Below, piece after piece: positions 1-64,000 of a stretch of DNA of 64,000 nt (its first letter is position 1; each line of letters starts with the position of its first letter). The notes under the pieces were generated by a model that was given only the letters and a program-made list of their open reading frames with translations, did not search any database and was not told the DNA's origin. Made by a program: the position numbers and the translations under genes. The stretch comes from Cyanophora paradoxa CCMP329 (lineage: Eukaryota; Plantae; Glaucophyta). The stretch spans positions 84,248 through 148,247 of the forward strand of contig QPMI01000682.1 of assembly GCA_004431415.1 (NCBI GenBank), read 5' to 3'.

Positions 1-3
1 GAG

Positions 4-753
4 ATGATAACCCCACCATTTCGTGCTCTTTTCATAGGAAAGTCTGCAACAGGCAAGTCAGAATGTGTGAAATATTGGTTGAAACAGCTGCATGATGCGA
101 AAAAGATTGATACTGTTCTTGTTGTGAGTGGGACGTCCTTCAATCATTTCTGGGATGCAGTTGCAACATTGCAACTCGGGAAATGGGATGCTGCTTACAT
201 TTCAAAATTACTGGATGAAAGGCAGGAGAAAATCGAAAAAGGGGAACCTGTCAATCACCTGTGTGTGGTCTTAGACGATTTAATAGACAACGAAATCATT
301 GATTTGACCCGAGACAAAATTGTGGGATCTCTGTATTCCAGAGGTCGCCACTCGAAAATCTCGATTATCTGCATCACACAGAAGCTGAGGAAGGTTTCTT
401 CAACAATTCGAGTAAATTCGGATTATGCTGTGTTCCTGAGTGCTGCTAATCGCAAAGAACTCGAAGCAATTGAAGAGGAGTACAATATCATGCGAAACAA
501 GGACGATTTCTATAAGATGTTTGAGGAATATGTACACTCCTACCAATACATTGTGTGGTCTTCTGCAAATTATTCGGTGAACTATTATGTTGATAAAGCG
601 GATCTGGTCAAAGATTTCCCATTTCCTCGGTTCCACAGGAAGCCCAAAAAGAAAGAAGATGAACTACCATCTCCACCGAAAGAGGAAGCACCCAAAGAGG
701 TCAAGAGTGGTGTTCATTCGAATAAACTGATGCGATATAAGAGAGGTTTGTAA
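4..753 (+). CDS. A32/FtsK-like DNA packaging ATPase
   Basis: Walker A IGKSATGKS, Walker B VVLDD, and RGRH...ITQ...IRVN motifs typical of Polinton/virophage/NCLDV packaging ATPases. Confidence 0.93.
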   Translation: MITPPFRALFIGKSATGKSECVKYWLKQLHDAKKIDTVLVVSGTSFNHFWDAVATLQLGKWDAAYISKLLDERQEKIEKGEPVNHLCVVLDDLIDNEIIDLTRDKIVGSLYSRGRHSKISIICITQKLRKVSSTIRVNSDYAVFLSAANRKELEAIEEEYNIMRNKDDFYKMFEEYVHSYQYIVWSSANYSVNYYVDKADLVKDFPFPRFHRKPKKKEDELPSPPKEEAPKEVKSGVHSNKLMRYKRGL

Positions 754-781
754 AATAATCTCTGCTTCTAATAAATATACA

Positions 782-1516
782 ATGCCTTCCAAACGCAAAG
801 TTGGTGTTCCTGCCGGTGCTATGTCATATTCTGCATCCTCTGGAACCGGTTCTATTAACATAGAGCCCCTGAAATTCAATGGTGTCAATGAAGTGAAAGC
901 ATCACAGCAACAGGAAGATCCCCTCAATGCTGCTTATGAAGAATCTCCCGATGATAAAGCGCCCCAGGCATCCACCAGTGATCAATTGAATATTTCGCCC
1001 GAAGCCACAAAGATGAAGGCAGTTGGTGAAGGTGCTCGTCGAATTATTGGTGCTGCTGATGATAAAGGACTTGGTCTGCAAGATCTCTCACTTGCCCGCA
1101 AAGGTGAAGGTGTCTCCAAAGAATCAGACAAGGTTATTCAATCGATGGCTGGTGAGGTCACCTACAAGGTCGCACCTACACAGAATATCCACCGAATTCC
1201 CAAAGCCCAATGGGACGAAATGACTGCGAAACTTAAAGATCTGGAAGCGAAATCGAGTGCACTTGAACAGTATGTCTCTGAGAAGAAAGAGAGAGCGAAA
1301 TTAAAGGAGATGCTGCGAAAGGAGGTGTATAGAATGGGAATCACTGGTCTCCCAGATAAGCAGTTCATTGGTAAGAAAGAAACTCAAATCGATGAGCAGG
1401 CAGTTGATGAGATGAAGACCAAAACCCAGAAGGGCACCATTGAACCTGGTGCTACCAAAGCAGAGGTTGACAAAGGTGTTGCCCCAACAGTATATAAACG
1501 ACGAGTATGGCTATAA
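782..1516 (+). CDS. Hypothetical Lys/Glu-rich protein with coiled coil (possible virion core protein)
   Basis: 244-aa ORF with AT-rich leader, co-oriented with the ATPase; no recognisable motif. Confidence 0.7.
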   Translation: MPSKRKVGVPAGAMSYSASSGTGSINIEPLKFNGVNEVKASQQQEDPLNAAYEESPDDKAPQASTSDQLNISPEATKMKAVGEGARRIIGAADDKGLGLQDLSLARKGEGVSKESDKVIQSMAGEVTYKVAPTQNIHRIPKAQWDEMTAKLKDLEAKSSALEQYVSEKKERAKLKEMLRKEVYRMGITGLPDKQFIGKKETQIDEQAVDEMKTKTQKGTIEPGATKAEVDKGVAPTVYKRRVWL

Positions 1517-1543
1517 TTATCTCGCATTAAAAGAGAAAGCATC

Positions 1544-1777
1544 ATGGATTTTCTGCGCAAAATCATTGAGATGTTTAATCTCCACATTGTGAGCAATTGT
1601 CACAGTGGTTGCTGTGACACCAAAGTCGAAATCGAGTTCTCAGACACTGAAAGCCATGGATCTGGTGGAAGGAGATTATCCACAGACTCGGTGGATTTCG
1701 AGGAGCATATTAAAACAGAGACTGTGAGGCGCAGGTCTGTATCTTTCACAGATCCGAAATTAAATCTCGGTAATTAA
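1544..1777 (+). CDS. Small hypothetical protein (CHSGCC motif)
   Basis: 77-aa ATG ORF filling the gap between co-oriented genes. Confidence 0.5.
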   Translation: MDFLRKIIEMFNLHIVSNCHSGCCDTKVEIEFSDTESHGSGGRRLSTDSVDFEEHIKTETVRRRSVSFTDPKLNLGN

Positions 1778-1888
1778 TATCGAATGCTCAGTCTCTCTGA
1801 GATCTATGCTATCCTTGAAAGGAAATCCGCTGAATATGCAACAGAAGCCGCAATAAAAAAGCGTAGACAGGAACTGGTCTCGATCTGC

Positions 1889-1900
1889 AAAAAATGACAA
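1889..1900 (+). promoter_or_regulatory. AAAAAATGACAA putative early promoter motif
   Basis: The same motif occurs at 2335-2346 (+), 5051-5059 (+, partial), 10481-10493 (-) and 25452-25463 (-), each 30-90 bp upstream of a non-structural gene; resembles the mimivirus early promoter AAAATTGA. Confidence 0.55.
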
Positions 1901-1978
1901 GGGATTTAAGGGTAAGGTGTGTTTGATTGGTGAACCCGGACAAATTATTTTCTCGTCCCAATATAAGGAACATATCAA

Positions 1979-2206
1979 ATGGAAACTGAATCTGTGGTCG
2001 AATTCGAACTTGCAATGAGCGAAATGGATCCCAATGAAAAGAAAAGGTTGTATGACCGCTTGTACTTCCAGAAACGCTATCAAGATGAGGAGTTTCGTGA
2101 ATTATATCGGAAAAAGGCACTGGAACGATATTATCGCAGGAAAGCTGCTGAGATGGATCCCAATAATCCAGTAAAACGCCCAGTTGGTCGTCCCAGAAAA
2201 TACTGA
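1979..2206 (+). CDS. Small basic DNA-binding protein with C-terminal AT-hook
   Basis: KRPVGRPRKY AT-hook and basic helix YRKKALERYYRRK. Confidence 0.7.
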   Translation: METESVVEFELAMSEMDPNEKKRLYDRLYFQKRYQDEEFRELYRKKALERYYRRKAAEMDPNNPVKRPVGRPRKY

Positions 2207-2251
2207 ACCGCCCCCAAAGTCCCAGATATCCGCTGAATCCTTTTTGTTACC

Positions 2252-2279
2252 ATGATCAATCGACTTTTCGATGGATCAT
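2252..2279 (+). terminator. Imperfect hairpin downstream of AT-hook gene
   Basis: ATGATCaATCGA-cttt-TCGATgGATCAT inverted repeat 45 bp after the stop codon. Confidence 0.35.
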
Positions 2280-2393
2280 TACCATGTATCGAGCGCCAAT
2301 CGGAAAACCCAAAGGTATTTAAAGGTTAGCCGCCAAAAAATGACAAGGATCCGGAGAAATTAATTTCTCCATCAAGTATAAGAAGACCCCAAG

Positions 2394-4790
2394 ATGTTCA
2401 ACTCTCAGCAACCGAACGGACTAAAACTCTCTCTCTTTGAGAAGGTGGATCGCTCCACTCTCAAATACCTGATTGATAATTTCGAGACTTTGGATTATCG
2501 ACCTGATATTGATGCAACTGCTACTCTTACCCTTCTCCAACGTTATTTGAAGGATTTGAAGCGAGATGGGCGCATTGAAGTTAAATATCATCAATGCAAG
2601 CATAATACTGGTCGTTATTTCGTGAATCTTGAACACATCAAGAAGAAGCAAGCATCAATGCAAGGAATGCCCAGAGAATTCCGCCACACTCTTGCTCGCG
2701 ATTTCTACTACGATATTGATATGAAAAATGCGCATCCCACACTTCTCATTCAGTATTGTCAAAAAAATGAAATCGTTTGTGAGGGTCTCACTGATTATGT
2801 CGACAATCGTGATAGTATCATTGCTGATATAAGCAAGAAATCCGGACTTTCTCGCGAAGATATCAAAAAAGCGTTTCTCTCTGTTGTTAACGGGGGTGGG
2901 GGCTCAATTGATAATAAGGAGCTGCTGAATCATCCCAAGTTCAAAGCAGTCAAGAACGAAATCACAGGAATTCACGCTCAAATTGCAAGCATGCCCGAAA
3001 ACCACAACTTCTTCTTGATTTGCAAGCGAAAGAAGGAGTATAACATCTTTGGTTCAACCATTAATATGGTTCTTTGCAAATTGGAGAATGAATGTCTGAT
3101 TGCGCTTTGTCAGTATTTAACCTCACTTGCTGTGAAAGTCGGTGTTCTCGTTTATGACGGTTGTATGGTTGAAAAAGCCCCTGAATTACCCGAAACTCGT
3201 CTCCACAATATTCTCTGTGATGCTACCAAGTATATTGAGAATATCACTGGCTACAAGATTGAGTTGATGATTAAACCAATGGATCAAGGATTTACGATTC
3301 CAACAAATTCAAAAAGTGTATCCTCTCCTCTTAATATTGTTCGGGATGATCGTGAAGCTGCTCTCACATTTGTTAAATCGATTGAGGGGCGAGTGGTTAT
3401 GTCTGATGGTCGTATATTCGCTCAGACAGACGATTTTCTGTGGACTGATGATTCCACAATGGTCTACAATATAATGTTGAAATTGTGCATGGAGTGCTAC
3501 ATGTTCAAGGAGGATGACAAAGGTAACTTGAAGCCATATTCTACCAATCTTACTGGGGCAGATCGAATTATCAAGACAGCCAAAGCATTTCTGCCCAATA
3601 ATCGTGTGTTCTACAATGATATTATGTGGTCATCGACCATTGGGAAATTGTGCTACCGAAATGGTGTGTATGATTTCGAAACAAAGAAGCTCACACCATG
3701 GGACAAATGTGACAAGATCTATTCTACCACTCGAATTGAGAGGGATCTTCTTGTTGACAAAGATGGATATGTGATCAAGCCATCTGATTCGGATATTCAA
3801 ACCCTTTTCGACAAGATTCTGGAACCCGTTTTCGGAAATGATTCGATTTCTTCTGCTCTGGAATTTACAGCTCGTGCAATGGCTGGGAAATACGAAGATA
3901 AACAGTGGGGATTATCAATTGGTGAACGCAATTGTGGTAAGGGGGTTTATGTGAATCTCAATGAAAATACCTGGGGAACTGGATATGTGCACACCATCAG
4001 TGGGGAGGCATTCTTGCTGAATAAGAACTCAGATGACAACGATACCTCCAAGTTAAAGTGGATGAAGCCTTGTGAATTTCGTCGTCTGACATTCACCCAA
4101 GAGATGAAATTCGATGTCTCAAACACAAATATTAAGGTGAATGGTGCAATGATCAAAAAGAAGGAATCTGGTGGTGATGTTCAATGCATGCGTGTTCTTT
4201 ATGAAAATGAGGTCAATATTCGCCTCCAAAGTCGTTTGTGGATGATCATGAATGATGTTCCACCCATTTCCCCATCTGATACCCTTCAAACCATGGTATT
4301 GTTCAAGCACCCCCACAAATTCGTTGATCAAAAGACTGTTGAGGAAATGAACTCTCCTTGTGTGAGATTGGCTTCGGAAGATATCAAGAGTGTTCTGCTA
4401 AAAAGTCCTGAGATAATTAGAGCATTCGAATGGATGGTGTTTGAAGCCTACAAATCTCAGAAATTCGTGGTGTCTGGGAAGGTTGCTGAGGATATTAATG
4501 AATTCCGGGAAGATGCAGGTGATGAAATGTCTCTGATCAGATCAGTGTTCGAATTCACTCGAAATTCATCCGACTCTGTAACTTCCAAGATGGTTGAGCA
4601 AGAGATCAAGCAACTGAGACTGAATATGTCTGCAAATCGCATTAAAACTGTGATGGGTTTGCTTGGAGCGAAATATGACAAAAATGCAGTTCGAAAGAAG
4701 GTTGGAACTGGTTATGATCGCGGCTACAAGGGTGTTAAAAAGATTGATAATACACCTACTGTTGTTGAGTTTGATGATGATGATGAGTAA
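2394..4790 (+). CDS. TVpol (PolA-derived primase-polymerase) fused to D5-like SF3 helicase
   Basis: PolA-like motif A YDIDMKNAHP and motif C LVYDGCM; D5_N-like FRNGVYD region (here YRNGVYD); Walker A GERNCGKG; C-terminal winged-helix-like tail. Same architecture as Sputnik V13-type proteins. Confidence 0.85.
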   Translation: MFNSQQPNGLKLSLFEKVDRSTLKYLIDNFETLDYRPDIDATATLTLLQRYLKDLKRDGRIEVKYHQCKHNTGRYFVNLEHIKKKQASMQGMPREFRHTLARDFYYDIDMKNAHPTLLIQYCQKNEIVCEGLTDYVDNRDSIIADISKKSGLSREDIKKAFLSVVNGGGGSIDNKELLNHPKFKAVKNEITGIHAQIASMPENHNFFLICKRKKEYNIFGSTINMVLCKLENECLIALCQYLTSLAVKVGVLVYDGCMVEKAPELPETRLHNILCDATKYIENITGYKIELMIKPMDQGFTIPTNSKSVSSPLNIVRDDREAALTFVKSIEGRVVMSDGRIFAQTDDFLWTDDSTMVYNIMLKLCMECYMFKEDDKGNLKPYSTNLTGADRIIKTAKAFLPNNRVFYNDIMWSSTIGKLCYRNGVYDFETKKLTPWDKCDKIYSTTRIERDLLVDKDGYVIKPSDSDIQTLFDKILEPVFGNDSISSALEFTARAMAGKYEDKQWGLSIGERNCGKGVYVNLNENTWGTGYVHTISGEAFLLNKNSDDNDTSKLKWMKPCEFRRLTFTQEMKFDVSNTNIKVNGAMIKKKESGGDVQCMRVLYENEVNIRLQSRLWMIMNDVPPISPSDTLQTMVLFKHPHKFVDQKTVEEMNSPCVRLASEDIKSVLLKSPEIIRAFEWMVFEAYKSQKFVVSGKVAEDINEFREDAGDEMSLIRSVFEFTRNSSDSVTSKMVEQEIKQLRLNMSANRIKTVMGLLGAKYDKNAVRKKVGTGYDRGYKGVKKIDNTPTVVEFDDDDE

Positions 4791-4836
4791 AATACCTCTG
4801 TTATGATTCTGATTTCTATATACATTCTTTTTATAC

Positions 4837-5050
4837 CTTACTGGAAATGGACAGTAGGCACTGGAATAATCGAAGTAGGCACTTTTCAATTGAGGTTAGG
4901 CACTTTTAATTGACGTTAGGCACTTAGGCACCTTTCCTGGAAACTCTCTATAAAAAATAAAATCAACGTTTTGAAAAACGCGACTTAACCTTTTTAAGAC
5001 TTCTTTCTTTCTCTCGATTCAAGAGTGCCTAACTGCCTACAAGTGCCTAC
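4837..5050. promoter_or_regulatory. Putative replication origin cassette, iteron type I (TAGGCAC)
   Basis: CTTACTGGAAATGG box, five direct TAGGCAC at 4855/4876/4897/4917/4925, AT-rich spacer, then three inverted (G)TGCCTA at about 5025/5034/5043; immediately downstream of the primase-helicase gene. Confidence 0.6.
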
Positions 5051-5093
5051 AAAAAATGATGCGATTTCAGAGATGTGATCCAAGAGCACCACA

Positions 5094-5405
5094 ATGACCA
5101 CATTCTCAAAAGAAGATTTCGCCCGACTCAATCATGAATGCTATGGATCTGATCCAGTTCTGACAGATGCAGAGCAAAGAAAAAAAGTGCTTCGGTTGAT
5201 CTTGGAGAAAGGAGGATGTAAATATGATCAGATGCCCAGGCATTTCAGAAAGAAATTAGATAGATACTGCGAAAATGGTAGAGGTCACCAGTGTGCAAAT
5301 GATTTCGAGGAAATGAGAGCGGGGCAGGGTCGTCATGATGTGAACCATGCAAGAAAGCGACTTCAAGATAAACTTTCAAAACGCGTTCAAAACGCCCGAA
5401 AATAA
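5094..5405 (+). CDS. Hypothetical basic protein
   Basis: 103-aa ATG ORF preceded by AAAAAATGA. Confidence 0.55.
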   Translation: MTTFSKEDFARLNHECYGSDPVLTDAEQRKKVLRLILEKGGCKYDQMPRHFRKKLDRYCENGRGHQCANDFEEMRAGQGRHDVNHARKRLQDKLSKRVQNARK

Positions 5406-5426
5406 TATGTTCCCTTAAAGTAAAAG

Positions 5427-5876
5427 ATGCCCCGCCAATCCAATAGAATCATCAAAGAAAAGAAAAACGAAATACTCGGTCTTTTAGGAACCCTTTTAGT
5501 CACTGGTGATATTACAGAATTCGAATATGATCGCCAGGCAGCAATCCTGGATAGGAGACCAAGGTTATCTCAACTCACAGAAATTACAAATCGCCTCTAT
5601 GATCGTTTTGAGAAAATGGAGGAATTCAGGGATGAAGGTTTAAGGTTGGGAGCGATTGCACCGGAGATTGAAGATGGGGAAGCAATGAACAAAGCATATT
5701 CTTGGTTGACCTATCGAGCCAGAGGGGAGGTTATCCAAGATGGGATTGAATTCTTGGAGAGAATTGCACCCACTCTACCTCAGAGACTCAGACAGAAACT
5801 CCAAGACCTGCGAGCAATTAAAACTCGGTTGACCTTCATTTGTAAATTGAGACAGTTACAGATTGGATCGAATTGA
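5427..5876 (+). CDS. Probable N-terminal (terminal protein) part of the pPolB gene, separated by a local duplication
   Basis: The ORF terminates inside a 49-bp duplicate of the start of the downstream pPolB ORF, which itself lacks an ATG start (GTG). Confidence 0.5.
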   Translation: MPRQSNRIIKEKKNEILGLLGTLLVTGDITEFEYDRQAAILDRRPRLSQLTEITNRLYDRFEKMEEFRDEGLRLGAIAPEIEDGEAMNKAYSWLTYRARGEVIQDGIEFLERIAPTLPQRLRQKLQDLRAIKTRLTFICKLRQLQIGSN

Positions 5877-5949
5877 GATGCTAAGAGTGGTAATAATGTG
5901 GACAGTTACAGATTGGATCGAATTGAGATGCTAAGAGTGGTAATAATGT
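5851..5949 (+). repeat. Perfect 49-bp tandem duplication
   Basis: 5851-5899 is identical to 5901-5949 (GACAGTTACAGATTGGATCGAATTGAGATGCTAAGAGTGGTAATAATGT). Confidence 0.95.
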
Positions 5950-8624
5950 CCTATGCTCCTGTGGGTGGTTGCTTCTTCTCAACACCTGAGTGGATTGGAT
6001 CAAAGAGAGCAACTGTGAATGTGAAGAATATTGATGGTCAAGACTGCTTCAAGTATGCAATCTTGGCTTACCTGCACCGAAATGATATTAATAAACACAA
6101 GAGCAATGAACCCAACCAGTATAGAAGATGGTTAAACGAACTCAATTTCGAAGGCATCCAGTTTCCAGTTGCCTGTGATGCAGAGGTTATTGATCGATTT
6201 GAGGAGCAGAACCCTGAACTCTCAATCAACATTTATGGGGCAGATAATACTGCACAATGCTTCTATCCTCTCCACCAATCCAGCAACCCTAGGAGAAAGA
6301 CCAAGATTAACCTTTTATTAATCGAAAACGAAGAGGATGATAGAGGGCATTATATCACCATCATGTCTCTGAGTCGACTCCTGAAAACCACCTTTGATAA
6401 AGCCCATGATGGTCGCATTTATTATTGTGAGACCTGTCTGTCTCGTTTCAGAACTCAGGAGAAGCTGGATGTACATATAGAAGCGAATCGCTGCATTGAT
6501 TGGAGGGAGAGCAAAGGTAAATGCCCGAAATCTGGAAGTCACATTGCATTTGGGCTTCAACATCTTCGCAAAACTGTGTGGCTTCCCACTATCTGCTATG
6601 TGAAAATGGATAGTCACTCGGTTCCAATTGATGAGAACCGCAGTAAGAGAGAGGTAAAATCGGTTTCTCTAACAGTTGTGATGGGGGATGAGGTGATCTC
6701 TCATTATTTCGAGGGATCAGATCCACTTGGTGCTCTTTTTACCACTCTCACAGAGATCAGACCCCAAGTAGTTCGCACTCTATTCACCAATATTCCCATG
6801 CATCCACTCACAGAGGAGCAGAAAGCACAATACAAGATAACTAAACACTGTTATATCTGTGCAGAACGATTTACCCATGAGAACTTCCCAGTGAGAGACC
6901 ATTGTCATCAATCAGGAGCTTTTATTGGAAAAGCATGCCGAAACTGCAACCTCCACAGGAGAATCTCCAAACAAACCAAGGTAGCAATTGTGGTGGATCA
7001 CATGGATGAATGTGGACACGAAATATTCCGCAAAATTGCACAGCAAGATGATAAACTTCGTGTTGAGATCCTGAGCAAGAATTTCGATCAATACCTCTCT
7101 CTGCAATGGGGCATGTGGAAATTCATAGATGCTTCGCACTTCATGGACTTCCAGGCAGTGGATGCAAGTGATCTAATGGGTAAATTCCAGAAATTCCGAG
7201 AGTTGGCGTTTTCCCAATATGGATTAGATCCTGCCCATTATGTTTCGGCTCCTGGATTATCCTGGGATGCAATGCTAATTTACACCAGAGCAAAGATCGA
7301 GCAGATCAGTGATGTAGGGCAGTACGAATTTATTGAGAGGGCAATTCGAGGTGGGTTTGCTACAATGCCTACTCGATATGCAAAGGTGGAAAACCCAGAT
7401 GACCATATAGTTCTCTTGGATGCAAATAATCTGTATGGTTATGCTCTCAGTCAAGAACTGCCCATTGGAGATTTTCGTTGGGAAGATGTCACAGAGGCAC
7501 TTAAAGAGACCTCTGGACGAAGTGCTTTCATTGAAGTTGACCTGGAATACCCACAAACTCTCACAGATCATTACGATTTTCCACTTGTAGTGAATAAAGA
7601 GCAAATCACTACCGAAATGCTGGGTGAGTATCAACAAAACCTACTGGATATCACAGGTGAGAAGATAAGCAAAGACCCCAAACTCACAGCAACATTCTCA
7701 CCCAAAAATAACTATGTCATCTCCCAACCTCTCTTGGTCTATCTTGTGAGCAAAGGTATTATAATTAAGAAGGTTCACAGGGTTCTCTCATTTGCAACCT
7801 CTGCATTCATGAAGAGTTATATTGATCTAAATACGAAACTGAGGCGCCAATCTGTCACCAGATTCGAGTCTGACTTCTTTAAATTAATGAACAATGCAAT
7901 CTATGGTAAATGCCTTGAATCATGCAGGGGTCGATCTGTGGTAAAGATTGCTAACAGTGAGAAACTCTGCAAGAAATATGCTGCAAGTCCACTCATCAAG
8001 GCAACCAATGCATTAAACGAAAATGCTGTTGCCTTTGAGATGTACTCAAAGCATGTTCACTTAGATAAACCAGTTGCAATCGGGGCTTTTGTGCTGGATT
8101 TCGCGAAACTCCATAACAGCAGGTTCTTTTATGATGTGGTGAGGAGAACTTGGGAAACAGCTGAGCTACTATTCCATGATACAGATTCTTTCTGTCTAAT
8201 GCTTCATACCAATGATCTTAATAATGAGATGAAGCGAATTTCGGAACACCTGGATTGCAGTAATTATGATCCCTCCCACCCTCTCTTTGATAGGAGCAAT
8301 CGCTTGATTCCAGGTAAATATAAAAACGAGTTTCCCAATGCAAAGATTGTGGAGTATGTAGGTCTGAGATCGAAACTCTATGCTTTCAGAACTGAGACCT
8401 TTGATAAAATAAAGATGTCTGGTACTTCCTCCAAAGAGGTTCACTTTGATGATTTCAAGAGATGCCTGTTTGAAGGCATCACCAAAACAGTAGCAGTAGT
8501 AAACAAGCGAAGACAAGACCACAACCTATATGATTTGGAGAGCAGAAGGGTGGCTCTAAACCAACTCGATAGCAAAAGGAAGATATTAGACGATGGAATT
8601 CACAGCATTCCATTTGGGCTCTAA
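5898..8624 (+). CDS. polB: Protein-primed family B DNA polymerase with vOTU-like protease domain, C2H2 finger and endonuclease VII-like insert
   Basis: Motifs LLDANNLYG, KLMNNAIYGK, HDTDS and RSKLY; NVKNIDGQDCF...GHY dyad; CETC...H finger; CYIC...RDHCH...G...C..CN EndoVII motif. Confidence 0.93.
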   Translation: MDSYRLDRIEMLRVVIMSYAPVGGCFFSTPEWIGSKRATVNVKNIDGQDCFKYAILAYLHRNDINKHKSNEPNQYRRWLNELNFEGIQFPVACDAEVIDRFEEQNPELSINIYGADNTAQCFYPLHQSSNPRRKTKINLLLIENEEDDRGHYITIMSLSRLLKTTFDKAHDGRIYYCETCLSRFRTQEKLDVHIEANRCIDWRESKGKCPKSGSHIAFGLQHLRKTVWLPTICYVKMDSHSVPIDENRSKREVKSVSLTVVMGDEVISHYFEGSDPLGALFTTLTEIRPQVVRTLFTNIPMHPLTEEQKAQYKITKHCYICAERFTHENFPVRDHCHQSGAFIGKACRNCNLHRRISKQTKVAIVVDHMDECGHEIFRKIAQQDDKLRVEILSKNFDQYLSLQWGMWKFIDASHFMDFQAVDASDLMGKFQKFRELAFSQYGLDPAHYVSAPGLSWDAMLIYTRAKIEQISDVGQYEFIERAIRGGFATMPTRYAKVENPDDHIVLLDANNLYGYALSQELPIGDFRWEDVTEALKETSGRSAFIEVDLEYPQTLTDHYDFPLVVNKEQITTEMLGEYQQNLLDITGEKISKDPKLTATFSPKNNYVISQPLLVYLVSKGIIIKKVHRVLSFATSAFMKSYIDLNTKLRRQSVTRFESDFFKLMNNAIYGKCLESCRGRSVVKIANSEKLCKKYAASPLIKATNALNENAVAFEMYSKHVHLDKPVAIGAFVLDFAKLHNSRFFYDVVRRTWETAELLFHDTDSFCLMLHTNDLNNEMKRISEHLDCSNYDPSHPLFDRSNRLIPGKYKNEFPNAKIVEYVGLRSKLYAFRTETFDKIKMSGTSSKEVHFDDFKRCLFEGITKTVAVVNKRRQDHNLYDLESRRVALNQLDSKRKILDDGIHSIPFGL

Positions 8625-8806
8625 TCTACTTCATTAATCTTTCTTTTCTTTGGTTTCGCTCTCCAAGAAGTAATAAACCGCGAATTAAATGCAGCAGCCA
8701 AATACATCTTAATCCAGGGTCATTGGGCTCGATTGCAAAATAGTTTGGAATTGTGTTCTCTTTCCACACAGACTCTTGCATTTATTATATGAGAGATAAG
8801 GTAAAG

Positions 8807-10207
8807 ATGCCTTCCACACAAATAGGATTGAGACAACCACCAAGAATTGTGAGAAAAGAGGCAATTGAAGATCGAGGGAATATCCTACCTATCACAGTTC
8901 CAGTGGAAGAGAAAAGCAGTCGAATATTGAAAAGATCAGAGATGGTCAAGCAATTAATCCCAGAGACCCTCCCAGCTGAGACAGCACCAAAAGAGTCGAA
9001 GATTGCTAAGAAGTTCTATGATCCCAGGACAGGCTACAAGGGATTCACAGCAATGAGACAGGAACTACCAGAAGAGAACTACAAGAAGATGAGAGAATGG
9101 TATGATAAACAGGAGGTTGTCCAAATTAATGCACCCACTCTATCTCGAAAGAGAGATCCCATGATTCCAATTAGGCAACCCCTTGATACATATGTGATTG
9201 ATCTGCTCTTCTTTCCTGCATACAAAAAGCAGAATGATGGTTATGATACATTTATGAGTGCAATGGAATCAACCCTAAGAACTGGGTTCATAATTCCAAT
9301 GAGAGACAAGAGTGCTCTAACTACACTTGCAGCATTCAAGCAACTTGAACAGAGAGTCCCCAGACCAATTGTTCGCATTCAGAGTGACAGTGGAAGCGAA
9401 TTTACCAATGTGTTATTCACAGATTATCTGGGAACCAAATTCATTGAGCATCAACTTAGTGATGTTGCAGATCACAGAACCCAAGGTCGAATTGAAGCCT
9501 TTAACAGACAGATCAAGAGATTGATCACAAACCACTGCATCGCAAATAATACTGCACGATTTTTTGATGTGTTGGGTGATATTGAGTATAACTATAATAA
9601 TACCATTCACTCTGCAACCAAAAGAAAACCAGCAGAGACCACAGAAGCCCACTACAAAGAGATAGTGAATATGGAGGATCAGAGATTCAAGAAATCGATT
9701 GAGTATCTTGATGCCCTGAAACCTGGTATGTTTGTGAGAGTGAAAGTTGAAAAGAACCCATTTGCAAAGCAAGGGGTTAATTGGTCTCGAATTGTTTATA
9801 GTGTGGAGGGCAGAGAGGGCTTCAAGTTCAGAATCAGAAGTCCCAGTGGTGAGATAGTTGATGGTAGATTCGCTTTTCATGAACTGCTGCCCATTAAAGG
9901 TGTTGAGTATCATGAAACTCCCACAGTGGATGCCCTTGAACATGCAAAGGAGGAAGCCAGGGTTGATTCTGCAATCAGAAAGGAGGGCATAGAAAAAGCA
10001 AGTGAAGTACCAAAAGAGCCCCTCACAGAAGCAAGAGCACAAAAGAAGGGTAGAGTAGAGAAAGAATTAAAGAAGTTGACCATAGCAGGAACCCAGAAAT
10101 TATCAGAAGTCAACAGTCAGAGGTGGTATAATGACTTTTCAACCACCAAGGAAACATATACTGCACCCCAAACTCGATTTAATTTACGAAGTGGTCAAAG
10201 GAAATAG
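8807..10207 (+). CDS. int: Retroviral-like (rve) DDE integrase of Polinton type
   Basis: VIDLLF, QSDSGSEF and GRIEAFNR catalytic motifs; YNNTIHSAT; C-terminal GMFVRV...NWS...FHEL SH3-like domain; ATG preceded by GTAAAG. Confidence 0.93.
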   Translation: MPSTQIGLRQPPRIVRKEAIEDRGNILPITVPVEEKSSRILKRSEMVKQLIPETLPAETAPKESKIAKKFYDPRTGYKGFTAMRQELPEENYKKMREWYDKQEVVQINAPTLSRKRDPMIPIRQPLDTYVIDLLFFPAYKKQNDGYDTFMSAMESTLRTGFIIPMRDKSALTTLAAFKQLEQRVPRPIVRIQSDSGSEFTNVLFTDYLGTKFIEHQLSDVADHRTQGRIEAFNRQIKRLITNHCIANNTARFFDVLGDIEYNYNNTIHSATKRKPAETTEAHYKEIVNMEDQRFKKSIEYLDALKPGMFVRVKVEKNPFAKQGVNWSRIVYSVEGREGFKFRIRSPSGEIVDGRFAFHELLPIKGVEYHETPTVDALEHAKEEARVDSAIRKEGIEKASEVPKEPLTEARAQKKGRVEKELKKLTIAGTQKLSEVNSQRWYNDFSTTKETYTAPQTRFNLRSGQRK

Positions 10208-10208
10208 A

Positions 10209-10451
10209 TCAGCAGCGCTTCCGAAATCTCTTAGACCTCTGGCGAATTTTCCTCATTTGTCTGTCTTTTTCAATAATTTCCAAGAAGAAAGTTTCAAGGT
10301 TTGAGACCAGCTGGTAATTGTAAACAAAGAACAGTCTCACATGCTCTGGCTGTGACATGAAGAAATTGTAATAGAAAGCAGTTTTGAAATCATGGATCCA
10401 GTCTGATTGGGCAGCATGGATGATAGCAGGGTCTTGGTAGATGGGATCCAT
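10209..10451 (-). CDS. Small hypothetical protein (MDPIYQDP...)
   Basis: 80-aa ATG ORF 30 bp downstream of an AAAAATTGACAA motif on the minus strand. Confidence 0.55.
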   Translation of the reverse strand: MDPIYQDPAIIHAAQSDWIHDFKTAFYYNFFMSQPEHVRLFFVYNYQLVSNLETFFLEIIEKDRQMRKIRQRSKRFRKRC

Positions 10452-10591
10452 AGCAGAAGTTGAGAGAATCCAGAAAATCCTTGTCAATTTTTTATTTTGT
10501 AAGTGCCCGATCACGACGAATCCTGATTGGCGCTATCGTGGCGATTCCGAATCTGTTTTCAGATTTAAAAACGGAGCACCTGGTAATAAAA

Positions 10592-10607
10592 TACAGTAGC
10601 TACTGTA
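10592..10607. terminator. Perfect 16-bp palindrome downstream of the patatin gene
   Basis: TACAGTAGCTACTGTA. Confidence 0.4.
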
Positions 10608-10672
10608 AAAATCGCCATAATGTGGGCGAAGATACAGAAGCCACTGTATCATACATCAGGACTTCTGAAATA

Positions 10673-12214
10673 TTATACACTTCGAATAAATGCACCTGTC
10701 ACATCAACTCTCATAGTTGGGGTGTTGATGTATACAAGTGGATAAATTCGAATATACCTTGTCCTCAGAGGGTAGCCAATATAGAAAACGTCTCTAATAG
10801 AGGTGGGATACCCAGAACTGTATGAGACATCACCACTGTTGTGGGCATTATTGATAGTTTCACACATGAACACTCTATTGACACCTTCATACTTGATAAA
10901 TGACCAAGAAATCCCATCTTGTGATGTTGCAACATTGAAGGTCTTCACAAAGGCATTTGTCACACCAGAACCATATGCTATAATAGATGCAACCTCAAAT
11001 ATGTATGGGAAGGTTACTTGGAGATACTCAGTGGGGACACTCCATATCCCATCAGGAGCAGATGCATTTGCTTCCCAACCTGTCAAGGAAGGTCTTGATT
11101 TAAATGCCTCCCTTCCAATTTTTGATGATGAAGCAGTGAATGCACCATCTGATAGAAGATACCAGTTAGCATCAATTGGAGGTATGCTATTCAGAGTGGA
11201 TGATATATAGAACCTTGCAGGGTTCTTGATTTCGTAATTTGCAACCAGTAAATCACAGAGTCTATCAATCATCACAGTGTTTGCTGCTATGTACATTTCG
11301 GTTGCATCTATCATATCTGGGATCTTAGAGGTATCATCCAGAGAGTTTACTATGGTCTTTGGAAGTGGGACAGAGAGTCTATAATATCTTGCATATCCTT
11401 GATCATCATTATATGGGAGAAACTCTTGCATCTTTTCCAGTGCTGAGAGTTCACTTGCAGCCATCAACATATTGATTAATGGACTTCCAGAGGTCGAAGC
11501 AATCCAAGAGAGGATGCCCCAGCTGTTCACATCTTCATAAGAGTAACCCACATTTGGAGCATCTGTTTCATTGACTTCACCACAGGATATACTTATCACT
11601 ATAATATCATCATCATCATCATAGATCTTCTTAGCATGACTGTAACCACAGACACTGGGATTGTTGTTACCTGAGATTGCACCATCAATTAGAGACATCC
11701 CATCATAGTTCACAGGTGAGAAATATGTTGGAGCAGCAGAGGTGGATCTTGCAGCAATCTTGCTGGGGATGGATTTGTAGGAGTTATCATTGGTGATAAA
11801 AATGGGCTTCATACTCACAGTGTCAAAACTTGTGATCACTACATCTTTGAGAGAGTCTTGAATGAGAGACTCACCAGTAACAGTGAGAATGGCTGTCTCC
11901 AATGGGGTCACATCATACTTGGTGTTGAAGAGTGCATTATCAATAATATTTCGGGGATTTGCAAAGATTAAAGGCAGTTGATTGAGATAAGTGGAATGCA
12001 AATCGGTTGCTGTGAGTTTAGGTTCGTTTGGAAATTCGGGATTTTTCACATTGAGACCAATCGCAATTATCCCACCAGTGGATGTTCCACTCACCAGGTC
12101 AACAAGATCTATGACTCTTTTTCCTGTTCGAGTTTCGATTTCTTTTAGCAATCTCGTAATAATTATACCACGAGCTCCCCCACCTGAAAGACTGAGAATT
12201 ACACGAAGGGGCAT
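10673..12214 (-). CDS. Patatin-like phospholipase with C-terminal F5/8 type C (discoidin) domain
   Basis: GGGARG, GTSTG, SAAPTYF and DGA patatin motifs; EYLQVTF...SQDGISW...RYIRIYP...MRVDV discoidin pattern. Confidence 0.92.
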   Translation of the reverse strand: MPLRVILSLSGGGARGIIITRLLKEIETRTGKRVIDLVDLVSGTSTGGIIAIGLNVKNPEFPNEPKLTATDLHSTYLNQLPLIFANPRNIIDNALFNTKYDVTPLETAILTVTGESLIQDSLKDVVITSFDTVSMKPIFITNDNSYKSIPSKIAARSTSAAPTYFSPVNYDGMSLIDGAISGNNNPSVCGYSHAKKIYDDDDDIIVISISCGEVNETDAPNVGYSYEDVNSWGILSWIASTSGSPLINMLMAASELSALEKMQEFLPYNDDQGYARYYRLSVPLPKTIVNSLDDTSKIPDMIDATEMYIAANTVMIDRLCDLLVANYEIKNPARFYISSTLNSIPPIDANWYLLSDGAFTASSSKIGREAFKSRPSLTGWEANASAPDGIWSVPTEYLQVTFPYIFEVASIIAYGSGVTNAFVKTFNVATSQDGISWSFIKYEGVNRVFMCETINNAHNSGDVSYSSGYPTSIRDVFYIGYPLRTRYIRIYPLVYINTPTMRVDVTGAFIRSV

Positions 12215-12263
12215 CTTTACTTAACTCAAATTTAATAAATCTCTATAAGTAGAGTAAACAGGG

Positions 12264-15200
12264 ATGAGTTTCAATTACCCAGCAAACCTACAAACCATTC
12301 CCTCATCAGGAAGAGGGAAGGCAGATAACAAACATGTGAATTTCGATAACTTGACAGCCAGAGGGTCAATCTCAATTGATCACAGTGCAGATGAACCCTC
12401 AAAGACTCACCCAAGAGAGCATGCACTTTCAATAAACGAAATGGATCCCGAAAAGGAAGATGTGAGTGTTGCTTTCAGCATGGGAAATGTGAAATCGAAT
12501 CAGGTAGCCCAGATTAAAGCAACCAGGAGCAGACCAAGAAAACTGAAAACCAGTGGAACCCACCCAGATATTCCAACTCGATTCGATAGTGGTAGGTTAA
12601 TATTCAATGTTCAAAATGAGAAGGGTGGGCATCAGAGTGGTTTAAGAATCTATAATGAAGGATCAAATGCAATTGCACAAATTCCCGAAATATTACAGAT
12701 AGCCCCCCATGGAGAAACCAACAAAATCGAGTTCACTAACAATGTTTATCCACGAGATATTGTGGCGAATTCGGCTTCTAATGCGCAATTCGGTTTCCAA
12801 CTACCTGGTGATACAGCAAAGAATAAGGCGTCTATCACTGTCAACAGTAGCCCCACTCAACCAGTAACAGTTCATTTACACCCAGACCTTGTCGAAATGG
12901 ATAGGCACCTTTTACCTTTGGTGACAAACACCAAAGATCTTGGTATTAGAACCAGACAATGGCGAAATATCCATGGAAGCAATGTCTATGCAAATGGAGA
13001 GAAACTTGTTAGTGAGAAGACCATCAGAGAGATCTTTGAATATTATGGACCTGTCCCAGTTCCCTTCCCACTACCATGGGATCCACCAGATTTAACACCG
13101 AAAAAGCAACCAGGCAGAGAGTACACAGCAGATGAGACAGTTCCTTTTGGTCAACACATTGTGAGTTGGGAGCAGGTTCGAAATAAACCTATAATTGAAC
13201 CAAGAAAGCAAATTGATGAGCAATATTTACCTCCTGAAATTGATATTTTGGAGCTTGACGAATACCAATTCGTTCCAGATGAGGAGGAATACCTACCTGA
13301 TGGTTTCGACCCACAAGAGTATGAATATGATCAATATGATCCCAATGAGGAAGAGTATTTACCAGATGGTTTAGATCCACAAGAGTATGAATATGAGCAG
13401 AATTATGAACCCCATGAGGAATATTTAGCAGATGGTCTCGAACCACCAGTTGTTGATTATGAGCAACCATATGAACCCCATGAAGAATTATTACCAGATG
13501 GATTTCGCCCAGAGATTTGGGAGTTCTTCCCAGATTGGGAGCAGATCAATAACAAACCAGCAAGATTTCCACCAGAGGATCACAACCATGACTGGGATGA
13601 GATATTAGGTAAACCAGAGAAATTCCCACCAGAGGATCACAGGCATGACTGGGGTGATCTGGATGGGATACCAGATAAGTTTGCAGCAAGCAACCATGAA
13701 CACACCTGGGATGAGATCAATGACCAACCAGAATTCGCAAAAGTAGAGCCTCTTGCTACTCTGGGAGTTTCTCTTTACCAGACTTGCAATGTCCCTGAAA
13801 GGATCTTTTTGAATCACCACTATGTTCATGTGGAAGGGACACTTGCAAATTCAGCTATGATAGGACCATTGCATATTAGAACATTACCAGGCTCTTATAA
13901 TCCACCACCAGAACCAGGAGCAACCATACCAAATATCTTTGTGTCAAGCTACATGGAGGTTGACATACCCACAGATACTTTTAGAGTTCCAACAGACCCA
14001 GCAACCTACCAAAATTACAATGCAGCTATACAGGTTCATGTTGCAGATGTGAGCAGTCTGGATGGATCAAGACCAATGATAGTTTTCAGTCGAGATAAAT
14101 ACTCCTACATTCCATAGTGGGAACTGCAAATGATAATTATGGAAGGGCAGAACTTGCATGGATAAAAACGAATTATGGTGGGGTTCTGGAAGCTAATCAA
14201 AGAATGGCTGCAAAAAATATTCACAATGAAACTATATCAAGAGTGGTTACAGAAGATTACCTGCAAGCCCAAAACTACATAGATGAAACCGAACTGAATA
14301 CAATCATTGCAGGTATAAACATTGGTGTAACAGGTGATTACCTTCCTCTTACAGGTGGGACTATTGATGGAACAGTTACAGCATGCAACTTCTTTGTTCA
14401 CACTGAAAGCAATCAAACATTCCCAGTTGTACATCCAGGAGGTGAGTATGAGATACCTGATGATCCAGCTATCATGCCCATTAAGATTGACCTCCCTTCT
14501 GATTATGTTGGAAGGGGTGAACTGAAAATCATATCTTTCACAGGAGATTATAATGATCTCATTAATAAACCCACCCCATCTAATCTACACCCTGTTGCAT
14601 ATTCAGGTAGCTTCCTTGATCTGAATAATCGAGCACATACCCACACAAGAGCAGAGATCACAGATTTCGCACACACTCACACAAAATCCCAGATAACAGA
14701 TTTTGCACACACCCACACAAGAGCAGATATTACGAATTTCGCTCACACTCATTTTAAATCTGAAATCACAGATTTCGCACACACTCACACAAAGTCACAG
14801 ATTACAGATTTTGCACACACTCATGTCAAGAGTGAGATTACAGATTTTGCACACACTCATGTCAAGAGTGAGATTACAGATTTTGCTCACACTCATGTCA
14901 AAGCAGATATTACAGATTTTGCACATACTCATGATTGGAATACAGATATCTATAACAAACCCGCTTTATTTTCGGGCAACTACAATGACCTGACCAATAA
15001 ACCCACCCTCGATCCCTTTACAGCAAATAATATCACTGCAAATGCAAACCTTCTCATTGGATCAGGTTACTTTCTCGATTATGACCCATATATTATGCCT
15101 GATCCTCCTGTTATTTGGAATTTCCACAATTCAACCCTTTCTACTAACTCTATATCTTACTATCAGGATAAAACCCTACTTGTTCGTGGAAATGCATATG

Positions 15201-15572
15201 CAAGAGAAATGTGGGTCATGGATCCTCGGACAATTCAAAGGTTACTAAGCTGGCTCCTCAATACATGCTTGATAACCTGATTAGAAAAGGGAGACATGAA
15301 ATGACAATTGCGAATCCTCAAATTGGGGCAGTTCAGCAAGGCAAAACCATAGCATTACATTAAATTGGAGTCCTGCCTTTGCATCTGCTCCATCTGTTGT
15401 TGTAACATTGCAGGGACTACCTGCAACAAATGTGGAAATCGATTATAAAATAGGAATATCAAGCAACTCAACAACCTCTACCACAATCAATCTTGTTATT
15501 TGGGCAGCAGGATGGGTAACCATTCAACCACAGTGGCTTCAAATTGCAATCCATTGGATAGCATCAGCATAA
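12264..15572 (+). CDS. Large fibre protein: acidic repeats, HxH...ITDF phage-tail-like repeats, H-type-lectin-like tip (frameshifts near 14113 and 15230-15300)
   Basis: ORFs 12264-14117 and 14117-15280 are contiguous in the segment C homologue (CCC vs CC); about 9 AHTHxKxxITDF repeats; unannotated final frame ...FASAPSVVVTLQ...IHWIASA* ends at 15572. Confidence 0.8.
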
Positions 15573-15597
15573 TAAAGATTCTCACACTATTACAAAG

Positions 15598-16668
15598 ATG
15601 ACCTCTCTATTAGAAATCCCAAACTATGAACTTGCAGCCAAATCACTACACAGCACCTCTCATGGAGTAGTTGATTCAACCCCTGGGTATATTTGCACTG
15701 AAACCACAAGCAATACCTCTTTCACAGAGAATACTATACTCAGATTCAAAGAAATTCGATGTGATCGCAATAATGGTAAGATTAGAACCACAGGCATTAT
15801 AATCTCGAATAAAAACCAAGTTCAAGCAGGTCAAGTAGTCCCAGATTCAGCAATATATGATAATGTAGGTGGATTTACCACAGCTCAGATAGTTACTTTT
15901 GGTAACACAAGTAATAATTCCGCTCTTGTGGTGAAGAGTGGTGGTGCCTACATTGGAGATGGAGCAAATGTAGCAGGAACTGTTACAGCAAACCAATTAA
16001 ATGTGAGTGGGACAAGTGTATTCACAGGATTGATGAACTTTAATGGTGGTCTCTCAGGCAACTTTCAGTATCAAACTATCACAGCTACTACAAGAATAAA
16101 CACACCTGAGACAGATAATGGGACAGACGCAAATGTGAACTACAAACGAAATGGAAATACAGTATTTTCTCTTGGAAAGACAACTCAAACAGATAATACA
16201 ACTGTTCAGCTCCTTACACTTCCGACAGACAAGTATCTCAAATTAAGTAGTCATCCTCGTTTCTTTGCAACAAAACAAGCGCCCAATACTTCAAAAGATA
16301 CAAACTTCGCTGCAAGTGGAACAACTTTGTTCTCATCAACAGGAGTCATAGTCAACCATGGAAATAATTTCGATCCTGCAACAGGAAGTTTTACTGCACC
16401 TGTTTCTGGAAACTACCTCGTATTTTTCCATGCGTCTGGTTACAATTCTGCTAAGAGCAATACTTATTTGACCTCTTTGCTTAAAAATGGGACAACATTC
16501 GGAATTAACTCTAACTCTCAAAATGCAACAGGAAATGCAACTGTTGGTTTTGATATTATTGTGAACCTTGTAGCTAATGATTCGATCAGGCTGGTCAATT
16601 CAGGAGATGCTGGTGTAAACTACAATATCAGATACTTTTTTGGATGTATCCTTGTCCATTCATCATAA
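15598..16668 (+). CDS. Fibre protein with C-terminal C1q-like domain (paralog 1)
   Basis: NHGNNFDPATGSFTAPVSGNY C1q signature; Thr/Asn/Gly-rich shaft; shared N-terminal module. Confidence 0.85.
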   Translation: MTSLLEIPNYELAAKSLHSTSHGVVDSTPGYICTETTSNTSFTENTILRFKEIRCDRNNGKIRTTGIIISNKNQVQAGQVVPDSAIYDNVGGFTTAQIVTFGNTSNNSALVVKSGGAYIGDGANVAGTVTANQLNVSGTSVFTGLMNFNGGLSGNFQYQTITATTRINTPETDNGTDANVNYKRNGNTVFSLGKTTQTDNTTVQLLTLPTDKYLKLSSHPRFFATKQAPNTSKDTNFAASGTTLFSSTGVIVNHGNNFDPATGSFTAPVSGNYLVFFHASGYNSAKSNTYLTSLLKNGTTFGINSNSQNATGNATVGFDIIVNLVANDSIRLVNSGDAGVNYNIRYFFGCILVHSS

Positions 16669-16690
16669 TATTATCCACATAATGTAAAGT

Positions 16691-17710
16691 ATGACCACTC
16701 AAATAGCTGTCCCTGTTTTCTGTTATGCAGCGCCAAAATTGCATCAACTAAACCATACAGTAACAGATGCTACCCCAGGTTTCATTTGCACAGAGACCAT
16801 AGGAGCCGATTCATTCTCTCAACATTCTGTGATCAGATGCAAAGAAATTCGATGTGATCGAAATGGAGGGAGGGTGAGAACCACAGGTTTAATAGTTTCA
16901 AACAAGAACCAAGTTCAATCAGGTCAGATTGTATCAGATTCAGCAATTTATGATGATGTGGGAGGGTTCACCACACCAAAGATTGTTACTTTTGACAACA
17001 CCGTCAATAACTCAGCTCTTGTAGTAAAAAGTGGAGGCGCTTATATTGGAGATGGGGCAATGATTGATGGAACCCTTACAACAAATCAAGTAAACATTAC
17101 AGGAACAAGCACATTTACAGGTTTGGTTACAGCAAATGCTGGTATAAGTATTCCTAACTACACACAATCAATAATCACAGCATCTACTAAGGTTGTCTCT
17201 CCTGAAATTGATACAGGAGCCGATGTCAATTTTTTGTTAAAAAGAAATAGTAACACTGTTGCTACTCTTGAAGCCGATAGTTTGACAGTAAATGCAGGAT
17301 GCTATCTCAAAACATCACACCCACGATTTTCAGTTCAACTTGGATATGCTCACACTGCTACTTCTGCTGCTGCTCTGATAAACTGGGCAACAGTTCGGGT
17401 TAACAATACCAATGCATTTAGCACATCAACAGGAAGATTTACAGCACCTGTTGCAGGACACTATCGATTTTCAGTGTTCTCTTTTTCGACCACATCAGCT
17501 ACTATCGAATTATTTATAAAAGTGAATGATGCAGATCCTGGGGGTTTAAGCATTTCCCAAATCCACAGCAGCACACACACCAATAAAGCATTGTGTTTCT
17601 CTTGCATTCTAAATCTTGCTCAAAATGAGTATGTGACACTGGTCACAAGCGCTTCTGGTTCATATTCAAGTATAACAGGTTTTTCGGGTGAATTGATTAG
17701 CATCGTTTAA
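16691..17710 (+). CDS. Fibre protein with C-terminal C1q-like domain (paralog 2)
   Basis: TGRFTAPVAGHYRF...FSGELI C1q signature; shared N-terminal module. Confidence 0.85.
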   Translation: MTTQIAVPVFCYAAPKLHQLNHTVTDATPGFICTETIGADSFSQHSVIRCKEIRCDRNGGRVRTTGLIVSNKNQVQSGQIVSDSAIYDDVGGFTTPKIVTFDNTVNNSALVVKSGGAYIGDGAMIDGTLTTNQVNITGTSTFTGLVTANAGISIPNYTQSIITASTKVVSPEIDTGADVNFLLKRNSNTVATLEADSLTVNAGCYLKTSHPRFSVQLGYAHTATSAAALINWATVRVNNTNAFSTSTGRFTAPVAGHYRFSVFSFSTTSATIELFIKVNDADPGGLSISQIHSSTHTNKALCFSCILNLAQNEYVTLVTSASGSYSSITGFSGELISIV

Positions 17711-17732
17711 TTTTCTTGTAGTAGATTAAGGA

Positions 17733-17996
17733 ATGTCGAATATCTACCAAGTCATTCTCTCAGATACTGAAAATTTGGGAATGGAATATTGCTCTGCTTC
17801 TGTTCAGGATTGGATTGATAATGCTGCCCACAACAGAGCAAGAATTGCAATTGATGAGATTGTTCAGAAAGAGATTCAATCTTGCATCTCAGGTGCAGTT
17901 CAGATACCAACCTCAAAGGAAGCCATTGTATTACAGGCATTCCAAAGGGGAACTGTTAAACGCGCTATTGAGTATAACAATGTCACAGAAGAGTAG
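17733..17996 (+). CDS. Small fibre-associated protein (possible chaperone)
   Basis: QDWIDNAAHNRARIAIDEIV; conserved in segment C; resembles small proteins I recall downstream of C1q tail fibres in aquatic tailed phages. Confidence 0.7.
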   Translation: MSNIYQVILSDTENLGMEYCSASVQDWIDNAAHNRARIAIDEIVQKEIQSCISGAVQIPTSKEAIVLQAFQRGTVKRAIEYNNVTEE

Positions 17997-18034
17997 TGAA
18001 CATTATTTTTCTTTCCTTCTTAGTAAAAGAAGCA

Positions 18035-18889
18035 ATGGGTGAATATAATCGAGTTCAACTTCCCATATATTCCCTTGGATCCCCAGCAATGCACTTTCGC
18101 CAGCATGAAGTGAATGATGAAGTTCGTGGTTTAGAATCCACAGAGAGACCCAATTCCAATGGTAACTCCTTTGATAAAAATTCGATTATTCGAGTTAAAG
18201 AACTGAGAGCTGATAAGAATTCTGGTGTAGTCAAAACCACTCGACTCCTTGTCTCAAATGCGAATTTCTTCCAACCTACTAATGGAGGTCCTGATGCTTA
18301 CAGTGTTGATCTGAAAGCCCTCGATTTCGATAAAAACACTGCTGCTGTAACTGTGAGATCAGGAGGAGCATTTATTGGGGGTGGCTGTCGAATTTCAGGT
18401 CAACTTTCATCCTCAATTTCGTATAATGATGTCCCGGATACTCTTGAACAAAATGTAGAGAATCCCCAACGAATACGTTTCTATACACCAGTTGCACAGC
18501 AACCTTTTCTACATTTCTATGTTGCTTCCTCTGTCACTCTTGAAAATTCGGAATTGGTTATTATAACAGGAACTGATCGAGTAAGAAGAAATATTCCGCT
18601 TCCCACAGCAATGCTATCTATGTGCAGAGCAAACAACAATCAAACAGGTCATAATTAGCTATTCTTTGTTCAAGCATCAAACCATTTCGGTCGAGGATAT
18701 TGTGTTTATAACAATTTGACATTTACCTATGATTTGTTTGTAACTGAGGTTGGAGTTTACAATACTATGATTATGGGACTGAGGACAGATATAGCAGCTG
18801 TTTCGGCACTTCGAGGGGTAAACGTTGCAGATATCTTCACAACAGGGTTTTACCAGGAACCAGATGTGATTGATGACCCAACCCCATAA
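18035..18889 (+). CDS. Fibre-family protein paralog 3 (frameshift near 18655)
   Basis: Shared ELRAD...KTT.L.V.N and SGGAFIG module; homology to 37671-38516 continues past the premature stop to ...DDPTP* at 18889. Confidence 0.75.
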
Positions 18890-18912
18890 ATTATATATCA
18901 CTTTAATGTAAA

Positions 18913-19743
18913 ATGGCTGCCCCAATACCAGAACGAATTATTACACCCCAACTATCATTAGCAGCACCTGCGAATCACGTTTTGCAGCATGCTACCTTTG
19001 ATGATGTAGAAGGTCTCCAATCGACAGAAGTACAACCTACCATGAATACATTCGGTTCCACCCATAAACTGAGATTGCAGGAACTCAGATGTGATAAAAA
19101 TAATGGTATAGTTAAGACAACGAAACTCCTTGTCACCAATGCAAACTTTTCTGCCCATTATGGAGACCCAGACAGTTATGGTGATCCTCTTTCTACTTAC
19201 TCTTTTGAATCTCGGTCGGGAGCTATTAACTGCAAAACGGGGGGAGCATATATTGGTGATGGTCTTCGGATTGGTGGAGCTGTTGGTGCACCTCTTTTCG
19301 TAAATGATCAACCCAATCCCATTGATCCCAACACCAGAATTCGCACCTATGTCCCCAGTATGAATGCACCATATATTATCAAGATCTTCCCAATTGTTGT
19401 GAATGAGCAGACATCAGTAGTTGATTCTCTTGTTGAGATTGGTGACCACTACAAGGTGGTTGTCGATATTCCACCAGATGTTTATGCTGTCTGTCAAGTA
19501 GAGGGTGGAACCCCAAATATTGCAGTTGTGATCACGCCATATGACAATTTCGGAATTGCTTATCATGGAGTGAATTTCGGTCTTGAAGATTACCAGTTTT
19601 TGGTGAGAGCCACCAGGTTTGGTATCTACAAATGCATTCTCTATGCTGAGAGAACCGATGCTATTGCAAAACAGAATACATATGCAGAATATTACGGCAC
19701 AAATCGCTACTTCCCCATTTTCGGGCAGGATACTGCTCCATAG
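18913..19743 (+). CDS. Fibre-family protein paralog 4
   Basis: Shared ELRCDKNNG...KTT and GGAYIGDG module; nearly identical protein at 38540-39373. Confidence 0.8.
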   Translation: MAAPIPERIITPQLSLAAPANHVLQHATFDDVEGLQSTEVQPTMNTFGSTHKLRLQELRCDKNNGIVKTTKLLVTNANFSAHYGDPDSYGDPLSTYSFESRSGAINCKTGGAYIGDGLRIGGAVGAPLFVNDQPNPIDPNTRIRTYVPSMNAPYIIKIFPIVVNEQTSVVDSLVEIGDHYKVVVDIPPDVYAVCQVEGGTPNIAVVITPYDNFGIAYHGVNFGLEDYQFLVRATRFGIYKCILYAERTDAIAKQNTYAEYYGTNRYFPIFGQDTAP

Positions 19744-19770
19744 AAATCTCAGGTATATATAGAGAGAGGG

Positions 19771-20043
19771 ATGGATGATAAAACAAAGAAATTCATAGAA
19801 TCTGCAATGATGGTTCATGGTGATGCTAAATTCGATTATAGTGAGACAGTCTATAAGAAAGCACAAGAGAAGGTCTCTGTTAGATGCCTTAAATGCAACA
19901 AGATCCTGCAAACCTACCCGTTTAATCATGTAAGGGGAAGTGGATGCAGAGAGTGCAACAAGAAATCCTCTCATGCATATAGAAAAAAGACGACATCAGG
20001 AATTGTGATAGATGATAAACCAGTGGTACTGTACTTTGATTAG
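19771..20043 (+). CDS. DUF723-like zinc-ribbon protein
   Basis: KFI..A..VHG..FDYS..VY...C..C...H..GSGC.EC pattern. Confidence 0.75.
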   Translation: MDDKTKKFIESAMMVHGDAKFDYSETVYKKAQEKVSVRCLKCNKILQTYPFNHVRGSGCRECNKKSSHAYRKKTTSGIVIDDKPVVLYFD

Positions 20044-20189
20044 ATCTTTGAGAGAGAGATGAGGATCTTGCCCCATTTTCCCTTTGTGATTATGCATGTA
20101 TCAAAACAGTTTGGACAGGTCTTATGGTAATGCAGCAGGATGATATCCACCAACTCATAAGGTAGCACTCTTGCTAAGATGGTTCGCAT
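20040..20189 (-). CDS. 49-aa ORF with F-box-like N-terminus
   Basis: Manual translation MRTILARVLPYELVDIILLHYHKTCPNCFDTC...; below the ORF-track cutoff; absent from segment C. Confidence 0.3.
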   Translation of the reverse strand: MRTILARVLPYELVDIILLHYHKTCPNCFDTCIITKGKWGKILISLSKI

Positions 20190-20229
20190 TCTACCAATCG
20201 CGTTTTTAATTTTTCTAAATTATTCATAA

Positions 20230-20631
20230 ATGAATACTCATCGAGGTTTCCATGTGATGCTGGATTACAAATTCAGAACCCAATTAGCAGTAGGAGTGGA
20301 AAACTTGGAGACAACAACCCGGTGGTTAATGCAGTTCTTACAAACTATTATTCAAGAGCAAGGTATTCGAGTAGTTCACAAGCATTGCGAGATTTTCGAT
20401 GGTGGTATTTCTCCTCCTGGTTTTGCAATGGTTCTTCTGCTGGATGAGAGCCATTGCACTGCTCATTGTTACTCAAATGAAGGTATGTTGGCGATTGATA
20501 TATTCAGTTGTGGTTTAGAAGCAGAGAGAAAAACCACGAGAGTATCTCATGAGATAGATGAGAGAATAACAGGTGTGTTTTCAGGGTTGGAGAAATCGGA
20601 GAAACATAGAGTATTGCGATTTCCGAGTTAG
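20230..20631 (+). CDS. speD: S-adenosylmethionine decarboxylase proenzyme (prokaryotic SpeD-like, pyruvoyl-dependent)
   Basis: G.H...D N-terminus and LLDESHCTAHCY...DIFSCG self-cleavage motif. Confidence 0.88.
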   Translation: MNTHRGFHVMLDYKFRTQLAVGVENLETTTRWLMQFLQTIIQEQGIRVVHKHCEIFDGGISPPGFAMVLLLDESHCTAHCYSNEGMLAIDIFSCGLEAERKTTRVSHEIDERITGVFSGLEKSEKHRVLRFPS

Positions 20632-20663
20632 TTGACACTGAGAAATTCAGAATTTCAGATGGT

Positions 20664-20891
20664 CTTACTGAAAATGGTGTAGTAGGCACTTTAAAAATCG
20701 AAGTAGGCACTTTTTAATTGAAGTTAGGCACTTTTAATTGACGTTAGGCACTTAGGCACCTTTTCTGGAAATTCTCTATAAAAAATAAAATCAACGTTTT
20801 GAAAAACACAAGTTGATGTATTTGGGACTTCTTTTTAATTCTCGATTAAGAAGTGCCTAACCGCCTAAACCGCCTACCAAAGATGCCTACT
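20664..20891. promoter_or_regulatory. Putative origin cassette, iteron type I (second copy)
   Basis: CTTACTGAAAATGGT box; TAGGCAC at 20683/20704/20725/20745/20753 with the same spacing as 4855-4925; inverted GCCTA repeats at 20853-20890. Confidence 0.6.
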
Positions 20892-20892
20892 T

Positions 20893-21348
20893 CGATTGAT
20901 CGATCGGAGACCATGCAACTCTGTGACAATTTTTCGAAGAGAAAATGCCCATCCCCAATCTTCTCAATTGTTCAATTGGAGACCATTCAACTCTGTGACA
21001 CTTTTTCGGTGCAAAAATGTACATCCACAATCTCATCGATTGTTTAATTGGACATAATGCAGTACCGATATATTCCAATAGAAAATCTCGCAATCTAATC
21101 GATTGTTTAATTGGAGATAATGCAACTCTGTGACACTTTTTCGGTGCAAAAATGTACATCAGCAATCTCATCGATTGTTCAATTGGACATAATGCAGTAC
21201 CGATATATTCCAATAGAAAATCTCGCAATCTAATCGATTGTTTAATTGGAGATAATGCAACTCTGTGACACTTTTTCGGTGCAAATATGTACATCAGCAA
21301 TCTCATCGATTGTTCAATTGGACACAATGCAACTCTGTGACACTTTTT
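20893..21348. repeat. Subterminal composite tandem array of 72-bp and 63-bp units
   Basis: CTCTGTGACA recurs at 20919, 20991, 21126, 21261 and 21333 (steps 72, 135, 135, 72); all units share the core CAATCTNATCGATTGTTYAATTGGA. Confidence 0.9.
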
Positions 21349-21678
21349 GCGTTTTTTGATACAGAATGGGCGGTGGTCTTCTTCAATACCGATGAGATAT
21401 ATCGAGTTTATGCGAATTTATGCGAATTTATGCGAATTAATCGCGATTATATCGTTCTTTAAGTAGTTTAATGTTAATCAATCGAAGTTATATATGTAAT
21501 CGACAAAGAACATAATCTATCGATATAATATCGATTGCATCTATCGAAGTTTAATCGAAAATATGCATTTTGATTAACGCGTTTCCATTTTTTATACAAA
21601 GTTTGCATTATTTTATACAAAGTTTGCATAAAAAGTTTAAGAAATTAATCGAAAAATATGTATTTTAGTATTAAATTA

Positions 21679-21773
21679 ACACATATTGAAAAACGAATTT
21701 AAATCCAGAGTGAATCGAGATCGCGAAGCGATCGAGATGAACGAGGGATTTAAATTCGTTTTTCAATATGTGT
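21679..21773. repeat. Terminal cassette of segment A: perfect 28-bp inverted repeat
   Basis: ACACATATTGAAAAACGAATTTAAATCC (21679-21706) and its reverse complement (21746-21773). Confidence 0.9.
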
Positions 21774-21780
21774 AATGGTT

Positions 21781-23151
21781 TTACAGATTGATTCGCCTCA
21801 GGCCGTCCTTATCGACTATAATGAAACTGTGCATGAGAGCACGAACATTAACAGTGATTGTCTGGTCAGAAGGCATGTATAGAGTGAGGAAAGAGGAGGA
21901 GGAGTTCGTGAGATCAACATAGCCAGACTGGGCAATGTTGCGAATCGCTTTCTCTCCATCAACACAGAATGGTAGACCACTGAGGACATATTTGTCTGCA
22001 ACCTTGTCCATATTCGAGCACTTGAAGGCATCCGCAATTAATTCGGCACCTTTGAGGAGAGGAATTGGCTCAGTAGCATAGAGACGTTGACCATTAATTT
22101 CAACAGTGAAAGTGATGTCTTTTGAGTTAGCATGCGTTTTTAGGACACTGTGGGAACCATTGAAACCATCAATACCTGCGGCATCACGAACTGAAACAAG
22201 AAGACCATAGACAAGACCAGAGATCTGTGACAGGTTAATACGATTTGGTTGAGCATTTCCTTTTGCAGCAAAATTGACACTGTCAACAAAACCAATATCC
22301 AGAGCAGGAATAGCCATACCAGTGGTCTTCACCTTCTCAATGACAGTAGCAAACAGTTCATCAGAAACATTAATAGCATGCATGTAAAGACGAGGAGAAG
22401 TGACTTTAATTTCGGGGGTTGTTGTTGCACCAATTCCAAAAGTGGTGATTTGTTGACCAACATGGGCAAGAGTAGCATTAGCAGTAGCACCAAGTCCATC
22501 ATCCTCTGTCTTATCAGCAGCTGTTCCACCAACAACAGGGAGAGAGCGACCACCATAAGAAGTCTCAACATAACCCTTTCCAGCATCCTTGAACCAGACA
22601 GTAACAACCATTTCACCAGATAAAGCACCAAGGGGAAGATATTGATTTAGCCAAGGCACTGGGATTTCAACGAAAAATGAGCCACCAAGTCGGTTGGTTC
22701 CATGAGCAGGGATACCATGAACCATGCCCATTGAGCGTTTCTTTTTAGCTAGTTGATCCTCCGAATAATAGACCAGGGGGAAATGAGCAAGGAAATCAGA
22801 AGGGATGTGGTAGGTGTAAGATCCATAGGTAATTTCAAGTCGCTGAACTAAAGCACCAACTGGGCGAGTGTATCCATTGCGAACTAGATCTTCACCAGCA
22901 AAAGTGACAGCTGGAAGGTCAAACGCAAGTTCGAGTTTTCCACAGAAATTGTAGCGAGGGAGCTTGAAAGAAATGCGATTTCCAGCATTATTCTCGAAAG
23001 TGTTGCTTGGGTTCACAACAACAAGAACTGGCTTCGACTTGGATTCAAGACCAAGCATGAGAGAGTTGTCCAAGAAGAACGCCTTGGCTTCTTCCGGGGT
23101 TGTTAGAGCTTCTTTCAGAGAAAGACGTTGGAGGGTCGAAGTAATATCCAT
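21781..23151 (-). CDS. Double jelly-roll major capsid protein (NCLDV-like PLV type)
   Basis: 456 aa; G..ISFKLPR...L.L.FDLP, VG.LV..LEI..G and IPVPW...LPL.AL pattern reminiscent of NCLDV MCP N-domains; context beside penton-like genes. Confidence 0.78.
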   Translation of the reverse strand: MDITSTLQRLSLKEALTTPEEAKAFFLDNSLMLGLESKSKPVLVVVNPSNTFENNAGNRISFKLPRYNFCGKLELAFDLPAVTFAGEDLVRNGYTRPVGALVQRLEITYGSYTYHIPSDFLAHFPLVYYSEDQLAKKKRSMGMVHGIPAHGTNRLGGSFFVEIPVPWLNQYLPLGALSGEMVVTVWFKDAGKGYVETSYGGRSLPVVGGTAADKTEDDGLGATANATLAHVGQQITTFGIGATTTPEIKVTSPRLYMHAINVSDELFATVIEKVKTTGMAIPALDIGFVDSVNFAAKGNAQPNRINLSQISGLVYGLLVSVRDAAGIDGFNGSHSVLKTHANSKDITFTVEINGQRLYATEPIPLLKGAELIADAFKCSNMDKVADKYVLSGLPFCVDGEKAIRNIAQSGYVDLTNSSSSFLTLYMPSDQTITVNVRALMHSFIIVDKDGLRRINL

Positions 23152-23204
23152 GATTATCTCTTTTATTATACTGCAACATAAAAATTCACCAATGATCCTT
23201 GATT

Positions 23205-24215
23205 TTACGCAAAATTCGCAATTACAGGATAAGATGGATGGGTTTCCGCCATTCTCCTCTTGAAGTATTCGTACACAGGATCACCAGCAGGTTCATCACC
23301 ATATCGAATTTCGAAGGTGAGGTGCACAGGTTGACCCTCGAAATCAATTGGTTCATTAACTGCATTCACAATGTCAACCGAAAATGTGGAAAGTCCCAGA
23401 TTCTTGTTATAGTATTTATAAATCGGATGGGCTTCTGTCGAATTATAAACGACATGCTCACCATAATCTTTATCAGGAACCACGATTTTGTGGAAATATC
23501 CAGTGAGGAGACCATCACCACATTGCACAAGATCACCCAGCTCCTTTACTCTCACAAATAGGACACTATCCCTGGTCTTCTCGGGTTCAAATGAAGATAT
23601 AATACCATGCACCATCGACCCAGTGAAGATACCATCAGTAAGAGTATTGTACACCTGTGATTGGATTGGTGTGTTACCATATCTCCCAGGATCAAGACCA
23701 AGCAGTCGAGCAGAACTCAAAAACCTCTGAATCTGTGCCTGGGTTGGGTTAATTGCGGTTGAGAAAGCCAGGTAAAACGGTATGGTGGAATGGAATATTA
23801 CTCGTTTCAGTGTATCATCCCATTTGCAACGAATAGCTACTGCTGGTTCTCTCAATGCAAGTTTGGAGTTAATTACATTCACCAGTTGTTGGTGGTTTTG
23901 AATGGGTGTGCTGCGACTTATCACAATGTGTTTCCATGATTCATAATCAGCAGCAGGTCGATCAGTTGGAATACCAGTGCTTCCTGCACCAGAAAGATAT
24001 TCAGACCAATAAAGGTAGAATGCATTATCTATTGTCACATCTCCTACTTTGGTTTCACCACTCACCATGGGGATGCTGTTATAGAATTCTGCTGAGACCA
24101 GTCTTACTGCTCTTACAAATTCATATGTGCTGGGGAGGCGAGCAATAAAACTCGAAGTAGGTCCATCTCCCGAAATTGTATTGAAAGAGCTCACTTCAAT
24201 GTAATCCACAGGCAT
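23205..24215 (-). CDS. Minor capsid (penton-like single jelly roll) protein 1
   Basis: IEVSS...F...LP...V..VRLVSAEFYN N-terminus; LFVRVKEL; IDFEG..VHLTFEI C-terminus. Confidence 0.7.
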   Translation of the reverse strand: MPVDYIEVSSFNTISGDGPTSSFIARLPSTYEFVRAVRLVSAEFYNSIPMVSGETKVGDVTIDNAFYLYWSEYLSGAGSTGIPTDRPAADYESWKHIVISRSTPIQNHQQLVNVINSKLALREPAVAIRCKWDDTLKRVIFHSTIPFYLAFSTAINPTQAQIQRFLSSARLLGLDPGRYGNTPIQSQVYNTLTDGIFTGSMVHGIISSFEPEKTRDSVLFVRVKELGDLVQCGDGLLTGYFHKIVVPDKDYGEHVVYNSTEAHPIYKYYNKNLGLSTFSVDIVNAVNEPIDFEGQPVHLTFEIRYGDEPAGDPVYEYFKRRMAETHPSYPVIANFA

Positions 24216-24243
24216 CTTCTTTTATCTATAAACATATATTAAA

Positions 24244-25172
24244 ATGATTCGGCTGGTCAATATAGATAGCAGAGACCGATCAGATGGACAAATAGAAAAC
24301 TCCTACAAAGTTTCACTCACAACCCAGTGACCAAACCAAGAGAATGTCGAGTTTTGTATGCAGAGATCCCAACAGCATCTATAACTCCATTGGAACAGAC
24401 CACCTTCTTGTCAGATTCTACTACCAAGGCATCTCTGAAACCAAGCAGGTCTTCCTTCTCCCAAGTGGTTACATAAATCAAGGTCATTTCGGGGTCACCA
24501 CTCCATATAATTATGGTCTGAATTTCACATTTACTGGAGCAACAATCTCACATATGCATTCAAGGTCTACTACAACCCTACCTCCTACAAATTGGAGTTT
24601 TACAGTAATGTTCAATTCGATATGGTTGCATCTACACAGAGATTGGGTAAACTTCTTGGTGTGAGTTCAGTGGAGTGGGTGGCTTCCACTGAACAGATTT
24701 ACGATTTCCCAGAGTCTGCAAGGTCTTTATATGCCCCGAGAATTTCCTTTATTTCGCAGGAATACCAATCACCCCAAACCATCCCCAATGGGGAATCACA
24801 TTCACAGGATATGAATTCGAGGCATCTCGCTTAAACTACAAGTTAGAAGCTTCCAAGATGACAGATATGAATGCAGAACAGTATTTATACATGCACATTA
24901 AAGAACTCTCCCCATTTGCTACAAACCACAATAATGTCCCACAATCTCAACCACAGAATCAAGGAGCGATTCTCAGATTGCAATTAAGTAAAGATATTGG
25001 ACAGTATGTTTATCACAGTGGAGAGCACAGTGAATACATAAAAATAACCGATCGAAACCTTGTGATTAGAGAGTTAACAGTTGAGTTTCGCGATTATTAT
25101 GGTGATCTTGTAGATATGAATGGAATTGACAACTCATTCCAGTTAGAGTTCTTGGCTATTGGTAATGATTAA
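24244..25172 (+). pseudogene. Minor capsid protein 2, frameshifted (true lesions or sequencing errors)
   Basis: MIRLVNIDSRDRS start; pieces in three or more frames are homologous to the intact 28224-29156. Confidence 0.75.
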
Positions 25173-25422
25173 ACCGATCCTGATAGAAGAACTCCCCATC
25201 TGTCTCGAAAATATTAAGAATGGGACTCTTTCGATCTTCTGTATACCATCGGCGAATTGTCTTATCCCATTTAGCACCATTCTTTTTCAAGAATCTACAA
25301 AGAGTTGATCTCCTTGTAATTCGCAATCCCATCTCTTGAAAGATCTCATAATGATCTTGTATTCTTTTCACAATCAAGATGTAAGTCCCATGGAAATTGT
25401 GATATTGCTGGTTAATCGGCAT
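25156..25422 (-). CDS. Small protein with DUF5710-like K.GAKWD...WY motif
   Basis: LKKNGAKWDKTIRRWY; ATG at 25422 preceded by TGTAAAG and an AAAAAATGACAA motif. Confidence 0.55.
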   Translation of the reverse strand: MPINQQYHNFHGTYILIVKRIQDHYEIFQEMGLRITRRSTLCRFLKKNGAKWDKTIRRWYTEDRKSPILNIFETDGEFFYQDRFNHYQ

Positions 25423-25469
25423 GTTTCCTTTACAGCATGATGGGAAATCGTTTGTCATTTTTTGGCGAA

Positions 25470-25565
25470 ACGAGAGTATCTCATGAGATAGATGAGAGAA
25501 TAACAGGTGTGTTTTCAGGGTTGGAGAAATCGGAGAAACATAGAGTATTGCGATTTCCGAGTTAC
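25470..25565 (+). pseudogene. speD: 3' remnant of AdoMetDC gene
   Basis: 25470-25612 matches 20536-20678 with a single mismatch (stop TAG to TAC). Confidence 0.9.
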
Positions 25566-25597
25566 TTGACACTGAGAAATTCAGAATTTCAGATGGT

Positions 25598-25772
25598 CTT
25601 ACTGAAAATGGTCAGATAATCGGGTGTGACACCTATTTAATTGACTGTGACGCCTCTTTAATTGACTGTGACGCCTGTGACGCCTGTGACGCCTACTTTC
25701 AAACTTTCTAAAATTTTCAAAAATGACAGACTTCTGAAAACAGCCGTCACAGCCGTCACAGGCGTCACACCC
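25598..25772. promoter_or_regulatory. Putative origin cassette, iteron type II (TGTGACRCC)
   Basis: CTTACTGAAAATGGT box; direct repeats at 25625/25646/25667/25676/25685; AT spacer; three inverted G(G/C)CGTCACA at 25743-25769. Confidence 0.6.
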
Positions 25773-25908
25773 AATTAAAAATGGAATCTATCTCTCTTAC
25801 TGGGATATTCAAAAATATATTCTTGTCTTACTGAAATCCGTCTTGTGACACCTCTGACACCTACAAAACACTATCCATTAATCCACCTTTTCGAAAATGC
25901 GAAGTTGT

Positions 25909-26061
25909 CTTACTGGAAATGGTCTGCAATTTCGCTGTGACACCTAATTTAATTGAGTGTGACGCCTGTGACGCCTGTGACACCTACTTTCAAACTTTTT
26001 AAAATTTTCAAAAATGACAGACTTCTGAAAACAGGCGTCACAGCCGTCACAGGCGTCACAG
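25909..26061. promoter_or_regulatory. Putative origin cassette, iteron type II (second copy)
   Basis: CTTACTGGAAATGGT box; direct repeats at 25936/25958/25967/25976; three inverted repeats at 26034-26060. Confidence 0.6.
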
Positions 26062-26174
26062 ACATTCTGCCCCCCTTACTACTCTTCTCAAAAACAGAAA
26101 TATATCTTACTGAATATCATTTGAATACTATCTGTCACACTTGATTTCATTTATTCTGTTTTATAGAACATCTG

Positions 26175-26380
26175 CAATCTAATCGATTGATCAATTGGAG
26201 ACCATGCAACTCTGTGACACTTTTTCGGTGCAAAAATGTAAATCCGCAATCTCATCGATTGTTTAATTGGACGTGATGCAGTTCCGATATATTCCAATAG
26301 AAAATCGCGCAATCTCTTCAATTGTTTAATTGGACATAATGCAACTCTGTGACACTTTTTCGGTGCAAATATGTACATCA
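26175..26380. repeat. Subterminal 72/63/72-bp array (shorter version of 20893-21348)
   Basis: Same units in the same orientation. Confidence 0.9.
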
Positions 26381-26382
26381 AT

Positions 26383-26443
26383 ATTAGTTTTTCAATATGT
26401 GTGGCATTAAACGAGGGATTTAAATTAGTTTTTCAATATGTGT
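26383..26443. repeat. Right terminus of segment B, with partial tandem duplication
   Basis: ATTAGTTTTTCAATATGTGT-GGCA occurs twice (ending 26402 and 26443); the second copy matches the A terminus including AACGAGGGATTTAAATT. Confidence 0.85.
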
Positions 26444-27130
26444 GGCAAGTGTAGCATTAGCAGTATCACCAAGACCATCATCTTCTGTCTTATCAGCAGC
26501 TGTCCCACCAACAACAGGGAGAGAGCGACCACCATAGGAAGTTTCAACATAACCCTTTCCAGCATCCTTAAACCAAACAGTAACAACCATTTCACCAGAT
26601 AAAGCACCAAGGGGAAGATAGTGATTTAGCCAAGGCACTGGGATTTCAACGAAAAATGAGCCACCAAGTCGGTTGGTTCCATGAGCAGGGATACCATGAA
26701 CCATGCCCATTGAGCGTTTCTTTTTAGCTAGTTGATCCTCCGAATAATAGACCAGGGGGAAATGAGCAAGGAAATCAGAAGGGATGTGGTAGGTGTAAGA
26801 TCCATAGGTAATTTCAAGTCGCTGAACTAAAGCACCAACTGGGCGAGTGTATCCATTGCGAACTAGATCTTCACCAGCAAAAGTGATGGCTGGTAGGTCG
26901 AAAGCAAGTTCGAGTTTTCCACAGAAATTGTAGCGAGGTAGCTTGAAGGAAATGCGATTTCCAACATTATTCTCAAAAGTATTGCTGGGATTCACAACAA
27001 CTAGAACTGGCTTAGACTTGGATTCGAGACCAAGCATAAGGGAGTTATCCAGGAAAAAGGCTTTCGCCTCCTCTGGGGTTCTTAGGGCTTCTTTCAGCGA
27101 AAGTCTTTGAAGAGTGGAAGTGATATCCAT
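26444..27130 (-). pseudogene. Major capsid protein, 5' half, truncated by the segment B terminus
   Basis: Near-identical to the N-terminal ~229 aa of 21781-23151 up to ...ANATLA, then switches into terminus sequence. Confidence 0.88.
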
Positions 27131-27183
27131 GATATTCTCTTTTATTATACTGCAACATAAAAAATCTACCAATGATCCTTAAT

Positions 27184-28194
27184 TTATGCGAAGCTTGTAA
27201 TTACTGGATAGGAAGGGTGAAGCTGTGACATTCGCATCTTAAAGTATTCATAAACTGGGTCCCCAGCTGGCTCATCATCATAGCGAATTTCAAAGGTCAG
27301 ATGAACAGGTTGACCCTCAAAATCAATTGGTTCATTTACAGCATTAACAATATCAACCGAGAAAGTGGATAATCCAACCTTCTTATTATAATATTTGTAA
27401 AGTGGGTGAGCTTCTGTTGAATTGTAAACAACATGCTCACCATAGTCTTTATCAGGGACCACTATTTTGTGAAAGTAACCAGTCAGAAGACCATCCCCAC
27501 ATTGAACCAGATCACCCAGCTCCTTTACTCTCACAAACAAAACACTGTCCCTGGTCTTCTCAGGCTCAAAAGAAGATAGAATACCGTTAACTCGAGTCCC
27601 AGTAAAGATACCATCAGTGAGAGCATCATAAACTTGTGATTGGATTGAGGAATTGCCATATCTTCCAGGATCAAGACCAAGCAGTCTACCTGAACTCAAT
27701 AGCTTTTGAATTTTTTGCAGGTTTGGATTTACAGCAAGTGAGAAAGCCAGGTAAAAAGGTTTTTCGGAATGGAATACTATTCGTTTCAGTGACTCATCCC
27801 ATTTGCAGCGAAGAGATGGTTTAGGATTTTTTAAATCGAACTTTTCATTAATAACATTCACCAGTTGTTGGTGGCTTTGAATGGGGGCTTTGCGACTTAT
27901 AATGATTTGTTTCCACTGTTCAAAGTCCTCAGCTGGGCGAACTGTGGGGATACCATCAATTCCAGCTCCCGCATATTGTTCAGAATAATAAATACTAAAT
28001 GAATTGTCAATTGTCACATCTCCTACTTTGGTTTCACCACTCACCATAGGGATGCTGTTATAAAATTCGGCTGATACCAGTCTCACAGCCCTCACATTCT
28101 CATAAGAACTGGGGAGTCTAGCCACAAAGCTTGATGTGGGACCATCACCAGAGATTGTATTAAATGAGCTAACCTCGATGTAATCCACAGGCAT
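27184..28194 (-). CDS. Minor capsid (penton-like) protein 1
   Basis: Homologue of 23205-24215, same length. Confidence 0.72.
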   Translation of the reverse strand: MPVDYIEVSSFNTISGDGPTSSFVARLPSSYENVRAVRLVSAEFYNSIPMVSGETKVGDVTIDNSFSIYYSEQYAGAGIDGIPTVRPAEDFEQWKQIIISRKAPIQSHQQLVNVINEKFDLKNPKPSLRCKWDESLKRIVFHSEKPFYLAFSLAVNPNLQKIQKLLSSGRLLGLDPGRYGNSSIQSQVYDALTDGIFTGTRVNGILSSFEPEKTRDSVLFVRVKELGDLVQCGDGLLTGYFHKIVVPDKDYGEHVVYNSTEAHPLYKYYNKKVGLSTFSVDIVNAVNEPIDFEGQPVHLTFEIRYDDEPAGDPVYEYFKMRMSQLHPSYPVITSFA

Positions 28195-28223
28195 TCTTCT
28201 TTTATCTATATTTATATATTAAA

Positions 28224-29156
28224 ATGAATCGACTTGTTAATATTGATAGCTGGGATAGAAGCCAAGGGGAATCTGAAAACTCTTACAGGGTCACCCTCAC
28301 AACTTCAGTAGAGAGACCAAGGGAATGCAGGGTTCTATATGCAGAGATTCCAAACAGTATCTATAACAGTGTGGGAACTGATCATTTAACAGTTGATTTT
28401 AACTACCAAGATGGTTCATACAATGAAATCATCACACAGAAAGTGTATCCCCTTCCCAGTGGCTACATTAACCAGGGTCATTTTGGGGTCACACATCCCT
28501 ATAATTATGGGCTGAACTATTCAAGCTTCAAAACCATTGCAGATAAAACTGTGTTTTTCGACTTCAAGATATTCTACAACCCAACAACCTATAAAGTGGA
28601 GTTTTACAGTAACCATGAGTTTCGTTTTATTGCAAGCAACAAGCGAATAGGGAAGCTTTTGGGTGTGAGTTCTACTGAATACACCACTGGGTATTATAGC
28701 ACTCCTCCTGTTGGTGGATCTCCATATCGACCTGAGAACCTTTTAAAGTATGATGGCAAACCTATTACACCTGATCACCCAGCATGGGGAATCACCTTCT
28801 CAGGACCCAGACTCTCCTCAAAGCCCTTGCAGTATTATTTCACCAGTAATAAGATGTCTGATTTGAATGCTGAGCAGTATCTGTACATGCATATTAAAGA
28901 GCTTGCCCCCTTTGCAAGTAGACATAATATAATCCCGAAATCGCAACCACATAACCAGGGAGCTATCCTTAGATTGCAATTGAGTAAAGATATAGGTGGC
29001 TATGTTTACCATAGTGGTGAGCATGCAGAATTCATTCAGATAAATGATAGAAATTTGGTGATAAGGGAACTCACAGTTGAGTTTAAAGATTACTTTGGTG
29101 AACTGATTGATATGAATGGAATCGATAATTCGTTTCAGTTGGAGTGTATCGAATAA
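28224..29156 (+). CDS. Minor capsid (penton-like) protein 2
   Basis: VNIDSWDR...AEIPN; YLYMHIKEL; LTVEFKD..G.LIDMNG...SFQLE. Confidence 0.75.
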   Translation: MNRLVNIDSWDRSQGESENSYRVTLTTSVERPRECRVLYAEIPNSIYNSVGTDHLTVDFNYQDGSYNEIITQKVYPLPSGYINQGHFGVTHPYNYGLNYSSFKTIADKTVFFDFKIFYNPTTYKVEFYSNHEFRFIASNKRIGKLLGVSSTEYTTGYYSTPPVGGSPYRPENLLKYDGKPITPDHPAWGITFSGPRLSSKPLQYYFTSNKMSDLNAEQYLYMHIKELAPFASRHNIIPKSQPHNQGAILRLQLSKDIGGYVYHSGEHAEFIQINDRNLVIRELTVEFKDYFGELIDMNGIDNSFQLECIE

Positions 29157-30702
29157 AGGCACCTGTAAAGTCAACTCTCATTGTGGGAGCATTCACATAC
29201 ACAAGGGGATAAATGCGAATATATTTGATTCTGAGAGAATAACCTATGTAAAAAGCATCCTTGATGCTGAGAGGAAATCCACTCAATAGAGCCACATCAC
29301 CAGAGTTGTGAGCATTGTTAATGTTCTCACAGACATATATTTTGTTTTGCCCATCTGATCGAATAAAAGACCAGTTGATCCCATCAGTGGATGTTGCCAC
29401 ATTGAAAGTCTTAATAAAAGCATTTGTTTCCCCTGATCCATAGGCAATCACAGAGGAGAGTTCAAAAGTATATGGGAAAGCAACTTGAAGATATTCAGTG
29501 GGAGTTTCCCATATTTGTTCAGGAGCAAAGGCACCAGCTTCCCAGCCAAATGCTGAAGGTCTTGACATGAAAGGCTCTTTACCTGTCACAGAGGATGAGG
29601 CAGTAAAGGCATCATCTGCAAGCTGATACCAATTGGCATCCAAAGGAGGTGATGTAGTGAGAGTGGATGAGATGTAAGCCTTTGTAGGGTTCTTTAGTTC
29701 ATAGTTTGCTACTAGTAGGCTGCAAAGCTTATTAATCATATCATTGTTTGCTGCTATGTATGTTTCAGTGAATGCTAGCATATCTGGGATCTTAGAAGTG
29801 TCATCCAGGGAGCTTACTATGTGATTTGGAAGAGGGACTGATAACCTATAGTATCTCCCATAATCCTGATCATAGTTGTAGGGTAACAACTCCTCCATCT
29901 TATCAAGGGCAGAAAGCTCACTTGCAGCCATGAGCATGTTAATCAATGGGCTTCCATCTGTTGAGGCAATCCATGAGAGAATGCCCCAGCTGTTGACAGT
30001 CTCATAAGCATAACCCACATAATCAGACTCTAAATGTGGGTCCACCTCTCCACAAGAGATGCTTATTACTATAATGTCATCATCATCACTGTAAATCTTC
30101 TTTGCATGGCTGTAACCACACACACTGGGATTATTGTTTCCCGAAATGGCACCATCAATGAGACAGACAAATACTCCCCGATTGAAATCAACAATGCTTA
30201 CAGGAGAGAAATATGTAGGAGCAGCAGAAGTAGCCCTAGCAGCAATCTTACAAGGCATAAAGTTGTAGTTGTTGTCATTTGTGATAAATATTGGTTTCAT
30301 ATTCTGAGTATCAAAGGATGTAATCACAATGTCCTTTAGGGAATCCTGTATTAGTGATTCACCAGTAACGGAATTAATTGCAGTCTCCAAGGGTCCCACA
30401 TCATACTTTGTGTTAAATAGGGCATTTTCGATGATATTTCGAGGATTTGCAAAAATCAAGGGCAGTTGAGTTAGGTAAATATTGTGTAAATCGTTTGCTG
30501 TCAGTTTAGGTTCACCTGGTTTATCAGGATGCCTGATATTCAAACCTATTGCAATGATCCCACCAGTGGAAGTTCCACTTACAAGATCCACAAGATCGAT
30601 TATTCTTCTGCCAGTTCGATTTTCGATTTCTTTTAGCAGCCTGGTTATGATAATGCCCCTTGCACCCCCGCCAGAAAGACTTAAAACGATCTTCTGAGGC
30701 AT
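29083..30702 (-). CDS. Patatin-like phospholipase with discoidin domain (copy 2)
   Basis: Same motifs as 10673-12214; the C-terminus reads through into the convergent penton gene. Confidence 0.9.
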   Translation of the reverse strand: MPQKIVLSLSGGGARGIIITRLLKEIENRTGRRIIDLVDLVSGTSTGGIIAIGLNIRHPDKPGEPKLTANDLHNIYLTQLPLIFANPRNIIENALFNTKYDVGPLETAINSVTGESLIQDSLKDIVITSFDTQNMKPIFITNDNNYNFMPCKIAARATSAAPTYFSPVSIVDFNRGVFVCLIDGAISGNNNPSVCGYSHAKKIYSDDDDIIVISISCGEVDPHLESDYVGYAYETVNSWGILSWIASTDGSPLINMLMAASELSALDKMEELLPYNYDQDYGRYYRLSVPLPNHIVSSLDDTSKIPDMLAFTETYIAANNDMINKLCSLLVANYELKNPTKAYISSTLTTSPPLDANWYQLADDAFTASSSVTGKEPFMSRPSAFGWEAGAFAPEQIWETPTEYLQVAFPYTFELSSVIAYGSGETNAFIKTFNVATSTDGINWSFIRSDGQNKIYVCENINNAHNSGDVALLSGFPLSIKDAFYIGYSLRIKYIRIYPLVYVNAPTMRVDFTGAFIRYTPTETNYRFHSYQSVHQSNL

Positions 30703-30745
30703 CTTTTACTTATCAGGAATTTTATAAATCCATATAGTAAAAGCC

Positions 30746-33700
30746 ATGAGCTTCAATTACCCACCAAATCTAGAAACAATTCAAGATGATAATGCAAGCA
30801 GCACCAAGCATGTGAACTTTGATAATATTAAAGTAAAGGGTTCAGTTTCGATTGACCACAGTTCCGATAATTCATCTAAGACTCAATCAAGGGAGCATGC
30901 TTTATCTGTGAATCAAACCGATCCAGATAAGGAGGAAGTTAGTGTTGCTTTTAGCTTGGGTAATGTGAAAGCAAACCAAGTGGCAGAGATCAAAGCAACA
31001 AGAAGGAGACCTAGGAAACTAAAAACCAGTGGCACTCACCCAGATATACCTTCCAGGTTTGACAGTGGTCGTTTGGTTTTCAATGTTCAAGATGAGCAGG
31101 GCAAACAGAACACAGGTTTGCGAATTTACAATGAGGGCAGCACTGCAAAAGCTGAGGTCCCCCAAGTATTGCAAGTGGGTCCCATTGCCAATACAAATCA
31201 GGTCTCCTACACAAATGATGTCTACCCCAAGGATATTACATATGACTTTGCGAGGAATGAGCCTTTTGGGTTCTTTACTCCAAAAGATGTCCATAAAAAA
31301 GCCATCAATTACAATCAACAGTAGCCCCAGTCAGCCAGTAGCAATCCATTTACACCCTGATTTAGTCGAAATGGATAGGCACCTTTTGCCTTTGTATAGC
31401 AATGTGAAAGACCTTGGTATTAGAACCAGGCAATGGCGAAATATCCATGGCAGTAATGTGTATGCAAATGGTGAGAAGCTTGTAAGTGAGAAGACCATAA
31501 GAGAGATCTTTGAGTATTATGGACCTGTCCCAGTTCCCTTCCCTCTTCCATGGGATCCACCGGATTTAACACCGAAAAAGCAGCCTGGAAGAGAATACAC
31601 AGCAACTGAAGATGTAGCCTTTGGGCAGCATATTGTGAGTTGGGAGCAAGTTCGCAATAAACCTATAATTGAACCAAGAAAGCAAATAGATGAGCAGTAT
31701 TTACCTCCTGAAGTCGATATATTAGAGCTTGATGAATATCAATTCGTTCCAGATGAGGAAGAGTATTTACCAGATGGTTTTGACCCACAAGAATATGAAT
31801 ATGATCAGTTTGATCCCAATGAGGAGGAGATACTACCAGATGGCTTAGATCCTCAAGAGTTTGAGTATGAGCAGAACTATGAACCCGATGAGGAGTATTT
31901 GCCAGATGGTCATGATCCACCAGCTGTTGACTATGAGCAACCTTATGAACCCCATGAGGAATTGTTACCAGATGGATTTCGACCTGAGATCTGGGAATTC
32001 TTTCCTGATTATGAACAAATTAATAATAAACCTGCAAAGTATCCCCCAGAGGATCACAATCATGATTGGGATGAGATCTTAGGCAAACCACAAAAGTATC
32101 CACCAGAGGATCACAGGCATGATTGGGGTGAAATTGATGGGATTCCAACTGAGTTTCCACCAAGCAAACATGAACATACTTGGGATGAGATAAATGACCA
32201 ACCAGAATTTGCAAAGGTAGAGCCTCTTGATAACTTGGGAGTTTCTCTTTACCAGACTTGTAATGTCCCTGAAAGGATCTTTTTGAATGAACACTATGTT
32301 CATGTGAATGGGACACTTGCTAATTCAGCTATGAGAGGACCACTTCATATAAGGACATCACCAGGCTCTTTTGAAACCCCACCTGAACCAGGAGCAACCA
32401 TACCAAATATCTTTGTGTCAAGCTACATAGAGGCTGATATACCCACAGATACTTTTAGAGTTCCAACAGACCCAGCAACCTACCAAAATTACAACTCAGC
32501 CATACAGGTTCATGTAACAGATGTCAGCCGCTTAGATGGATCAAGACCAATGATAGTATTCAGCAGAGATAAATACTCCTACATTCCCATAGTGGGAACT
32601 GCAAATGATAACTATGGGAGGGCAGAGCTTGCATGGATTAAAACAGATTATGGTGGGGTTCTGGAAGCCAATCAGAGGATGGCTGCAAAAAACATACACA
32701 ATGAAAATATTTCGAGAGTGGTCACAGAGGATTACCTTACTGCTGTTGTTCTTGTGAATATAGTCACCCTTGCTATGCTTGCAAATTATGTAACGAAAAA
32801 TGAACTTGCTCTTGAATTGTCAAAGTATCTTCTCAAAACAGGTGGGACAATTACTGGGGACCTTACTGTTACCAGTAACCTTTACACAAGTAACCTTTAT
32901 GCAAGCAATATAACTGTCGATTTTCTTACTGTTACATCCAATGCAAGCCTTCCACATCATCCAACTTCAAATGTTGTAGAAGGGTGGATCAGAAACCATA
33001 CTCACACCAAAGACCAAATTATAGATTTTGATCACACACATGCCTGGTCAAATATTGTACACAAACCATTGACTTTTCCCCCAGATGATCACACACATGC
33101 CTGGTCGAATATTGTAGACCAACCTCTAACCTTCCCTCCTGATACTCACACTCATGATTATACCCAAATCACCAACTGCAATCACAGACACCCTTGGAAT
33201 GAAATAGATGAGCAACCCAAGTTTGCATCAACAGGCAATATTTGACAGACTTTGCAAATGGTGTGAGTCTCTACCAGAGTAATACCATACCTGAAAGGCT
33301 ACAACTCAATGACTATTATGTAAATCGAAAGGGTAATGATGCAGGGACCACTATGGAGGGTGAATTATACATCAGACCCCCTACAAGAATGCAGATGATT
33401 GCAGCAGGTGGAAATTTCGGAGCATTGGACACCAAACCAGGTATCTATTTAACCAGTTACTATGCTGATGACATCCCAATGACAGGAGGATTAATATCTC
33501 TACCATCTGATCCAGTCAACTATGATGACAAAGATGCAGCAATCCAAATAAATGTTACTGATGTGAGTGACTTAGATAGTTCAAGACCCAAATTAATATT
33601 CAGCAGGGAGAGATTGTTACCTGATGCTCTTTTAGGAAATCGAGATGACTACAAGAGATGCGAAATATCATGGATAAAAACGAATTATAATGGTGGAGTG

Positions 33701-35002
33701 GGTGAGGGTCTCTTAGAAATCAATCAGAGGGCGGCAGCAAAGAATATTCACGATGAGACCATATCAAGAGTGGTAACAGAGGATTACCTGCAAGCCCAGA
33801 ACTACATAGATGAAACAGAACTAAATACAATCATTGCAGGTCTAGCTGTGACTGGGAATTACCTGCCCTTGACAGGAGGGAGTATTGATGGAACAGTGAC
33901 TGCTGACAACTTTTTTGTTCACACTGAAAGTGATCAAACCTTTCCTGTGGTTCACCCAGGAGCTGAGTACGAGATTCCTATTGATCCAGCTATTATGCCC
34001 ATTAAGATTGACCTACCTTCTGATTATGTAGGAAGGGGTGAACTGAAAACCATCTCTTTCACAGGAGACTATAATGATCTTCTAAACAAACCTACTGCTG
34101 CAAATCTGCATCCTGTTGCATTTTCGGGTAGTTTCCTTGATCTTAATAATAGATCACACACCCACACAAAGGCAGAGATCACAGATTTTGCACATACCCA
34201 CACAAAATCACAAATTACAGATTTTGCACACTACCACACAAGAGCGGATATTACGAATTTTGCTCACAATCATGTAAAATCAGAGATTACAGATTTTGCA
34301 CACAATCACACAAAGGCTGAGATTACAGATTTTGCCCACAATCACACAAAGGCAGAGATTACAGATTTTGCACACACTCATGATTGGAATACAGATATTT
34401 ATAACAAACCAGCACTTTTCTCAGGCAACTACAATGACCTGACGAATAAACCCACCCTCGATCCCTTTTCAGCAACCACAATTAGAGCCAACAACACAAT
34501 GTATGTAGGATCAGGTCAAATTGTAGAGCCAGCAGGACCTATGTTTGAAGAAACATGGTTCTTCCACAATTCGCAGAACTACTTTGATAAAACCTTACTT
34601 GTTCGTGGAAATGCTTATGCAAGAAATTTCTATGCTATGAACCCTTCCAATAATCAGACTATTAGTAGATGCATTACAGAAGCCGATCTTTCCAGTCAAC
34701 TAAATGCATACTTTAATGGGAAAATTCAAGCAGGAACGTATGTTTACACTACTCCTTATCTTTGGGCAAACCCTGACCATAGGTTTAACCTCACTATTAA
34801 TTTCAACAGCAGCTTTGCTAACCCTCCTATTGTAACAACCGGTATACAACACAATGAGACAGCCTACTACTACCGAATGTATGTTAGGCTTAAACAAGTT
34901 TACAGTAGCTATTTCACTTGTGAGCTTGACATAGTTCCATTAAGTTCTTTTGACAGACCAGGATTTCCAGTTACAATTCATTACACTGCTGTCGCAATTT
35001 AA
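30746..35002 (+). CDS. Large fibre protein, long variant (frameshifts near 31300 and 33242)
   Basis: Three ORFs are collinear with 12264-15572; HxH repeats; C-terminal INF...F..PPIV...IHYTAV H-type-lectin-like tip. Confidence 0.8.
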
Positions 35003-35021
35003 CTATTTCTTTATTATAAAG

Positions 35022-36092
35022 ATGACCTCTCTATTAGAAATCCCAAACTATGAACTCGCCGCGAAATCACTCCATAGCACCTCTCATGAAGTAGTCGACT
35101 CTTCACCCGGTTTTATTTCCAGTGAAACATCAAGCAATTCCTCTTTCACAGAGAACAATATACTGAGAGTCAAAGAAATTCGATGTGATCGAAATGGGGG
35201 CAAGATAAGAACCACAGGAATAATTATCTCGAATAAAAATCAGGTTCAAGCAGGTCAAATAGTCCCCGATTCAGCAGTGTATGATAATGTGGGTGGATTC
35301 ACCACAGCACAGATAGTTACTTTTGGTAACACAAGTAATACTTCTGCTCTTGTAGTTAAAAGTGGAGGAGCCTACATTGGTGATGGAGCAATTGTGGTGG
35401 GGACTGTCACAGCAAATCAGTTGACTGTGAGTGGGACAAGTTCATTTTCAGGGTTGATGAACTTAAATGGTGGTCTTTCAGGAAGTATTCAGTATGGAAC
35501 TCTCACACTGTCAACAAGATTAACAACTCCTGAGAGTGACACAATTGCAGACACCAACTTTATTTACAAACGAAATGGAAGCGCAATTGTGACACTACAA
35601 AATATCCAAACAACACCATCAAACAGAGAGGCGATCGTATTTTCATCAGGAAGCTATCTAAAACGAAATGGTTGCCCCCGTTTTATGGCTTCTGTTATGG
35701 CTCCGAATGCAGCAGAAACAACAGTTTCAAAAGCAACCGGAACGAATATTCTATTTTCAGGAGTTCTTATCAACCATGGAAACAACTTCAATGGTTCAAC
35801 ATTAGGGAATTTTACCGCCCCTGTTGCAGGAAATTATTACTTCTGTTTCCAAGTGATAATCTCAACCACTACTGCATCTGAGATTGTTCTGAATCTTCGA
35901 AAAAATGGAACAACATCAGAATATGAGGCAAGAGCAACTTTTGCTTCCTCAATGTCACAATTACCTATATCATATGAATGCATCATCAACCTTGCTGCAA
36001 ATGATTGGATACAAATATACAATAATTCCACTGCTGCAATCGTATACACCAATCGATCGCACTTTGGAGGAATGCTGATTAGCGCCACATAA
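35022..36092 (+). CDS. C1q fibre paralog 1 (copy 2)
   Basis: Homologue of 15598-16668; FTAPVAGNYYF. Confidence 0.85.
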   Translation: MTSLLEIPNYELAAKSLHSTSHEVVDSSPGFISSETSSNSSFTENNILRVKEIRCDRNGGKIRTTGIIISNKNQVQAGQIVPDSAVYDNVGGFTTAQIVTFGNTSNTSALVVKSGGAYIGDGAIVVGTVTANQLTVSGTSSFSGLMNLNGGLSGSIQYGTLTLSTRLTTPESDTIADTNFIYKRNGSAIVTLQNIQTTPSNREAIVFSSGSYLKRNGCPRFMASVMAPNAAETTVSKATGTNILFSGVLINHGNNFNGSTLGNFTAPVAGNYYFCFQVIISTTTASEIVLNLRKNGTTSEYEARATFASSMSQLPISYECIINLAANDWIQIYNNSTAAIVYTNRSHFGGMLISAT

Positions 36093-36114
36093 TATTGTTA
36101 CTTTAAAGTAAAGA

Positions 36115-37347
36115 ATGTCTACACAGATTGCTGTTCCTGTTTTCTGTTATGCAGCCCCAAAATTGCATCAACTCAACCACACAGTGACAGATGCAACCCC
36201 TGGGTTTATTTGCACAGAATCCACAGGAGCTGATTCATTTTCTCAAAATTCTGTGATCAGATGCAAAGAGGTACGATGTGATCGCAATAATGGAAAGGTG
36301 AGAACCACTGGTTTAATTGTGTCAAATAAGAACCAAGTCCAATCGGGATCGATTGTATCAGATTCAGCAATTTATGATGATGTGGGAGGGTTCACCACAC
36401 CCAAAATTACTACTTTTGACAACACCATTAATAACTCTGCTCTTGTAGTAAGAAGTGGAGGAGCCTACATTGGAGATGGGGCAAGTGTTGATGGGACTCT
36501 TACAGCAACTCAACTTGCTGTGACAGGGACAACCACTTTTACAGGAATGGTTACAGCAAATGGTGGAGTCTCAGTAGCAACCAACTCTCAACCCACCATT
36601 ACTGCAACAACAAGATTAGTTACTCCTGAAATTGATACAGGGGCAAATGTTAATCTTGTGTTGAAGCGAAATAGCAATACCATCGCAACACTTGAAGCCA
36701 ATTCATTAACAATTATGTCGCGACGCGCGCGACACTACGTTTCTTTCTTTCTCGTCGTCTATCTCTGAGGTTGGGTTCCTTCGCAGATCCTTTCCTGCTT
36801 TCGTGACTCCTCGTAGGGATATGCCTCGTGCATCCTGGAATATAGGCTATTATGTACTGAGGTGTACGTGGGCAGGCTATTGGAAAACGAGAACCCTTGC
36901 TCCCCGCAGTACATAGGTCTGTTTTTCAGGACCTTTTATGAGGATGGGCCCATGGGCAGCTGTCTTGCTATTCTCTACTTGTTAGTGAGGCAGACTGGTA
37001 AACTTCGGTTTTGGGTAGACTCGACTTGTCTACTTTCGGAAGGGTCCGGTAGATTGATGTGGTAGTGCCGTCAATATACCGTCATTTTTGCAAAAAAATA
37101 TCAATTCTCAGTTTTTACCAACTCAACAACACAATACCCAATTCAGCTTTTCTTCAAATTGAATAATGCCGATCCTGGGTGCATTTCTCTTTCTGCTTCC
37201 AGCACAGGCACATTAATAGTCAGACCTCTTCAAATGTCCTGCATTCTCAATCTTGCAGCCAACGAATACGTAACTATTTGGACAACAAACCAGGGGACAT
37301 ATTCCTCTGGAACTACCTTTTGTGGAGAGTTGATAAGTATTACATAA
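36115..37347 (+). pseudogene. C1q fibre paralog 2 (copy 2), disrupted by an insertion plus deletion
   Basis: Homology to 16691-17710 stops at ~36715 and resumes at 37099 (YQFSVF...CGELISIT*). Confidence 0.85.
36716..37098 (+). mobile_element. ~380-bp retroposed insertion (5'-truncated LINE 3' UTR or SINE-like)
   Basis: Foreign composition; ends in CAAAAAAA; contains TCGACTTGTCTACTTTCGGA, similar to the LINE 3' UTR TCGACTTGACACTTTACGGA; no TSD, with about 180 bp of target missing. Confidence 0.6.
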
Positions 37348-37368
37348 TTTTCTTTTGATAGAGTAAGA

Positions 37369-37632
37369 ATGTCAAATATTTACCAAGTAGTTCTAACTGA
37401 TACCGAAAAGTTGGGAATGGAATATTGCGCTGCATCTGTTCAGGATTGGATTGATAATGCTGCCCACAACAGGGCAAGAATTGCAATTGATGAGATTGTT
37501 CAGAAAGAGATCCATTCATGTATATCAACAGGCTTTCAGATACCAACCTCAAAGGAAGCAATTGTGTTACAGGCATTCCAAAGGGGAACTGTTAAAAAGG
37601 CGATTGAATATAACAATGTCACAGAAGAGTAG
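37369..37632 (+). CDS. Small fibre-associated protein (copy 2)
   Basis: Homologue of 17733-17996. Confidence 0.75.
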   Translation: MSNIYQVVLTDTEKLGMEYCAASVQDWIDNAAHNRARIAIDEIVQKEIHSCISTGFQIPTSKEAIVLQAFQRGTVKKAIEYNNVTEE

Positions 37633-37670
37633 TGAACATTATTTTTCTTTCCTTCTTAGTAAAAGAAGCA

Positions 37671-38516
37671 ATGGGTGAATATAATCGAGTTCAACTGCCT
37701 ATATATTCCCTTGGATCCCCTGCAATGCACTTTCGCCAGCATGAAGTTAATGATGAGGTTCGTGGTTTAGAATCCACAGAGAGACCCAACTCCAATGGCA
37801 ACTCCTTTGATAAAAATTCGATTATTCGAGTTAAAGAGCTGAGAGCTGATAACAATTCTGGTGTGGTTAAAACAACTCGACTTCTTGTCACAAATGCAAA
37901 CTTCTTCCAACCTACTAATGGAGGTCCTGATGCTTACAGTGTTGATCTGAAAGCCCTTGGTTTCGATAAGAATTCTGCTGCTGTTACTGTGAGATCAGGA
38001 GGAGCATTTATTGGGGGTGGCTGCAGAGTTTCAGGTCAGCTTTCATCCTCAATTTCATATAATGATGTCCCAGATACTCTAGAGCAAAATGTTGAAGACC
38101 CCCAACGAATTCGATTATATATACCAGTTGCACAACAGCCACTAATTCAGTTTTACCAAGGTTATACTGTCACACTTGAAAACTCTGAATTGATTGAAGG
38201 AACCAAAAGAGTAATGAGAGGGCTGGTCATTCCTTCTGCAATGCTTTCTTTATGTAGAGCCAACAATAACCAGCCAGGTCACAGATACAATTTCAGTGTT
38301 CAAGGATATGATCATTTTGGCACAGGGTTCTGTGTTTATAATAACAATTTCACCTATGATCTGTTTGTTACAGATATTGGAAAATATACAATTACAGTTA
38401 TGGGTATCAGAACAGATATAGCTGCCGTCTCAGCTCTTAGAGGTGTTACTCCTGATACTCTTTCTCAAACAGGGTTTTACCAAGAGCCAGATGTAATTGA
38501 TGACCCAACCCCATAA
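37671..38516 (+). CDS. Fibre-family paralog 3 (copy 2, intact)
   Basis: ATG after AGTAAAAGAAGCA; homologue of 18035-18889. Confidence 0.8.
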   Translation: MGEYNRVQLPIYSLGSPAMHFRQHEVNDEVRGLESTERPNSNGNSFDKNSIIRVKELRADNNSGVVKTTRLLVTNANFFQPTNGGPDAYSVDLKALGFDKNSAAVTVRSGGAFIGGGCRVSGQLSSSISYNDVPDTLEQNVEDPQRIRLYIPVAQQPLIQFYQGYTVTLENSELIEGTKRVMRGLVIPSAMLSLCRANNNQPGHRYNFSVQGYDHFGTGFCVYNNNFTYDLFVTDIGKYTITVMGIRTDIAAVSALRGVTPDTLSQTGFYQEPDVIDDPTP

Positions 38517-38539
38517 AAGATATATCCCTTTAATGTAAA

Positions 38540-39373
38540 ATGGCTGAGCAACCCCCACTTGAACGAATAATTACACCTCAGCTTTCATTAGCTGCACCAG
38601 CAAACCATGTTCTGCAACATGCTACCTTTGATGATGTGGAAGGTCTCCAATCCACAGAGGTCCAACCTACAATGAACACCTTTGGTTCCACCCACAAGCT
38701 GAGATTACAGGAACTCAGATGTGATAAAAATAATGGAATAGTTAAGACAACTAAGCTACTTGTCACAAATGCAAACTTTTCTGCTCATTTTGGAGACCCA
38801 GATAGCTATGGAGATCCTCTGTCTACTTATTCTTTTGAATCTAGGTCGGGAGCTATTAACTGCAAATCGGGGGGAGCTTATATTGGTGATGGTCTTAGGG
38901 TTGGTGGGGCTGTTGGAGCGCCTTTATTTGTGAATGATCAACCCAATCCCATTGATCCCAACACAAGAATTCGAACCTATGTCCCCAGCATGAATGCCCC
39001 ATACATTATAAAGATATTCCCCATTGTTGTAAATGAACAAACAGCAGTAGTAGACTCCCTTGTTGAGATTGGTGACCACTACAAGGTTGTTGTAGATATT
39101 CCACCAGATGTATATGCTGTATGCCAAGTTGAAGGTGGAACTCCCAACTTTGCAGTAGTGATCACCCCATATGATAACTTTGGAATTGCTTATCATGGAG
39201 TCAATTTTGGTTTGGAAGACTATCAGTTTCTGGTCAGAGCCACCAAGTTTGGTATCTACAAGTGTGTGATGTTTGCAGAGAGAACCGATTTTATTGCAAA
39301 GCAGAATACCTATGCTGAATACTATGGCACAAATCGATATTTCCCCATTTTTGGGCAGGATACTGCTCCATAA
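38540..39373 (+). CDS. Fibre-family paralog 4 (copy 2)
   Basis: Homologue of 18913-19743. Confidence 0.8.
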   Translation: MAEQPPLERIITPQLSLAAPANHVLQHATFDDVEGLQSTEVQPTMNTFGSTHKLRLQELRCDKNNGIVKTTKLLVTNANFSAHFGDPDSYGDPLSTYSFESRSGAINCKSGGAYIGDGLRVGGAVGAPLFVNDQPNPIDPNTRIRTYVPSMNAPYIIKIFPIVVNEQTAVVDSLVEIGDHYKVVVDIPPDVYAVCQVEGGTPNFAVVITPYDNFGIAYHGVNFGLEDYQFLVRATKFGIYKCVMFAERTDFIAKQNTYAEYYGTNRYFPIFGQDTAP

Positions 39374-39395
39374 GAATATTGGTTATATATAGAGT

Positions 39396-39668
39396 ATGGA
39401 TAGTAAAACAAAAAAGTTTATTGATGCTGCTATGACAGTCCATGGTAAAGATAAATTCGATTACAGTGAGACACATTACATCAAAGCTCAAGAGAAAGTA
39501 TCTGTTAGATGTTTGCAGTGTAATAAGGTGATCCTTACCTATCCATTTAATCATGTGAAGGGATCAGGATGCAGGGAATGCAACAAAAAGCACTCTCAGG
39601 CTTATAGGAAAAGGGCAACTTCATCAATCACAGTGGAATATAGAGATGTTTGCATTAGGTTCGATTAG
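39396..39668 (+). CDS. DUF723-like zinc-ribbon protein (copy 2)
   Basis: Homologue of 19771-20043. Confidence 0.75.
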   Translation: MDSKTKKFIDAAMTVHGKDKFDYSETHYIKAQEKVSVRCLQCNKVILTYPFNHVKGSGCRECNKKHSQAYRKRATSSITVEYRDVCIRFD

Positions 39669-39923
39669 GTTTAATTAATTTTTCTAAGGTATTCTTAATG
39701 GAGACTAAATACAGAGGCTTTCATGTTATGCTTGATTACAAAGCTAAATCAGCTATTGCAACAGGACATGAGCATGTTAGCTTCCTAGGTAATTGGATTA
39801 TGGGAACCCTTGAACAAGCTATATTGAGACAAGGTATTAGGATTGTTCATAAACACTGTGAGATATTTGATGGCAAAGTATCACCTCCTGGTTTTGCATT
39901 GGTTCTGCTATTAGATGAAAGCG

Positions 39924-42016
39924 GGACTTTCCGGTACCCGGAAAGTTCACGACCGCAAGGTCGTCGCGCCGCATAGGCGTCCCTGCTGCTCGTCAGAGCC
40001 TCTCCCGATGTCCACTGCATCTCTGGTGCGTGCCGGACCGCGGCGGTGCCCGCTGCGACGGTCGGCCGACACTTTCCCCAGATTCCCGGCATCGGCTCGC
40101 TGGGCGTCACACGCATCGGGCACCTGAATCATGGTGCGAACCATGCCCATGCGCGCCGGACGGCGTCGCCGCGCCGAATGACGCTGAAAAGTGTCTCAGG
40201 CTCCTTGCACGCCGAAAGGCGCATCTGGACCGCCCTCGGGCATCTGAGTCGTGACGAAAGCCATCACTACGTCTACGGTGCGCGCCGGAGAGCACCGCCG
40301 CGCCGACTTCGCACGCTGATACGTGCCCCAGGCCCGCCATTCTCGTTGCGAAGCTTTCGTTTGTGCACCGCAAAGCGCTATTCATTGTCGCCAGTCCCCT
40401 GCTTTGCCCCGCGGAGGCGCCGCCGCCGCGTGCCGCTCCGCCGGCGCGCCTTGCCCAGACTTCGCCAATCTCACCCGCCGCGGCAACAGCTTTGTCTGCT
40501 CCAATGACTACGCCTTCCTCTGCCTCGTCGGTCTGTTCCGCGCGCCCAGCCGGCACGTCGCTTGCTCACCTTGTCCGTTAGATGTCGGCATTCCCCAATT
40601 CCGGGGCGGACGGCGTCATACCTGCGCCTGGCACGCCTTCACATTCGGCTCTATCGCCTTCTTGTGCGCCCCGCCCGCCTGGCGCGTCCACTGCCTAACC
40701 GACGCACACTGCCCCGCCGCGCCCTCACTTTGTCTGTCCGCTAGGGCTCCCCCGGACGCGCCGTCTCACAGCTGCCGCTTGCTGGTCCGCATCCCTCGCG
40801 CTCTGTCGGCTCTCAGCTGATCCCCTCGCAGCGCGAGCTCGATCGCTTCGGCCGCCGATGCGGCAGTTGACGCCGCGCCCCGCCGCCGCACTCTGCCTGT
40901 GAGCTCGAGGGCCCGCCGCCCGCGAGTCCCCGCTCGCAGCTGATCTCCCCCAGCCGCCGGTGCCGCCAGCGCCGCGCCCCGCCCCGCATCCCGCCCGCCG
41001 GGCCCTGGTCCGCCGCCCGCGAGTTATCTCCCAGCCCTCAGCTGATCCTCTAGATCTTGCAGCGCAGCTCAACCACACCGAACGCCGGCGCCGCACCGCC
41101 ACCGTCACCGCGCCCCGACGCCGCATCCTGCCCTCGGGCTCGAAGTTCGCCCCCCGCGAGTCCTCTCAGCTCTCAGCTGCTCACAATCCGCACAGCGCGA
41201 GCTCTTTCTACCTTGGCGCGAACGTGTTCACCTCGCCGCCGCCGCCGCCTCCTGCCGCTGCTCCCTCCCCCGCCCCTCACGTTCCTCCTCTTGCCGCCTC
41301 CCCGCGCACCCGCCCCGCCGGCCCTTCGGGCCCCGGGCCCTGCGGCGGGCCCAAGGCACCCTCTCTCGCGCTGGTTCGCGGGCTACCCCGCACTTTCGGA
41401 GGCGCCGCTGCCGTCTCCCCGCTCGCCCGTCGCCTTGCCCCGCCGGCCCGCCGGCCCCTCGGGCGCGTGCGGCCGTCGCCGTCGCCTCGCTTTGCCACCC
41501 CCGCCCCGTTCTCGCGGCGGCCGCCGCCCCGCTCACCCGTCGCCTTGCTCCGCCACCCCGCAGGCCCGCCGCCCCTCGGGTGCGTGCGGCCGTCGCCGTC
41601 GCCTCGCTTTGCCACCCCCGCCCTGTTCTCGCGGCGGCCGCCGCCCGCTCACCCGTCGCCTTGCTCCGCCACCCCGCAGGCCCGCCGCCCCCGGGCGCGT
41701 GCGGCCGTCGCCGTCGCCTCGCTTTGCCACCCCCGCCCCGCCCGCGCGGAGGCCGCTGCCTTCCATCCCGCCGGCAACGTGCGTGCGGCTGCCGCCGTGC
41801 CTGCACCGCGGCAGCCGCCGCCCTTTCTAGAGCCACGGGCCCAGACCTGTGGCCGACTTTCTGAGCAGCTTGCTCTCTCCTGTTCCCTTTTCCGTTAGAA
41901 GGACTAGACTTGAACAAAATTGTTCTCCTGCCTGGGCCCGCCCCTCTGTCTGAACGAAGGCTTTTTTGAAATTTTTTGCCTTCGACCTGCAAAGTAGACT
42001 AGGCCTGTAGTTAGGA

Positions 42017-42056
<40 letters not shown>

Positions 42057-42633
42057 CGGGCTAGGACGAGGGTGCGCGCATAGGTAAGGACGCGCCCGCT
42101 CAGGACCCCACGGCGGCGACGGGAGCGGGAGGAGGCCAAGCTGGAGGAGACTCGAACGCGGCGTCGGCAGGGCCCAGCCGGGCCCGTAAGGCCGAGGTTT
42201 AGGAGCTTCGGCTCCCCACGTTCGGCCAGCGACGACCTGCTCCCAACACCCCGCCGCACCCGTGGACTTGGGCGGCGCGATTCAAGACCCAGCGCAACAA
42301 CCTGAACCTACCCTCCCATCTCTCCCTCCCCACCTCCTCTCTCAACTCCCCCCCTCACGAGCGACCCGCGGCCATGTTTTAGAACCAGCAAGAGGGCATC
42401 TAGGACCGTGTAGCTCAGCATGCCTACGCCTCCTACTTGAGGACCGGCGCATATTATGTGTTGGGGGCGACCTGACGGCTACAGCTTCAGCATCAGCTCG
42501 ACTACGACAACAAGCTATAGAACCGAGCTCGCCCTTTTCCTCAGTGTAGCTTGGCTTTCCCAGTATCCGGTAGGCGCGGAGCGGGGGACTGCTGTCATGT
42601 GTGTACGAATGGAGCAGACTTTCCAAAAAAAAA
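39924..42633 (+). mobile_element. 2.7-kb GC-rich non-autonomous retroposed element
   Basis: 20-bp TSD TCTGCTATTAGATGAAAGCG (39904-39923 and 42634-42653); A9 tail; long G tract at ~42018-42056; no recognisable enzyme ORF. Confidence 0.88.
41405..41745. repeat. About three copies of a 115-117-bp GC-rich tandem repeat
   Basis: GCGTGCGGCCGTCGCCGTCGCCTCGCTTTGCCACCCCCGCCC at 41465, 41582 and 41697. Confidence 0.85.
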
Positions 42634-42884
42634 TCTGCTATTAGATGAAAGCGATTGTACAGCTCATTGTTATTCCAATGAAGGCATGTTAGCAATTGAT
42701 ATATTCAGTTGTGGTAAAGAAGCTCAGCATAAAACACAATCAGTAGCAGATGAGATCGATAAAACAATGAATTTCCTCACATTTGAGAAGACTGAGAGAC
42801 ATAAACATGATAGATTTCCGTTTTGATAGGTTTCTATAATGATAATCAGGGCGATTTACCTTTTTTATTACAATAACATTGATC

Positions 42885-42931
42885 AGCTACTGTTACAAAA
42901 GGATATAATATATCCTTTTCCTACAGTAGCT
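42885..42931. terminator. Hairpin downstream of AdoMetDC copy 2
   Basis: AGCTACTGT..AAAAGGATATA-A-TATATCCTTTT..ACAGTAGCT. Confidence 0.5.
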
Positions 42932-43117
42932 TTCTACAATGATTATTTTCCAGATTCCGGACATTTTTTACGATAGAATTCTACTGTATGATGAAGCCAA
43001 AATATGAATACACCCTAGATTTAGCAATGTCAAATCATTGGAATAATGTTCGATTTCCTAACACTTAAACCTCAGAATCTCCCCTAGATTCCCCCTATTA
43101 TATAATATTTATATTAA

Positions 43118-43426
43118 AGTGGACTCAAGGTTGACTCATATTAATCGTAAAAGTAGTAATAGTATATGGATTTTGTTACGAATTCAATGCAAGGGTTGAC
43201 TAAGTGGGTTGAGTTGACTCAAATTTCACAGGAAATAACAATGAATCAGAGTATAAAATGCATTTTTTGAATCAACTACACCAACTAACACTGAGATTTT
43301 CACAATATATGAGGTCATTACTGAATATGGTTTGTGTCACAGGTGTCACAGGTTTATCCCAGCTCGGACCCTATAAAGAGTGATTTTCCCTCTCGATGGG
43401 ATGGACCTGTGACACCTGTGACACCC
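43118..43426. promoter_or_regulatory. Putative origin cassettes of segment C (GTTGAC repeats, then flipped type II iterons)
   Basis: GGTTGACT-like direct repeats at 43120-43220 with inverted CAACT at 43272-43287; CATTACTGAATATGGT box at 43316-43331; perfect 20-bp inverted repeat 43334-43353/43405-43424 made of TGTGACACC units. Confidence 0.5.
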
Positions 43427-43677
43427 AATTATTTCAAAAAACCTAAGGGTCCCCCCTTAGACTCAACAAAACAATGATAAAATCATATAAGTTTCATGTA
43501 TAATTACGATTGAATTCAATAAGAGATCGATTTGTTAATATAAACAAATGAATCATTTATGGATCTTAATCGAGTTTAGCGATATGTTTCCGATTAAATG
43601 AATTAAATTTAATTAAATTTAATCGAGAAAGTACATGAATATAATATCGATTAAATCAATTAACTTTTAGACCCATC

Positions 43678-43705
43678 ACACATAGTAAAATGCGGAGTTT
43701 TAACC
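43678..43705 (+). repeat. Inner arm of the 28-bp terminal inverted repeat of segment C
   Basis: ACACATAGTAAAATGCGGAGTTTTAACC; exact reverse complement at 60511-60538. Confidence 0.9.
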
Positions 43706-44885
43706 AGAGGCAAGATCTAATTGAGATTCAGTTATATTATTCGGAAATATATACAGATTATCGATTAACTCAGTAAGACTAATCGGAAAATAAGAGAGAT
43801 TTACGATAAAATATCGAAAAGAATACAAAATAATCGAAATAAATGAATATTCGATAAGATATACACAGATTTTTTTTTATCAATGAATTCGCACACACCG
43901 AGACAATACGGCTAATGATAGAACTGAGGTGTCCGTAAAGTGTCAAGTCGAAAGATGAGCCTACTGGTTACGCCGGGTAGGGAACCTATCAGCCATCGGA
44001 CAGGGTGGAGCTAGTCAAGGAGACGTAAACTAAAGCAAAGCTAACCCAGAGCAGAGAGCTACTACCTATACATCTAGCCTAGCTTAGGACTAGGCTACAG
44101 AGAGGACTACCCAGGGGTCTACGAGTGCTGCCTGCTAGTGCTGCCTGCCTAGGGACCGTCGGGACGTCCGGAGCTCGCGGGCTGTTCTACTGTACGGTAG
44201 GAAAGCCAGGACGGACCCGCGGTCTAATCTGCCTACTCTCGACGCGGCCGCGACTACAGCTAGCGCGGCGGGCTCCGCGTCGAGGGGCCGCTCGCCCGAA
44301 GCGCGGGTGGAAGCACGTCGGCGTAGAGGGGCCGAGGGAATGAGGCGAGGGGGACGTTGCGGGGAAGAAGTGGGGCGGGACGGAGAAGGTCGGCGCCGGC
44401 CGTGGCGGGGAGGGGAGGGTCGGATTTCTCGGTCAGCAGGGCTTCCAGCCTCGAACCAGCCGCCGCACCCCGCCGCGGGCAATTGCGAGCCCCCCTCCGC
44501 GGCGGTCCTTCAACCCACGGTCCTGGCACGATGGCCGGGTATCTGGTGGGTGCAACGACCAGCCGAAGCCTTCCGCCAAGCCTTCCGGTCCATCGTTCCT
44601 CCCTGTCGAGGCGCGAGGAGCGTTGGCGAGGTCGTGAGTGGGAGGCAGGGCCAAGAGAGCGAGCAGGAGGGCAGAACGGGAGAGGGAGGCAAGGCAGGCG
44701 CTCGCTTGGGCGGGGCCCAGCGAGTCGGACGGGGCGGCTATATCTAGTGTGTGCGAGGCTAAGAGTAGAGCAGGGAAGTTTCTCGAGGACTAGGTATGGT
44801 GAAGTAGTAGGTAGGTGGTGTCGAGAGTCTCCTCCCGACGTAGCCCCCCCCCCCCCCCCCCCTTTCGCGCGACTCGGGGTACCGT

Positions 44886-47800
44886 TTAGAGCGGGCTAGG
44901 ATGTGGCTCCCAAGGGCGTACCTTGACGCAATCGTAGAGCTCTTGGGCGCGGAGCGCCGCCTTCCAGCCCGCGTACTCCGGTGGGCAGTCTGCGTTCCGA
45001 GCGGCGTTGAGTAGATTGTGAAGGCGAATCGGCCCGTCGCAGGCGGCGCAGACTTCCTTACAGGTCCGGGGCCGCGGGCCCGCTCTCGGGCGCGGGCGCC
45101 CGTGCGGGCGGGCGCGGTCGCTTCTTTGAGGCCTGGGAGACGCGGCAGTCGCGTTCCCACTCCGCGTTGATTTCGCAGCGACGTGACCAGAGGCGTCGGG
45201 CCCGCTCCAGAAGCGTCTGCCGAACGCGTTTAGCTGCGCGTGCCGCGTACCGGGGTGCAAGGTTCAGGCAGCGTGCGAGGGCGCTTTCTAGACTCTGCGG
45301 AGCAAGGCCCTGGAGCACCCAGAGGCGCGGGTACGCGTACGGCCTACCATCGTAGCTGCGCGCCTCGGCGTCGTCGTCCGCGACGCGGAGGAAGATTGGG
45401 ACCAGGTCGGGGGCAAGGAGGGCTCCTGCTGGCGGCGCTGTGAGTCCGTGGGCCTCTCTGTATGCGCAGAGCAGAAGTCGGTTCAGTTCGCGAGCAGTCT
45501 CCGCGCGGTGCGCGACCGCATGCGGACCCGGGCACAGGAAGACGTGCGGGAAAGTTTCAGTCGGGCCTGCGGTAAGAGCCGTCGGTGCCCGGTTCGGGCG
45601 GCTGGGCCCGCTGCTGGTTGGGCATGCGAGGCCTCTGGTGCAGTCTGGCTGTTCTGTGAGGCTGTCGGGCCGCTAGTCTCTGCACGAGGGAAAGGCGTTC
45701 TGGTGGCGCAGCCCGCACAGCGTCCCCCAGGGTTGCAGGCGGCGTAGAGTTCCTTCTGGTCACGTACCCGGACTTCGTTCGCTGGTAGCGAGCTACAGAG
45801 CAGCTGCGTCCGAAACTTGAATAGCGCGTTGCGGGCTCCATTGGCGCCTTGGAATCGGGAGCCTACGCTCGTTTCCGCATATAGCCCTGCTATGTCTGCG
45901 CCGTCGGCGCTTCGGCGCAGGAGCGCGCCAGCCAGCGGTTGTTGGGTCCAGGCAAAGTGCGTCTGGTGCTCGTGAAGTGCGTCCATGTGTGCCTTGGGTC
46001 CCCTTCCACCCGTCGTGTGCGCCCGTCGGGTCGCTGATGGTGAGCACCGCAGGCATGCTGAAGGCCGGCGGCAGAAAGAGAGGTTCATGCCGGTTTTCGT
46101 CCGCCAGATCCAGGTCGGCCGCCACGTTCGCTCCGGCGTCCGCGATGTCGTTGTGGGGTCGCGGGCGTCGCCCTTCGCGTGCGCTTTGACTTTGACGAGT
46201 TTGAGCGGCCGCCCGCGCTCCTCTAGCATTGTCCTGAGCTTGCTCCATGCGTACAGTTCCGCGGAGCAGGCGTGCCGGATGTATTCCCGCGGGCTGCGGC
46301 AGCTCGCGTGCTGGACGAAATCGGAATACCAGCGGATCGCGTTCATGTTGTCGACGTGTAGAACCGCTCCGAAAGGCGAGAGCAGGTCAGCCATGAGCGC
46401 CGCCTGGAGTTCCGCCTTGTTGATCTCCTGCAGGCCCCGGAGCCGGGCAAAGAAGTCCGTGAGGATACCCGGCGGGTGCAGGCTTGCGCCAGTTCTGAGG
46501 TCCGTTTCCGGCCAGTGTACTGCGTAGCCCGCGCGAGCGTTAACCGTCTGGCCCTCTTTCAGGCTCCCGTCCGTCCAGGCGTACGCTGGGGCGTCGGCCA
46601 CGTATGAGCCGCCGGACGCCGCCTCGGCCTCCAGGTGCTCTTTGCGGTAGCGGGCTTCGAGGCCCTTCCAGGTCTCCAGGTATGCAACCCAACTGTACGG
46701 ATCGGCCTGATAGTAGTATAGCTCGCGCGCCTCCTTGTTGGAGCTGACCGGGGGCGCTTCATCTTGCGGCAGGGGGGCAAGTCGGGCGGGTTCGCCTCGA
46801 GCGTGGCGAGGTGAGCGGCGTCGGGCTCGGAGAGGAGGTGCCAGTTGACCCTCTCATCGCCCTCCTGCTTTGCCTGCAGCAGCATCCGCCATCGGTGCGC
46901 AGTGATGGTCGCGGCCGCCTGCCTGAAGGGCTTGAAGTATTCAAGACGGGCTTGGCGCAGGACCTGGCGACTGGCGCGCCCCGAGCGCGTCTGTACCTGC
47001 CCCTCGCATTCTTCCACGGGGGCGCCCGACACTTCTACTAGCTCCACCGTGCCGGGGATCGTGCAGAGTGCGGACGCGTGCTCTACCCATCCTCCCACCG
47101 CCGTCCCGTACTTGCCCTCGTCATCGCAGGTGCTCGTCGCCCGGCAGGCCGCGCCGGCGCCTTGAGGGCAGACGTGGTTGTCGTGCCAGTGGCGGCGGCC
47201 CTCTCCCGGTACGATATTAAAGCGGCGCGCAGCTGGGGCGGGCGGCCCTTCGCGGGTCCGAGCTGACAGTGGCCATCGCAGCGGCAGTAGGCTCCGTTGG
47301 CCTCGTCGTCGGCCTCTTCTGGGACGGGGACCCAGTGCTCCAGCCGGCACTCCGTCGCTACTAGGCTGCCGGCCTCGGCCTCAGCGGAGCGGACCCGGCC
47401 GATTTCCGGTACCGCATCCGTCTCGTGAATCGTTGCGAGGTCGTAGTAGCAGACGAAGTCTCCCGGTTGGTGAATTAACTTCCTTGCCCCGCCCGGAAGC
47501 TGTACCATGGCCGAGGAAGGGGTACCGGGCGGTTGCCGCATGGGGTATCGGAGGGCGCCCGAACCGCGCCCGTCGATCGTGAGGCCTTGGCCACCGCCTT
47601 CCACCAGGCGGGCGCTGCCCAAGGGAGCGTGCCGCGGGGGCGCGGAGGTGCAGGTCTCGCCAGGTGCAGAGGCGTTCCCCATCGCGCGCCGTGACGTCGG
47701 ACATCCAGTAGAGCCGTGCGCGGTGGAGGGCGGGCGCAGCCGTGCTGAACACTTCCCGGGGAATGTGTGAGGTAAGCACGAATTCCCGGCGCAGTTCCGC

Positions 47801-50800
47801 GGGGTCGGGCCAAGTGGCTGCGGGGGGTACGGCGTGAACAAGAAGCGGGCGTGGTTGGACTGGATCCGGTAGAGCCGGCGCTGCAGGAGCGGCATCACTG
47901 CGGCGATCGCATTCGATCGAGCAAGCTGGCGTGACACTGGGGCGTTCAGGAACTCGGTCGGCAGCAGCGGGACGCCTAGCTTGCGCTGGAGGTCCGGATG
48001 CGGTGCATCATCACCTGAGATAGCAGCTCTTCCGGCTCGCCACAGAGGCGGACGAGCAGATCCGTGATTTGGTTCTTGGCCATCAGGTGCGCTGTGCGCG
48101 GCAGGCTGTACGTGCCGTGGCTCCAGAGCGCGTAGTTGGAAGTCGATGCCGCCAGGCCCCATGGTGCTTAACCACGCGCATCCAGATGGCATCTAGGCGA
48201 TCGCACTGCCTCTCTGTGAGCGGCGTCACTTTGAGCCCGTAGGCGATCCGCGCCTGCACGACGGCCTCGACAACGTAGCAGGCCTCTTGCGCGGTCAGCT
48301 GCTTACGAGCTATGACCGCCACCGTCTCGCGAGCCTGCGCTTCCATCTGTCTGATCTGCTCCTTCCACGACAGGTTCGCGGTCAGGTAGACGCCGAGCAG
48401 CTTGAAATGCTCGCCCGGTTTCAGCTTCTTGCCGACCGGACGCGGGGATTGCCGAGCAGCGGGGGTTCAGGCTCGGGTGAGATGTTGTTGTACGCAAACT
48501 CTGTTTTTCGCGCGTTGACGGCGATGTCGTGCAGGCGGAAGAATTCAGACGCCACGTCCGCGAGCATCTGGATCCCTTCGGCCGATCCGCTCATCCACTG
48601 CGTGTCGTCCGCGTAGGCGCTCCCGGTCACCCGTGCGGGGGCGAAGTCCGCGTCGTCTTCGCCCATGCCCATGACGTACGCGACCCCCGCGCCCCCTTTT
48701 CCTGCTCGAGCCTGTCCAATTCTTGTTGAGCGCAGAGCAAGGCATCGTAGAAGATGAGCCAGTGGAGCGGGGATTCGATGCCGCCCTGCGGGAGCCCACA
48801 TTCGAGTTCAAACACGTCTGACAGTCCGTGGCCCGTGATAGCTCGCGCCCGGCGTCGTTCGAATATGTTGCGGTGCAGGTCGATGTACGTCTCGGGGGCC
48901 CCGATGCGTCGGAGGGAGAGCTCCATGCTGGCCCAGGAAACTGAATCGTACGCCCATCTGATATCCTGTAGCAAGAGGTAGATGGGCTTGCGGTGCTCCT
49001 TAGCGTCCTCTAGAATAGCGACCATTAGGTGAAGGGCATCATCTGTCGCCTTAGCCTTCCTGAAGCCATAATTTACCCCCTTAAGGATTCCGTGCTTCTC
49101 GATGGCCTCGGCTAGCCGTTTCGTGACGAGGCCCGTCGTTAGCTTGAGGCCAACTTCCTGCAGCGTGATCGGGCGGAGGTTCCCTTCAATGTCTCCGTCC
49201 CAGCTCCCGTTCTTGGGGATCCCGAAGATATTGCTCTCACACATCTCGGCGGGCAGGTCGCGCAGACGGAGGGCCTCGCAGACGATGGCCATCAGGAGCC
49301 GACGACCGCGGGGGGGGTACGCCTCTGGATCCATGGCGTCCGGCAGGTCGGGGTTCCAGAGCGTCTTCAGGATCGCGTTCGTGCAGTTGGAGGGCCCTCC
49401 CGCTCCATCCGTGAGCGAGCGCACGTGTGCCCCTAGCTCTTCGTACGTAGGCTCAGCCATGACTCCCGCGAAGGCTTCCGCGGTCGCCACGTGCGTCCCG
49501 AGGGGGCGGTAGAGCGCGCGCCAGAAGTCGGGGGGCAGGAAGGCGAGCTGGGAGTCGGGTATTAAGTCCGCTGTGCACCCTACCAGGGGGTTTCTCTTCG
49601 CACACCACTGACGCCAGTGCTCCGCCATCACTGCCTTCACCTCCTCGGGGGCCGTGTAAATTTCATAGAAGTTGCCTTCGCGCGCCAGGCGGGTGACGTG
49701 CATGATCGGCTCCCCCCTGGACCGCTCCAGAATGGAGTCTAGATAGCTGCGCAGCTTGCGCGGGTCTGCAAACCGGGCCTGGCGCGCAGTAACGAATTCC
49801 TGGATCTGTCGCTGCTTCTCTGCGCGCGTCTCGTGTTGGTGGCGCCGGCGGACGCGGTTGCGCCATGCGTTCAGCGACCGGAAGTACAGCCGCCACGCTA
49901 CGTAGCGCCCCGGGAACGGCGCCTCGTCGTCAGCGTCGCGTACGGGGCGGCGGGCATGGGTTCGGGTCCGGGACGAGCCCTTTGATGAGAGCCTCCAGTT
50001 TCTCGATCCGGGCGACCAGCGGGGCCGACGGCAAGCCTCCGGGCGCTTCAACAGTCCATCCAGCGATCAGGCGCTCCACTTTCTTGGACATGACCAGCTG
50101 CCACGGCACCGCTCTGCGAGTGGGCGGGCGCGATCCGCGGGCTTTCAAGCATTTGTGTTCCTTAGCGAGCGTCAGCACCGCCTCCGTGGCCTGTCGGTAG
50201 AGAGAGCTGACCCGGTCCCTGCGCTCTTGTTCCGTGCCCGCCGCGCCTAGCGCTTTCTCAAGATCGCTTTCCAGGGCTTGCAGACGGTCTTCTACAGCCT
50301 TTCGGAAGGCCGGCAGCTTCTCCTTCTCAAGTAGGTGCGGTGCGAAGAGCGGCGGCGGGTGCGCCGGGCGGGCATCGCCCGCGGGCGGTCTGACGAGTTC
50401 GGCTTTGAGCAGATCGTAGTCGGCCATGACCGGGAAGTGGTCAGAGGGTGCGGTAGCGCCACCTCTGGCGGCAGCGGGTGCACCGCCAGGAGCGCTGGCG
50501 CGAGACCTGCAGAGTGCAACACCGCATCGATACGTCCTGCCGAGATGACCGCGGCGCCTTCGGCGACGGCGGGCCCGTCCATTTGCTGGTCCTGTTCCGA
50601 GTCCGAGTCGTCGGCGCCGTCGTCCCCGCCATCCTCTTCGGCGCCGTGCTGGCTCGGGCCGCGCCTGATGAAGGTAACTTCGTGTTCGTGGCCTTTCTGT
50701 GTCGCCGCGTCAACTAGTGCCCAGGTGCCGGTCAGTTTTCCCCACCACTCGCGTTCCGGCGTCCAGGACTGGACGAACCGTCCCGCGCGGATGCGGGACG

Positions 50801-51451
50801 TGGCCGGCGTCTTCACGGAGTTCCAGTCGCCGAGAAGGATGAGGTGCGCGGTCGAGCGCGATCGGAAGTCCGCGTAGATGCGCTCGATGCATTCGAGGAG
50901 CGCCGCCTGATCGGTCTTGTGCTCAGGCTTCCGCTGGGTGGCCGGCATGTATACGCTCACTACGAAGAGCTGGCGGTTTCCCTTGAAGCGCATTTCACAG
51001 CCGGCAAGCCGGCCCGGGTAGTGATAGTGGCGCGCGATGTGCCGCGCCCAGGGCGCCGCCACCCATAGCGCCGCTCCGTTTCCTTTCGGTTTTGTTTTCT
51101 TAATTGAGTGGATTAGGCGACCCCGCGTGATCGAGCTCTTGGGGGGCTCGCCGGGCTCCGCTGCCGGGGTGAAGAGCGCCGAGTGCAGTTCGGCGCGCGT
51201 GACTGAGAGCTCTTGGAGAGCCATCACGTCGACCCCCATTTCACGGCGAAGTCTTCGGCCTGCTGAAGCCGGCCCTCGGACGTGCCCCGCACGTTAAAGG
51301 TCATCATCCTGAGATTCCCCTCCGGCTTGTGGCGCATGAGCGATGGGGCGGGCCTATGAGGGGCTCCCTGAGGCGTAATGGGTGGTTGGGAAAAGGTCGC
51401 CAAACGAGATATGCCCGGAGCGTTAGTGTTGACGTCTACAGCGGCAGACAC
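44886..51451 (-). CDS. LINE polyprotein APE-RT-RNase H-Zn finger (many homopolymer frameshifts)
   Basis: TFNVRG/LQE/GDWN APE motifs; RPITL, QDI..AYDSV, PQG and YADD RT motifs; WTDGS/KAEL/VKVKAH RNase H motifs; CAGC...HVFLC finger. Confidence 0.9.
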
Positions 51452-51826
51452 GTTAGGGGGGTCGGACAGCGTCTAGGGTTGGAGGATGTCTGTGCTCGGC
51501 GGGACGCGCGCAGCGGTCCGACTGATCAGCTAGTTGGTCACATCTGGCTGCCCAGAGATGCGCGTGCACGTGGTTCCAGGCGTGCGTGTGCCTAGCCGCC
51601 CCGGACCCGTCGCCTGTGCGCCGCATCGTCCAAGTCTCAAAAGTCTGCGTTCGGGAAGCCGTCAAATTACAGCTGACACGTACAGTAGCGGCCTCGCAGG
51701 AAAGGGGCGCTAAATGCGCGTCTGGGCGGGAAATGGGCGATGCGGCTTGCCCAGCCTCAGCGACTTGGCGCTTGGGGGAGGAGGAGGAGGCGGGTCTGAG
51801 AGCGGGTCGGTAGAGAGCGGGTCGGC

Positions 51827-54800
51827 GGATACCCCCCGTGGGAAAAAAACAGGAAGGCGCCTGCCAACCCGCCTAGCTCGCAGCGTAGCGCTGCGTGCGC
51901 GATCACCAGTGCGAGAGTAGAGGCCGCGACAGCCTAGGTAGCGTCCGCCGCGATGTCTGCGTAGGTATGCCGGCCACTCTCTCCAAACCGCCCCGCCAAC
52001 GCGGCAACATCGCCCGGGAGTCCCTGGGTGATGTAACTGCAAGCAGTTACCGCGTCTCACGCACACCCTGGACCGCCCTCTTGAATCAATCTCCTTGCCG
52101 AGCTACGTCTGGCCTCCCTGGCCACGCCTCGCCATACACCCGCTGCCGACCCGCTCTCTACCGACCCGCTCTCAGACCCGCCTCCTCCTCCTCCCCAAGC
52201 GCCAAGTCGCTGAGGCTGGGCAAGCCGCATCGCCCATTTCCCGCCCAGACGCGCATTTAGCGCCCCTTTCCTGCGAGGCCGCTACTGTACGTGTCAGCTG
52301 TAATTTGACGGCTTCCCGAACGCAGACTTTTGAGACTTGGACGATGCGGCGCACAGGCGACGGGTCCGGGGCGGCTAGGCACACGCACGCCTGGAACCAC
52401 GTGCACGCGCATCTCTGGGCAGCCAGATGTGACCAACTAGCTGATCAGTCGGACCGCTGCGCGCGTCCCGCCGAGCACAGACATCCTCCAACCCTAGACG
52501 CTGTCCGACCCCCCTAACGTGTCTGCCGCTGTAGACGTCAACACTAACGCTCCGGGGCATATCTCGTTTGGCGACCTTTTCCCAACCACCCATTACGCCT
52601 CAGGGAGCCCCCTCATAGGCCCGCCCCCATCGCTCATGCGCCACAAGCCGGAGGGGAATCTCAGGATGATGACCTTTAACGTGCGGGGCACGTCCGAGGG
52701 CCGGCTTCAGCAGGCCGAAGACTTCGCCGTGAAATGGGGGGTCGACGTGATGGCTCTCCAAGAGCTCTCAGTCACGCGCGCCGAACTGCACTCGGCGCTC
52801 TTCACCCCGGCAGCGGAGCCCGGCGAGCCCCCCAAGAGCTCGATCACGCGGGGTCGCCTAATCCACTCAATTAAGAAAACAAAACCGAAAGGAAACGGAG
52901 CGGCGCTATGGGTGGCGGCGCCCTGGGCGCGGCACATCGCGCGCCACTATCACTACCCGGGCCGGCTTGCCGGCTGTGAAATGCGCTTCAAGGGAAACCG
53001 CCAGCTCTTCGTAGTGAGCGTATACATGCCGGCCACCCAGCGGAAGCCTGAGCACAAGACCGATCAGGCGGCGCTCCTCGAATGCATCGAGCGCATCTAC
53101 GCGGACTTCCGATCGCGCTCGACCGCGCACCTCATCCTTCTCGGCGACTGGAACTCCGTGAAGACGCCGGCCACGTCCCGCATCCGCGCGGGACGGTTCG
53201 TCCAGTCCTGGACGCCGGAACGCGAGTGGTGGGGAAAACTGACCGGCACCTGGGCACTAGTTGACGCGGCGACACAGAAAGGCCACGAACACGAAGTTAC
53301 CTTCATCAGGCGCGGCCCGAGCCAGCACGGCGCCGAAGAGGATGGCGGGGACGACGGCGCCGACGACTCGGACTCGGAACAGGACCAGCAAATGGACGGG
53401 CCCGCCGTCGCCGAAGGCGCCGCGGTCATCTCGGCAGGACGTATCGATGCGGTGTTGCACTCTGCAGGTCTCGCGCCAGCGCTCCTGGCGGTGCACCCGC
53501 TGCCGCCAGAGGTGGCGCTACCGCACCCCTCTGACCACTTCCCGGTCATGGCCGACTACGATCTGCTCAAAGCCGAACTCGTCAGACCGCCCGCGGGCGA
53601 TGCCCGCCCGGCGCACCCGCCGCCGCTCTTCGCACCGCACCTACTTGAGAAGGAGAAGCTGCCGGCCTTCCGAAAGGCTGTAGAAGACCGTCTGCAAGCC
53701 CTGGAAAGCGATCTTGAGAAAGCGCTAGGCGCGGCGGGCACGGAACAAGAGCGCAGGGACCGGGTCAGCTCTCTCTACCGACAGGCCACGGAGGCGGTGC
53801 TGACGCTCGCTAAGGAACACAAATGCTTGAAAGCCCGCGGATCGCGCCGCCCACTCGCAGAGCGGTGCCGTGGCAGCTGGTCATGTCCAAGAAAGTGGAG
53901 CGCCTGATCGCTGGATGGACTGTTGAAGCGCCCGGAGGCTTGCCGTCGGCCCCGCTGGTCGCCCGGATCGAGAAACTGGAGGCTCTCATCAAAGGGCTCG
54001 TCCCCGGACCCGAACCCATGCCCCGCCGCCCCGTACGCGACGCTGACGACGAGGCGCCGTTCCCGGGGCGCTACGTAGCGTGGCGGCTGTACTTCCGGTC
54101 GCTGAACGCATGGCGCAACCGCGTCCGCCGGCGCCACCAACACGAGACGCGCGCAGAGAAGCAGCGACAGATCCAGGAATTCGTTACTGCGCGCCAGGCC
54201 CGGTTTGCAGACCCGCGCAAGCTGCGCAGCTATCTAGACTCCATTCTGGAGCGGTCCAGGGGGGAGCCGATCATGCACGTCACCCGCCTGGCGCGCGAAG
54301 GCAACTTCTATGAAATTTACACGGCCCCGAGGAGGTGAAGGCAGTGATGGCGGAGCACTGGCGTCAGTGGTGTGCGAAGAGAAACCCCTGGTAGGGTGCA
54401 CAGCGGACTTAATACCCGACTCCCAGCTCGCCTTCCTGCCCCCGACTTCTGGCGCGCGCTCTACCGCCCCTCGGGACGCACGTGGCGACCGCGGAAGCCT
54501 TCGCGGGAGTCATGGCTGAGCCTACGTACGAAGAGCTAGGGGCACACGTGCGCTCGCTCACGGATGGAGCGGGAGGGCCCTCCAACTGCACGAACGCGAT
54601 CCTGAAGACGCTCTGGAACCCGACCTGCCGGACGCCATGGATCCAGAGGCGTACCCCCCCGCGGTCGTCGGCTCCTGATGGCCATCGTCTGCGAGGCCCT
54701 CCGCCTGCGCGACCTGCCCGCCGAGATGTGTGAGAGCAATATCTTCGGGATCCCAAGAACGGGAGCTGGGACGGAGACATTGAAGGGAACCTCCGCCCGA

Positions 54801-57800
54801 TCACGCTGCAGGAAGTTGGCCTCAAGCTAACGACGGGCCTCGTCACGAAACGGCTAGCCGAGGCCATCGAGAAGCACGGAATCCTTAAGGGGTAAATTAT
54901 GGCTTCAGGAAGGCTAAGGCGACAGATGATGCCCTTCACCTAATGGTCGCTATTCTAGAGGACGCTAAGGAGCACCGCAAGCCCATCTACCTCTTGCTAC
55001 AGGATATCAGACGGGCGTACGATTCAGTTTCCTGGGCCAGCATGGAGCTCTCCCTCCGACGCATCGGGGCCCCGAGACGTACATCGACCTGCACCGCAAC
55101 ATATTCGAACGACGCCGGGCGCGAGCTATCACGGGCCACGGACTGTCAGACGTGTTTGAACTCGAATGTGGGCTCCCGCAGGGCGGCATCGAATCCCCGC
55201 TCCACTGGCTCATCTTCTACGATGCCTTGCTCTGCGCTCAACAAGAATTGGACAGGCTCGAGCAGGAAAAGGGGGCGCGGGGGTCGCGTACGTCATGGGC
55301 ATGGGCGAAGACGACGCGGACTTCGCCCCCGCACGGGTGACCGGGAGCGCCTACGCGGACGACACGCAGTGGATGAGCGGATCGGCCGAAGGGATCCAGA
55401 TGCTCGCGGACGTGGCGTCTGAATTCTTCCGCCTGCACGACATCGCCGTCAACGCGCGGAAAACAGAGTTTGCGTACAACAACGTCTCACCCGAGCCTGC
55501 ACCCCCGCTGCTCGGCAATCCCGCGTCCCGGTCGGCAAGAAGCTGAAACCGGGCGAGCATTTCAAGCTGCTCGGCGTCTACCTGACCGCGAACCTGTCGT
55601 GGAAGGAGCAGATCAGACAGATGGAAGCGCAGGCTCGCGAGACGGTGGCGGTCATAGCTCGTAAGCAGCTGACCGCGCAAGAGGCCTGCTACGTTGTCGA
55701 GGCCGTCGTGCAGGCGCGGATCGCCTACGGGCTCAAAGTGACGCCGCTCACAGAGAGGCAGTGCGATCGCCTAGATGCCATCTGGATGCGCGTGGTTAAG
55801 CACCATGGGGCCTGGCGGCATCGACTTCCAACTACGCGCTCTGGAGCCACGGCACGTACAGCCTGCCGCGCACAGCGCACCTGATGGCCAAGAACCAAAT
55901 CACGGATCTGCTCGTCCGCCTCTGTGGCGAGCCGGAAGAGCTGCTATCTCAGGTGATGATGCACCGCATCCGGGACCTCCAGCGCAAGCTAGGCGTCCCG
56001 CTGCTGCCGACCGAGTTCCTGAACGCCCCAGTGTCACGCCAGCTTGCTCGATCGAATGCGATCGCCGCAGTGATGCCGCTCCTGCAGCGCCGGCTCTACC
56101 GGATCCAGTCCAACCACGCCCGCTTCTTGTTCACGCCGTACCCCCCCGCAGCCACTTGGCCCGACCCGCGGAACTGCGCCGGGAATTCGTGCTTACCTCA
56201 CACATTCCCCGGGAAGTGTTCAGCACGGCTGCGCCCGCCCTCCACCGCGCACGGCTCTACTGGATGTCCGACGTCACGGCGCGCGATGGGGAACGCCTCT
56301 GCACCTGGCGAGACCTGCACCTCCGCGCCCCCCGCGGCACGCTCCCTTGGGCAGCGCCCGCCTGGTGGAAGGCGGTGGCCAAGGCCCTCACGATCGACGG
56401 GCGCGGTTCGGGCGCCCTCCGATACCCATGCGGCAACCGCCCGGTACCCCTTCCTCGGCCATGGTACAGCTTCCGGGCGGGCAAGGAAGTTAATTCACCA
56501 ACCGGGAGACTTCGTCTGCTACTACGACCTCGCAACGATTCACGAGACGGATGCGGTACCGGAAATCGGCCGGGTCCGCTCCGCTGAGGCCGAGGCCGGC
56601 AGCCTAGTAGCGACGGAGTGCCGGCTGGAGCACTGGGTCCCCGTCCCAGAAGAGGCCGACGACGAGGCCAACGGAGCCTACTGCCGCTGCGATGGCCACT
56701 GTCAGCTCGGACCCGCGAAGGGCCGCCCGCCCCAGCTGCGCGCCGCTTTAATATCGTACCGGGAGAGGGCCGCCGCCACTGGCACGACAACCACGTCTGC
56801 CCTCAAGGCGCCGGCGCGGCCTGCCGGGCGACGAGCACCTGCGATGACGAGGGCAAGTACGGGACGGCGGTGGGAGGATGGGTAGAGCACGCGTCCGCAC
56901 TCTGCACGATCCCCGGCACGGTGGAGCTAGTAGAAGTGTCGGGCGCCCCGTGGAAGAATGCGAGGGGCAGGTACAGACGCGCTCGGGGCGCGCCAGTCGC
57001 CAGGTCCTGCGCCAAGCCCGTCTTGAATACTTCAAGCCCTTCAGGCAGGCGGCCGCGACCATCACTGCGCACCGATGGCGGATGCTGCTGCAGGCAAAGC
57101 AGGAGGGCGATGAGAGGGTCAACTGGCACCTCCTCTCCGAGCCCGACGCCGCTCACCTCGCCACGCTCGAGGCGAACCCGCCCGACTTGCCCCCCTGCCG
57201 CAAGATGAAGCGCCCCGGTCAGCTCCAACAAGGAGGCGCGCGAGCTATACTACTATCAGGCCGATCCGTACAGTTGGGTTGCATACCTGGAGACCTGGAA
57301 GGGCCTCGAAGCCCGCTACCGCAAAGAGCACCTGGAGGCCGAGGCGGCGTCCGGCGGCTCATACGTGGCCGACGCCCCAGCGTACGCCTGGACGGACGGG
57401 AGCCTGAAAGAGGGCCAGACGGTTAACGCTCGCGCGGGCTACGCAGTACACTGGCCGGAAACGGACCTCAGAACTGGCGCAAGCCTGCACCCGCCGGGTA
57501 TCCTCACGGACTTCTTTGCCCGGCTCCGGGCCTGCAGGAGATCAACAAGGCGGAACTCCAGGCGGCGCTCATGGCTGACCTGCTCTCGCCTTTCGGAGCG
57601 GTTCTACACGTCGACAACATGAACGCGATCCGCTGGTATTCCGATTTCGTCCAGCACGCGAGCTGCCGCAGCCCGCGGGAATACATCCGGCACGCCTGCT
57701 CCGCGGAACTGTACGCATGGAGCAAGCTCAGGACAATGCTAGAGGAGCGCGGGCGGCCGCTCAAACTCGTCAAAGTCAAAGCGCACGCGAAGGGCGACGC

Positions 57801-60097
57801 CCGCGACCCCACAACGACATCGCGGACGCCGGAGCGAACGTGGCGGCCGACCTGGATCTGGCGGACGAAAACCGGCATGAACCTCTCTTTCTGCCGCCGG
57901 CCTTCAGCATGCCTGCGGTGCTCACCATCAGCGACCCCGACGGGCGCACACGACGGGTGGAAGGGGACCCCAAGGCACACATGGACGCACTTCACGAGCA
58001 CCAGACGCACTTTGCCTGGACCCAACAACCGCTGGCTGGCGCGCTCCTGCGCCGAAGCGCCGACGGCGCAGACATAGCAGGGCTATATGCGGAAACGAGC
58101 GTAGGCTCCCGATTCCAAGGAGCCAATGGAGCCCGCAACGCGCTATTCAAGTTTCGGACGCAGCTGCTCTGTAGCTCGCTACCAGCGAACGAAGTCCGGG
58201 TACGTGACCAGAAGGAACTCTACGCCGCCTGCAACCCTGGGGGACGCTGTGCGGGCTGCGCCACCAGAACGCCTTTCCCTCGTGCAGAGACTAGCGGCCC
58301 GACAGCCTCACAGAACAGCCAGACTGCACCAGAGGCCTCGCATGCCCAACCAGCAGCGGGCCCCAGCCGCCCGAACCGGGCACCGACGGCTCTTACCGCA
58401 GGCCCGACTGAAACTTTCCCGCACGTCTTCCTGTGCCCGGGTCCGCATGCGGTCGCGCACCGCGCGGAGACTGCTCGCGAACTGAACCGACTTCTGCTCT
58501 GCGCATACAGAGAGGCCCACGGACTCACAGCGCCGCCAGCAGGAGCCCTCCTTGCCCCCGACCTGGTCCCAATCTTCCTCCGCGTCGCGGACGACGACGC
58601 CGAGGCGCGCAGCTACGATGGTAGGCCGTACGCGTACCCGCGCCTCTGGGTGCTCCAGGGCCTTGCTCCGCAGAGTCTAGAAAGCGCCCTCGCACGCTGC
58701 CTGAACCTTGCACCCCGGTACGCGGCACGCGCAGCTAAACGCGTTCGGCAGACGCTTCTGGAGCGGGCCCGACGCCTCTGGTCACGTCGCTGCGAAATCA
58801 ACGCGGAGTGGGAACGCGACTGCCGCGTCTCCCAGGCCTCAAAGAAGCGACCGCGCCCGCCCCGCACGGGCGCCCGCGCCCGAGAGCGGGCCCGCGGCCC
58901 CGGACCTGTAAGGAAGTCTGCGCCGCCTGCGACGGGCCGATTCGCCTTCACAATCTACTCAACGCCGCTCGGAACGCAGACTGCCCACCGGAGTACGCGG
59001 GCTGGAAGGCGGCGCTCCGCGCCCAAGAGCTCTACGATTGCGTCAAGGTACGCCCTTGGGAGCCACATCCTAGCCCGCTCTAAACGGTACCCCGAGTCGC
59101 GCGAAAGGGGGGGGGGGGGGGGGGGGGCTACGTCGGGAGGAGACTCTCGACACCACCTACCTACTACTTCACCATACCTAGTCCTCGAGAAACTTCCCTG
59201 CTCTACTCTTAGCCTCGCACACACTAGATATAGCCGCCCCGTCCGACTCGCTGGCCCCGCCCAAGCGAGCGCCTGCCTTGCCTCCCTCTCCCGTTCTGCC
59301 CTCCTGCTCGCTCTCTTGGCCCTGCCTCCCACTCACGACCTCGCCAACGCTCCTCGCGCCTCGACAGGGAGGGAACGATGGACCGGAAGGCTTGGCGGAA
59401 GGCTTCGGCTGGTCGTTGCACCCACCAGATACCCCGGCCATCGTGCCAGGACCGTGGGTTGAAGGACCGCCGCGGAGGGGGCTCGCAATTGCCCGCGGCG
59501 GGGTGCGGCGGCTGGTTCGAGGCTGGAAGCCCTGCTGACCGAGAAATCCGACCCTCCCCCTCCCCGCCACGGCCGGCGCCGACCTTCTCCGTCCCGCCCC
59601 ACTTCTTCCCCGCAACGTCCCCCTCGCCTCATTCCCCTCGGCCCCTCTACGCCGACGTGCTTCCACCCGCGCTTCGGGCGAGCGGCCCCTCGACGCGGAG
59701 CCCGCCGCGCTAGCTGTAGTCGCGGCCGCGTCGAGAGTAGGCAGATTAGACCGCGGGTCCGTCCTGGCTTTCCTACCGTACAGTAGAACAGCCCGCGAGC
59801 TCCGGACGTCCCGACGGTCCCTAGGCAGGCAGCACTAGCAGGCAGCACTCGTAGACCCCTGGGTAGTCCTCTCTGTAGCCTAGTCCTAAGCTAGGCTAGA
59901 TGTATAGGTAGTAGCTCTCTGCTCTGGGTTAGCTTTGCTTTAGTTTACGTCTCCTTGACTAGCTCCACCCTGTCCGATGGCTGATAGGTTCCCTACCCGG
60001 CGTAACCAGTAGGCTCATCTTTCGACTTGACACTTTACGGACACCTCAGTTCTATCATTAGCCGTATTGTCTCGGTGTGTGCGAATTCATTGATAAA
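51827..60097 (+). mobile_element. Full-length non-LTR retrotransposon (inner copy, same family, opposite strand)
   Basis: Starts GGATACCCCCCGTGGG like the outer 5' end; ends ...ATTCATTGATAAA; TSD AGAGAGCGGGTCGGC at 51812-51826 and 60098-60112. Confidence 0.92.
52519..59083 (+). CDS. LINE polyprotein APE-RT-RNase H-Zn finger (frameshifted)
   Basis: MMTFNVRG, LGDWN, SDHFPV; AYDSV, PQGG, YADD; WTDGS; stop at 59083. No ORF1 is seen upstream. Confidence 0.9.
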
Positions 60098-60510
60098 AGA
60101 GAGCGGGTCGGCAGCGGGTGTATGGCGAGGCGTGGCCAGGGAGGCCAGACGTAGCTCGGCAAGGAGATTGATTCAAGAGGGCGGTCCAGGGTGTGCGTGA
60201 GACGCGGTAACTGCTTGCAGTTACATCACCCAGGGACTCCCGGGCGATGTTGCCGCGTTGGCGGGGCGGTTTGGAGAGAGTGGCCGGCATACCTACGCAG
60301 ACATCGCGGCGGACGCTACCTAGGCTGTCGCGGCCTCTACTCTCGCACTGGTGATCGCGCACGCAGCGCTACGCTGCGAGCTAGGCGGGTTGGCAGGCGC
60401 CTTCCTGTTTTTTTCCCACGGGGGGTATTCCCAAGATATACACAGATTATCGATTGATTGAAATAGAATATACGAGATATATCAACAAAATCAATTAAGA
60501 TTAAGCCGAG

Positions 60511-60538
60511 GGTTAAAACTCCGCATTTTACTATGTGT
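60511..60538 (-). repeat. Right terminus of segment C (outer arm of the 28-bp inverted repeat)
   Basis: GGTTAAAACTCCGCATTTTACTATGTGT at the AT-to-GC transition. Confidence 0.9.
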
Positions 60539-61410
60539 CAGGCGGGCTCTGGTGGGGGGTGTAGATGGGGTTGCCCCCGCCGAGGGCGAAGAGGACCTTG
60601 GTGGCCGCCTCAATGGCGCGGTAGATGTGAAGGGCACAGGCCGCCGATGCGTTTGCCGCTGCCTCGTCGCCGGTCTTCCGCAGGCGCTGCGCTGACTGCA
60701 GGCTGATGAGGAGCTGGAACTGGGCGGCGCCCTGGATCTCGACCGCAACGTCGGCGGCGGCAAAGGCCATGTGCCAGGCGGAGGAGGAGCCGATGGTGCG
60801 GAAGAGGTCCTTCATCGCCAGGTCGTTTGTCTTGTTGAGGATGCTGACCGGCAGGAACCCCTCCCGCACCTTGCGGGCCTTGGTGAGCTGCTCCGCGGCG
60901 CTGCTGCGGAAGTCGAGGAACAGCGTGTTGAGGTTGAAGGAGCCGAGGAGGGCGTCGATTGCCTTTGACGTAGTGTAGGCTGCCATGGCGCCCTCTTTGG
61001 GTGCAGGGTCGCGGTGCTCCTTGGACTCGAGCTCGGTCGTTGACTGGTTGGAGGCCAGGACGTTCAGGTTGGAGTTGATGGTGCCGATCGCGGTGGAGAT
61101 GGAGCCGGTGAGGGGCTGCAGGCCTTGCATGGCCGCCTGCACGGCCCCCACGGCCATCTGCGAGAGGGCCGGGCCTAGCGCCGCCGCGATGCTTGCGCCG
61201 TCGAGGAAGGGGGCCGGGCCGGCCGGGGCCGAGCTTGAGCTCGAGCCAGCGCTAGCGCTGGCGTCGGCGCTGGCGCCACCCGCCGGCTGGGCCGTCGGGA
61301 TCGCTGGCGGGGGCGGCAGCGCGAGCCAGTCGGAGGCCGCCGAACTCGAGCCGGCGCCGGCGCCGGGCGCCGCCGCGTGGCTGCTGGCGCCGCTCGAGCC
61401 CGAGACACGA
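60539..61410 (-). pseudogene. Fragment of a GC-rich host or transposon ORF, cut on one side by the virus and on the other by a LINE 3' end
   Basis: Open frame with natural-looking composition (Ala/Ser-rich linker, then a globular region); neither a native start nor a native stop is visible. Confidence 0.5.
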
Positions 61411-64000
61411 TTTGCATTAGCACACAACCACAACTACTAGGAGTTTCACATCGCCCAATTTATCTCTCCGACTAGATAACACTGAGGACCGTCGAGTGCT
61501 GTGCTCTGTCTAAATGGTAGGTTTGGTGCTGGGCTATCTGTATATCTAGCTACACTGGAGGTCTGAAATAGGTTTGTAGCTAGCTTTAGCTATAGGTAGC
61601 TATTTATCTGTCGCTAGCGCTAAGTCTGATCTGCAGCTATTTTGATTTGTATACTAGGGTCCCTGAAAGTGAAAAGGAAAGGAAAGTAGCTAGGGATCCC
61701 GGCTCCCGTCTGCAGGTGTATACACCCCGATCGATTTTCGCTGCTCCTCGCCAGCCCCAGCCGGGTGGGCTACTGGCTCGCCTCCGCCTCCGCTGTCTTG
61801 GTGTTGCCTCCCCCGTGCCCCTTATGAGACCCCCCCCCAGATAGCGCCCATTTTATCCCTTCAGCGCGGCCTGGTCCGCGCCGTGCCCACGCCCCAATCA
61901 TACCTGTTGGTGTGGTTGTACAGCTGCATCGCTTCGGCAGCCGCTGCCCAGCCGTAGTCCTCCGGGGGACAGTTCAGCGATGCGTATTCCAGGTTTTCCC
62001 CACCGCCGCGGTGCCTGGACATTAGCGCGTGGCACGCGGCGCACCGTTCTGTGCACCGCTCCTTGGTCGGCTGGCCTTGGCGCTGCCGGGATGGCCCTGC
62101 CGCGGATTGATCAGACTCGCCTGCCGCCTCGCGGACGCGCGCCTCGGTGCGTCTTCGCTTCGCGCGGCGCTCTTTCATCACCTTTGTGATCCCGCACGCT
62201 TTCTCCCACTCAGCGTAGGCCTTGCAGCGGGCGGCCCACGTCTTGTGGGCCTGCTCGCCTATCGCCGTTGTCAGCTTCCGCGTGACCTCGGCCGCCAGCT
62301 TCTCGTCCGGGATCGTCTCCCGGACCATGTCGGTAAGGCCCGCAGGCGGCAATCCACGGAGCACACAGATCTGTGTTCGTCGTTCTAGCGGCGTGAGCGT
62401 CGGCTCGTTCACGCGCGTCACCTTGAGCGAGTTGCAGAGCGCTTGCGGGAGCGACCGCTGGAGCGGCTTCGCGAGCGCACCGCTTACAACAGCTGATATG
62501 CTTGCTTCTGCCGCAGCGCGCGCTTCCACCGCTACCGCGCTGAGGCACGTGAGCATGTGCTCGAGCGTCTCCTCCGTACCAGCGACTAGTCTGGGGCGGC
62601 CGGCAATGTCTTGCTGCCGTGTGCCGCAGAGCACGCACAGCCCGTTTGGGTTCACCTCGCTGTACAGCTCTGGTGCGTCCCGCTTGCGGACCAGGGCCGT
62701 CGCCACGGTACCCAGCACCAGTTTCACATGCGTACCCCGGTAGCAGTTGCTTTCCCGGCTCACCCCGACGCGGCGGGGTCCCATCGCCATCTGATCGTAC
62801 ACAGCGCCGTGATCGACCGGCTCCCGCAGCCACTGGCCTGCCTGCGCCTGATTCGACCAGGCGAAGTGCGTATGATGCGCATGCAGCACTGCGGCGTGCC
62901 TCCGGGATCGCCTTCGACCCGCCTCGCGGTTCCGTCCGACCCCTCGATCGTCAGGACCGCCGGCATGCTGAACTCCGGCGGCAGGAAGATGCCCTCATCG
63001 ATCTCCGGCTGGTCGAGCTCCTGGCGAGCTTCGCGGCGGCGTCGGCACGGTTGTTCATCTCATCAGTGCCGTGCGCTTTGACCTTGACTAGCTCGATTTC
63101 CCGGCTGTGCTCACGCTTCGCCAGGATGGCCCGGAATCTGGACCAAGCGTAGAGCTCGGCGCTGCACGGGTGGCGGACGTAGTCGCGCGCGTGCTTGTGG
63201 TGCGCATTCTGAACGAACTGTTTGTACCACGTGCAGACGTTCTGACTGTCCGTGTGCAGCCGCAGACCTGTAGGCGCGAGCACGTCGGCGACGATCGCCG
63301 CCTGGAGCTCTGCCTTGTTGATCTCCTGGAGGCCGCGGAGCCGGCCGTACAGCGTGGACTCCTCTCCTTCCGGATTGAGGGCGCAACATCCGGTGCGCGG
63401 GCCGGAATCACTATTCCAAACCCCGCTCGGGCATCCGCTGTCTGACCGGCCCCCAGGCTCCCGTCCGTCCAGATGTTCAGCTTTCCTTCCGTCTCGGCGT
63501 ACCGAGCGAGTTGTTCCGTCTCTGCCTTGGGCCACACTTCCAGCAGGTGCTGCCAGTACAAGTTTTCGGTCCCGCCGTGCTGCAGATCGCGTGTCCATGT
63601 CTTGGGCCCCCGCCGTGTAGTAAAGGTCGCGCCGTTCCGCAGATTTCGACACGGGGCGGGCCTCGTCCTCGCTCCGTGCTCGGCGCCGCCGCCGCCGCCG
63701 CGTCCAAGGCTACGCGCAGGTCCTCCTCGGCCTCGGGGCTCAGCTCCTCGCGGAGGAAACGTGGGTCCTCGTCCTGGACCGCCTTCACGCGGGCCTGGCG
63801 GAGGAGCTGCTGGCGTCTCTCGTCTTCATTCAGTCCGGGATCGTAGTACTCGAGCGTCATCCGCCCAGCGGCCCCTTGCGCCCTCGTCGCGACTTCGTCT
63901 CCCGGCTCTCTCCGGCGACTAGATACGTCTCGGGTTCGCCGCCCAAGCTCAAGAGGGTGTCCTCTTCCTCCCACCAACCTCACCGTTTGTCCAAGGGCCG
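61411..64000 (-). mobile_element. 3' part of a second, diverged APE-RT-RNase H LINE family
   Basis: Homologous protein motifs; 3' UTR 61411-61860 ends ...TTGTGTGCTAATGCAAA. Confidence 0.85.
61861..64000 (-). CDS. LINE polyprotein C-terminus (RNase H and Zn finger; frameshifted, runs off window)
   Basis: IWTDGSL, LRGLQEINKAELQAA, LVKVKAH...NNRAD, CVLC...ETLEHMLTC. Confidence 0.88.

Follow-up and report, generated by a model that had tools for sequence, protein, structure and literature searches.

We find that a family of integrated Polinton-like viruses (PLVs) carries short repeat cassettes that are probably helicase-loading origins of the SaPI/PICI kind, with two repeat types built on one frame and likely recombined between family members. 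Five of these cassettes lie in the 64-kb stretch of DNA that we analysed (the window). This kind of origin is already known in bacteria. In SaPIs, repeats of 5 or 6 bases face in opposite directions on the two sides of an AT-rich centre, immediately downstream of rep, and are bound by a winged helix (PMC9371898, available text). What is new here is the occurrence of two repeat types on one frame within one family, in subterminal positions.

Repeat cassettes in three virus-like segments

Bases 1 to ~43,870 of the window are gene-dense and 40% GC, one GC-rich insert excepted; the remainder is ~65% GC and contains LINE-type endonuclease and reverse transcriptase frames. The low-GC part consists of three related virus-like segments (A, B and C; Table 1), whose shared genes are 75-83% alike. 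Element A encodes an A32 ATPase, a 798-aa helicase fusion, a patatin-discoidin protein, fibre-like proteins and an AdoMet decarboxylase, together with a probable protein-primed family B polymerase (pPolB) and a probable rve integrase. The packaging ATPase of the window matches Pfam PF04665 (E 3e-10). Patatin-discoidin fusions have been reported from glaucophyte PLVs (PMC12220804, available text). The 456-aa gene that opens B probably encodes the major capsid protein, a weak-to-moderate call that draws on an Atlas score of 0.98 to clusters with Capsid_N in 12-18%; its only close relative, at 59%, is an EukProt entry named in the style of the glaucophyte Cyanophora. With the patatin-discoidin fusion, this relative makes a protist host likely. 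Single-protein scans of viral contigs returned nothing closely related to the helicase or capsid gene. The pairing of a double jelly-roll capsid with an A32 ATPase, by which Polinton-like viruses are recognized, is present in the window, with the capsid call again weak to moderate. We rejected PICI as the element class because capsid-like, A32 ATPase and integrase genes occur here in a LINE-bearing eukaryotic context. The termini found in the window are likely right ends only, of A and B, and the element family is multi-copy in public sequencing runs of the same organism. An Rfam search of bases 1-44,000 gave 0 matches.

The first-pass annotation had described five cassettes that open with one box, and this description holds. 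The box CTTACTGRAAATGG has four exact matches (4837, 20664, 25598 and 25909) and a fifth, in C, with two mismatches (43317); five matches were reached in 0 of 100 shuffles. A strict detector (at least two direct 6-mers, a 35-220-bp spacer and at least two inverted copies, exact repeats required) returned exactly these five cassettes in bases 1-44,000 and none in 44,000-64,000. On 50 shuffles it gave two weak matches, and 0 of 50 had at least five repeats. A chance origin of the cassettes was rejected by these controls.

The type I word, TAGGCAC, occurs at 4855/4876/4897/4917/4925 and at 20683/20704/20725/20745/20753, with the annotated spacing of 21, 21, 20 and 8 in both cassettes. The annotated type II spacing (21, 21, 9, 9) is correct for the word TGTGACRCC in type II cassette 1 (25625/25646/25667/25676/25685) but not for type II cassette 2, which is shorter than first described and has direct units at 25936/25958/25967/25976 (22, 9, 9). 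Three or four inverted copies follow the direct repeats in each cassette. The AT-rich spacer attributed to the four A and B cassettes was borne out (69-78% AT versus 60% in the element), so that these four have the AT-rich centre of a SaPI/PICI origin and C, at 51% AT, lacks it. The type II unit in C does have flipped polarity, and a GTTGA array (43130-43213) accompanies it, as had been noted. All five cassettes have at least two opposite-facing repeats per side, those of C pointing outward and not inward. Cassette C has probably decayed or is only part of an origin, and its GTTGA array is possibly a decayed third repeat type.

Types I and II have in common the 14-bp box, an TTTAATTGA linker and a 21-bp register, which points to a single ancestral cassette; being homologous in their frame, they would have diverged within the family. 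The non-coding frame common to A, B and C is ~44 bp long, with C identical at 33 of 44 positions. In other public runs of this organism, short-read contigs include both cassette types and span the cassette-to-array junction of type I (X1 record 2, X15 record 8) and of type II (X1 record 4). The two types are therefore real and no assembly artefact. Type II cassette 1 has a predicted hairpin (z -7.5). A cruciform as a common cassette feature was rejected, because the single-strand fold of type I cassette 2 beats shuffles only mildly (z -2.4).

Table 1. Features of the window, with positions counted from its first base.
Feature	Position	Strand	Remarks
Small 75-aa ORF ahead of helicase gene	1979..2206	+	Translation
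798-aa primase/polymerase-helicase	2394..4790	+	SF3/D5 ATPase; predicted C-terminal winged helix ~711-779
Type I cassette 1	4837..5049	+	Box, 5 direct TAGGCAC, 93-bp spacer (69% AT), 3 inverted copies; 47 bp past helicase stop
Probable protein-primed family B polymerase	5928..8624	+	Motifs by eye; Pfam gives a weak endonuclease VII match only
Probable rve integrase	8789..10207	+	Pfam E 0.002, under curated cut-off
AdoMet decarboxylase gene, element A	20230..20631	+	Pfam PF02675, E 6e-11; last 96 bp within 143-bp A/B tract
A copy of 143-bp tract	20536..20678	+	Last 44 bp are non-coding frame including box
Type I cassette 2	20664..20889	+	Subterminal, no gene behind; 85% identical to type I cassette 1
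Subterminal 72/135-bp array of A	20892..21348	+	5 units with TGTGACA; linker-like AATTGG word ahead in 4
Likely right end of A	21680..21773	.	Terminal motif as inverted pair; stop of B capsid gene comes next
B copy of 143-bp tract	25470..25612	+	Truncated AdoMet decarboxylase remnant, then frame and box
Type II cassette 1	25598..25769	+	Box, 5 direct TGTGACRCC, 49-bp spacer (76% AT), 3 inverted copies
Degenerate box half-sites and 2 decayed type II units	25796..25863	+	Between the two type II cassettes
Type II cassette 2	25909..26060	+	Box, 4 direct units, 49-bp spacer (78% AT), 3 inverted copies; 94% identical to type II cassette 1
Subterminal array of B	26163..26380	+	92% identical to A array
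Likely right end of B	26377..26443	+	2 direct terminal-motif copies; abuts truncated capsid gene of C
GTTGA array of C	43130..43277	.	4 direct copies and 1 inverted word; array at 43130-43213
Cassette C	43288..43425	+	Diverged frame/box, 2+2 type II units pointing outwards, 55-bp spacer, 51% AT

Helicase genes and their cassettes

One type I cassette lies directly behind the primase-helicase gene, as first described, starting 47 bp past its stop; the other four cassettes are subterminal, and the fact that they have no helicase gene beside them counts against the origin reading. We take the N-terminus of the 798-aa protein, from its motif, to be PolA-like (TVpol). An AlphaFold model (mean pLDDT 84.6) has a winged-helix topology at residues ~711-779, and a Foldseek search of the PDB with this model placed the SaPI5 primase-helicase first (7OLA, E 2.6e-16), followed by poxvirus D5 and ASFV PrimPol. 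By model and fold search, type I thus has a predicted SF3 helicase with a C-terminal winged helix as its cognate. A search for a type II helicase found none, and neither did one for short proteins resembling the helicase C-terminus. The 75-aa ORF ahead of the helicase gene ends in a motif that is presumably AT-hook-like and showed no sequence similarity to any of 113 ORFs located upstream in relatives.

Cassettes recur beside relatives of the helicase, with changing repeat words. Four scans yielded 200 loci, 180 with a full gene, which fall into 108 clusters (90% identity). In 35 of the 108 clusters, the helicase gene has a cassette within 1 kb (26 of the 77 in which both flanks reach at least 700 bp), and the repeat word changes from cluster to cluster among the 35. 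Thirty cassettes lie within 300 bp of helicase gene ends (~49 per 100 kb) and none inside these genes. The 120 control loci had a background density of 2.3 per 100 kb, an overstated figure because this set (L031-L150) had been chosen by the type I pattern, and shuffled flanks had 0-1 of 108. Intergenic gaps touching the helicase gene contained a cassette in 31 of 163 cases, versus 15 of 210 other gaps (P = 0.0007), and the spacers were AT-richer than their own locus in 26 of 30. By the detector, 73 of the 108 clusters have no cassette within 1 kb, including an 18,343-bp contig (L311). Note that the cassette count may be low, because the detector needs exact repeats and the flanks are short. 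The box is absent beside every cassette of the 108 clusters. Among a family of ~24-kb viruses, cassettes 2-3 kb from the helicase gene are normal, once on both sides of it.

The same association is seen when the search starts from the repeat words. Scanning for two type II units in tandem returned 62 loci, 33 of which have the word at least twice per strand inside 300 bp. For 22 of these 33 two-sided arrays, the gene whose 3' end they adjoin is VapE-like, DUF5906 or D5_N; two more are at AAA_25 genes, as judged from scans of 32 selected neighbour proteins. Several loci are near-duplicates of one another, and the majority resemble phage contigs. Among 120 loci chosen by the type I word, VapE-like genes precede three two-sided arrays that have enough flank; the frame ahead of a fourth is cut off and unscanned. 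Since two-sided arrays sit at such genes, both repeat words act like helicase-linked sites elsewhere. The phage helicases with TAGGC arrays have mostly different wings.

Repeat similarity appears, modestly, to track the C-terminal winged helix of the helicase and not its ATPase. In Mantel tests on the D5-type set (14 rows), repeats correlated with the winged-helix helices (rho 0.25, P = 0.020), with a weak trend for the wing (P = 0.063), and were uncorrelated with TVpol or ATPase. In a second SF3 type (13 rows), they correlated with the wing only (rho 0.35, P = 0.011); both sets are small, and the P values of 0.020 and 0.011 fail Bonferroni correction over eight tests. With five distant rows added to the second type, the partial correlation for the wing was 0.28 (P = 0.0036). 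Four loci were left out beforehand: L202, L259 and L267 (whose weak 2+2 matches lie over 450 bp away from the gene) and L191 (close to L189). Distant rows L005, L223, L226, L239 and L241 were omitted in one run, and a partial P = 0.0002 for ATPase was disregarded as an artefact.

Individual loci illustrate this pairing. The L183 protein is ~31% identical to the 798-aa protein and is not its sister in the ATPase tree; the two have the wing letters YDKN and RG in common, and three cassettes of the type I word surround the helicase genes of the L183 locus. In its neighbours L181 and L185, both wing and word have changed. L186 has a D-x-N wing like that of the 798-aa protein, yet there is no TAGGC in its 6.6-kb locus, and the D-x-N motif may simply be ancestral. 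In the ~24-kb virus family, repeat letters and wing residues change in step, against a conserved spacer (by eye). Members with GGAC-type words (eight arrays, L262, L285) carry a small residue at one position of the wing. L260 and the L275/L280 pair carry a branched residue at that position, and their words are altered too, which makes two independent changes. Because word and winged helix change together, type I would be read by the 798-aa protein and type II by a family helicase encoded outside the window.

Probable exchange between segments and possible loss of genes

Segments A and B match over 143 bp with a single mismatch (20631/25565; 99.3%) and diverge from 20679/25613, the first base past the box. 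The first-pass annotation had them match, switch repeat type and rejoin, and took the cassettes to be exchanged as modules. The sharp left break stands to the base, as does the rejoining in the 72/135-bp array. But 96 bases of the tract belong to the AdoMet decarboxylase gene, whose 3' end they form and of which B has only a truncated remnant, and the array is only 92% identical. Differences number 1 in 143 in the left flank versus 17 in 219 in the right (Fisher P = 0.002). A single cassette swap is weakened on both counts, because the array flank is significantly more diverged than the left flank and because 96 of the 143 left-tract bases are a gene end. Such a swap is not required; one recent crossover plus an older exchange would fit at least as well. 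The simplest history would be a recent left-flank crossover that gave an A-like body a type II end, together with an earlier exchange, or homogenisation, on the side of the array. In that case the cassette would be bounded by exchanges on both sides, and was not necessarily transferred in one piece.

Five units of the A array carry the type II core TGTGACA, and the complete CTGTGACAC occurs in four, where chance predicts ~0.0004 full copies per unit, so element A is not purely type I. The A array units are 95% alike among themselves, above the 92% between the A and B arrays.

The first-pass annotation also spoke of segments devoid of replication genes, which here would be B and C. This is likely for C, where the patatin gene has lost its normal stop and reads into the end of the preceding gene over a 7-bp microhomology, a junction that suggests deletion of the block that carries A's replication genes. 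Three contigs of another run have a loose end with this junction. B passes from the patatin gene straight to the AdoMet decarboxylase remnant. For neither segment is the lack certain, as the left part of each element lies outside the window. Each segment starts at the likely right end of the preceding one: the A end abuts the stop of the B capsid gene, and the B end interrupts the C capsid gene. The abutting segments may thus be nested, with their left halves beyond the window.

The origin model, its alternatives and known systems

By analogy with SaPI biochemistry, the winged helix of a hexameric helicase would bind the repeats on each side, the AT-rich centre would open and the TVpol domain would then prime synthesis. 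One ancestral cassette would have given rise to types I and II and been copied to the subterminal site, and recombination in conserved flanks would have exchanged right ends, probably more than once. Elements with deletions, B and C among them, would have kept their cassettes and been copied in trans by a matching helicase. Possible roles for the box and linker are priming, bending or melting of the DNA, and binding of a second protein. There may be two replication modes, protein-primed from the element's ends and helicase-initiated internally. Against the origin reading, the element may do without an internal origin, because it encodes a probable protein-primed polymerase. The earlier proposal of helicase-specific origins is carried by the layout, the helicase-adjacent copy and the recurring pairing with changing words, and falls short in that no type II helicase was found. 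More tentatively, and with clear doubt on our part, there may be a replicon code in which several helicase-origin pairs share one frame, the exchange of right ends lets deleted satellite-like elements be copied by, or drain, the word-matched family helicase, and the wing predicts the word across TVpol-SF3 viruses.

Other explanations account for parts of these data. The working origin might be the helicase-adjacent cassette alone, the subterminal copies being decayed or acting as non-firing helicase sinks, like the auxiliary iteron arrays of plasmids. The flipped, AT-poorer cassette C fits this, as do the degenerate box and repeat remnants between the B cassettes, the single type II cores scattered in subterminal arrays (A included) and deletions inside the cassettes of other copies (joints 25843-25936 and 20691-20851). 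We nevertheless consider it unlikely, given that the TAGGC cores of the type I copies are 39/40 identical versus 130/160 elsewhere (Fisher P = 0.007), the subterminal cores having been kept while the rest drifted, and that cassettes at 2-3 kb are the norm in the ~24-kb family. We give little credence to sites for another element protein (integrase, packaging or recombinase), with the box as the crossover site behind the sharp breakpoint. Four of the five cassettes are subterminal, the box at 4837 is a weak inverted repeat (5-bp arms, 8-bp spacer) with the A/B breakpoint at the spacer end, and repeats bracketing replicase modules are taken as mobility signals in the available text of 10.64898/2026.10.13.758929. 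But the inverted-repeat arms are poor in the other boxes, there is no tyrosine recombinase among 21 scanned proteins, and the comparison ties the cassettes to SF3 helicase genes, both in eukaryotic viruses and in VapE-type contigs.

That the cassettes are promoters or operators, with regulator-bound repeats around a TATA-like core, seems to us very unlikely. Type I spacers do have a TATA-like word, type I cassette 1 ends 45 bp ahead of a 103-aa ORF, and 9 of 20 downstream cassettes of relatives have a same-strand ORF within 500 bp; type II spacers, however, lack such a word, four of the five window cassettes have no real gene behind them, and 4 of the relatives' 20 lie between convergent genes. 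We inspected 26 gene starts, and neither the 60 bp ahead of any of them nor the cassettes contain the giant-virus early promoter AAAATTGA. A reading of the linker as a Mimivirus-type early promoter was rejected. Recruitment of the D5 primase-helicase of a helper giant virus by the type II cassettes would explain why the window has no type II helicase; D5 proteins have the same fold, and some PLVs depend on giant viruses (10.1101/2022.07.28.501842, available text). It is nonetheless highly improbable, since type II has its box, linker and register in common with type I, which is tied to the element's own gene, and no search linked a giant-virus helicase to the type II word.

The helicase-loading origin model has its closest parallel in SaPIs and PICIs. 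These also have opposed short repeats and an AT-rich centre behind a gene for a fused primase-SF3 helicase with a C-terminal winged helix, and different elements there have different repeat words. In contrast, the window element is eukaryotic and integrated, has a PolA-like priming domain and a probable pPolB and integrase, and adds subterminal copies, 21-bp spaced outer repeats and a conserved linker and box, all known from sequence alone. In phage P4, the alpha protein reads short repeats at ori, and a second repeat site, crr, lies apart from the origin. P4 thus resembles our element in its multifunctional primase-helicase with short repeats and second repeat site, but it is a bacterial satellite with another primase domain and another repeat arrangement. 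In iteron plasmids, an initiator-repeat pair on a common backbone sets the specificity of incompatibility groups. Specificity by such a pair on one backbone is the likeness here; unlike those groups, our elements give no sign of copy-number coupling or exclusion, and the A array carries type II cores. The P4 alpha protein and its site are treated in PMC6092414, where the available text also describes the same origin layout, shown to be functional, in Gram-negative PICIs. In a 2026 cryo-EM preprint (10.64898/2026.10.17.759575, available text), wing strands read the repeat bases.

If the model is correct, it gives TVpol-SF3 PLVs and virophages a candidate replication start of a defined 150-220 bp with a predicted reader domain. 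It would likewise account for the multiplication of deleted copies in trans and for the exchange of replicase genes between viruses along with the matching start site. Types I and II on the same frame form a natural specificity control. The TVpol-SF3 and AEP-SF3 replicases of PLVs and virophages are described, in the available text of PMC12220804, PMC11296320 and 10.64898/2026.10.13.758929, with the same protein architecture, two replicase classes, tandem integration and repeats near replicases. An internal iteron origin, repeat-wing covariation or two origin types per family do not appear in that text, and PMC11296320 proposes the terminal inverted repeats as origin. We found no description of an internal iteron origin in PLVs or virophages in the literature covered (mostly outside subscription papers), including the available portions of PMC11296320, PMC10120064, PMC12220804, PMC11633385, PMC11788076, PMC13215967, 10.1101/2022.07.28.501842, 10.64898/2026.06.19.733378 and 10.64898/2026.10.13.758929. 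The "small repeat arrays" and "palindromic repeats" in Figure 6 of the last of these, as far as its available text goes, could be the same features as those described here.

Cassettes and repeat arrays at replication genes of relatives

Candidate iteron origins accompany relatives of the 798-aa TVpol-SF3 primase/polymerase-helicase on viral contigs. At locus L183, two TVpol-SF3 genes (68% identical to each other) lie in tandem; two cassettes with the type I word TAGGCAC follow one gene and a single such cassette follows the other. Behind the helicase gene of L181, the cassette is duplicated in tandem, resembling the cassette pair of the Polinton-like virus (PLV) segment B in the window.

Ten further loci (L260, L261, L264, L267, L269, L275, L279, L280, L286 and L295) belong to one virus family in which a spacer motif is conserved. 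Here, compound repeat arrays lie 2 to 3 kb upstream of the helicase gene, and this family is a suitable set for a covariation study. Two-sided repeat arrays also occur at the stop of a VapE-like gene in many probable phage contigs (L327, L332, L333, L347 and L357, among others), a recurrence that suggests a general way of calling the origins of such contigs.

Genes, segment ends and possible lesions in the window

The last gene of the PLV, encoding AdoMet decarboxylase, adjoins the cassette in all three related segments (A, B and C). In C, this gene is interrupted by a 2.7-kb insert of 69% GC, which has a 20-bp target-site duplication and an A-rich end and looks like a non-LTR retroelement.

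The likely terminal motif is doubled at the end of B. At the likely right end of A, it occurs as an inverted pair, with ~40 bp between the copies, which could form a terminal hairpin or represent a tiny separate element. A stretch of B containing a DUF5710 ORF may be a small insertion, because another contig lacks it. Where the 149-aa ORF is followed by the start of the polymerase ORF, 50 bp between the two are duplicated exactly and in tandem, which reflects either a lesion or an assembly error. An 8-kb inverted duplication (99.4%) contains a LINE in which many frames are broken; this duplication may be an assembly artefact of the fold-back type.

Coordinates of features in the window and on viral contigs
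Feature	Location	Position
AdoMet decarboxylase gene	A	20230-20631
Insert	C	39924-42633
Inverted pair of likely terminal motif	window	21680-21773
DUF5710 ORF	B	25156-25458
Joint of DUF5710 stretch	B	25171-25487
50-bp tandem duplication	window	5851-5949
Inverted duplication	window	43875-60098
Tandem TVpol-SF3 genes	L183	223-6513
Tandem cassette duplication	L181	6345-6756

What the first reader, a model, noticed from the sequence alone, without database searches (positions are those of the whole stretch)
21679..60538. Russian-doll proviruses whose ends land at the major capsid gene of the resident element
Seen: three right termini end in TATGTGT. The A end sits 7 bp past the MCP stop codon of B. 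The B end cuts the MCP of C in mid-frame at 26443/26444. The C end cuts a GC-rich ORF. No left termini occur between them, so this is not a head-to-tail array. Inference: A is inserted in B, B in C, and C in host DNA. Two hits at MCP could mean targeting of a resident virus capsid locus (safe harbour, or competitor knockout), producing a locus that archives successive infections. With only two events, a general preference for AT-rich DNA remains possible.
Basis: partly seen in the sequence, partly recalled or inferred. Interest (0 to 1): 0.85.

Follow-up and report, generated by a model that had tools for sequence, protein, structure and literature searches.

The report
Nested algal proviruses, capsid aim unproven
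Three related DNA viruses lie end-to-interior in an algal chromosome, likely one inserted inside the next, with three retrotransposon-type insertions on top; such nesting is already known in other protists, and the two landings at the capsid gene are most likely coincidence.

Summary
Three Polinton-like virus (PLV) right ends finish in TATGTGT at 21773, 26443 and 60538. A's end lies 7 bp past B's capsid (MCP) stop, B's end cuts C's MCP after codon 229, and C's end cuts a GC-rich ORF. The host is Cyanophora paradoxa. Additions: A and C end in 28-bp hairpins; C also holds a 2.7-kb retroposed insert and a LINE inside a near-identical LINE, each with a perfect 15-20-bp target duplication; B's end is damaged. 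Nesting is likely but unproven, because left ends and viral target duplications lie outside the window, no genome was held, and no contig bridging a junction was seen. Capsid targeting is not supported: the two sites are 691 bp apart, share no sequence, one leaves the ORF intact, and two random hits do this about 5-6% of the time. The two clean flanks of other ends I could read (of some 40-50 ends) are GC-rich and match nothing viral in the window. AT preference fails too. Nested PLVs, hairpin ends and retroelements in PLVs are published. Ordinary nest; interest 0.3.

The parts
1..21773 (.). Element A, right part of a Polinton-like virus (runs off the window's left edge)
   Evidence: About 41% GC. 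A32 ATPase 4-753, rve integrase 8789-10207, patatin+F5/8 10673-12214, fibre genes, AdoMet decarboxylase 20230-20631; primase-helicase 2394-4790 and DNA polymerase 5928-8624.
21679..21773 (.). A terminal hairpin, 28-bp perfect arms, ends TATGTGT
   Evidence: (-34.3 kcal/mol, DNA parameters)
21774..21779 (+). Candidate target duplication of A (AATGGT); partner copy not seen
   Evidence: Native B-family sequence: the uninterrupted site in run X3 continues through it (record 6)
21774..26443 (.). Element B, right part (4,670 bp): MCP, minor capsid-like gene, 310-aa-type gene, short ORF, AdoMet decarboxylase remnant, damaged end
   Evidence: multi-copy in four runs
21781..23151 (-). B major capsid protein, 456 aa, frame intact
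   Evidence: ESM Atlas Capsid_N clusters at 0.97-0.98; Foldseek top hits are double jelly-roll capsids (model pLDDT only 38)
23205..24215 (-). B 336-aa gene, probable minor capsid protein (by position and size only)
   Evidence: no Pfam or PHROG hit
26383..26406 (+). 24-bp copy of B's terminus plus the first 4 bases of the MCP target (identical to 26424-26447)
   Evidence: implies a repair event after the B/C joint formed (inference)
26444..27130 (-). C major capsid gene, first 229 codons, cut by B's end; candidate target duplication GGCAAG at 26444-26449
   Evidence: 93% identical to B's MCP, with a 265-bp identical tract
26444..60538 (.). Element C, right part (14,788 bp without its inserts)
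39924..42633 (+). GC-rich retroposed insert in C's AdoMet decarboxylase gene; A-tail, 20-bp target duplication (39904-39923 = 42634-42653)
   Evidence: no relevant Rfam match
43678..43705 (+). Inner arm of C's terminal hairpin (partner 60511-60538)
43872..60432 (-). Outer LINE (endonuclease, reverse transcriptase) in the loop of C's hairpin; 16-bp target duplication (43856-43871 = 60433-60448)
51827..60097 (+). Inner LINE, same family, opposite strand, inserted about 330 bp from the outer copy's 5' end; 15-bp target duplication (51812-51826 = 60098-60112)
   Evidence: (6 substitutions in 7,916 aligned bases)
60449..60538 (.). Last 90 bp of C, ending TATGTGT
60539..61433 (-). GC-rich ORF of unknown family cut by C's end; candidate target duplication CAGGCG at 60539-60544
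   Evidence: no Pfam, PHROG or Atlas hit; identical to Cyanophora paradoxa gene model P0004, which ends at the same junction

Best explanation
Three endogenous Polinton-like viruses of Cyanophora paradoxa are likely nested, C in repeat-rich host DNA, B in C and A in B, each probably joined by the viral rve integrase with no sequence or gene preference. Shown: the three junctions, the gene content, the terminal hairpins, the uninterrupted B-family site, and three retroelement insertions with perfect target duplications. Inferred: the integrase joins the TATGTGT end to a staggered cut and duplicates about 5-6 bp, so left ends and the 3' half of C's capsid gene should lie upstream of the window. 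Also inferred: the stack survives because inserting into an existing provirus or repeat costs the host little, so proviruses may pile up more than uniform insertion predicts, while the gene hit inside the resident is random. After joining, B's end lost its hairpin in a repair event, and B and C likely exchanged a 265-bp capsid tract by gene conversion.
For: Joints exactly at the terminus with native target sequence (record 6) and zero microhomology at B/C. rve integrase in A. Right flanks share no motif: AATGGT, GGCAAG, CAGGCG in the window, and different ones again. Chance of two hits this close 0.046-0.068, same gene 0.059. The 2 clean right flanks shown are 63% and 57% GC, lie on single contigs and match nothing in the window. 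The 24-bp duplication holds 4 target bases, so the B/C joint predates it. Depth bookkeeping at the MCP 3' end in X3 leaves 69 unexplained, about one single-copy path, as the A/B joint would need (weak). 14 nested viruses are reported in Halocafeteria (10.64898/2026.07.28.741278, section 8).
Against: No left end or viral target duplication was seen. All three elements face the same way (1 in 4 by chance), which tandem models predict. The flank sample is tiny: 2 clean flanks of an estimated 42-51 A-type ends, and it is biased against viral flanks, which give short contigs. A triple nest is expected at most 0.15 times per genome under uniform insertion with rough inputs, so some non-uniformity is likely and its cause is untested.
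Confidence: 0.65

Rival explanations
1. Head-to-tail neighbours trimmed by adjacent deletion: the integrase joined one element's right end to an internal site of the next element downstream and deleted the DNA between, so no left ends or target duplications remain.
For: Gives the same exact-terminus joints. All three elements are co-oriented. Tandem integration of these viruses, including a three-element Cyanophora contig, is reported (10.64898/2026.10.13.758929, section 13; the contig prefix is tied to C. paradoxa).
Against: Needs two separate deletions after three tandem insertions. The elements are distinct types (B vs C about 80% identical outside MCP; C's end unrelated to A's), not copies from one tandem event.
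Confidence: 0.17
2. One or more junctions are chimeras of an error-prone long-read assembly of a multi-copy family.
For: The family is multi-copy and the window has single-base indels against short-read contigs (table 4). No bridging contig was displayed.
Against: Mis-joins arise in shared sequence, whereas these joints have 0-1 bp of overlap and fall on the terminal base three times. The duplication spanning the B/C joint and three perfect retroelement duplications argue that the local sequence is faithful. Contig assemblies drop rare paths between high-copy repeats (tool note).
Confidence: 0.08
3. The integrase is steered to the capsid locus of resident proviruses (safe harbour or competitor knockout).
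For: 2 of 2 virus-in-virus joints touch MCP; for a gene named in advance the chance is 0.002-0.005. Nest depth exceeds a uniform model. One single-copy contig in X3 also leaves the MCP at its stop codon, with unknown sequence (record 7).
Against: The gene was chosen after the fact (0.059 for any gene). Sites are 691 bp apart with no shared sequence. A leaves the MCP frame intact. C and the 2 clean X3 flanks are in GC-rich DNA that is not capsid. No chromodomain or other tether was found on the integrase. No sequence-specific integration was found for related virophages (PMC8547959, passages).
Confidence: 0.07
4. A general preference for AT-rich DNA draws new copies into resident viruses.
For: Elements are about 40% GC in a 65% GC host.
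Against: MCP is 44% GC, richer than the element bodies (40-41%) and ends (31-38%); C's site is 76% GC; the two clean X3 flanks are 57-63% GC.
Confidence: 0.03

Closest known systems
Nested endogenous virophages and PLVs of Halocafeteria seosinensis (bioRxiv 10.64898/2026.07.28.741278; passages and sections 7-8 read)
   Same: Viruses inside viruses (5 PLVs, 9 virophages, one triple nest), insertion in LINE-rich regions, TEs inside viruses, terminal palindromes, rve integrase, two replicases in one element.
   Different: Different host and capsid lineage; those nests have both ends and TSDs marked; the passages I read claim no capsid-gene preference.
Glaucophyte (Cyanophora paradoxa) PLVs catalogued in PMC12220804 (passages and supplement rows)
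   Same: Table S6, Glaucocystophyceae row: of 156 elements, 139 have the A32 ATPase, 85 rve integrase, 0 tyrosine recombinase, 89 lipase, 66 AdoMet decarboxylase. The text notes discoidin (F5/8) domains, sometimes fused to patatin. This is the gene set of A and C. GC-rich retroelements nested in PLVs are described.
   Different: Only 2 of 156 scored under that table's MCP-POL column; this capsid has just 2 detectable relatives. I saw no per-element coordinates or TSDs for this species in the held supplements.
Tandem and mosaic polisuviruses (bioRxiv 10.64898/2026.10.13.758929; passages and section 13 read)
   Same: Stacked elements, second replicases, internal repeats near replication modules, proposed recombination between stacked elements.
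   Different: Described as tandem integration, not as insertion into the capsid gene.
EMALE virophages with Ngaro retrotransposons in Cafeteria burkhardae (PMC8547959; passages)
   Same: AT-rich provirus in GC-rich host, rve integration without sequence specificity, retroelements inside the virus including its terminal repeats.
   Different: Virophage rather than PLV; Ngaro uses a tyrosine recombinase, whereas the inserts here are non-LTR with long target duplications.

Membership tests
Polinton-like viruses (Polisuviricotina) | Double jelly-roll major capsid protein | tested here: met
   Atlas clusters with Capsid_N at 0.97-0.98, family on 12-18% of members; Foldseek top hits iridovirus, mavirus and PBCV-1 capsids, E down to 3.5e-05 in PDB and 1.1e-06 in BFVD. 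Caveat: model pLDDT 38; no Pfam hit.
Polinton-like viruses (Polisuviricotina) | A32-like packaging ATPase | tested here: met
   PF04665, E 3.1e-10, element A; not visible for B or C
Polinton-like viruses (Polisuviricotina) | Minor capsid (penton) protein | tested here: inconclusive
   336-aa gene beside MCP has no family hit; not folded
Polinton-like viruses (Polisuviricotina) | Integrase (rve or tyrosine recombinase) | tested here: met
   rve PF00665 E 0.002, below the curated cut-off; PHROG transposase E 7.4e-12; element A only
Polinton-like viruses (Polisuviricotina) | Terminal inverted repeats at both ends with 4-6-bp target duplication | not testable with these tools
   Left ends lie outside the window; no genome held; not found in public collections
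Polintons/Mavericks proper | Protein-primed family B polymerase plus rve integrase | tested here: inconclusive
   898-aa polymerase, PHROG DNA polymerase E 1.2e-07 with endonuclease VII domain; PF03175 not hit
Polintons/Mavericks proper | Adenovirus-like cysteine protease | tested here: inconclusive
   No protease hit among 24 proteins scanned, but no element is complete in the window
Site- or gene-targeting integrating element | Recurrent insertion at one site or shared target motif | tested here: not met
   Sites 691 bp apart; three window flanks and the X3 flanks differ
Site- or gene-targeting integrating element | Genome-wide enrichment in the target gene | tested here: inconclusive
   Only 2 clean outside flanks readable of about 42-51 ends, biased against viral flanks
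LINE (APE-type non-LTR retrotransposon) | Endonuclease, reverse transcriptase, 3' A-tail, variable target duplication | tested here: met
   PF03372 E 1.6e-12, PF00078 E 4.6e-14; tails and 15-16-bp duplications

The most novel reading that the evidence does not exclude
The integrase of these glaucophyte PLVs is tethered to the capsid locus of resident proviruses, within a window of about 1 kb and without a sequence motif, so incoming viruses disable or shelter in relatives and build loci that record successive infections.
Probability: 0.07. Interest if true: 0.8.

Novelty: new member of a known kind. Interest (0 to 1): 0.3.

Why it matters
As it stands, this is a clear example of a known process: a six-element stack (three proviruses, three retroelements) in a host with about 156 catalogued PLVs. 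It shows how such stacks disable older copies and may swap sequence between virus types. It would matter much more if capsid-directed integration were real: that would be a virus-against-virus targeting rule not found in my seven literature searches, and a genome-wide count in this species could test it in a day.

Tried and rejected
Upstream sequence: no genome held. Terminal patterns found 0 loci in viral, metagenome and prokaryote genome collections. MCP and integrase searches found no confirmed related loci; the ATPase search did not complete. 0 of 10 window proteins are in the cluster collection. No RNA holder was listed, which says nothing about expression. Junction support from contigs: none bridging was displayed; the tool warns that contigs show presence, not absence. 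One of the three right-flank rows blends two contigs (agreement 0.58) and was dropped from the flank count; it also matched nothing in the window. The native sequence left of the MCP stop is not in the window above chance, so it is not part of any visible right end. Rejected: 43678-60538 as a separate element (no flanking duplication, same 28-bp arm as A's hairpin). Rejected: self-insertion of B (B and C differ by about 20% outside MCP and at 10 sites in the 180 bp next to the cut). Rejected: the 16-kb inverted repeat as a fold-back artefact (asymmetric, inner copy has its own 15-bp duplication). P0004 is not an empty-site control, since it ends at the same junction. PDB sequence searches gave nothing useful. 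The Rfam hit at 43318-43440 is far below its gathering score. PMC10120064 had no passage for six terms. 10.1101/2025.02.07.637071 (passages) only adds that LINE cargo in polintons is known. Earlier-findings look-ups by place and by sequence were empty. Supplements of the two bioRxiv preprints were not seen and may list nested insertion sites.
Full report
OBSERVATION. The first 40 kb of the window is about 40% GC and gene-dense; most of the rest is about 65% GC. TATGTGT by itself is not enriched (7 found, 5.6 expected), but three matches are true element ends. At 21773 the end is the outer arm of a 95-bp hairpin with 28-bp perfect arms; 7 bp later comes the stop codon of a 456-aa ORF. At 26443 an end 97% identical to A's over 34 bp is joined to a second copy of that ORF, cut after codon 229. 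At 60538 a different end, again with a 28-bp arm whose partner is at 43678, cuts a GC-rich ORF. No MCP 3' half and no second integrase, ATPase, polymerase or primase occur in the window.

WHAT THE ELEMENTS ARE. A encodes an A32 ATPase, rve integrase, patatin with an F5/8 domain, fibre-like proteins and AdoMet decarboxylase, plus a primase-helicase and a DNA polymerase. The 456-aa protein has only 2 relatives among 1.84 billion representatives. It resembles Capsid_N clusters, and a low-confidence model (pLDDT 38) retrieves double jelly-roll capsids first, so the MCP call stands. Its closest relative is labelled Cyanophora paradoxa, and a gene model of that species is identical to the window up to the C junction, which fixes the host. 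Table S6 of PMC12220804 lists 156 glaucophyte elements with this gene set. In short-read contigs of four runs the family is multi-copy; terminal depth in X3 suggests 42-51 A-type ends. B's short right arm is also at multi-copy depth, so B is a family type, not local damage. B and C are about 80% identical outside MCP, and C's terminal region shares next to nothing with A's.

C is interrupted three more times. A 2.7-kb A-tailed insert sits in its decarboxylase gene with a 20-bp duplication. A LINE sits in the loop of its terminal hairpin with a 16-bp duplication. A second copy of that LINE sits in the first, reversed, with a 15-bp duplication; the two differ by 6 substitutions in 7,916 aligned bases. 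This explains the large inverted repeat. B's end has lost the hairpin region and carries a 24-bp copy of its own terminus plus four bases of the capsid target. I infer a repair event after the B/C joint formed. B and C share a 265-bp identical tract in MCP, with 10 differences on one side and 35 on the other; gene conversion is the likely cause.

IS IT NESTING? For: in run X3 an uninterrupted MCP 3' end continues through AATGGT at about six-copy depth (record 6), so A is joined to native sequence without filler. The B/C joint has no microhomology. Depth at the MCP end splits as 563.6 = 430.8 + 63.7 + 69.1, and the remainder equals about one single-copy path, which is weak support for the A/B joint. 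Left ends could not be read. Tandem neighbours trimmed by adjacent deletion would look the same from this side, and the shared orientation (1 in 4 by chance) slightly favours that rival.

IS THE CAPSID TARGETED? The two sites are 691 bp apart in gene coordinates. Two uniform hits in a 20-30-kb element fall this close 4.6-6.8% of the time, or in the same gene 5.9% of the time. The small figure of 0.2-0.5% applies only to a gene named beforehand. The targets share no sequence, and A spares the MCP frame, though it may remove 3' signals. Of 33 contigs laid at A's end in X3, 9 were partly laid; 6 of 8 loose-end rows were shown, 3 were right flanks, and 1 of these was a blend and dropped. The other 2 are 63% and 57% GC by my count and match nothing in the window. 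This sample is small and biased against viral flanks, so it rules out obligate targeting only. AT preference fails because MCP is 44% GC against 40-41% for the bodies, and C's site is 76% GC. One point favours non-random placement: with 156 elements, an assumed 20-kb mean length and a 100-Mb genome, a triple nest is expected at most 0.15 times, and 0.001-0.004 times for a family of 25-40 copies. So PLV-in-PLV stacking may be enriched, by survival or by preference; I could not separate these.

MECHANISM. Most likely (0.65): successive rve-integrase insertions, C then B then A, with short target duplications (inferred from known rve behaviour, PMC12220804 passages), kept because repeat or provirus DNA tolerates them (inferred), followed by retroelement insertions (shown), end repair and gene conversion (inferred). 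The order of the LINE insertions relative to A and B cannot be told.

COMPARISON. Nested PLVs and virophages, including a triple nest, and palindromic ends are reported for Halocafeteria (10.64898/2026.07.28.741278, sections 7-8). Tandem stacks, one from C. paradoxa, are in 10.64898/2026.10.13.758929 (section 13; for the species). Retroelements in proviruses and sequence-independent integration are in PMC8547959 (passages) and PMC12220804 (passages). Adintovirus-like contigs in C. paradoxa were noted in PMC8502044 (one passage). Seven searches (listings only, except papers named here) showed no report of capsid-directed integration; the library omits most subscription papers. The elements work like PLVs and meet the capsid, ATPase and integrase tests; paired ends and target duplications were not testable.

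VERDICT. Observation confirmed; nesting likely; capsid targeting unsupported but not excluded (0.07). New member of a known kind; interest 0.3.

Noticed in passing
window 43872-60432: A LINE inserted in reverse into the 5' region of a near-identical LINE, making an 8-kb inverted repeat inside a viral terminal hairpin; both copies very young.
   Followed up: yes
window 21679-21773 and 43678-60538: Two otherwise unrelated termini both have exactly 28-bp hairpin arms starting ACACATA, which suggests a constrained structure for integration or hairpin-primed replication.
   Followed up: partly
window 2394-4790 and 5928-8624: Element A carries two replicases. The N-terminus of the primase-helicase has a motif I recall as TVpol/PolA-like (recalled, not tested).
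   Followed up: no
window 4837-5058 vs 20664-20885: An 85% copy of part of A's terminal region lies just after the primase-helicase gene; B and C carry different short repeats at the equivalent terminal place.
   Followed up: no
window 10673 and 29145-29149: C matches B up to 29145 and matches A from 29149: a sharp module boundary between the capsid block and the patatin-fibre block.
   Followed up: partly
window 22643-22907 vs 26622-26886: 265-bp identical tract between B and C capsid genes; most high-depth contigs carry a 3-base insertion there that both lack.
   Followed up: partly
window 39924-42633: 2.7-kb GC-rich A-tailed insert with internal 115-bp repeats and a long G run; no recognisable gene or RNA family.
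   Followed up: partly
window 21781 (run X3, record 7): A 1,042-base single-copy contig leaves the MCP at its stop codon into about 1 kb of other sequence that the tool did not show; it could be a variant flank or another rearrangement at the capsid end.
   Followed up: no
window 21781-23151: The capsid protein is a near-orphan: 2 relatives in 1.84 billion representatives, so standard capsid profiles may miss this lineage.
   Followed up: partly
window 61861-63709: A second, diverged LINE-like fragment with RNase H (about 65% to the first LINE over 538 bp) abuts the ORF that C cuts.
   Followed up: no
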